From positions 50,683,894 to 50,723,407 of the forward strand of contig NC_057718.1 of NCBI RefSeq assembly GCF_004010195.1: a DNA stretch of 39,514 nucleotides. Reading direction: 5' to 3'. Below, piece by piece: positions 1-39,514 of this stretch (positions are counted from its first letter, which is position 1; every line of letters starts with the position of its first letter). The notes under the pieces are model-generated. The model worked only from the letters and a program-made list of their open reading frames with translations, did not search any database and was not told the origin of the DNA. The translations under genes were made by a program, and so were the position numbers. The DNA comes from Chiloscyllium plagiosum. Taxonomy: Eukaryota.

Positions 1-697
1 GGTGGAGGAACAGAGGGATCTTGGTGTCTATGTACATAGATCTTTGAAGGTTGCCACTCAGGTGGATAGAGTTTGTAAGAAGGCCTATGGAGTATTATCG
101 TTCATTAGCAGAGGGATTGAATTCAAGAGTCGTGAAGTGATGTTGCAGCTGTACAGGACTTTGGTTAGGCCACAGTTGGAGTACTGTGTGCAGTTCTGGT
201 CGCCTCACTTTAGGAAAGATGTGGAAGCTTTGGAGAGGGTGCAGAGAAGATTTACCAGGATGTTGCCTGGAATGGAGAGGAAGTCGTACGAGGATCGGTT
301 GAGAGTTCTCGGCCTTTTCTCGTTGGAACGGCGAAGGATGAGGGGTGACTTGATCGAGGTTTATAAGATGATCAGAGGAATAGATAGAGTAGACAGTCAG
401 AAACGTTTTCCCCGGGTGCAACAGAGTTTTACAAGGGGACATAAATTTAAGGTGAAGGGTGGAAGGTATAGGGGAGATGTCAGGGGTGGGTTCTTTACCC
501 AGAGGGTGGTGGGGGCATGGAATGTGCTGCCTGTGGGAGTGGCAGAGTCAGAATCATTGGCAACCTTTAAGTGGCAATTGGATAGGTACATGGATGGGTG
601 CTTAAGCTAGGACAAATGTTCGGCACAACATCGTGGGCCGAAGGGCCTGTTCTGTGCTGTATTGTTCTATGTTCTATGTTCTATGTTCTATGTTCTA
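1..697 (+). mobile_element. CR1 LINE 3' end (ORF2 C-terminus, 3' UTR and microsatellite tail); young copy cut by the window edge
   Basis: Uninterrupted ORF 2..610 with CR1 motifs LYRTLVRPQLEYCVQFWSP, ALERVQRRFTRMLPG, RRMRGDLIEVYK, FFTQRVVGAWN; tail (TGTTCTA)x5 at 663-697. Confidence 0.95.
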
Positions 698-860
698 ATG
701 CTTTCATGGTCATCATTAGACTCTTAATTCCAGTTTTTTAAAAAACTTGAATTCAAATTCCACCATCTGCCAGGGTGGGATTCAAACCTGGATCCCCAGA
801 ACATTATGTGGTTCTCTGGATTAACCATCCAGTGGTAGTATCATCAGGCCTTTGCCTCGC
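698..860 (-). mobile_element. 5' half of a tRNA-derived SINE, same family as 17782-18121, cut off by the CR1 at 1-697
   Basis: Reverse complement has a B-box-like GGTTTGAATCCCACC and the block GATGGTGGAATTTGAATTCAA...CTGGAATTAAG shared with the + copy at ~17872-17910. Confidence 0.75.
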
Positions 861-1653
861 TAAGTGTGGTTTAGGTGGTATAAAGTGGACATACCAATTT
901 GAATTGTTGAGTACTTCAAAATGGTGTACCTGTACATCCTTTCTAAGTACTATTGGCTTTTCCCTCTGGGTAACCTAACAGTGACAATAAAACCACTGCT
1001 CTAAAAATCACTATCATCTATTTGAATGCCTCTTAAATGCCTAGTATCCATTCAATTGTATCAACCAACCACAAAGCCTAAAGAAAGGAATGAAATTGGA
1101 TAGGCCAGATGGAATTGACCAAGGCAGAAACAAAACAACTGAAAATCCAACCCTGTCAATCCTTTAAAGTCCTCCTGACTAACATCTGGTGGTTTGTGCC
1201 AAAATCGGGAGAATTATGCTATAGACAGGTCAGGGAACAAACTTAAGAGTCACACTAAGGAAATCACACATGGCAGACAATATTCCAGACGCCATCACCA
1301 TCTTTCATAGACCATTATCAACACTGGCTCAGCAACACCATTACTGACCAAGTGGGTCAAGTCTTAAAGGACTTGACTACTAGATTAGTTCTGCAGCAGG
1401 TGAACAAAGAAAAACCAATTTGACCTCATGTTCACTAGTCTACCTGTTACAGATGTAGCTTCATAGTATCAGTAGAGGTGATCATGGCATATTCGTCGTG
1501 GAGATGAAGTTCCATCTTCACATTGAGGATATCCTCAATCGTGCTGTGTGACACTACCCCATGCCGAATGGGATGAATTTCAAACTAATCAAGCAATTCA
1601 AAACTGGATATCCATGAGCTGCTTTTGGCCAACTGCAGCAACAAAGTTGCACC

Positions 1654-1790
1654 ATTTTTTTTTCCATTAACCTATTTTTCCTAATCAACCTGCTCAGAGG
1701 TGTTATGACACAGGTTTGGAGCAGGTGGGACTTGAACTGAGGCCTTCCTGATCCAGGGCAGGGACTCTACCACTGCGACACAAAATGGCC
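1654..1790 (-). mobile_element. Short tRNA-derived SINE with poly(A) tail
   Basis: Minus strand reads GTCGCAGTGGTAGAG (A-box-like) ... GTTCAAGTCCCACC (B-box); T-run at ~1654-1663 is the A tail. Confidence 0.65.
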
Positions 1791-2326
1791 TATCGTATTT
1801 AACAACAAGTTGTAACCTCATGACCTAGCATATCTCACACTCGGCCATTACCATCAGGCCATGAGATCAACCCTGGTTCAATGGAGGGTGCAGGATGACA
1901 TGCCAGGAGCAGTGCAAGACGTATTTTAAAATAAGCCTAGCGGAGCAAAAAAACAGACTGGCTATGTGCCAAACACATAATCAGCAAGTGACAGAGCTAT
2001 GTAATCCGACAAACCAATGGATCAGATCTAAACTCTGCAGTTCTACCACATCCAACCATGCATGATGGTGAAGAATTAGACAACTAACTTTTGAGAAAAT
2101 TCCTCAAAAATATGCGTCCTTTATGATCGATAGCCCTGCATATCTGTGCAAAACACAACACTGATGCATTTGCCAAATGGATGATCCATCTCAGCCTTCT
2201 CCTGACCTTTCCAGTCTCAGAGTTTTCAGTCTTCAGCATAACCAATTCATTTCATGTGATATCAAGAACAGCTGAATTCACTGGATACTGCAAAAGCAAT
2301 GGGCTTTGACAACAGTCCAGCAATAG

Positions 2327-2994
2327 GAGAAAGTGAGGACTGCAAATGCTGGTGATCAGAGTCGAAGAGTGTGGTGCTGGAAAAGCATAGTAGGTCAGGC
2401 AGCATCCAAGGAGTAGGAGAATTAATGTTTCGGGCATAAACCCTAAATATATAAAAACTGAGGTCCTTTGCAGGTCTGGGAGAGTGTGGCCCTGAGCTGA
2501 GTCAGGGCTGCCTGTAGAGAAAGTAGGTGGTGGCGCATGGCTGCAAATGTAGTGCGGAGTATCCTAAAGGAGAAACATTTCTGGAGGCTTTGGATTTGTT
2601 GTAGGTATTGGTTGTCCTGTTCAGGTTCAAATTGTAATGGTCTGAATGTAGTCCGGAGTCCCTATGGGATCAGTTGCTTCTGTAGACAGGCCCTGAGGAA
2701 GGAGGTGTGGCTGTGGTACTGAGTCTGCTTCAGGATGTGGCTGAAGAGTTTCAGGGCTGTGGAGACGACCTGTGGTGCAGTGAGAGAGAGATTCACTGAG
2801 ATCCTTGTAGACAGAGGAGGAGAACTTCTTCAAGGTGGGTATCCTTGGAAGAGGCTTCACAGTAAGGTTAAAATCAACTATGGGAAAGTGAGGATTGCAG
2901 ATGCTGGAGATCAGAGTTGAGTGTGTGGTGCTGTAAAAGCACAGCCAGTCAGGCAGCATCCAAGGAGCAGGAGAATTGACATTTCAGGCAGAAG
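2327..2994 (-). mobile_element. Penelope-like (family A) mini-element: pLTR piece, 5' portion of ORF, pLTR piece, with 14-bp TSD
   Basis: TSD CAGTCCAGCAATAG at 2313-2326 and 2995-3008; ~115-bp direct repeats at 2327-2444 and ~2882-2994; interior minus strand resembles a decayed PLE ORF N-terminus (KDLSESLSHCT...). Confidence 0.85.
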
Positions 2995-4731
2995 CAGTCC
3001 AGCAATAGTCTTGTGCTCCAAAATTCATTGAATCCTGGCCAAACTAATCCAGTACAATTACAATATTGGCATTTATCTTGTAATGTGGATAATTGCCAAG
3101 TTATGACCTATTACAAATAGTAAGGTAAATCCTCTCAATCAATTGCTGCCCAGTCAGTAAACTCGAGCATAAGCAAAGTGATGGCTGGGGTCATTGATAG
3201 TCCTCTCAGTGACACTTCGAAAGAAATTATCTGCTCTCTGATGTTTAACTTGGATTCCATCAGGGCCACACAGCTTCAGACCTCATTACAATCTTAGTCC
3301 AAGCATGGACAAAAGTGATGCCCTGTGATTGTCCTTGGTATCAAGGCAGCATTTGACCAAATCTAGCATCAAAGACTAGAGTTAATAGCATTCAGGATAA
3401 AACTCAATGCTAGTTGGAGTCAAACCTAACATAATGGAAGATGGTTGAAGTTGTCAATCATCTCAGTTCCTAGACATCACTGCAGCAGAACTTCAGGGAA
3501 AGTCCTCAGCCTAACTATCTTTAGTTGCTTCATCGATGGCCTTCCTTCCATCATAAAGTCAAAAGTGGGGATGTTCACTTTGTATGATATTCAGCACCAT
3601 TCACACCACCTCAGATATTGAATCAGTCTGTGTCCATATGCAACAAAACAACATCCAGGCTTGAGCAGATACGTGACAAGTAACATTTGTGTCCCACTAA
3701 TATCAGATAAAGGTCGCTTCCAACCAAAGAGAATCCAAACTCTTTCTCTTGATATGTAGCAGTATTACATTCATTAATTCCCCCACTATCAGCATCTCAG
3801 GAGTTACCATTGAGCACAAATTGAACTGGACCAACCAAGTAAATACTGTGGCTACAAGGGCAGGTCAGAAGCTAGGAGTTCCGCCATTAATAACTCACCT
3901 CATGGCTTCCATAATTTTGTCCACAGAACTTGCACAAGGCACAATTCAAGAGTACGTGAAATACTCTTCACTATCTTGGATGAGTGCATCTCGAACAATA
4001 CACAGGATGCTTGACAACAGTCAAGGCAAAATAGCCCACTATTTGACATCTCACCTTTAACGTTCACGTAATGGCAGCAGTTTGTACTATCTACAAGATG
4101 CACTGTAGCACCTCTCCACAGCTCCTTTGACAGCATTGTCCAATCCTGCAATCACTACCAACTTAAAGGACAATGTCAGCATTTGCATGGAAGACACCGC
4201 TGCAGGTTTGCCTACAAGCCAATCACCATCCTGACTTGGAACCATATCGCCATTCCTTCATTTTCAATGGGTCAAAATTCTAGAACTTAACAGCAACCGA
4301 CCAACCATGGATTGCAGTGATTCAAGAAGGCAGCTCACCATCACCTTCTCAAGCGCAGTTAGAAACAAGCAATAAATTTTGGCCTGACCAGGAAATTTTT
4401 TTGACATTTTTTTACAAACTTTGAAAATAAACAAATATAAACACTAATATGCCATTAAATATTAAATAAATAATAACCAAAACACAACAAACACAAACAA
4501 AGATAATAAAAACACTCAACTAAGAACTAATCTAACCTACAAATAACCAAAGCATATAATAGAATATCTTACATTACTCCAAAAAAAAACATAGTAATTA
4601 AATAATGAAGTACATGCTCAGAATTAATTAACATGAAGTCATAATAAAACCCGTATTCATATGGGATTCCTCTCCGCCGCCCCCCCCCCCACCCCACCCC
4701 AACCCTGGGCCAGCCAGAACCACCACCACAA

Positions 4732-7700
4732 CTAGATAAAAGCCCTTGACAATATGGCTGAAATATCTGTATCTATATAGTTCAGGAAGGGCTGCCATAT
4801 TTTATAGAATAATTCAGTTTTTTGGTGCACCATAATTATAAGGTAGTCAAGGGGAATACATTCCATGATTAACCTGTGCCAATTTGAAAGTCCTGGAGGG
4901 CCCTCAGCTGCCCAATTTACTAAGATATTTTTCCTTGCACAAAAGGAGAGAATGGAAAATAATTTCCTCCCATGCACATCCAGGGAGGGCAGGTTCGAAA
5001 AGCCCAGGAGAAGAGATACTGGATCTACTCCAATTTCCGCTCCCAAGATTTCTGTCAGTGCATTTGCTACTCTGGTTCAGTATTTACATATCTTATGACA
5101 TGTCCATAAGCAGTGTGTGAGAGTGCCCATTTCTATTTTACATTTAGGACACATTGGAGATGTTCCTGCCCGAAATTTGCCAGACGTTCCGGTGCTATAT
5201 GAGTCCTATGGAATATCTTTAGTTGAATAGCTTGGGTTCTATTACAAATGAAGATCTTTCTGGCATTTTCCCAGATGTCATCCCACATTTCTGAAGGGAT
5301 TTCCAACCCCAATTCCTGATTCCATGTTTTAAACAATTGTTTCATGTCTTTCGAAACTTTGTTCTGTAATGAGTGACAGAGAGTGCTGACCGAGGGTGGA
5401 CCCACTGGCCATAACACTCTTCTTTCCCTATCCGATTTATAAGAGCTATCTAATAATGTGCTCTTCTTCTGCACATAATCTCTAAGTTGGAAATATTGAA
5501 AAAGGTCTCCATTAGCAGTCCACATTTCTGGTGCAGCTATTCAAAAGACATCATAACCTCCCCATCGAACAGATCCCCTAAGCAAGAAATACCTCTGGAC
5601 CTCCAGGTTTTAAATGTAGAGTCTGTGTGCCCCAGTTGAAAATCCCATGCTCCCACTATAGGAGTATAAGGAGTGTTTTTTTGTGAATTGCCCTCGTCTT
5701 GCCGCATTATATTTCAAGCTTTAATTGTAGTTAGTACAATAGGGTTTTTACAATGGTCCATAATGACTTTTGTCTTATCTAAAAACAGAGATTGATGAGG
5801 GGACTCTTTGCCTGAGAAGCCTCGAGGTCCAGTCGGATTGATTGCAGGTCACACGAGACCCCAGTCGGCTACGTAGTTTAATAGAGAACTCAGCTGATTC
5901 TTCCTAAAGTCTGGAAAATCCAGTCTTCCCCTTGCTTGTGGAAGCTGCAGCTTCTTTAATTTAAGAAGGGGCCGTCTATGATTCCAAATGAAAGAACCAA
6001 GCCAACTGTATACTTTAGGAGAAAGTGAGGACTGCAGATGCTGGAGATCAGAGCTGAAAATGTGTTGCTGGAAAAGCGCAGCAGGTCAGGCAGCATCCAA
6101 GGAGCAGGAGAATCGACGTTTTGGGCATGAGCCCTTCTTCAGGAATCAATGACGATGTTCTCCATTCCTGAGGAAGGGCTCATGCCCAAAACGTCGATTC
6201 TCCTGCTCCTTGGATGCTGCCTGACCTGCTGCGCTTTTCCAGCAACACATTTTCAGCAAACGTATACTTTATGCAATGCCAGCCTTGGCAACATCACAGA
6301 GAGCATACTCATAGGGTATAGGAGATGAGGGAAAGTATTCATTTTAATTAGAGCTAGTCTGTCTAACCAAGATATCGGGAGACACCCCCAGCATTAAAGG
6401 TCCTGCCTTATCCTCTCTAATAGGTGCACAAAATTGGCTTTGTACAGCTGACCAAAAACTGTGGTGATAAAAATCCCTAAATATAAAAAACCCTCCAGAG
6501 ACCACTGAAAGGGAAAGCAAGACCCGTCCGATAAATTGGACATACTAGCGAAGCCACCCATCGGCATGGCCTCCGATTTTGTGAAATTGATTTTGTAACC
6601 TGAGAACGCACTGAATAAATTGATTACTTGGATCAAGCAGGGCACGGATATCAAAGGATTACTAAGAAAAAGGAGAACATTGTCTGCGTAAAGGGTAATT
6701 TTATGTTTACCTGAACCAAACCTCAGAGCCATTATATTAGAATCGGCCCGTATAGCTTCCGCTGGTGGTTCAATTATGAGCGTGAATAATAACGGTGAGA
6801 GAGGACATCCCTGACAACAGCCCTACCCACACTGAAGCTATCCAAGCCTAAACCATTAGTAATCAAGGCTGCTTTGGGATCATTGTACAATATTGAGACC
6901 TCTCCGACATCGAACTTTTCCAGTATGTAAAACAGATATGACCATTCAACCCGATCGAATGCCTTTTCTGCATTTAAAGAGACTACAATTCCCGGTATTC
7001 TTTGCTGATGACAGACTTGCATCACATTTAAAACCCTTCTAATATTAATAGATGATCTACTGCCCTTGATAAACCCCATCTGATCCTCTTTTATGATGTA
7101 TGGTAAAACCCTCTCCAACCTTAATGCTAATGTTTTAGAAAGAATTTTAAAATCTACATTTAGCAAAGATATTGGCCTGTATGATGTGCAATCTTCTGGG
7201 GCCTTTCCTTTTTTAAGGATGAGAGAAATATTTGCTTCTCTCATCGAAGGCGGGAAGCAGCCCTGACTATATGAATAATTATACATGTCCATAGGTGAAC
7301 CAGCCAGTACCCCTATAAACTCTTTGTAGAATCAGCCTGGAATCCATCTGAGCTAGGTGCTTTACTGCTCTGAAGCTGCCTGATTGCATCAAGTACTTCC
7401 TGGGTTGTCAGGGGAGCATTCAGGATCGACACCTGTTCTGGAGTTAAGTCCTGAAAGGCCAGTCTTTTAAAAAAGGATTCCATCTTCTTAGCTCTGTCTT
7501 CACAATCCTGTGATTTATACAGATCAGAATAAAACTTTCTGAAGGCTGTATTGATCCTTTTGCGGTCTTGAGTCAAAGTACCAGCACTTTCCCTAATGGA
7601 CGTGATAGCTTGAGGGGCCTTTTTTCTTCTTGCGAGATATGATAGGTATCTACCAGGCTTATAGCCGTATTCATATAGTCTTAGCTTTGCAAATAATATT

Positions 7701-8777
7701 TCCCTCTTTGCTGTTTGGGTAAGTGTGGTATTCAAGACTGTCCTGAGGGCTGTAATCCTTTGTAACTTAGCAATAGCGGGCCTATCAACATACATTATCT
7801 CAGCTGCCTTCAAGCGAGTCTCGAGTAGATGCTGTTGTTCTCTCTTTTGTTTTTTCTGTGTCGCCAAGTATGAAATAATGAGACCTCACGCATAAGCCTT
7901 AATGGTCTCCCACATCACTGATGGGTTACTAGCTGTGCCTGAGTTAATTTCCAAAAAGGTTTTAAATTCTCGAGAGAAATATTTTACAAATTAACTATCC
8001 TTCATTAAGAAGGAATCCATACACCAATGTCGGGGGGGCTTGTCTCATCGTCCCTAGCCTTAACTTCCATATATACTGCAGCATAATCAGAGATTATTAT
8101 ATTACCTATTTTGCAGGACAATATGGAGTTTAAAAAGGTCGAGGAGGGAGCAAAAAACATATCAATTCTAGTATGACACTTATGTGGTTAGAGTAGAAAG
8201 TAAAGTCTCTGCCCTGCGGATGAAGGCATCTCCACACATCTACTAACCCTAGCTCCTTATTCAAATCCGCCAATTGTCTGGATCTAAGAGATATACCTGC
8301 AGTACTCTTGGGTATCCTGTCTATCTCTCGGTCCATAGTACAATTAAAATCTCCTCCTATAATTGTGTGACCAGACCCAAAAGGCATCAGTCTGGAGAAC
8401 GCTTCCGTTATAAATTTGAAGGGGTGTGCCAGAGAACAATAAAGGTTCAAAATTCTATACTCCTCTCCATTTATGAGGGCTTTGATCAGTAAGTACTGTC
8501 TAGATTCATCTTTTATCTGACCAAAGATTTTGAAAGGAAGGTTCTTCTGAATGAGAATGACTACTCCCTTTCTTTTAGAACTAAAAGATGAAAAGAAGGC
8601 CTGATCGAATCCGCCTTGTTGTAATTTTAAGTGTTCTTTATCCAGTAAGTGTGTATCCTGTAAGAGAGCTATATCAATCCTTTCTTTTTTGAGGTTTGAT
8701 AGTATTTTCTTCCTTTTGATTGGTGAATTACGCTCCTTGACATTCGAGGTGCACCACCTAATTGAATGACTAACCAT
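4732..8777 (-). pseudogene. L1 ORF2p (APE endonuclease, reverse transcriptase, C-terminal cysteine-rich region), frameshifted
   Basis: MVSHSIRWCTSNVK...IALLQDTHL, IIGGDFNC, LVDVWR..HP..RDFTFYS (APE); SYRPISLLNVDFKILSK, SLNAEKAFDRVEW, LYADNVLL, FSGYKINFTKS (RT); CPKC...HCLWTC near 5100-5160; stop at 4732. Confidence 0.9.
6018..6257 (-). mobile_element. Short fold-back (palindromic) Penelope family A pLTR element inserted in L1 ORF2
   Basis: 94-bp inverted arms 6053-6146 and 6164-6257 (one mismatch seen) around a 17-nt spacer; ~35-nt unpaired tail 6018-6052; TSD GTATACTTTA at 6008-6017 and 6262-6271; degenerate hammerhead cores in both arms. Confidence 0.9.
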
Positions 8778-9490
8778 GATCGTCCAGGCAAGTCTGAAAC
8801 CCCCCCCCCCAGGAGAAGGAACCCCACCCAAAACACCCCGAGCACAGACCGTAGAAAATTCACAAAAGTAGAAGTTCTTTAATACATTAACGCCAATATA
8901 GTTAAAAACTATTTCTAAATAAGAAAAATATAAAACACATTTAAAAGGAGATTTTCCCCCTTTGTCCCGGTGGCATCACTATATGTCAATAAACCCACTG
9001 TATCCTTTCCCAACCAGCGCCCTGCCCTCGACCCAGGCATCACATAATAGAGTAAATAAATTCGAGTGTAGTATAAAATCAAAGTTAAATGTGAGTGCCT
9101 CACCCCCCACCCCCACCAACACTTGAATACGTTTAGTAAAGATAATACAAAGTATAAACATATAAAACTATAAAGTTACAATCCCAGCAAGTAATAGATA
9201 ACTAAGTATAATAACAGAAGTAGAAAAAAAACCCCGCTGTAAAAACAAATTGAGGTAGGACAGAGCAAATGCCAGCCCCCCCCCACCTTCCCCCAAACGA
9301 ATCAACTAAACCGCCCGGCCTGTAAAAGAAAAGGAGAATCACATAGTGGATAACAAATAAATAAGCCCCCTCCCTGCTCCCGGAGACAATATTAAACAAT
9401 AACGGGGGTGAAAGGAGAAAGAAAAGGTAAACCGGTTGTGGGGGGGGGAGCAAAATAGCATCATTAGCCATACGGTTTAATTCTTACAGT

Positions 9491-10332
9491 CTATTTAAGA
9501 GAGTCCAAAAATTCTTTAGCCTTCTCCGGTGATCCAAACTTATAAACGGATCCTTCATGGCTGAAGCGCAGCATTGCTGGGTAATGCAAGGAATATTGGA
9601 TGTTTAAATCTCTCAGGTGCTTCTTCGCCTCATCAAATGCCCTCCTTTTGTGGACCACGTCTGGAGAAAAATCTTGGAATAGCATACACCATGGCCTGGG
9701 GATCCTTCCCCAAGATTCTAGAGGCTTCCAGGAGCATCTGTTTCTCTCTCTAGCATTGGAGCCGGAACAGGACCGGGCGGGGGCGCTGGTCTGACCCGGG
9801 CCTGCGTATAGCAATCCGGTGGGCCCACTCTACCCACACCTGGCCTGATCTGGACTCCAGCTTTAATATTTCAGGGATCCATTGCTCCAAAAAAACTGCC
9901 AGCTGGCCTTCCTCTTCCCGTTCGGGAAGGCCCAGCAACCGAATATTTTTTCGATGACTCTGATTATCGAGGTCGTCGATGTGCTCCTCCAAGGTCCGTA
10001 CTCGCTGTTTGAGAGCCTGGACCCGGCACACGGCCGATTCAGCAGCAGTCTCCAAGGTCACGGCCTTTAGCTCCGTCCCTCCAACGCAATCTTCAAGTTT
10101 TTCAATTTCTCGGTCGTGCTTTTACAGCACAACCGAGAGTGACTCCCACCTGCTCCTGGATTCTTCAATAAAGGCATCGATCTTCTCCTGCAGCTTGTTA
10201 ATCACGGAGGCCAGGCTTACCTCCGCAGGCAAATGCCCCGAGGCGGCCGCGGACGTCTCCACTGCTGCTGGAGAGGGGTGGGGGAGGGGTCCCCGCCTAT
10301 TGCGAGCTGCGGGCATTTTTTCCTTTAGTCAT
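9491..10332 (-). pseudogene. L1 ORF1p (coiled coil, RRM, CTD), frameshifted
   Basis: DDLDNQSHRKNIRLLGLPEREE, WAHR...RPRPVLFR, LFQDFSPDVVHKRRAF...YPAMLRF...FGSPEKAKEFL are typical of L1 ORF1p. Confidence 0.88.
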
Positions 10333-10489
10333 TTTAAGCACAGCACCAAACTATTCGAGTTTGGTGCAAAGTGACTAAATATGCTGGGTAAGTCTTATTT
10401 TAAATGGTTTAGAGGGTGTGGTGGAAGCAGGTACCCCACTTTGCCTGAGTCTTGGGCAGAGTACTACAGACTCAGACTTGCTGGGTCGC

Positions 10490-10499
10490 CGCCATCTTG
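10490..10499 (-). promoter_or_regulatory. YY1-like motif (CAAGATGGCG) at the L1 5' terminus
   Basis: + strand CGCCATCTTG; position at the element's 5' end parallels the YY1 site of mammalian L1 promoters. Confidence 0.55.
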
Positions 10500-11701
10500 A
10501 ATCTTCCCATCCATGAATGTTAATTGAAGTAACATAAGCTTACCTACACTAACATTTCCTTAGCAGTTATATTATTCTGGATTTTAAGTTGATTCAATTG
10601 ATAAACTGTAACCTGTGAAAGGAACATGCCAGTGCAAAGTGAGCACAGAGGCAATCACTGTACAAATCAGTGACATTCCAGTTTTGAATCTTTTGCTTCA
10701 TGGATGAGACCAGAAGACTGTAAATGTGTGATCTGCATCCCAGCCAACTCCCTAATGAATTAGCTTTGGAATTAGGGTGGCTGAGGTAGGATGCTAGTGG
10801 TGATCAGGAAGGGTGAAGATGATTAATTCTGGCAGTGGCTGGGATTTGGGGCGATTTGTTCAAGAGAGGAGGAAGATAATTGTGAGGTGGGGAAGCACGA
10901 GTGGGATAACTGGGCAACAGTCTTCCACATTGCACCTCCTAGCTCCACGTTGAAGTATGTTTCTTTAATAAACTTATTTTTTGCAGTAATCCCCAACTGA
11001 CCCTTTAAGGACTATTGGCTATTGGTCACATGCAAATCTCTATTTCCTGAATACAAATGCAATCAGGAAAGGCCATATTTGGAAAGGGGGCATTAAAACA
11101 TTAATAGGGTCTTCTCTTTCATAGGGTTCTACTTCATTTTGAGAGTGCAGACCACAATCACCTCTTTTTCTGTCTTTACTAATTTGATGGACAGTATTCT
11201 TCTTGCACAGAATGCTTTCAGCCTGTTTTGAAGGATTGTGGAGTGGACATAATTGGGGTAATTTCTTGTTAAGAATTGAAAGTTCATTGAGAACTTTGGA
11301 GATTTTTAAAGAATGGCTTCCTAGACAGTAGATGATAACTGATTGCTTTGTTGAAGACCCTGCATGCTGGTTTTTGAACAATGCCTGGCTTTGGGAAGCT
11401 TCTGCTTTATCTATCAGAATTGGATGGAATCCATTATTGTGTCAATCAAGAAGTCTGGTTCATAGATTGTTTTGTTCAATAACCTAATATAATTAAGGTA
11501 TTTAATTAGTCATCTTGGTAACTGGGAAATGTAATTCTTTGTTTTTATGTTGTTGCTAGTGAGCCTTTAGCAATGGTGAACTTCCTCCATCCTCAGTTGT
11601 AATGACAAATTCAATCAAACTCTAGCATTAAAGACAATATCAAACAGATTTTTTTCTTTTTACTCTATTCTACTCAAATCCAAGCAATAGACCTTAAAAC
11701 A

Positions 11702-11828
11702 TCCAAACGATTTGCAGGTCAGGTGAATTGGCCATGCTAAATTGCCCACAGTATTAGGTGCATTAGTCAGGGGGTAAATATAAGGTAGGGGAATGCGTCT
11801 GGGTGGGTCACTCTTTGGCGGGTCAGTG
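11702..11828 (+). mobile_element. HE1-type V-SINE 3' part, left piece (split by a Rex1/Babar insertion)
   Basis: TGCAGGTCAGGTGAATTGGCCATGCTAAATTGCCC...GGGTCAGTG matches the HE1-like copies at 16090 and 36812. Confidence 0.8.
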
Positions 11829-13552
11829 AATTGAACTGAATTGAATTTATTGTCACATGTACCGAAGTACAGTGAGAAGCTTTGTCTCGTGAGGAATACA
11901 GGCAGATCACATAATTAAATAGTATAGATAAGTACATAATAAGTAAACAGTGGCAAAAATCAAAACACAGGTACAGGCAAATGCTAAGAGTTTGTGAGTC
12001 GATTCAGTATTCTAACAACAGTCGGGTAGAAACTGTTTTGAAACTGGCTGGTGCATGCGTTCTGGCTTCTGTACCTTCTCCCCGATGGTAGAGGTTGTAG
12101 AAAAGCATTGCCAGGGTGGGATGGATCTTTGAGAATGCTGGCGGCTTGTCCTTGACAGCGGGCCTGGTAGATGGATTCTATAGATGGGAGATTGGCCTTT
12201 GTGATTTTCCAGGCCGAGTTCACCACTCTCTGTAACCATCTCCGATCTTGAGTGCTACAGTTGCTATACCAGGTAGTGATACATCCGGACAGAATGCTCT
12301 CAATAAAAGTTGGCAAGGGTATTCGTCGTCATGCCAAATTTTCTCAGCTGCTTGAGGAAGAAGAGACTTTGTTGGGACTTTGTGACAGTGCGTCCACATG
12401 AAGAGTCCAAGAAAGTTTGTTGTGGATGACCACTCCCAGGAGCTTGACACTCTTCACTTGTTCCACCTCTGAGCTGTTAATGTGTAGGGGGGCATGAGTA
12501 ACTTCCCACTGAAAGTCAATGCATTCCTTGGTTTTGCCGGCATTGAGAGCTAGGTTGTTCTCAGTGCACCATTTTCCCAGGTTTTCCACCTCCTGTCTGT
12601 AGTCTATTTTGTCGCCATCTGGGATTTGACTGACTTTGGTGATGTCATCAGCCAACTTGTAAATGGCATTAGTCTGGCATTTGGTGATGCAGTCATGGGT
12701 ATACAGTGAGTACAGTAGGGGGCTGAGTATGCATCCCTGGGGAGCTCCAGTGTTGAGTGTTAGTGACGATGAAATATTGTCCCCAATCTTCACTGGCCTG
12801 TGGGTCAGGAAACTGAGGATCCAGTTGCAGAGAGTGGGGTTTAGTCCAAGATTACTAAGTTTAGTAATCAGTCTCGAGGAGATAATAGTGTTGAAGGCTG
12901 AACTGTAATCAGTGAGTAGGATTCTTACGGAGCTGTTCTTGGTGTCAAGATGTTTTAGGGAGGAGTGAAGGGCAAGTGATATGGCATCTGACATTGATCT
13001 GTTGGTCCAATAGGTAAATTGGAGTGGGTCAAGAGTAGTGGGGAGGCTGGAGTTGATTAATGCCATGACCAGACTTTCAAAGAACTTCATGGCCACTGAA
13101 GTTAGGGCCATTGGGCGGTAGTCATTGAGACATGCTGCATGAGCCTTCTTAGGCACAGGGATGACGTTGACCCTCTTGAAATAGTCAGGGACAGTGGCCT
13201 GCTGCAGGGAGAGGGTGAAGATGTCCAAGAAGACCTCTGCCAGTTGATCTGCACATGCTCTGAGTGCACGGCCTGGTACTCCATCTGATCCCATCGTTTT
13301 CCTTGGATTCACACGAAGGAAAACTGATTTGACCTCTGAGGCAGTGACTGTTGGGGTAGGTTCGTCAGGACTTGTCGGAATAGGTGTTACCTCTGTGCCG
13401 AAATTCTGCTCAGAGCGAGCATAGAAGGCATTGAGACAATCTGGGAGGGATGTATCATTGTCTGCTATCTTGCACTGTCTCTTTTTAGAATGCTATCATT
13501 CAGTCCTTGCCATAGTCACCAGGTGTCCGTCTGGGTTTCTAGTTTGGATCTC
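11829..13552 (-). mobile_element. Rex1/Babar LINE, 5'-truncated (RT to 3' tail)
   Basis: ORF 12344..13312 GSDGVPGRALRACADQLAEVF...CLNDYRPMALTS...DYSSAFNTI...TGAPQGCILSPLLYSLYTHDC...ADD; ORF 11984..12316 IESILSGCITTWY...HPGNAFLQPLPSGRRYR; (AATTG)n tail at ~11829-11850; 5-bp CAGTG duplicated at 11824-11828 and 13553-13557. Confidence 0.9.
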
Positions 13553-13614
13553 CAGTGTGGACTTGTTGGGCCAGAGGGCCTGTTTCCACACTGCAGGGAA
13601 TCTAATCTAATCTA
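13553..13614 (+). mobile_element. HE1-type V-SINE 3' end, right piece, with (AATCT)n tail
   Basis: CAGTGTGGACTTGTTGGGCCAGAGGGCCTGTTTCCACACTG...AATCTAATCTAATCT continues directly from 11828. Confidence 0.8.
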
Positions 13615-14688
13615 AAAATTTAAAGAAGACAGAACTACAAAGCATCAATAAAGAAAAAACTAGGTTAATATTCCAGTTATAGCTCTTCAACGAGAAATTA
13701 AATATTTACTATTTATATGGCATGATCAAGAGGCAACCTTCAAATAATCAATATTTATTGATTTCTTCCTTGTTGTTTGGATTGAGATAACTTCACTGGC
13801 CAAAAGAACTGAGCAATATTCGGTAAGGACACCTTTTCAGGATGATGTATGTTTTGTAAATTTTAGGACCATGAGAGATAATCACATGTTTCCTGTGAGA
13901 GAAGCTGTTAAGTGCAGACAACCTTTTTATTTTCTCAGTCCTTTATTTTATCTCAATATCTATGCTATTTTGAGTAAAATATTAATTCAAAGAAGGATGA
14001 CTACCACACCTATTGGTGACTAATGCAGCTTTTCCAGTAATAAGGAAAACGGCTGTGTTAAAATATTTAATGATAAAGACTGATTCCACCATTTTCTTTT
14101 CCTCAAGATTAACAGAAAGCAATTCATAGTCTGAATGGCTTAACTAGACACTTCCATTATAAATGAGTGAAATACTAAAATGAATAAACTATTATAAATA
14201 GTACCATTTGAAGTATCTGATTTATTTTATCATGAAGCACAGGCAAACATAGCTGAAGATTTTTATTTTACAATAGAAGTTTTACTTGTGCTACTTAATG
14301 AATGGGAGTGTACCAAGACATTGTGCCAAGAGAAGCGTATGGCCTATCCAAGTAAACAATTATTACATTTATGCTCAGTAACAAACATAGGCTTTTCCAT
14401 TGATTCTTCGTGTTGATAATTTCTCGCGAGGTTGTTTTGCCTGAAGACTCAGTAGGTTGAAGGTCAGTTCAGCTCAACCTGAAAGGAGTATCTGAACTGA
14501 AGCTGTTTGGAGCATCTCTGGTCATAACAATGACTATGCCAAGAATGTTATGCCATGTTAATCTTGAAGGCAAAATAACAAATTTTAACTCACGGCTATA
14601 TAGCGGACTTTTCATGACCCTGTGCAGTAATGTTTTTTAAAATGCTGATATTAAAAGGGGAATGTATTCAAGCAGTATGTTAGCAAAC

Positions 14689-15013
14689 AAATTGAATTGA
14701 ATTGAATTGAATTTATTGTCATGTGTATCGAGGCACAGTGAAAAGCTTTGTCTTGCGAGCAATACAGGCAGATCACAGAGTTAAGTAGCGTAGGTAAGTA
14801 AATAATAGGTAAACAGTGGCAAAAACCAGGTACAGGCGCATGTTAAGAGTTTGTGAGTCCATTCAGTATTCTAACAGCAGTAGGGTCGAAATTGTTTCGA
14901 AACTGGCTGGTGCGTGTGTTCAGGCTTCTGTACTTTCTCCCTGATGGTAGAGGTTGTAGAAAAACATTGCCAGGATGGGATGGATGTGAAAGAAAGCTGG
15001 TGGCCTTTCCTTG
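14689..15013 (-). mobile_element. Rex1/Babar 3' end fragment (second copy)
   Basis: (AATTG)n tail and close similarity to 11829-12155; translation HPGNVFLQPLPSGRKYRSLNTRTSQFRNNF. Confidence 0.88.
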
Positions 15014-16089
15014 TGTAGGGTGATATTCTTGTTCCCTATGTGGTTGGGATTGAGACTGTAGGGAAGATGAGCAAACTGACCATAGCACTGCAGTACAAGG
15101 AGCCATTAAAAAGGAGGAGAACACAAAATGTAGTTGTAACTTGGATCAGTATAGTCAGGAATAGACACTGTTGTCCATGGCCAGTATCAAGATTCTCAAA
15201 GGCTGTGATGTCTATCTGGTGCCCAGTTTTAGGGTATCTCATCTGGGCTGCAGAGGAACTTGAAGTAGGAGGGGAAACATCTAGTTATTGAGAGTCACTG
15301 TGGTACCAGCGACATAGGTAGAGAGAGGAAAGAGGCTTTGCTGAGGGAATATGAGCAGCTGGAGACTAGATTAAAAAGCCAAACCAAAAAGGTAATAATC
15401 TCTGGATTACTACCTGATTCATGAACAAATTGACAGAGGGTCAACGATATTAAAAAAGATAAATATGTGGGTCAAAGATTGGTATGGAAGAAACGGGTTT
15501 GAATTCATGGGACATTGGCACCAGTACTGGGGAAGGAGAGAATTGTTCCGATGGGATGGATTCCACCTGAATCATGCTGGGACCAGAGTCCTAGGAAATG
15601 ACATAACTAGCACTGTGGAAAAGGCTTTAAAGTAAAGAGTTGGGGGTGATATCACGGAAAATTATGGCAAAAGTGGTGGGGGAGGAGGGCTCAGCAGATG
15701 TTAGATTATGCCCAGGACAAGTAATAGGATCGAGAGCACGACAAAGGTCAGAAATCTAACTTCAGAAACAGCAGATAAGGGACAACTATTAGCGGTGAGG
15801 GGTGACAGTCAATGCAGGTCTAAGGGGCTGTATTTAAATGCAGACAGTACACGAAGCAAGGTAAATGAGCTTGTAGTGCAGTTTGAATTGGGAGTTAAGA
15901 TGTTGTGAGTATCAGAGATGTGGCTGCAAGGGAATCATGACTGGGAACTAGACATCCAAGGATATACGTCTTAATGAAAGGACAGGCAGATAGGCAGACA
16001 AGGATTGCATTGTTATTCAGAAATTAAAGTAAACTGATAGAAAGAAGTGATAAGGAGTCAGAATGCCTAGAATCTGTGTGGGTAGAATT

Positions 16090-16409
16090 GGGGTGGCATG
16101 GTGGCTTAGTGGTTAGCACTGCTGCCTCACAGCGCCAAGGACCCGGGTTCAATTCCAGCCTCAGGCAACTGTCTGTGTGAAGTTTGCAAATTCTCCCTGT
16201 GTCTGGGTGCTCCGGTTTACTCCCACATTCCAAAGATGTGCAGGTTCAGTGTATTTGGCCATGTGGATGTTCATGGATGTGTAAATTAGGTGCACTAGTC
16301 AGGGGTAAATATAGGGGAATGGGTTGGGGTGAGTTACTCTTCGGAGGGTTGATATGGACTTGTTGGGCCGAAGGGCCTGTTCTCACACTGCAGGGATTCT
16401 ATGATTCTC
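16090..16409 (+). mobile_element. HE1-type V-SINE, near full length
   Basis: Head GGTGGCTTAGTGGTTAGCACTGCTGCCTCACAGCGCC (A box), GGTTCAATTCC (B box), V-domain GTTTGCAAATTCTCCCTGTGTCTG, CR1-like tail GGGCCGAAGGGCCTGT...ATTCTATGATTCT. Confidence 0.9.
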
Positions 16410-17781
16410 TGAATATTAAAGGACTCTGATGGGTGGTGTTTACAAGCCTCCTAGCAGCAACCAGGATGTGGGGAAGAAAATAAATCTGGAGATAGAAAAA
16501 GCATGCAAGGAAGCACTATTACAATAATCATAAAGACTTCAATATGGACTGGGAAATCAGGTTGGTGGCGGATCTCAAGTTGGGATGAATGGAATGTCTA
16601 CAAAATGGCCTTTTGGAGTAACCTAATCTAGAGCCCACTAGGGTTCAGGCAATTCTGGATTTGGTGATGTGTAATAAATCAGACTTGATTAGGGAACTTG
16701 AGGTGAAGGAACCCCTAGGGAACAGTGACCATAACATTTCATCCGCAGTTTGAAATGGAGAAGATGGAATCAGATGTAACAATATTACAACTGAGTGAAA
16801 GTAGATACAAAGACATGAGGGTGGAACTAGCCAGAGTCGATTGGAAGGGGGCCTAGCAGGAAAGATGGTGGAGTAGCAATGGCAGGAGTTTCTAAGGGTA
16901 ATTTGGGAGGCACAGCAGAAATTCATCCCCAAGAAGATGAAACATACTTTGAGGAAAATGAGGCAACCATGGCTGACAAGGGAAGTCAGGGACAGCATTG
17001 GAGCAAATGAAAAAGCTTACAATTTGGTGAAGATTAGTGAGAAGTCAAAAGATTTGAAAGGCTTTAAAAACCAGTACAGGATAGCTTAAAAAGCAATAAG
17101 ATGGGAGAAGTTGAAATATGGGATTAAGTAGGCGTAATATAAAAGAAGATTGCAAAAGTTTTTTTAGATATCTAAAAGGTAAGAGAGAGGCAAGAATAGA
17201 CATTGGAGCTGAAATGAGGCTGGGAATAAAGAAATAACGGAGGAACTGAATTTGCATCTGTTTTCACATTGCAAAACACCAGAAGCGTGCCTAAAACTTT
17301 AAGAGAGTCAGGGGCAGATGTGAATGTAATGACCATCACCAAGGAGAAAGTGCTGGTGACCTGAAAGGTCTGAAGATGGATACATCACCCTGATCAGCAT
17401 CCTGAAGGAGATAGCTGAAGGGATTGTAGAGGCACTGGTGTTGATCTTTCAGGATCACTGGGGTCAGGGAGGGTCGCAGAGGACTGGAAAATGGCTAATG
17501 TAACACTCCTGTTTCAGAAAGGAGGAAGGCAGAAGACTGGAAACTACAGACTGTTTAGGATGAGATTGCTGAATACTTGGAAGTGCATGGTAAAATAGGG
17601 CTGGGGTCAGCACAGCTTCATCAAGAGGAGATCATGCCTGACAAATTTGTTAGTATCCTTTGAGGAAGTTTGGCAAAGGAAAGCATGTGGACACTAGTTA
17701 GATTTCCAGAAGGCCTTTGACAAGTTACTGCACAGGAAGCTGCTAAATAAGATAAAAAGCCCACAGTTTTCAGACCAAGTT

Positions 17782-18121
17782 GGGGAGGCAATGTACTTGT
17801 GTTATTGTCATTGGACTATTAATCTAGAAACTCAGCTGGAGGTCTGGGTACAAGTATTCAAATCCCACCAAATGGTGGAATTTGAATTCAAAAAGGAATC
17901 TGGAATTAAGGTTTCATGAAATCATTGTCGATTGTCAGGAAAACTCCATCTGGTTCACTAATGTCCTTTAGGGAAAGAAATTGCCCTCCTTGCCTGATCT
18001 GCCTTACATGTGACTCTGGACAGACAGCAATGTAGTTGACTCTTAACTGCCCTCTGAGTAATTAGGGATGGGCAATAAATGCTGGCCCAGCCAGTGACAC
18101 CCACATCCTGTTAATGAATAA
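17782..18121 (+). mobile_element. tRNA-derived SINE whose tail resembles that of the CR1/L2-group LINE at 1000-4392
   Basis: Degenerate tRNA head (TTCAAATCCCACC), body CATCTGGTTCACTAATGTCCTTTAGGGAA...GACTCTTAACTGCCCTCTG, tail TAGGGATGGGCAATAAATGCTGGCCCAGCCAGTGACACCCACATCC. Confidence 0.8.
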
Positions 18122-18567
18122 TGATAAAGGGGCTGGCATGGATAGATGATTGGCTGATTGGCAGAAGGCAGATGGCAGTGATAAAAGGGTCATTTTCGGA
18201 ATGGCAACTGCTGACCAGTGGAGTTTCGCAGAGGTCCATGTTGGAACCACAATTATTCATGTTATACATTAATCATCTGCACAAAAGAGCTGAAGGCATT
18301 CCTGCTAAGTTTGATGATAGTACAAAAATCGGTAGAGGAACAAGTTGTTTTGAGGCAGCAGGGAGCTGCAGATGGCCTTGGATAGGCGAGAAGTGTGGGC
18401 CAAGAAGCAGACAGTACGCAAGTGGTAATGTGTGAGGTTCTTCACTTTTCTAGGAAGAATAAAGGCATAGACTGTTTTCTAAACAGGCCAATATTTTGGA
18501 AATCTGAAGCACAAAAGGACTTGAAAGCTGTTGTTTAGGATTCTCTTAAAGTTAGCAGGTATCTTCA

Positions 18568-18604
18568 TTTCCTGAAGAAGGGCTTATGCCCGAAACATCG
18601 ATTT
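18568..18604 (+). ncRNA. Minimal type-I hammerhead ribozyme motif (PLE family A), core intact
   Basis: CTGAAGA (18572-18578), stem II GGGC-TTAT-GCCC, GAAA-C-ATC; stem I is weak. Confidence 0.6.
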
Positions 18605-18657
18605 TCCTGCTCCTTTGATGCTGCCTGCCTGCTGCGCTTTTCCAGCAACACATTTTT
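18571..18657 (+). mobile_element. 87-bp solo Penelope family A pLTR insertion beginning at the hammerhead core
   Basis: Flanked by CAGGTATCTTCATTT (18556-18570) and CAGGTAACTTCATTT (18658-18672); body matches the arms at 6164-6257 and 25644-25732. Confidence 0.8.
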
Positions 18658-19261
18658 CAGGTAACTTCATTTGGCAGTTACAAAGGTAAATGCAACGTTC
18701 ACATTCATTTCAAGAGGGCTAGAGTACAAGAGCAGAGATGTACTGCTGAAGCTGTACAATGTCTGGTCAGGCAACATTTGCAGTATTGTGAACAGTTTTA
18801 GGCTTGGTATCTAAGGGAGAATACGCTGGGGTTGGTGGTGGTGGTTCAGAGGTGATTTACAAAAATGATCCAAGGGCTGTCATATGAGAAATACTTCAGG
18901 ACTTTGGATCATTACTTGATGGCGTTTAAAAGAATGCTGGGGGGGGGGGGGGGGATCTGATTAAAACTTGCAGAATATTGAGAGGCCCAGATAGACCAGA
19001 CATGGAGAAAATGTCGCCACTATTAGAACAGACTAGGCCCCAAGGGCACAGCCTCAGAGCGAAGGGACAAACGTTTGGAACTGACATGTGGAGGATTTCT
19101 TCAGCCAGAGGGCAGTTCATCTGTGGAAATCATTGCCACAGAATGTTGTGGTGACTAAGACATTTAATGTTTTTAAGACAGAGATTGAAATATTTTTGAT
19201 CTCTAAGGACTTGAAGGGTTACAGGGAAAAGGCAGGAAAATGCAGTTGAGAAACACATTGA

Positions 19262-20451
19262 GAAAACAATTCATCAACTTCATCAACACATTCCACCTTG
19301 ACCTTAAATTCACCTGGACCATCTCTGACACCTCCTTCCCCTTCCTGGACCTCTTCATCTCCATTAATGACAACCGACTTGACACTGACATTTTTTACAA
19401 ATCCACTGACTCCCACAGCTACCTGGATTACACCTTTTTCCATCCTACCTCCTGCAAAATTGCCATCCCGTATTCCCAATTCCTCCGCCTCTGCCATATC
19501 TACTCCCAGGAGGACCAGTTCCACCACAGACCACACCAGATGGCCTCCTTCTTTAGAGACCGCAATTTCCCTTCCCACGTGGTGGAAGATGCCCTCCAAC
19601 GCATCTCATCCACATCCTGTACCTCCGCCCTCAAACCCTACCCCTCCAACCGTAACAAGGACAGAAACCCCTGGTCCTCACTTTCCACCCTACCAACCTT
19701 CGTATAAACTGCATCATCCACCAACATTTCCGCCACCTCCAAACAGACCCCACCATCAGAGATACATTTCCCTCCCCACCCCTTTCCGCCTTCTGCAAAG
19801 ACCATTCCCTCCGTGACTACCTGGTCAGGTCCACTCCCTCCNNNNNNNNNNNNNNNNNNNNNNNNNNNNNNNNNNNNNNNNNNNNNNNNNNNNNNNNNNN
19901 NNNNNNNNNNNNNNNNNNNNNNNNNNNNNNNNNNNNNNNNNNNNNNNNNNNNNNNNNNNNNNNNNNNNNNNNNNNNNNNNNNNNNNNNNNNNNNNNNNNN
20001 NNNNNNNNNNNNNNNNNNNNNNNNNNNNNNNNNNNNNNNNNNNNNNNNNNNNNNNNNNNNNNNNNNNNNNNNNNNNNNNNNNNNNNNNNNNNNNNNNNNN
20101 NNNNNNNNNNNNNNNNNNNNNNNNNNNNNNNNNNNNNNNNNNNNNNNNNNNNNNNNNNNNNNNNNNNNNNNNNNNNNNNNNNNNNNNNNNNNNNNNNNNN
20201 NNNNNNNNNNNNNNNNNNNNNNNNNNNNNNNNNNNNNNNNNNNNNNNNNNNNNNNNNNNNNNNNNNNNNNNNNNCCCCACCCCCACTTATCTCTCCACCC
20301 TGGAGGCTCCCTGACTCCATTCCTGATGAAGGACTTTTGCCCAAAACATCGATTTTCCTGGTCCTCGGATGCTGCCTGACCTGCTGTGCTTTTCCAGCAC
20401 CACTCTAATCTAAACTCTGGTTTCCAGCATCTGCAGTCCTCACTTTTGCCC
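19262..20451 (+). mobile_element. Penelope-like element family A, 5'-truncated (RT thumb region, gap, 3' pLTR)
   Basis: FINFINTFHLDLKFTWTISDTSFPFLDL...IFYKSTDSHSYLDYTFFHP...AIPYSQFLRL (PLE RT); after the gap, pLTR CCTGATGAAGGACTTTTGCCCAAAAC...CAGCATCTGCAGTCCTCACTTT; continuity across the gap is assumed. Confidence 0.85.
19842..20274. other. Assembly gap (N run)
   Basis: Run of N. Confidence 1.
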
Positions 20452-23400
20452 TGTTTCCATGCTGTACATCTCTATGACTCTAGACAGAATACCACAAACT
20501 TCTACAGACTTGGAGCAATGTCAGTGTATCTGGTTCGGCCAGGAAAGGACCTCATCCAGTCTTGCCACAAATAAAGAAGAAAACTGACAATGTTGAAACA
20601 ATGGTTATTTGTACCAGTGACTGAACTGACCAGTTTTTGCTTGGATATGGTCTCAGTGCCAAGACACAAGGAATGGAGTATTATCGAGGCCTGAACAAGG
20701 TGGGTTGCAGAGAGAAATTTGGCAGGATCACATCAATACAGCAAGGCAAACCTTGATGATGGAACAACTCATTGCATCTTTTAACTAAGTTCCGAATGCG
20801 AAAGTGAGATTCTCACTGGTCAGTGGTAAGCTGCAAGTTAAAGGGGATTATTGCTTGTTAAACAATTCTATTAGCTGCTAATCTCATTTAATTAATTTAT
20901 AGCTTTCCCTTCTACTATCTGGCACAGGCAACACAGACACTGAGAATTCTTGATGTTTTTGAGATCAGAACAGAAGTACCAGGTGACTTCAGCTCACCAC
21001 TTGCTCCAAAGGAGCTCCATGTTGGACACCAGGCATGAACATTCTTGGCGTGCTCAATGGTTACCAGCCAAACCCTTCCCATGTTCACAGACATTGGTAC
21101 CCAGTATGTTACAGCCTCTAAGAACTCACATGGCACACCTCCAATCCACTTACATTGCACTTCTACGCTTCAGTGCTGTATCCTGGCTGTTACCATTGTA
21201 ATGCTGCAGTGAGGACACTTTATGCTCAGGGATATGCACTCAGCTCATGGATTGGACTAGGCTACATCTCTGTTCGTGCTCACTCATTTTGAACTGGGAT
21301 CCTCTCAGCACCACAACATTACCCTGTTTTGCCTTTTTGAGCTTTTGCCCTCAATCACAGATACCATGCTCAAAGTACTGCTGTTAGTGCCATGCTGCTA
21401 GTGCCATGGCATGGGCTGGTGTACTAAATGGCCCTACAGGCAATTTGGTTTCCCACCCCATTATCTTGCCTCTGCTGAAGCCAGAAATAAGTTAGTTGGA
21501 CTTAGGTTAGGCAAGGTTTGAGATTTGTAATATTTTAACATAAGTATCCAAACCCAACTATTTCGGGTGTTAAAATGCATCCATTAGAATCTTACAGGAC
21601 AGAAAACAACCAAATTGCACGATTGCCTGCATCAGAGTTTTGAAGAGTTATCTTAGATTTGCTTCTCAGCTTTTTCTCCATAAGTCTTCAAATTAGTCAG
21701 CTTCATATAAGTGTAGTTGAGTCATCTGGCATAGCTGCTTTTAAGGAAAAAAACTGGATAAGCCGATGACGGATAAAGGAAGAGAGTGATACCCTGACAA
21801 TTAAATGAAGTAATGTGGGAGAGGCTTGTGCCTACAGGGTCCAGCTGGGCTGAAACACATGCTCTTGTGATGTAGACTTGATGTAATTCTATGTACTTTG
21901 CTGGAAAATATTAACTGACAGAATTAATACCGGAGATGGTTCAAGTGTACCATAATAACTCAATGTCAACAGGCTCTACTTATTGCAATTTATATAATGT
22001 TCAATGTCTTGTCAGCAAGATTCATTTACACCAGGCTTTGTACATAGCTGACATGTCAACAAATTTGAATTGAAAGTTATCAGATATATTAAAATTTGGT
22101 TAGTTGAACTTGTTACTAGTAACTTGCAGATTTAGCAATAATCCTCGGAGTTCATACAACCTGAGCATTTGAATGCATATCAGTTCCATTAATCTCCAAC
22201 TGTCATTATATTTCTTCCCCTCTCCAATGTGTTTTCTTGTGAAACTGAGCTTGTTTCTGTCCTCGGAAACGTAACTCTTACACACAAATGATACTGTGAG
22301 TAGTTGACCTCAAGTAAACTCTCAGGACCCTGCCATTGCCACGTACAATCATTTGAAATGGCCTAAGCCTCCCTGCTTATGACAGGGTAGGTAGGTGTTC
22401 TAATGTCAGAATCTATCCATCTGATTTTAAAAAGACAGGATTTTTTAAACAGTACAAACTTATAGTAAAATAATATTTTATTACATGCATGCCTTTATAT
22501 GACTTAGAATTCACAGTAACAAGTCATTTGGTTTAATAAGTCTTTGCTTGAATGCATGTTCCTCAGAGCTTTGCTCCACCTTAGTCTAACTGATCAACAC
22601 AAGATTCTATTCCTACCTCATGTACTCATTTGGAATTACCTTAAATGCATCAGTGTATTCTTAAGAGAGTGCATAACTCAGTTTATGGTGGTATGGGAAT
22701 TATATTGGTATATATTCAATTACTTTGTCCTGTGCTCAAAAACAGATTCAAGCTGATTGTCTGCCGATCCTGAGTAACTTTATTGGCGTTTTCTCCACAC
22801 TTTTTCAATGATGGGTTGCCATTTCCTTCCACTCTTGTCAAGCAAGGGAAAGATGCAGGTAATAAGACTACTAATAGGGCAGTGGTGATGTCTACATTTC
22901 TAGGGTAGCAGGTCTGGGTTCAAGTTTTACTTCCCTTGACGAATGTCCAAACAGGGTGAAAAATCCACATAAGATGAAGCTTGGGTCTCTGAAAGTCAAT
23001 GTGGCAGCACACTTTTTTTTTCAAGTCACCTTGAGAAAATGCTGGGCAGCAAACTTTTCTGAGAAGATAGACTGAGAATCCTCCTGCCATTTCAAATGAA
23101 TATAAAAGACGAGTAAAAAAATGTTGTCCTCCAGCCGACATCAATAAAAAAGAACAGATTAACTCACAAATGATTGCACTGTTATTTCTGGAGCTTTGGT
23201 ATGCATGTACTGAAGCTGCATTTCTGGACCTGAACACTGGTGATTTTTCAAAATTACTTCATTTGCTGCAAAAAAACCTTGCAACGTAGCTTTGAAATTT
23301 TCTGAAATGTATGTTTTGAGCATCATGTTCACTTTCACCAAAATTACCAAAGTTCACTATTTGCAAACAAAAAAAGTGAAAGATCTTGAACTTGTGAAAA

Positions 23401-23599
23401 ATTATCATGCAAATTAAATCTTAACCCTCTTCTATTTGCATACTGGGATAATGACGTTTGCCTTTCTATATGCTCACTTACTTGTGCACTTCCCAATCAG
23501 TCTATTCCTTTATGTACACAGTAGAAGAATGAGTCAGACAACTTTTTTGCTCTACTACTACCTGTCCCCTCTCAAATGAACCCCCCTTGCCACACATTG

Positions 23600-24230
23600 C
23601 CATTGGCACTCTTCCATCTGCCTAAGATAATGGACATGTTGCAAACCAAATCCATTGGAGGTGAGGTAACTTCATGTAGTGCACTTTTGTTGATGCCGAA
23701 GACACCAATATGTAAGAGGCAGGTCTACCCAAGTGTTCCACGTAAAGTGATTATCACACTGTGGATAGCTGTTTGCAAATTGGTACATGTTGCCAAACCA
23801 CTACAATCAGCAAACACCATGGTCACACTCACCAGTTTGCAGGTCAAGTCATAATTTTAGATTTGTCAGATTGTAGAAGGTTTTGAAGTCATACTGCTGA
23901 GGATCCTTCAAGTGGATCTTTGGATGTCCATCTGGTCTTTTAGTTTGAGCTATGTCATCCGACTGAAAATCCGTACACATGCACTTTCCATCTTACGAAT
24001 GTGCCCAAACCAGCAAAATCAACTCTTCTTGATAAGTGTCAACATACTTGGAAGCTTTGCCTTTAAAAGGATTTGAGCACCTATGATGTTCAGAATGCAC
24101 TGCAAGTATATATGAATGTTTTAGAGCTTCCTTTCTTTTATAGCTGTATGTCGTTCATATAAAAAGCTGAGAGCACGAGGTCTCACAAACCAGCATTTTT
24201 GCTTATTGTCGAAATTGATGTTGTTTCATA
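23600..24230 (-). mobile_element. Ancient RTE-clade LINE 3' remnant
   Basis: Minus strand reads KLPSMLTLIKK then WFGHIRKME (~24060-23985), resembling the RTE motif RLRWLGHVxRM; boundaries approximate. Confidence 0.5.
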
Positions 24231-24235
24231 TATAT

Positions 24236-24810
24236 TTCATAGAACAATATCACATAGGAATTAGCCCTTCAACCCATCATGCTTGTGCTGACCACAATGC
24301 CATTCTAGACTAATCATATCTATTTGCACATGGTCCTTTAATCCCTGCCTGTTTATGTGGCTGTTTAAATGCCTCTTAAACTTTGTGAACATATCTGCTT
24401 CTACACCTGCTCTAGCAACATGTTCTGGCATCAACAATCCTCTGTGTAAAAAACTGTCTCATATATCTCCTTTAAACATTTCCCTTTTCACCTTAAGCCT
24501 GTGCTCCATATTATTTGACATTCTACTGTGGGAAAGAGTCGTCGGCTATCCATCCCATCCACACTTCCCATAATTTTATATACTTCTCTCAGTTTGCCCC
24601 TCAGGCTCTGATGCTCTAGCAAAAACAATTTAAGTTTGTCCAACCTGTCCTTATACCTCATACAATCCAATTCACACAACATTCTGGTAAAACTCTTCAA
24701 AGTCTCCATGTCCTCCTTATAGTGTGGTGACATTACTGCAAATGTGGCCTAATCAAAGCCTTCTCCAGCTACAACATGACTTGCCAACTTTTATACTCAA
24801 TGCCCTGAGT
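24236..24810 (-). mobile_element. Decayed CR1 LINE 3' fragment
   Basis: ORF 24488..24733 SFTRMLCELDCMRYKDRLDKLKLFLLE..LRGKLREVYKIM; tail-like CATAGAAC at ~24238. Confidence 0.85.
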
Positions 24811-24814
24811 GTTG

Positions 24815-25406
24815 AAATTACAAGAATGCAGATTGATTTTATCCAGGAGCAAAGTGGGGCTTCTGTGTTGTCAGATCTACAGCGGACATGATCTTCTCCA
24901 TACGCCAGTTCCATGAGAAGTGTTCCAAAGAAGAGTTATACCAGACTTGATTTTCAAACTTTATTTTTCTTTCCCCAGGAATGTTGCTAGACATGCTGAA
25001 CCTCTCAAGCACTTTCTGTTTTTATTTATTATCTCAGAGGTGCAGTGAAGACGATCAACTTCTTTACCTTAATTGGATAGATCTCAAGAAAGCATTTAAC
25101 ATCATCAGCAGGGTCAGACTCCATGAGATATTTTTTCTGTACAAATTGGCTGATCAGCAAAGCTCTGCAGCTTCTCTCACTCTGTATAACGTAACTTGAG
25201 AGCTGCATTTCTGATGTTTTCAAAATGAAGCATAGACTGAAGCAGAGCTCTTCTCGCTGCCTCTTTGTTTGGCATCTTCTTTTTAAATTTCCCTTCCCAG
25301 CAGATATGGAATGTGTATACTTGCATACTAAGTTAAATGGAAAGCTCTAACAATTATTCCAGACTGAAAATGAAGATAAATATACAGTGCATCCTGATGA
25401 TAGAAT
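24815..25406 (+). mobile_element. Ancient RTE-clade RT remnant; host of the large Penelope insertion
   Basis: GFCVVRSTADMIFSIRQFHEKC (~24858-24923), LYLNWIDLKKAFNIISR (~25062), SLFGIFF (~25262), VYLHTKLNGKL (~25315) resemble RTE RT motifs. Confidence 0.7.
24925..25030 (+). mobile_element. Possible very degenerate pLTR of a third PLE family inserted in the RTE remnant
   Basis: Interrupts RTE homology; GAAGAGTTATACCAGACTTGA...ATGTTGCTAGACATGCTGA...CAAGCACTTTCTGTTTTT loosely parallels the family A pLTR layout (GATGCTGCCTGACCTGCTG...TCCAGCA). Confidence 0.35.
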
Positions 25407-25527
25407 TAAAAATCACACAACACCAGGTTATAGTCCAACAGTTAAATTGGAAGCACACTAGCTTTTGGAGCGTCGTTCCTTCATCAGATGGTAGTGGAGG
25501 GCTCAATCCTAACACACAGAATTTATA

Positions 25528-25732
25528 AGGAGAAAGTGAGGACTGCAGATACTGGAGATCAGAGCTGAAAATGTGTTGCTGGAAAAGCGCAGCAGGTCAG
25601 GCAGCATTCAAGGAACAGGAGAATCGACGTTTTGGGCATAAGCCCTGAAGAAGGGCTTATGCCCGAAACTTCGATTCTCCTGTTCCTTGGATGCTGCCTG
25701 ACCTGCTGCGCTTTTTCAGCAACACATTTTCA
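25528..25732 (-). mobile_element. Short fold-back Penelope family A pLTR element nested in the family B left arm
   Basis: TSD ACACAGAATTTATA at 25514-25527 and 25733-25746; inverted arms ~25566-25646 and ~25652-25732; tail 25528-25565; empty site visible in the right arm at ~29588-29603. Confidence 0.92.
25645..25675 (+). ncRNA. Minimal hammerhead ribozyme motif (family A)
   Basis: CTGAAGA 25645-25651, stem II GGGC/GCCC, GAAAC 25665-25669, then TTC; the native stem I 5' strand is replaced by the inverted arm. Confidence 0.5.
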
Positions 25733-26162
25733 ACACAGAATTTATAGCAAATTTTACAGTGTGATGTAACTTAAATTATACATTGAAAAATTAATTGTTT
25801 GTTAAGCCTTTCATCTGTTAGAATACCGTGATAGTTTCACTTCTTTCATGTGTAAATCACAAAACCTTTTTTTAAAAGGTTGCATTCTTGGGTTAGCTGT
25901 TAACAATGGTGATAGCTAGACAATATGTTGAAGGTGTTGGCCCCCTGTGTTCTCTGTCTATGCCATGATGTTTAGATTGATTCTAATCTAAAAAGTGAGA
26001 TAACGGAGTTTTACATGAATTCATGCAGTTTTTGAGCTCAGAGTTTCTGTCTGGGTGAGGGTGGTGAGTGTGAGAAAGTGTATGTGTGTGTGTGTAGTGA
26101 GTGCAGAGTATCTTAAGTCTGTGAGGGGGTGCATGTATGAGTGTGGGAGTATGTGTGTCTGT

Positions 26163-27956
26163 AGTTGTCTGTGGGTTTGCGGTAGAGTGTGGTGCTGAGG
26201 TGTCCATCCTTGATGGAGACGCATGTGTCCAGGAATGAGACAGATTGTCGAGGGTAGTCCATGGTGAGTTTGATGGTGGGATGAAACTTGTTGATGTCGC
26301 TGTGTAGTTGTTGAAACTTGTTGATCAGTCCTCGCCATGGGTCCAGAGGAAGAAAATGTCGTCAATGTACCTGGTGTACAATATTGGTTGGAGATCCTGC
26401 ATAGAGTAGAAGTCTTGTTCAAACCTGTGCATAAAAATGTTGGCATATTGGGATGCAAATTTGGCCCCAATGCCTGTTCCATGTGTATTGGTGAAGAACT
26501 GGTTGTCAAAGGTGAAGACGTTGTAATCAAGGATAAAGCTGATGAGTTGTAGGATGGTGTTTGGAGATTGGCAGTTGTTGGTGTTGAGTACTGAGGCTGT
26601 TGCCGTGATGCCATCATTGTGCGGGATGCTGGTGTAGAGTGCGGAAACGTCCATTGTGATGAGGAATGTTCCCGGTTCGACTGGTCCGTGGGTGCTTAGT
26701 TTCTGTAAGAAATCCGTAGTGTCGCGACAGAAGCTGGAGATCCCCTGTAAAATAGGTTTCAAGATGCCTTCCACATAGCAGGAGAGATTCTCACATAGGG
26801 TCCCATTGCCTGACACAATGGGGTGTCCTGGTGTGTTGGCTTTGTGTACCTTGGAAGGCAGTAGAAGTCGCCTACATGAGAATTATGTGGGATGAGAGCA
26901 GGTAGGGAACTCTGAAGGACTGGATCCAAAGTTCTGATCAGTGTATTTAATTCACGGGTGTGTTCTTTGGTCAGATCAGCTAGTAGTTACCTGTAGTATT
27001 CCTGGTTGTTCAGTTGTCGGTACACTTCCTTGCAGTAATTTGTTCTATTCTGAATGACAATGGCTCCTCCTTTATCTGCTTGTTTTCTTGACAATGTTGT
27101 GATTGGTTTTGAGAGCCTGGATGGCATTGCATTGTGAACGGGTGATGTTTTGCTCTACCTTGTGGGTATGGCTGATGAATCTGGCATTTATATATTTCCT
27201 GGTGGTATGAGGATACATGTCAAGCCCAGGGCAGTGGCCCTCCGGTGGGGTCCAAGTTGACACCTTCTTTGGTCGCTCCTCTACAGATCCCTGTGATGAC
27301 TATTCCAATTCATTAGTGGGCTCATTGGGATCACTGCAGGCACCTTGAAAGAATTCCTGGAGTCTTATTCATCTGATGAACTCCTCCGTGTCTGCTGCAA
27401 GAACCAACGAGTCCATTTTAGTGGTAGGGCAGAAGTTGAGACCCCTACTCAAGACTTCAATCTCTTCCAGTCGAAGGGTGTGGTCCGATAAGTTGATAAT
27501 AGACTTCCCCGCAGTGATAGTGTTGTCTACTGTGGTTCCAGGGTGGGCTTTGCTATTACTGGTGAGAATGCCAAATTTCTCCAGTTTTTTGTTCTTGGCG
27601 TGCATGTACATGTGTAGTTTTGTCGCCTTGTCTGTTTAGCAATGTCACATAATTGTACTTATGTATCCTGGGTGCAGGCTGAGAGTGTGGACTCCATCTG
27701 AATTTCAAGGTTGTGGCGCCTGCTGTAGAGTTGGTGCACGAGATGATTGAGAAGTTTACGAGAGGTGCGGTGGCAAAGTCTCTCTGCGTAGTCTGTGTTG
27801 TAGGTCGACCTAAGTGGGTTCATAATCCATAATCCTTTTGGGATTTTTCCTGCTTGCCTGCATTCCTGTAGAAACTTGATGTCTGTGTCGATATGTGTGA
27901 TCTTCTTAGAGATCCTCTCCACTTTGCCGGCAGTTAGTGGTGTTGATAGTAGTCAT
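26163..27956 (-). pseudogene. PLE family B ORF: N-terminus and reverse transcriptase (endonuclease deleted), disrupted
   Basis: ATG at 27956 right after the pLTR tail; IINLSDHTLRLEEIEVLSRGLNFCPT; ADKGGAIVI (~27080); TMDVSALYTSIPH...GTGIGAKFASQYANIFM...YTRYIDDIFFLW; homology stops after RKPTDN and jumps to the 3' UTR. Confidence 0.9.
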
Positions 27957-28024
27957 GATTTGGAGATGCCAGTGTTGGACTGGGGTGTACAAAGCTAAAA
28001 AACACACAACACCAGGTTATAGTC

Positions 28025-29050
28025 ACTGATAAAACTACACAGTGACATCAACAATTTTCATCCCACCATCAAACTCACCATGGACTACTCTCGACTGTCT
28101 GTCTCATTCTTGGACACATGCATCTCCATCAAGGATGGACACCTCAGCACCACACTCCACCGCAAACCCACAGACAACCTCACAATGCTACACTTCTCCA
28201 GCTTCAACCCAAAACATATTAAAACAGCCATTCCCTATGGCCAAGCCCTAATCATACACCACATCTGCTCAGATGAGAAGGAGCGTGACTGACACCTGTA
28301 AGTACTCAGGGATGCCCTCACAAGAACGGAGTACAATGCCCAACTCATCGACTGCCAGTTCCAACGAGCCACAGCAAGGAACCGTAATGACCTTCTCAGG
28401 AGACAGACATGTGCTGCAACCGACAGGGTACCCTTCGTTGTTCAGTATCTCCCAGGAGCTGAAAAATTACACCATGTTCTTCATGACCTGCAACACATTA
28501 TCAATGAGGATGAGCACCTCACCACGACCTTCCCCACACCTCCACTACTTGCCTTTAAATAATCGCCAAACCTCAAACAGATCATTGTTCATAGCAAGCT
28601 GCCTGGCTCTCAGGACAACTCCATACAACCCTGTCACGGTAGGCGCTGCAAGACGTGTCAAAGTGTGGACATAGATACCACCATTACGTGTAGGGACACC
28701 TCCCACCTTGTACATGGCAGGTACTCATTGACTCAGCCAACGTTGTCTATCTTATACGTTGCAGGCAAGGATGCCCGGAGGCATGGTACATTGGGGAAAC
28801 CGAGCAAAGGCTACGACAATGAATGAATGGGCACCGCACAACAATCAACAGACAGGAGGGTTCCCTCCCAGTTGGGGAACACTTCAGTGGTCCAGGACAT
28901 TCAGCCTCGGACCTTCGGGTGACCATCCTCCAAAGTGGACTTCGGGACAGGCTGCAGAGAAATGTGGCTGAGCAGAGGCTGATAGCTAAGTTCAGTACCC
29001 ATAGGGAGGGCCTCAACCGGGACCTTGGGTTCATGTCACATTACAGCTGA
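28025..29050 (+). pseudogene. PLE family B ORF C-terminus: RT thumb and GIY-YIG endonuclease, disrupted
   Basis: VSFLDTCISIKDGHLSTTLHRKPTDN...AIPYGQAL; CKTC linker (~28647); NVVYLIRCRQGCPEAWYIGETEQRLRQ; MNGHRTTI...VGEHF...AEQRLIAKFSTHREGLNRD; stop at 29050. Confidence 0.9.
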
Positions 29051-29064
29051 CCACCATTGCACTA

Positions 29065-29305
29065 TACACACACACGGATACTCCTTCATACACACACACA
29101 CATTCTCACACACACACAGGCATTCCTATACATACATACACACGGACACACATATACACAGATGTGCACACAGTCACCCACACACACCCTTACAGACACA
29201 CCTACTCCCACACTCACACATGTACCCCCTCACAGACTTAAGATGCTCTGCACTCACTACACACACACATAATTTCTCACACTCACCACCCTCAACCCAG
29301 ACACA
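29065..29305 (+). repeat. Imperfect (CA)n-rich tract in the PLE family B 3' UTR (mirrored as GT-rich at ~26050-26160)
   Basis: Direct reading of the sequence. Confidence 0.9.
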
Positions 29306-29622
29306 TGCATGAATTCATGTAAAACTCCGTTATCTCACTTTTTAGATTAGAATCAATCTAAACATCATGGCATAGACAGAGAACACAGGGGGCCAACACC
29401 TTCAACATATTGTCTAGCTATCACCATTGTTAACAGCTAACCCAAGAATGCAATCTTTTAAAAAAAGGTTTTGTGATTTACACATGAAAGAAGTGAACCT
29501 ATCACGGTATTCTAACAGATGAAAGGCTTAACAGACAAATAATTTTTCAATGTATAATTTCAGTTACATCACACTGTAAATTTTTGCTATAAATTCTGTG
29601 TGTTAGGATTGAGCCTCCACTA

Positions 29623-29659
29623 ACACCTGATGAAGGAACGTCGCTCCGAAAGCTAGTGT
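29623..29659 (+). ncRNA. Minimal type-I hammerhead ribozyme motif (PLE family B)
   Basis: Stem I ACAC (29623-29626)/GTGT (29656-29659); CTGATGA 29627-29633; stem II GGAAC-GTC-GCTCC (one mismatch); GAAA 29648-29651; palindromic AGCT in place of stem III; CUA triplet ending at 29655. Confidence 0.75.
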
Positions 29660-32120
29660 GCTCCAATTAAACCTGTTGGACTATAACCTGGTGTTGTGTG
29701 ATTTTTAACTTTGTACACCCCAGTCCAACACCGGCATCTCCAAATCATCCTGATGATAGAATATCTCCACTTGTTGGGCGAGTCATTCAAATGGAAGTTC
29801 AACTACAAAGATTCATGGATTGTTTGTCCCATGCCTGTAACTTGCCTACATAATCGAAGTGTTTCCCATTCTACTGACACATCATCTCTAGTGCCCTGAC
29901 TGATGTATTAGAAGGTTTTACCGTGAGAGACAGGAAGTCAGTCAGGCCATCTAGTGAAGAATTCAGTGTAACACAAGTCGTACTGTTGTAGGGAATGCAC
30001 CTATGAGTCGCCCCACAGCATTCTGGTGGTGTTTTTATTCTATTTCCATCAAATAAGAGGCCTCAAAATGTCTCTCAGAGTTCCAAATTATTTATATCAG
30101 TAAAGACAATTTTATTTGTTCCAAAATTGATATCCATCTCATCTTTGATGGGAATATTAGAACATTGTATTTTATTTTTGCTTTATTAAAACTGGCTCCA
30201 GGAACTCTGTTGTTCCTCAGTATATCTAATCTGATAAATTTCTATTAGAATCAAGCTATATTCATTTCTTCAAGTTTAAGATCTGAATTTTTTCTATCTA
30301 TGCCCTCTAATTTACAGATATATTGCTGTTCAATGGCTCAACATAATATTCTCTTATTTTGCTTCCATTATGTATTGATTTGGTAAGTCTGAATTTAAAG
30401 CATTCATTAAAACAAAAATCCATTACAACGTAATTTTTGCCGTAACATGACAAATGTGTTGACATTTATCAATACAGACCATTTAATATACATGTAATCT
30501 GTAATGCAACATTGAAGAGGTGTGAAGCTCTAACCTTGGCACTTAACCCTTCCAAGTACACAGCAAACTTTAAAATTACATATCTATATTCATAATGTCA
30601 TATATTATTTAGCTTTTGTAGCACAGGAGCTGCAATTGTATATCTGAAGTGATAAATACATTATCTAGATGTCACTGCTATCCAAGAGTTTCTAATATTT
30701 CCCTTTTTGAGTTAATTTATATCATTTTTTTAAATTTCAAACAAATGTGCCCGTAAGAATAAACAAAGAGGAAATGACAGTTCAGATATTCTTATTATAG
30801 TCATATAAGCTGGCAGAGATGTTACATATTTCCATGGTAACTATCGTCTGATACTTTGCAACAGTATTTTTTCCTCTTGGTTGCTATTAAAAGTTCAATA
30901 TAAATAAAAATAAACATGAAACAAGTAAGTTCCAGTTTATAATGGCTAACTTCACCTCTATTCAACCTAACCCTAATTCTGCCAGTTCTCATTCATGCTG
31001 ACGAGCCTTTCTCTATTTCCTTCAGTTCAACCTAGTTTTCCTCTTCCCTTGTTCAAAGTAACACCCTTTCCTCTTCTGTCGTGCAATCAATAATCCTCCC
31101 TTCACAGTGGAAATTTGAACTTCTCCTAGCCCTCATTCAAGTTGACACTCTCACACTCCCACTGTGTTATTATCAACACACACTCCCACCATCACAGTGT
31201 TGACACTTGCTTTCCTTTCCTTCAACAAAACACTGCTGCCAACTTCTTTCACCTTCATTGCCTCAAGTAAGCCTTCAATTTTTCCTTAATTGTTATTCAC
31301 TTGTTTTCCCAATCTTCGTTTCTTTTTTTCTCTTCCCTTTCTCCCTTCAATATTATTTCCCTCTACTTCGGTTTCATTAATTTTTATTTCCTGTCTATAC
31401 CTCTCCCCTCAGCACTCCTAACTAATCCTTCTTGACTTCTTGCTTCCCTATGCTTTAAATGTAACTACAACTCAATGGCTATCCTTCATTGGTTATTAGA
31501 CATTTTGGAATGTCTACAAGTCATATTTTATCATTAAAAGTAATTTCTTCCATTTATTAATGGTGATTTTCTCCACTGAATTCTGTCAGAAAGAATTTCT
31601 GATCACATTATGAACCACTATGATTAATAGCAAAATTTAATTATGTGGTTGCTGAGTTGGAAGGAGTGAGAGATATGGTCCATGTAGGTTCATATTAGCA
31701 AATAATTGCACTCAAACTCAAACTAAATTATTATTGGTAGTGGTATTATGCAGGTCCCATATACCTTCTTTATCACCCTGTCAATCAATCAAAATTAGGA
31801 TTATTAGTATTCTGATTTACTATCTGACTTGTAACTTTTGTTTCACAAATCCAGAATGCTTAAAGCTTTCAGTTTTGAAGTGACACATGCCTGGGTTCTA
31901 TTATGTTATAGAGTATTTGTTCCTATCAAGAAAGATGGCAGCCAGAACTCATGTCACATCGTCCCTGTGCCATCACACAGTTGTGAAATGATCTCTATTG
32001 TCAGTATGCATCCATTGAAGTGTGAACAAGGATGAGGCTGCCATTACTCCCAGGGTTTGTTGAAAGCTAGAAGATAACATTTGTTGTAGTCCTCTCTAGA
32101 ATTTTCATTGACAGCCATTT

Positions 32121-33535
32121 AAGACCAGAAGACCATAAGACATAGGAGCAGAAATTAGACCATTCAGCCCATCGAGACCATTTAATCAAAAGGTCTGACA
32201 AGTTTCTCAACCCCATTCTCTCAACTTCTTCCTGTAGCCCTTGATCTTCTTGACAATCAAGAACCTATCTACCTCAGTCTTCAATCCACTCAATGACCTG
32301 GCCTCCACAGCCTTCTATGGTAGTAAGTTCCATAGATTCACCACTGTCTGGCTGAAGAGGCTTCTCAATATCTCCATTCTAAAAGGTCTTCCCTTTACTC
32401 TAAGGCTGTTGTCTCGGGTCTTACTCTCTCCTACCAATGGAAAAATCTTCCCAACATCCACTCTGTCCAGACCATTCATAATTCTGTATGTTTCAATTAG
32501 ATCCCCCATCATCCTTCTAAACTCCATTGAGGACCTACAGTCCTCAAATGTTAAGTTTTTCATTTCTGGGATCATTCACGTGAACCTCCTTTGAACATCC
32601 TCCAAGGCCAGTATATCCTTCCTGAGATATGGGGCCCAAGACAGCACACAAAACTCCAAATGTGGCCTGAGCAGAGCCTTATAGAGCCTCAGACGTACAC
32701 TCTTACTTTTATATTCGGGTCCTCGCAAAATAAGTGCCATCGTTGCATTTGCCTTCTTAATTACTCACTCAACCTGCAAGTTTACCTTGAGAGAATCCTG
32801 GATTAGAACTCTCAAGACTCTTTGCACTTCAGAATTCTGAATTTTCTCCCCCTTTAGAATATAGTCCATGCCTCTATTCTTCCTACAAACGTGCATGGCT
32901 TCACAGTTTCCCATGTTGTACTCCATCTGCCACTTTTTTGCCCACTCTCCTAACCTGTCCAAATCCTTCTGCAGTCTCCCCACCTCCTCAATGCTACTGT
33001 CTCTCTACCTCTCTTTATATGATCTGCACACTCAGCCAGAATGCCTCAGTTCCTTCAACAAATCATTAATGTATAAAGTGAAAAGTTGCAATCCCAACGC
33101 TGAGCTTTGCAGAACAACACTTGTCACCGATTACCTTCCTGAGAAGGACCCTTTTATCCCCACTCTCTGCTTCCTGCCAGACAGCCAATCTTCTATCCAT
33201 GCTCACACCTCGCCTCTAATATCATAAGCCCTTATGTTACTCAGTAGCCTCCTGTACGGCACCTTGTCAAAGGCCTTCTTAAAGTCCAGGTAGATAACAT
33301 CCATTGGCTTCTCCTCGGTCTAACCTGCTCGTTACTTACTCAAATAATTTTGGCAGATTTGTTGTGCATGACCTACCTTTGATGAAACCATGGTGACTAG
33401 GCCCTATTTTACCATATATTTCCAAGTATTCAGAAATCTCATCCTTCAGAATGGATTCCAGGATCTTACCCACAGCTGAGGTAAGGCTAATTGGTCTGTA
33501 ATTTTCCATCCTTTGCCTTAGTCCCTTGTTAAACT
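32121..33535 (-). mobile_element. CR1 LINE, 5'-truncated and decayed (RT to 3' tail)
   Basis: RLQKDLDRLGEWAKKWQMEYN (32765..32983), RRMMGDLIETYRIMNGLDRVDVGKIFPL (32315..32575); tail AAGACCAGAAGACCATAAGAC at 32121. Confidence 0.9.
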
Positions 33536-33574
33536 TGGGGAGAGGAGACGAGCAGACAGCAGCATGGGAAGGTA

Positions 33575-35308
33575 AGAGTCATAGAGTCATAGAGATGTAC
33601 AGCATGGAAACAGACCCTTCAGTCCAACCCGTCCATGCCGAGCAGATATCCCAACCCAATCTAGACCCACCTGCCAGTACCCAGCCCATATCCCTCTAAA
33701 CCCTTCCTATTCATATACCCATCCAAATGTCTCTTAAGTATTGCAATTGGACCAGCCTCCACCACTTCCTCTGGCAGCTCATTCCATACACGTACCACCC
33801 TCTGTGTGAAAATGTGACCCTTAGGTCTCTTTTATATCTTTCCTCTCTCACCCTAAACCTATGCCCTCTAGTTCTGCATTCCCAACCCCAGGGAAAAGAC
33901 TTTGTCTATTTGCCCTATCCATACCACTCATAATTTTGTAAACCTCCATAAGGTCACCCCTCAGCCTCCGACGCTCCAGAGAAAACAGCCCCAGCTTGTT
34001 CAGCCTCTCCCTATAGCTCAAATCCTCCAACCCTGGCAACATCCTTGTAAATCTTTTCTGAACCCTTTCAAGTTTCACAACATCTTTCCGGTAGGAAGGA
34101 GACCAGAATTGCACGCAATATTCCAACAGTGGCCTAACCAATGTCCTGTACAGCTGCAACATGACTTCCCGACTTCTGTACTCAATATCCTGACCAATAA
34201 AGGCAAGCATACCAAACGCCTTCTTCGCTATCCTATCTACCTGCGACTTCACTTTCAAGGAGCTAAGAACCTGCACTCCAAGGTATCTTTGTTCAGCAAC
34301 ACTCCCTACAACCTTACCATTAAGTGTGTAAGTACTGCTAAGATTTGCTTTCCCCAAATGCAGCACCTCACATTTATCTGAAATAACTCCATCTGCCACT
34401 TCTCAGCCCTTTGGCCCATCTGGTCAAGATCCTGTTGTAATCTGAGGTAATCCTCTTCGCTGTCCACTACACCTCCAATTTTGGTGTCATCTGCAAACTT
34501 ACTAACTGTACCTCTTATGCTCGCATGCAAATCATTTATGTAAATGACAAAACGTAGAGGGCCCAGCGACAAAACGTAGAGGGCCGNNNNNNNNNNNNNN
34601 NNNNNNNNNNNNNNNNNNNNNNNNNNNNNNNNNNNNNNNNNNNNNNNNNNNNNNNNNNNNNNNNNNNNNNNNNNNNNNNNNNNNNNNNNNNNNNNNNNNN
34701 NNNNNNNNNNNNNNNNNNNNNNNNNNNNNNNNNNNNNNNNNNNNNNNNNNNNNNNNNNNNNNNNNNNNNNNNNNNNNNNNNNNNNNNNNNNNNNNNNNNN
34801 NNNNNNNNNNNNNNNNNNNNNNNNNNNNNNNNNNNNNNNNNNNNNNNNNNNNNNNNNNNNNNNNNNNNNNNNNNNNNNNNNNNNNNNNNNNNNNNNNNNN
34901 NNNNNNNNNNNNNNNNNNNNNNNNNNNNNNNNNNNNNNNNNNNNNNNNNNNNNNNNNNNNNNNNNNNNNNNNNNNNNNNNNNNNNNNNNNNNNNNNNNNN
35001 NNNNNNNNNNNNNNNNNNNNNNNNNNNNNNNNNNNNNNNNNNNNNNNNNNNNNNNNNNNNNNNNNNNNNNNNNNNNNNNNNNNNNNNNNNNNNNNNNNNN
35101 NNNNNNNNNNNNNNNNNNNNNNNNNNNNNNNNNNNNNNNNNNNNNNNNNNNNNNNNNNNNNNNNNNNNNNNNNNNNNNNNNNTCCCTGGCTTGTCCTTAC
35201 CACCCTTCTTAAACAGTGGCACCACGTTTGCCAACCTCCAGTCTTCTGGCACCTCACCTGTGACTATCAATGATACAAATATCTCAGCAAGAGGCCCAGC
35301 AATCACTT
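33575..35308 (-). mobile_element. CR1 LINE, 5'-truncated, spanning an assembly gap
   Basis: IAGPLAEIF...VPEDWRLANVVPLFKKG (35306 downward), GPLRFVIYINDL...SKFADDTKIGG, ORF 33848..34399; tail (AGAGTCAT)n at ~33575-33594; continuity across the gap is assumed. Confidence 0.9.
34587..35182. other. Assembly gap (N run)
   Basis: Run of N. Confidence 1.
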
Positions 35309-36450
35309 ATCTAAATGATTTGGATGTGAACATAAGAGATATAGTTAGTAAGTTTGCAGATGACACCAAAATTGGAGGTGCAGTGTACAGCGAAGAAGGT
35401 TACCTCAGATTACAACAGCATCTTGATCAGATGGGCCAATGAGCTGAGAAGCGGCAGATGGAGTTTAATTCAGATAAATGCAAGGTGCTGCATTTGGGGA
35501 AAGCAAATCTTAGAAGGACTTACACACTTAATGGTAAGATCCTAGGGAGTGTTGCTGAACAAAGAGACCTTGGAGTGCAGGTTCATAGCTCCTTGAAAGT
35601 GAAGTCGCAGGTAGCTAGGATAGTGAAGAAGGCAGTTGGTACGCTTTCCTTTATTGGTCAGAGTATTTAGTACAGAAATTGTGAGGTCATGTTGCGGCTG
35701 TACAGGACATTGGTTAGGCCACTGTTGGAATATTGCATGCAATTCTGGTCTCCTTCCTATTGGAAAGATGTTGTTAAACTTGAAAGGGTTCAGAAAAGAT
35801 TTACAAGGATGTTGCCAGGGTTGGAGGATTTGAGCTATCAGGAGAGGTTGACTAGGCTGGGGCTGTTTTTCCTGGAGCGTCGGAGGCTGAGGGGTAACCT
35901 TCGAGAGATTTTGTAAAATCATGAGGGGCATGGATAGGATAAACAGACAAAGTCCCCTGGGGTGGGGGAGTCCAGAATTTGATGACATAAGTTTAGGGTG
36001 AGAGGGGGAAGATATAAAAGAGATCCAAGGGGCAACATTTTCATGCAGGGTGTGGTACTTGCATGGAATGAGCTGCCAGAGGAAATGGTGAAGACTAGTA
36101 CAATTGCAACATTTAAAAGTTAAAAATCACACAACACCAGATTATAGTCCAACAGGTTTATTTGGAAGCACTAGCTTTCGGAGAGCTCTGAAAACTAGTG
36201 CTTCCAAATAAACCTGTTGGACTATAATCTGGTGTTGTATGATTTTTAACTTTGTACACCCCAGTCCAACACTGGCATCTCCAAATTATAACATTTAAAA
36301 GGCATCTGGATGGGTATATGAATATGAAGGGTTTGGAGGGATATGGACCGGGTGCTGGCAGGTGGAACTACATTGGGTTGACATATCTGGTTGGTTTGGA
36401 CCAAAGGGTCTGTTTCTGTGCTGCACTTCGCTAAGACTCTATGACTCTAA
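35309..36450 (+). mobile_element. CR1 LINE 3' part, same family as 33575-35308 and head-to-head with it; carries a PLE insertion
   Basis: YLNDLDVNIRDIVSKFADDTKIGG, LYRTLVRPLLEYCMQFWSP; tail GACTCTATGACTCTA at ~36435-36449. Confidence 0.92.
36120..36289 (+). mobile_element. Short fold-back Penelope family B pLTR element
   Basis: TSD AACATTTAAAAG at 36108-36119 and 36290-36301; ~65-bp inverted arms centred at ~36185; tail GTACACCCCAGTCCAACACTGGCATCTCCAAAT nearly identical to 29713-29745. Confidence 0.92.
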
Positions 36451-38568
36451 CAAAGGTGAACTAAAGAGTTAATAAAGACAATAAAAATAAACCACCAGAG
36501 CAAGTACAAAATATAAAATATATAAACTGACAAGAGCTATATTAAAAATATGAAGAGGAAGAGAGAGGGCAAAGTGAATGTAGGCCCCTTAGAAAATTAA
36601 TTTGAGGAGATAGTTACAGGGAACAAGGAGATAGCAGAGGGATTCAATGGATAGTTTCTATCAGTTTTTTAAATGGCGATAATACTTGTGACATCGCAAT
36701 GATACTGAAGACTATTGGTGAGGAATTGAGCGCAAACACCATCATTACAGAAGTAATATTAGACAAATTAAGGAGGCTAAAAGCATTGAAGTACCCTAGT
36801 CCTGATGGTTCTTAGATTCCCTACAGTGTGGAAACATGCCCTTTAGCCCAACAAGTCCACACCGACCCTCCGAAGAGCAACCCACCCAGACCCATTCCCT
36901 ACATTTACCCCTTCACCTAACACTACGGGCAATTTCGCATGGCCAATTCACCTAACCTGCACACTTTTGGACTGGGGGAGGAAATCGAAGCACCCAGAGG
37001 AAACCCACGCAGACACGGGGAGAATGTGCAAACTCCACGCAGGCAGCTGCCCGAGACGGGAATTGAACCCAGGTCCCTGGCGCTGTGAGGCAACAGTGCT
37101 AACCACTGAGCCACCATGCTGTCCCCCATCTTAGGATCCAAAAAGAAGAAACTACAGAGACAATGGATGCGTTGGTTGTAATTTTCCAAAGTTCATCAAA
37201 TCCGGAGAAGTATTGGAAAACTGCAAATGCGATACTCATGTTCAGAAAGGGTGGGGAACAAAAAGTGGGTAACTATAGGGTAGTCAGACTGATTAGCCTG
37301 ACATCTATTGCTGGGAAAATGTTGGAATCATTTACTAAGAAAGTAACAACAGCACATTTTGAAAATTATCATCTAATTAAGCAGAGTCAGCATAGCTTCA
37401 TTAGAGGGAAATTGTATCTGACTACTTTATTCATTTTTAAGTAAGTCTCAACTCGAGTAGATCAAGGGTAACCAGTAGATAAATTGCATTTGGACTTCCA
37501 GACAAATTTGATGAGGTACCGCAGGAAAGGTAAGATATATGGTCAGACCCTATGGCCAGACCCTATGGTGTGGCGGTAGTATATTGATGTGGATACAGAA
37601 TTGGCTTATGAGCAGGAAGCAGTGAGTCTTTTTCTCGGATTAGTGACCTCTGATCAGTGGGGTTCCACAGAGATCAGAGCTGGGATCACAACTGTTTACA
37701 ATATATAAATGACTTGGAGGAAGAAAGTGAATGCATTGTAGTAAAATTTGCAGATTGTGAGAGGGATGCAAACAACTTACAAAGAGATATTGATAGATGA
37801 AATGAATGGGCAAAAAAAGTTGGCAAATATAGTGAAATGTTAAAAAATGTGAAGTTGTTCATTTTGAAAGGGGGATCAAAAAACAGAGTACTATTTAAAT
37901 GCATAAAATCTACTGAAATCTGCAACACAAAGGGACTTGGGGATATTTGTGCATGAAACACAGAAAGGTAGTGTATAGGTGCAGTAGAAAATGTTGTCCC
38001 TATTTCAATAGTGTTGAAGTATAAGAGTAGAGAACTGTACAAGGTGCTGCTGAAACCATATCTGTGAGCAGTTTTGGTCCCTTTATTTGGGGAAAGATAT
38101 TATTTTCTTGCAGGTAGGCCAGAGAAGCTTCCCTGGTATGGAGTGATTGTTTTATGGCTAAACACTTGACATGTCAAAATTTAGAAGATTGAGGGGTGAT
38201 CTCATTGAGACATAGAGGATTCTTAAGGGTAAATGCTAAGAGGATGTTTCAGCTCCTGGGAGAGTCGAGAACCAGAGGGCATAATCTCAGAATTAAGGGG
38301 TGAAAACTCAAGACGAAGATGAAGAGGAATTTCTTCTCTCAAAGAGTTGTGAATCTTTGGAACCCCTTGCCTCGGAGAGCTATTGTGGATCAGTCTTTGT
38401 GTATATTTAAGACTGATATAAATAAATTATTGATCAGTCAGGGAATTAAGGGTTATGGAGAAAAGGCAGGAGTGTGGACATGAGGAACATCAGATCAGCA
38501 ATGATCCCATTGAATGGTGGAGCAGGTTTGAGGGGCCAAACAGCCAGCCTATTTCATATGGTCTTATG
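36451..38568 (+). mobile_element. Older decayed CR1 LINE (ORF2 middle to 3' end), interrupted by an HE1 SINE
   Basis: DALVVIFQSS...WKTANAILMFRKG..KVGNYR...SLTSIAGKMLE (37163..37444); LFTIYINDLEE (~37692); RGDLIETLike segment at ~38190; tail CCTATTTCATATGGTCTTATG. Confidence 0.85.
36812..37125 (-). mobile_element. HE1-type V-SINE, full length
   Basis: Minus strand: ATGGTGGCTCAGTGGTTAGCACTGTTGCCTCACAGCGCCAGGGACCTGGGTTCAATTCCC...GGAGTTTGCACATTCTCCCCGTGTCTGCGTGGGTTTCC...GTTTCCACACTGTAGGGAATCTAA. Confidence 0.93.
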
Positions 38569-38569
38569 G

Positions 38570-39514
38570 AGTGGAAGACATTTGTTTGAAACAGTGCAGA
38601 TGGACATATCAGGGCCCGGCCAGGTCTGTCAATCAAAAGTTGGCGTGGAGGTAGAGCTGAAGAGTCAGACATCGCACAGAGCCGTGGTAATAGGGGACTC
38701 CATAGTGAGAGGAACTGACCGGGGTTTTTGTGGCAGCAGGCAGGACTTAAGGATGGTGTATTGCCTTCCTGGTGCCAGTGTTAAAGACATCACAGACAGA
38801 GTGCAGGAAATCCTCAAGGACGAAGGTGAAGAGCCAAAGGTGGTGGTACATGTCGGCACAAATGACGTCGGGAAGAAGAGGAGGAACATACTACAGCGGG
38901 ACTTCGGAGAACTAGGAAGGTTGAAAAGCAGGACATCCAGGGTGGTTATCTCCAGTTTGCTTCCAGTTCCTCGGGCTGGTGAGGCCAGAAACAGGAAGAT
39001 AATGGACTTGAATGTGGGGCTGGGGAATTGGTGCAGGAAGCAAGGATTTAAATTCTTGGATCACTGGGGTATGTTTTGTGGTAAGCATAAATTATACAAG
39101 AGAGACAGTTTGCACCTTACTACATTGGAGACCAGCATTCTGGCAGGCAGGTTTGCTACTGCAACACAGCTACGTTTAAACTAAGTAGCCGGGGGGAGGG
39201 GACAAACTGGATGTTTAAGAAGGGAAAGTTAGAACAAGGGAAGTCAAGAAAGACAACTGTATCAATGAAGCAGAAAACTCAAAAAGGGATCATGCTGTAA
39301 GGTTGACTGAAATAGGGGTTGATGGGAAGGGTGAGGGCAGTAACAAATTAAAAGTACTATATATGAATGCACAAAGCATTAGAAATAAGATGGATGAGCT
39401 TGAGGCTCTTTTGGAAATTGGCAGATACGATATTGTGGGGATAACTGAGACGTGGCTTCAAGTGGACAGGGCCTGGGAAGTGAATATTCAAGGCTACACG
39501 TGCTATCATAAGGA
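38570..39514 (+). mobile_element. CR1 LINE: ORF1 SGNH-esterase domain and start of ORF2 APE endonuclease (runs off the window)
   Basis: VVIGDSIVRG, VYCLPGA, VVVHVGTND, DSLHL (SGNH blocks; stop at 39184); KVLYMNAQSIRNKMDEL...YDIVGITETWL...IQGY from ~39350. Confidence 0.93.

Follow-up and report, generated by a model that had tools for sequence, protein, structure and literature searches.

Insertions of endonuclease-bearing (EN+) Penelope-like elements (PLEs) have been described as 5'-truncated, as partial tandems and as carrying an inverted, 5'-truncated copy beside the 5' end, together with TSDs and a tail of 30-40 bp that is often found at one end only (PMC8557442, PMC3846280). The same descriptions report a TATA and Inr-like pair in a rotifer pLTR and attribute inverted junctions to self-priming or EN cleavage (PMC8557442, PMC3846280), a self-priming or fold-back origin having also been proposed for palindromes (PMC3846280). 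For PAc, a Poseidon element of Anolis, two internal RT start sites define the tail in vitro, both strands are cut and extended, a dimer is predicted and uncleaved RNA is used (PMC11167929). The minimal hammerheads of metazoan PLEs are mostly single motifs tied to truncated PLEs, and opposite-strand hammerhead pairs 100-700 bp apart have been noted (PMC4209133). Non-LTR retrozymes are non-coding, hammerhead-bearing and related to PLE pLTRs (bioRxiv 10.64898/2026.07.22.740005). The characterised promoter of Drosophila Penelope is internal and TATA-less, transcription starting a good distance upstream of the hammerhead (PMC2377424, PMC4209133). In the accessible parts of this literature, the origin of inverted pLTRs, the one-sided tails and the role of the hammerhead are treated as open questions (PMC8557442, PMC3846280, PMC11167929, PMC4209133).

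Judged by their motifs, the two families in the window (the whole analysed stretch of 39,514 nucleotides), termed A and B, are EN+ Penelope-like elements of the Neptune type. The RT of family B matched Pfam RVT_1 (E 2e-7) and contains the DKG motif, with the RT-to-pLTR linkage seen in loci L192-L220; family A is represented by the RT-end frame only. Both families show the Y.GET motif of a C-terminal GIY-YIG endonuclease, and a Pfam search of the window's broken endonuclease fragment gave no match. The cysteine linker between RT and EN reads CHGGRCKTC in B and CHRRNCKTC in A, a CX2-5CxxC linker at this place being a Neptune-type feature (PMC8557442). The ORF begins at the tail end in family B and at stem II in family A.

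Both pLTRs contain a candidate minimal type I hammerhead of PLEs with predicted cleavage, comprising a CUGANGA core, a bulged base, GAAA, a palindromic 15.2-16.2 and UH (ACGT-C and AGCT-A). Among in-register library copies the core was intact in 32/40 (A) and 49/54 (B), and the G10.1-C11.1 closing pair was present throughout (40/40 and 54/54). Stem II comprises 4-5 bp and stem I 3-4 bp: helix I of A pairs at three of four positions, with a T-T at -3 in 33/40 copies, and that of B has 3 bp compared with the 4-5 bp expected. An Rfam search found no hammerhead family and returned weak miRNA hits.

Short copies of both families, often in mirror-image arrangement, number in the hundreds of thousands in the genome and stop at one fixed point, hereafter the wall, which precedes the core by about 4 bases in A and 8 in B. 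The preliminary description had listed five short elements with breakpoints converging on the hammerhead, and all five are present where they had been placed, flanked by TSDs (Table 1).

Table 1. Features of the window; signed positions are relative to C3 of the hammerhead core (= 0).
Feature	Position	Strand	Details
Family A miniature partial tandem	2327..2994	-	14-bp TSD 2313-2326 and 2995-3008
Family A head-to-head palindrome	6018..6257	both strands	TSD 6004-6017 and 6258-6271
Family A solo tailless copy	18571..18657	+	15-bp TSD 18556-18570 and 18658-18672
Long family A copy, 5'-truncated	19255..20450	+	RT end, N gap, 3' UTR, core 20323, tail
Large family B head-to-head insertion	25406..29748	both strands	17-bp TSD 25390-25406 and 29746-29762
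Family A palindrome inside family B insertion	25528..25732	both strands	14-bp TSD 25514-25527 and 25733-25746
Family B TATAAAT box	29588..29594	+	31 bases before wall; putative promoter element
Family B wall, predicted transcription start	29619	+	A of TCCACT, -8
Family B candidate minimal type I hammerhead	29624..29658	+	core 29627; predicted cut after 29655
Family B AWTAAA hexamer and poly(A) addition sites	29666..29686	+	hexamer 29666-29671; addition sites 29683 and 29686
Family B tail	29712..29748	+	tailless end (about +87) to tailed end (+123)
Family B palindrome	36120..36289	both strands	12-bp TSD 36108-36119 and 36290-36301

The miniature tandem consists of a pLTR (from about +11 as read by eye, the aligner giving -14), a tail, 440 bases of the ORF N-terminus, a second pLTR (from +7) and a tail, and its middle part also directly follows the tail in L066, L184, L277 and L144. 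In the first palindrome, whose 14-bp TSD contains 2 mismatches, the tailed arm (6018-6146, minus) ends at -4 with G as the next base in sense, and the tailless arm (6163/6164 to 6257, plus) runs from -5/-4 after a 16-base spacer. The solo copy begins at -1, ambiguous to -3 owing to microhomology, and sits inside a CR1-type LINE remnant; the long family A copy extends beyond the wall. Within the large family B insertion, the tailless arm (minus, 25406-28024, RT at 26325-26882) is near-full-length and ends at +53 of its 5' pLTR, and the tailed arm (plus) covers about 28025-29748, its end at +123 being the location of the ORF's first ATG. The palindrome nested in it has a tailed left arm ending at +7/+8 and a tailless right arm from -1, with a 2-base overlap. 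In the family B palindrome both arms, tailless on the left and tailed on the right, break off within the 3' strand of stem II, at about +16/+17, around a centre at 36184/36185. A head-to-tail tandem of at least two complete units, as in retrozymes, was not found among the window's elements: the sole direct repeat (2327-2994) lacks both cores, and the others are solos or head-to-head pairs.

Clustering of 5' ends was assessed on 160 grid-placed 10-kb stretches (1,545,317 non-N bases, about 3.5% of which these insertions account for), using arms with 5' ends at -100 to +60 and, as control, simulated uniform truncations put through the same pipeline. The range -10 to +4 received 126 of 268 family A ends (47%) compared with 61/457 simulated ones (Fisher p 6e-23), and 39 of 75 family B ends (52%) compared with 50/332 (Fisher p 9e-11), the simulation placing only 13-15% there; the proposed excess of breakpoints at the hammerhead is thus borne out in both families. 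The loss per base climbs through the ribozyme toward the core, from 1.2% (A) and 0.6% (B) in stem II to 6.6-8.4% at 0 to -6 in A and 9.6% at -8 to -10 in B, and the stem II cases of the window lie on the downstream shoulder of this peak. Tailed and tailless arms, whose starts lie 31-36 bases apart, share one stopping point: the median 5' ends were +3/+2 (A, tailed/tailless; KS p 0.19) and -2.5/-2 (B; KS p 0.46) even though the lengths differ, and among the A arms 56/107 tailed and 58/107 tailless ones fall in the wall interval, compared with 13 and 4 in shifted intervals. As the stop is the same despite different starts, the excess is fixed on the sequence and is not the smooth distance-from-3'-end effect that had been named as the contrary outcome.

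The shape of the wall was derived from exact whole-genome counts in subfamily A3, where 11585 copies match at the core, 8182 to -4, 6243 to -5, 4712 to -7 and 3928 to -17, corresponding to losses of 8.3, 23.7, 13.1 and 1.8% per base over the successive steps, with about a third (3928/11585) still matching at -17. At 30 unselected A3 loci, 22 copies extended 0-6 bases, none 7-27 and 8 at least 28 bases. For family B, 10/26 targeted short copies end at -8/-9, half of these loci having been selected for matching that far, and the unselected sample likewise peaks at -8 to -10 (11/42 at risk). Many ends fall 1-10 bases short of the wall and A loses 5% per base at -7 to -12, indicating an edge broader than one base. 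At the predicted hammerhead cut site the sampled arms showed no clean 5' end peak. Family A has 32 ends at +27 to +34 versus 55 flanking (p 0.01 versus simulation), a candidate peak that was traced largely to a third, diverged pLTR family and internal deletions; after removal of 15 such arms 24/243 ends lie at +28 to +35, and family B lacks an excess of this kind.

At the wall stands an initiator-like A, preceded at about 31 bases by a TATA-like box. Going by the generally known spacing of TATA and Inr elements, the motifs are correctly placed in both families, with TATAAA at -36 to -41 in 46/59 family B library copies, TTTATC at -35 to -37 in 31/41 family A copies, and TCATTC or CCAC(T/A) at the wall. 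As a TATA element, TTTATC is weak. In family A the wall is also the 5' base of stem I, so that A alone cannot tell a start site from a fold; stem I of family B spans only -1 to -3, and the wall lies about 5 bases further upstream. In L1 insertions, capped 5' ends are recognisable by an additional G (PMC11702581). Here, G occupies -5 in 1049 of 1939 non-C bases (54% versus 26% expected), the next bases at -4 and -3 being G in 3/28; in the random sample the outside base was G in 5/10 at the wall versus 35/107 elsewhere (p 0.31). The reading CAGG/ATTC, found in 4/11 local cases, allows the G to derive from the partner arm, and the excess is therefore partly confounded. Stem I microhomology as the origin of the extra G applied to 0/11 local cases.

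Each family has two fixed 3' ends, separated by 31 bases in A and 36 in B, which as candidate priming sites would be internal, about 90 and 125 bases downstream of the wall. Arms are mostly 90-125 bases and TSDs about 15 bp. Close head-to-head pairs outnumber tail-to-tail ones by 102 to 2 in the 1.545 Mb sampled, which extrapolates to roughly 235,000 close palindromes genome-wide, and 74/79 palindromes combine a tailed with a tailless arm (p 8e-17). In 31 of these 74 pairs the 5' end of the tailless arm lies beyond that of the tailed arm by 10 bases or more, so that neither arm lies inside the other and neither can have been copied from the other. Arm ends within pairs are uncorrelated (rho -0.03, n 65), palindrome centres vary between copies, and some junctions carry short overlaps; a constant centre with equal arms, as in MITE-like families, was not observed. 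Most arms overlap, and a few tailed arms stop at +77 to +85, near the start of the other arm. Passing of the wall is shared within pairs (9 both beyond, 5 mixed, 24 both at the wall; p 4e-5), which fits template type better than independent stalls. This arrangement of the arms is suggestive of a single RNA serving as template for the extension of the two cut DNA ends. Arm-arm identity exceeds that to the best other arm in only 10/70 pairs and that to the median other arm in 55/70, and does not discriminate one RNA from two; two RNAs from one source are the alternative for paired arms, and overlapping arms on one RNA would require strand displacement.

We consider it probable that the short copies are abortive insertions of the two PLEs, with 5' ends piling up at the likely RNA start because the template ends there (run-off at the RNA 5' end). 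Transcription would be started by the TATA-like box and initiator of the pLTR, immediately in front of the ribozyme, and would give a capped RNA that stays uncleaved. The element protein would nick both target strands and prime two cDNAs inside this RNA, one per start site, a step modelled on the in vitro behaviour of anole PAc. As the tail runs on into the ORF start, the priming sites are carried by the 5' pLTR copy. Both cDNAs would run about 90 or 125 bases to the RNA 5' end or stop shortly before; joining of the two ends would give a palindrome, and joining of one cDNA to the target a solo copy. For copies passing the wall, the source would be a second class of template that carries the promoter region upstream of the priming sites, provided by a read-through tandem RNA, by a template jump or by a circle. 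The ribozyme would mark the wall solely through its position at the very front of the transcript. The uncleaved template postulated earlier is supported and agrees with PAc in vitro (PMC11167929). The tandem or circular template put forward with it applies at most to the minority past the wall; short copies need neither, since priming close to the 5' end of a normal capped transcript would suffice.

It is unlikely that a folded (dimeric) hammerhead or a bound protein stalls the RT or triggers template switching. In both families the wall is indeed no more than 8 bases from the core, and the rising loss through the ribozyme would fit; however, stem II costs little per base, the family B wall is beyond stem I, an RT at -4 or -8 has the pairing partners already copied, both arms of an insertion pass the wall together, and mutating the PAc hammerhead did not alter the insertion band (PMC11167929). 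A stalling hotspot in stem II or the fold, as initially suggested, is thus not upheld, the peak lying upstream of the core. Quite improbable as well is a wall formed by RNA processing, whether by nuclease cleavage or by splicing onto a very small exon. Such an RNA end would account equally well for the wall and two template classes, and in D. virilis the 5' edge of helix I coincides with the end of the intron (PMC4209133), yet the short copies share no common upstream exon, flanks clustering only as unspliced subfamilies or inverted arms, neither -4 nor -8 offers an AG acceptor, and promoter-like motifs are correctly spaced in both families. We assign very little probability to palindromes arising by self-priming or fold-back of cDNA or an antisense template, or as a MITE-like hairpin family: arms usually belong to the same subfamily and short overlaps occur, but the non-nested pairs, uncorrelated arm ends and shifting centres largely refute the fold-back origin, in which terms the preliminary description also spoke, for non-nested pairs. 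That alignments merely break where the conserved ribozyme meets diverged upstream DNA is hardly credible, for this holds for single-query BLAST (whose ends, confounded by subfamily differences, were rejected as breakpoints) and for RNA alignment on family A, and the third family fakes a bump at +29 to +38, but in leave-one-out simulation the range around the wall wrongly received no more than 10 of 234 upstream ends in A and 13 of 184 in B, 15/22 TSD-bounded solos end near the wall, and exact counts in one homogeneous subfamily refute it by giving the same wall.

Raw RNA was available as one poly(A) single-cell run (X19) of a related organism. Among runs recorded as RNA none contained the window, a result pointing in neither direction; run X20 gave 0 aligned reads, and the contig runs X1 and X3 do not show molecule ends. 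Family B poly(A) sites at +56 and +59 were covered by 282 and 330 reads, followed by a GU-rich tract, and lie upstream of both priming sites; a family A site was not seen among the 6 of 182 loose ends listed, nor was a pile of molecule starts listed for this poly(A) run. Two candidate start signals were set aside: on family A, subfamily sequence confounds the 184 reads that stop at -4, and on family B a step in depth at the wall stems largely from 316 reads with an upstream variant.

A further reading, doubtful at present, takes the family B pLTR as a true U3-R-U5 module, with two template classes including circles recorded in the genome. Exactly one minimal hammerhead would lie between the start at -8 and the poly(A) site at +57, so that both ends of the mature mRNA would hold one ribozyme half-unit each and its 3' end would lack a priming site. 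From uncleaved capped RNA, only strong-stop-like stubs and palindromes would then result, whereas ends pairing as a dimeric hammerhead could, by double cleavage and ligation, form a circle and from it long, promoter-restoring partial tandems.

The roughly 235,000 close palindromes constitute a large archive of insertion intermediates, tying the 2024 in vitro result for PAc (two internal starts, both strands extended) to insertion structure in vivo. Exact transcription starts are predicted, and the role of the ribozyme becomes a simple test. The findings also caution against annotating the stubs as SINEs, MITEs or microRNAs, the last in view of the weak Rfam miRNA hits.

Retroviral LTRs are ordered U3-R-U5, and tRNA-primed synthesis yields strong-stop DNA. 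Family B would have a retroviral-like order of promoter, start, poly(A) site and priming site, but priming here would be by nicked target DNA and not by tRNA, and the short products integrate in huge numbers. In L1 twin priming the two arms represent separate stretches of the RNA and originate at the poly(A); those described here overlap and begin at two fixed internal sites, so that the process works like twin priming with a different geometry. Shared with L1 are cDNAs primed at both target ends, the inversion inside the TSD and the extra G (PMC11702581). A promoter in the 3' region likewise drives a downstream copy in HeT-A (PMC5537684). Retrozymes are head-to-tail tandems of whole units (bioRxiv 10.64898/2026.07.22.740005), whereas the copies here are solos or head-to-head pairs, most of them without the promoter. 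The core, the bulged base before stem II and the palindromic 15.2-16.2 are shared with PLE minimal hammerheads, for which cleavage was modelled to define the template (PMC4209133); here, short copies begin elsewhere than at the cut site. In PAc the ORF runs from stem II, as in family A, that of family B running from the tail end; the accessible text on PAc contains no start site, second-end joining or palindrome model (PMC11167929), and the present families differ by their Neptune-type Cys linker. Among openly accessible papers, our search found none that maps short-copy 5' ends to a start site or counts pairs of tailed and short arms. The architecture itself is already known, being that of EN+ PLEs as described in the accessible parts of PMC8557442 and PMC3846280; the proposed mechanism adds to it. 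A fixed 5' wall and tailed-plus-short pair counts are absent from those passages, and the arms here are mostly of 90-125 bases and often not nested.

All five short Penelope-like elements (PLEs) were recovered where the preliminary description had placed them, each flanked by a 12–15 bp target-site duplication (TSD), and they divide between two families, A and B. Positions are counted from C3 of the hammerhead core (position 0; negative values upstream).

Short PLE derivatives in the window and the 5' ends of their pLTR-derived copies
Element	5' end(s)
2327 element	about +11 and +7
6018 palindrome	-4 and -5
18571 solo copy	-1
25528 palindrome	+7 and -1
36120 palindrome	+16/+17

The family B pLTR is linked to a reverse transcriptase (RT; Pfam RVT_1) carrying a DKG motif, together with a Cys linker and a GIY-YIG-type motif, and a Cys linker and an EN motif were found for family A. 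Based on these motifs, both are assigned as EN+ PLEs, putatively of the Neptune type. Both carry a predicted minimal hammerhead motif, undetected by Rfam in either family. The window also holds a 4.3-kb head-to-head family B insertion (25406–29748; 17-bp TSD), whose left arm is about full length and stops at +53 of the 5' pLTR, near the poly(A) site. Decayed LINE-type remnants with endonuclease and RT frames lie at 4732–9829 (minus), 11984–13492 (minus), 33572–36451 and 38450–39184, one of them interrupted by the 36120 palindrome and another LINE copy.

We sampled the 3.56-Gb genome in 160 grid-placed 10-kb stretches (1,545,317 non-N bases) and aligned the arms, single pLTR-derived copies, against a reference set of 100 real long copies, omitting each arm's own locus. 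This yielded 454 arms, 449 without duplicates (352 A, 97 B); counts exclude arms adjoining N or a stretch edge. Among arms with a 5' end in -100 to +60, 126 of 268 in family A and 39 of 75 in family B stopped at -10 to +4, exceeding the simulated uniform truncations (61/457 and 50/332, respectively). Tailed and tailless arms, two classes with 3' ends 31–36 bases apart, share this 5' stop. The excess and the common stop in the grid sample reject the smooth distance-from-3'-end distribution named as refuting in the preliminary description, and confirm the clustering described there.

Short copies end at a fixed 5' wall, at about -4 in family A and about -8 in family B. The loss per base, computed after removal of 15 arms of a third family, was 6.6–8.4% at 0 to -6 in A and 9.6% at -8 to -10 in B, and 0.3–0.9% farther upstream of the wall. 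Whole-genome exact counts for the subfamily A3 were 11585 (core), 8182 (-4), 6243 (-5), 4712 (-7) and 3928 (-17), with the steepest drop (23.7%) from -4 to -5 and a loss past -7 of 1.8% per base, mutation included. Concordantly, 22 of 30 unselected A3 loci extended 0–6 bases, none 7–27 and eight further. In family B, the targeted loci included 26 short copies, 10 of which stopped at -8/-9; of the 69 loci in this set, 39 had been chosen for matching that far, and L315, a short copy, was classed as long in error. Two A3 copies (L258, L268) share a 3' flank, probably reflecting segmental duplication or carriage within another repeat. The third, more diverged pLTR family (L051, L102, L117, L122, L123, L163 and others) has its own hammerhead-like head and a downstream stem-loop in common with family A.

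The preliminary description had suggested that the ribozyme fold may be a hotspot for RT stalling or template switching. In family A the wall base coincides with the 5' edge of stem I. Family B separates a fold from a start site, because its stem I ends at -3, short of the wall; with a stem II loss of only 1.2% (A) and 0.6% (B) per base, stalling is not supported. The B wall is the A of TCCACT, about 30–32 bases past TATAAA, and the A wall is the A of TCATTC, 31–33 bases past a conserved TTTATC across a variable spacer, distances that match TATA/initiator spacing. RNA reads gave no mapped start site. Of 1939 A3 copies matching to -4 without C at -5, 1049 had G (expected 26%), an excess outside the wall as predicted if the RNA cap is copied (PMC11702581). 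Against a cap origin, the G was obtainable from the partner arm in 4 of 11 local cases, and the excess was not significant in a small random sample. Overall, the explanation that fits best, and that we consider likely, is that cDNAs primed at twin internal sites run off at a probable transcription start.

The tail continues directly into the ORF start, placing the priming sites near the transcript 5' end. In a poly(A) single-cell RNA run of a related organism (X19; about 2% of the run), 612 reads matching family B carried poly(A) at +56/+59, 12–15 bases past AWTAAA and ahead of a GU-rich tract. These poly(A) sites precede both priming sites. A B mRNA with a proper end would be primable at its 5' copy only; long copies would require read-through RNA, a template jump or a circular template. 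The 2327–2994 element, pLTR-tail-ORF start-pLTR-tail within a single TSD, looks like the product of a jump near the 5' end. No family A poly(A) site was found among the RNA rows listed. The first ATG of family A (consensus +14; window 2962–2980 region) lies in hammerhead loop II, 18 bases past the wall, and self-cleavage would therefore take away cap and start codon; unlike in family A, the family B ATG is at the tail end.

Close pairs were head-to-head in 102 cases of the grid sample and tail-to-tail in two, with a TSD of at least 10 bases in 51 of the 102 (chance 3/300). Of 79 classifiable pairs, 74 joined one tailed and one tailless arm. The tailless partner extended further 5' by 10 bases or more in 31 of the 74, which leaves neither arm nested in the other; within pairs, the positions of the two arm ends were uncorrelated. 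Such pairs cannot arise by the fold-back copying suggested previously, which is not supported; they can arise from two separately primed cDNAs, which a palindrome would then represent. Wall passage was concordant (9 pairs both beyond, 24 both at the wall, 5 mixed; p = 4e-5), which points to two template classes and to a shared kind of RNA template, either one molecule or two, for the two arms of a pair. Several tailed arms (L068, L118, L127, L144, L066) stop at +77 to +85, near the tailless-arm start, as if one polymerase had collided with the partner cDNA on a common RNA. Inter-arm spacers are short (1–47 bases; window 6147–6162 and many junctions) and some resemble element pieces, suggesting templated end joining.

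Published work already describes a truncated partner in inverted orientation, a tail on one side, solo hammerheads and opposite-strand pairs (PMC8557442, PMC3846280, PMC4209133); in the accessible literature, key subscription papers aside, we found no fixed 5' wall, tailed-plus-short pairing counts or such a poly(A) position. In vitro, both strands are cut and extended by PAc, the Poseidon element of Anolis, whose two internal start sites define the tail and whose template is uncleaved RNA (PMC11167929). This behaviour, two internal starts with both strands extended, agrees with reading the palindromes here as two separately primed cDNAs.

Follow-up and report, generated by a model that had tools for sequence, protein, structure and literature searches.

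The window analysed here, a 39,514-nucleotide stretch of the Chiloscyllium plagiosum genome, carries a slightly decayed copy of the minimal hammerhead ribozyme known from Penelope-like elements (PLEs). The motif (29623–29659, + strand) resides in the pLTR of a broken element. It probably lies between a TATA/initiator start and a poly(A) site, in a family (family B) that likely copies capped, uncut RNA. Hammerheads of this kind have been described before (Cervera & De la Peña 2014, PMC4209133).

The motif reads ACAC CTGATGA A GGAAC GTC GCTCC GAAA GC TA GTGT and has the core order CUGANGA...GAAA...UH in the type-I arrangement. C3 is at 29627, the CTGATGA core occupies 29627–29633, and the unpaired nucleotide that separates positions 9 and 10.1 is the bulged A29634. 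Stem II (29635–29639/29643–29647) includes the G10.1-C11.1 pair, G29635-C29647. It is followed by GAAA (29648–29651) and by AGCT (29651–29654), which forms the palindromic, minimal helix III. H17 is A29655, which predicts a cut after 29655 and agrees with the cleavage after CUA proposed in the initial annotation. The letters and layout claimed there were found as described. A type-I descriptor with a palindromic helix III gave this single match when both strands of the window were scanned, whereas 200 dinucleotide shuffles averaged 0.005 matches each under the strict form of the descriptor and 0.06 under the loose form. The assignment to the minimal type-I hammerheads of Penelope-like pLTRs was borne out by the core order, by the AGCT palindrome and by the location, in the repeat that both arms have in common and that follows the endonuclease and 3′ UTR. 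An Rfam scan of the window returned no hammerhead match at E≤5, as would be expected because the motif is without a helix III hairpin. The Rfam miRNA matches in the window were dismissed as fold-back insertions. A short family B fold-back insertion at 36116–36289, with its junction in stem II and both arms lacking the CUGAUGA core, is the source of a spurious mir-302 match.

The term “well-formed”, also used of this copy, is an overstatement. Its stem II, GGAAC/GCUCC, has an A29638·C mismatch beside the loop, the minimum free energy fold retains only three pairs, and the isolated motif folds no better than its shuffles (z 0.32). In cofolding, the AGCU/AGCU dimer helix reaches only −2.5 kcal/mol; stem II is itself palindromic, and its duplex is preferred over the 4-bp AGCU helix. 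A 4-bp stem I, ACAC/GTGT, is present in the window as reported, but the fourth pair occurs in only 3 of 116 anchored copies and the stem I of the family is 3 bp, CAC/GUG. On the minus strand, the mirror hammerhead (25455–25491) was confirmed to have GAAA changed to AAAA (G12A). It shares the A·C mismatch, has a 3-bp stem I with a wobble and is predicted to be inactive. The G12A change falls at a CpG and is a frequent decay in the family (17/116 anchored and 10/37 unbiased copies).

The host insertion spans 25406–29748 and has a 16-nt target-site duplication, with CATCCTGATGATAGAA on the left (25390–25405, +) and a right copy (29746–29761, +) whose first 3 nt are common with the element end. 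Given these paired duplications, 25406–29748 is a single head-to-head insertion. The translated plus arm (28033–29748, +) consists of the C-terminal part of a reverse transcriptase (RT), a C-X4-C-X2-C linker, a GIY-YIG-like endonuclease domain (28730–29044, +), a 3′ UTR and a tailed pLTR, and is disrupted by stops and one frameshift. The inverted arm (25406–28024, −) contains a pLTR end, the ORF N-terminus, RT, a deletion that extends as far as the 3′ UTR, and a pLTR without the tail, and is interrupted at about 25559–25739 by a fold-back insertion of another family. It begins (28024) at the equivalent of 29679, a few bases from the poly(A) site, which may be chance. The optional pLTR “tail” (29709–29748, +) ends at the putative ORF start (...AAATCAT) and is present in 57 of 100 copies.

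The RT domain matches PF00078 (E 1.9e-7; 26325–26882, −); in a PDB search, no match to this piece of the RT had an E value under 0.45. The linker, PCHGRRCKTC, has the CX2-5CxxC zinc-finger form between RT and endonuclease, a feature common with Nematis. The endonuclease translation shows NVVYLIRC..C..WYIGET..H..H with no Pfam match at E≤5, and the domain was labelled by what we take to be the CCHH pattern of GIY-YIG endonucleases. The insertion also shows a pLTR, an inverted 5′-truncated arm and a tail on one end, all features of a PLE. From the linker and the domain order, the element is likely of the Neptune type, with Nematis as a possible alternative placement (PMC8557442). A non-LTR retrozyme was rejected, as there is a single motif per arm beside RT and endonuclease remnants and no tandem array in the window. 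The locus has no same-strand ribozyme pair because the arms, both of them broken, lie on opposite strands; with neither such a partner nor an intact ORF, the window copy is likely inert. Elsewhere in the window there are decayed non-LTR retrotransposon ORF fragments at 6394–10121 (−), 12344–13492 (−) and 33848–36126, presumably L1-like, L2/Rex-like and CR1-like by their motifs. Two N gaps lie near 19.8–20.3 kb and 34.6–35.2 kb.

The family is abundant, with 7,583 exact copies of the 32-mer containing the perfect GGAGC/GCUCC stem in genome G000. The GGAAC variant of the window was found in 6 of the 116 copies that were anchored 3′ of the motif and in 1 of 37 copies from unbiased stretches, and G stands at the equivalent of A29638 in 837 of 893 sense RNA reads. 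An undamaged core together with undamaged stems was seen in 35/116 anchored and 6/37 unbiased copies. Within family B, copies show mostly neutral decay and little stem covariation. In 1.2 Mb of unbiased stretches of G000, three families were found with the same core and different paired stems. Family B has stem II GGAGC/GCUCC, helix III AGCU and H17=A, family A has GGGC/GCCC, ACGU and mostly C at H17, and a third, represented by one copy only, has GUUACC/GGUGAC and ACGU. The bulged base and the G10.1-C11.1 pair are kept throughout. Thus, of the core conservation and stem covariation put forward as a check on the motif, covariation holds between the three families and is weak within family B.

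Fragments of family A pLTRs with their own minimal hammerhead (GGGC/GCCC, ACGU) occur in the window at 25559–25739, 6053–6257, 20319–20413 and 18571–18662. They are often fold-back hairpins, and the mirror pLTR of family B is itself host to one of them. The family A motif copies seen are not followed by A(A/T)TAAA. The third-family motif (G000:C20, L131–L150, about 190.2 kb into the block, +) has AATAAA directly after it, which suggests that the order of motif and then poly(A) signal recurs beyond family B.

The ends of family copies record where the copied RNA began. If the template were a linear RNA cut after 29655, copies should therefore start at +29 from C3. A 31-mer downstream of the motif occurs 24,035 times, and 5′ boundaries were mapped, by comparison with natural long copies, in the first 100 of these, listed on C1. 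The sample is thus not fully random, being defined by an exact 31-mer on one contig, and at one locus (L212) the boundary falls on an N gap. The fuzzy search for the motif tolerated up to four substitutions. Of these copies, 23 were long, 5 began at −59 to −12 and 32 at −11 to −4, with the mode at −8 (n=11). The rest began at −3 to +4 (20), +5 to +25 (15), +26 to +32 (3) or beyond (2). The whole core is kept in 70 of the 100, and none starts at the first base of the cleavage product (+29), with three within 3 nt of it. Genome-wide, 3,355 copies start exactly at C3-8 after two non-templated bases, a set of mixed subfamilies in which 49 of the first 100 are of the window's subfamily type by hand count. 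Counted for the window's subfamily only, starts number at most 119 at +29 and 64 at the neighbouring control position +25. Many of the 119 have prefixes resembling internal indels; the counts allow a small excess over +25. The assignment of the motif as the RNA-processing site of the family is not supported by this distribution.

The same pattern recurs in family A, whose own start is TCA-TT, with a mode at −4 (18 of 180) and one copy at its own cut site. Its genome-wide count of 22,585 is compatible with this, but is confounded by the filter and by subfamilies. A 3′ splice site at 29607/8 was rejected as the cause of the 5′ edge, as its AG is missing in other subfamilies and the edge is 11 nt away; no joint at this putative site was found among those listed in the RNA reads.

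The modal 5′ end, C3-8, corresponds to A29619 (+) in the window, in the context TCC-A-CT, which we read as initiator-like. A TATA-like box, TATAAAT (29588–29594, +), is present in long copies as the candidate promoter, and its first T lies 31 nt before A29619. A bacterial promoter scan was set aside as irrelevant here. A G precedes C3-8 in 2,774 of the 3,355 copies (83%). By hand count, G is found at the control positions in 33 of the first 100 of the 119 starts at +29 and in 21 of 64 at +25 (Fisher p 4e-42), and the GC content of the fetched loci is 42%. The addition of a G through reverse transcription of the cap is familiar from L1 and CAGE work. In 30 G-start loci, most of them inverted insertions, the upstream sequence is unrelated or belongs to an inverted arm, and a subfamily with G at −9 was rejected as the source on account of these differing sequences. 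In several of the loci the G could be read from the inverted arm as microhomology, and in others it could not; no clean target-site duplications bracket the extra G in the 30. In one head-to-head insertion (L255/L256, G000:C1:22812385–22812428), both arms start at the inferred +1, each with an extra G. Family A has a G before its own start in 10 of 18 copies. A preference of the RT for adding C at any template end would fit the G equally, and would still mean run-off at an RNA 5′ end. The pattern points to RNA polymerase II initiation and capping at the equivalent of A29619. Since copies start before the motif with an extra G, and not at the cut site, the copied RNA is likely both capped and uncut.

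The 3′ side of the motif carries a poly(A) signal, ATTAAA (29666–29671, +; AATAAA in other subfamilies), and a GU-rich stretch (29689–29706, +) that is likely the downstream element. The signal is enclosed by a predicted hairpin (29662–29680, UCCAAU-UAAACCU-GUUGGA), which could suppress it in the 5′ repeat. RNA data came from organism B, in the form of a single-cell poly(A) run (X19) of which about 2% was read. These reads are mostly 90–95% alike and may include host transcripts. Poly(A) addition sites in the family reads lie at 29683–29686 (+), about 30 nt 3′ of the uncut motif. Aligned to the window, tails join at 29683 in 282 reads and at 29686 in 330; on L227, a natural copy that matches better, the same two sites have 367 and 461 reads. 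Sense depth on L227 is flat over the cut site (about 1,200–1,270) and drops from about 1,360 to 380 past the poly(A) site. A genomic A-tract was rejected as the source of the tails, with no match in G000, the genome that was searched for one. No piles of read starts or ends were listed in the organism B alignments, and a sister run (X20) had no aligned family reads. The reads thus show uncut, polyadenylated motif RNA in organism B, and in abundance, which again speaks against processing at the cut site. As a poly(A) library cannot contain cleavage products, X19 is silent on the share that is cleaved, and its reads do not show the 5′ end either.

The model of 2014, to which the processing site of the initial annotation belongs, holds that dimeric cleavage of tandem precursors yields unit-length RNA, possibly circularised, which then serves as the template. 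The structure is kept across families, and in vitro dimer cleavage of PLE hammerheads has been reported (PMC4209133, PMC6765202). Moreover, the motif would be restored in a ligated circle, from which the long copies (23/100) could be made without a 5′ end at the cut site. Set against this, linear templates predict the +29 starts that are absent from 100 copies and number no more than 119 genome-wide, many with indel-like prefixes, and circles fail to predict a sharp C3-8 edge with an extra G. Such a processed template is therefore unlikely. The 5′-end pile-up could also be thought to mark a stall or fold-back of the RT at the ribozyme structure and not an RNA 5′ end. Many junctions are indeed palindromic fold-backs in or around the motif, and 38 of the 100 boundaries fall at −3 to +32. 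Yet the mode is 5 nt past stem I, where the RT would already be through the structure, and in two families, at different offsets (−8 and −4), it falls on an initiator-like A at TATA+31, with the excess of G. We regard a stall as hardly credible.

It has also to be considered that the fold is retained because it binds or positions the protein of the element, or as a passenger, with negligible cleavage in vivo. Minimal hammerheads are weakly active in vitro (PMC4209133), catalytic mutants were without effect on insertion in the anole system (PMC11167929), and Naiads are without the motif and yet thrive (PMC8557442). The palindromic stem II, whose duplex outcompetes the AGCU helix in cofolding, would also suit this role. 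Structure alone, however, needs neither the catalytic nucleotides nor a non-G H17, and both are kept in families with different stems, which leaves a purely structural role quite improbable. The reading that we prefer remains that of a capped, uncut RNA as the template.

Minimal hammerheads have been reported in PLEs of the Neptune, Poseidon and Xena groups of fish, as well as in the coelacanth and Xenopus (Cervera & De la Peña 2014, PMC4209133). The motif of the window resembles these in its type-I core, the bulge between 9 and 10.1, the G10.1-C11.1 pair, the palindromic 15.2-16.2, the short helix I, the pLTR location and the occurrence as thousands of dispersed single copies. It differs in helix II, of 5 bp here and 7–8 in Schistosoma, and in helix I, of 3 bp here. 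In the available text of that report, the motif is not located between a start and a poly(A) site as it is here, and the present 5′-end map argues against its processing model as far as linear templates are concerned. The function of PLE hammerheads has been called unclear (PMC8557442). Retrozymes have been linked to pLTRs in work that includes one chondrichthyan (preprint 10.64898/2026.07.22.740005).

In the anole Poseidon element PAc, unprocessed RNA is reported as the dominant RT substrate, the ribozyme cleaves only with the assistance of protein, and the tail is flanked by the two internal sites from which reverse transcription begins (Frangieh et al. 2024, PMC11167929). The likeness to family B lies in two 3′ ends separated by a tail of 30–40 nt, an RT that initiates internally, a main substrate of unprocessed RNA and, as far as that report describes, the lack of RNA reads with an end at the cut site. 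PAc belongs to the Poseidon clade and has its ORF start inside stem II, whereas the putative ORF start here is about 90 nt past the cut site. A multi-copy mRNA has been proposed for PAc; in family B, a poly(A) site within the pLTR is seen in reads. The Penelope pLTRs of Adineta vaga (Arkhipova et al. 2013, PMC3846280) share a putative TATA box and initiator, the optional tail, head-to-head inverted copies and palindromic junctions. Template polarity is a matter of debate in that work, which favours self-priming on an antisense template, whereas the extra G at the sense start of both arms here suggests a capped sense template. The Penelope of D. virilis has a TATA-less internal promoter (PMC2377424). 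The hammerhead in the mammalian Clec2 3′ UTR likewise has its cut just 5′ of a poly(A) signal, so that cleavage would remove the tail, but it belongs to a host gene and is split, whereas that of family B is a minimal dimer-type motif in a retroelement (PMC6765202). Among the titles and abstracts covered, with most subscription papers and supplements outside their scope, none assigns a cap-derived G or a poly(A) site to the pLTR of a PLE.

With an inferred start 5′ and a poly(A) site 3′ of the motif, the pLTR reads like a U3-R-U5 unit, which would put the hammerhead at both ends of the mRNA. In the U3-R-U5 LTRs of LTR retrotransposons and retroviruses, the promoter lies before the start, a short start-to-poly(A) repeat is found at both RNA ends, and the poly(A) signal may sit in a predicted hairpin. 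Family B resembles these in the putative upstream promoter, the presumed short repeat at both RNA ends and the poly(A) signal in a predicted hairpin. Unlike LTR elements, it has a PLE-type RT, and no integrase, primer-binding site or polypurine tract was seen, nor any sign of R-to-R transfer. Long copies hold no cap-G trace of such a transfer (G at −9 in 9/24, compared with G at −10 in 33/42), and R-to-R strand transfer is thus unsupported.

The pLTR would accordingly be laid out as a promoter, a repeat of about 65 nt with the start, hammerhead and poly(A) site, and about 60 nt to the putative ORF start. RNA polymerase II would initiate at the equivalent of A29619. By analogy with the anole element, the RT may begin internally at the tail/ORF junction, proceed about 130 nt to the capped 5′ end of the RNA and add a C opposite the cap, which would explain why short and head-to-head copies are so many. 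Read-through RNA, circles or strand transfer would be needed for long copies, which are envisaged to come from RNA reading through the poly(A) site. The hammerhead, in the repeat at both mRNA ends, would be inactive as a monomer until two copies pair through AGCU. As the AGCU helix is weak and the stem II duplex is favoured, this pairing likely needs the help of a protein. It is conceivable, at somewhat less than an even chance, that cleavage following this pairing strips the cap and tail from a minority of transcripts as a self-limiting side path. The fuller proposal is more doubtful and is offered tentatively: in a U3-R-U5-like pLTR, with the cap 8 nt before the first hammerhead and the poly(A) tail about 30 nt after the second, dimer cleavage in cis might strip both ends and act as an off-switch, or as a route to circularisation, in competition with reverse transcription. 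If true, this would account both for the need of the motif for a dimer and for insertions from uncut RNA. Since about 70 nt take in the inferred start, the predicted cut and the poly(A) site, a single short construct would suffice to test it.

Elements of this kind are expected to carry the ribozyme. The added value of the family lies in a test of the open question of what PLE hammerheads do. Its tens of thousands of copies record the ends of their template RNA, and these point to a capped sense start and not to the cut site, in agreement with the sole in vitro PLE system.
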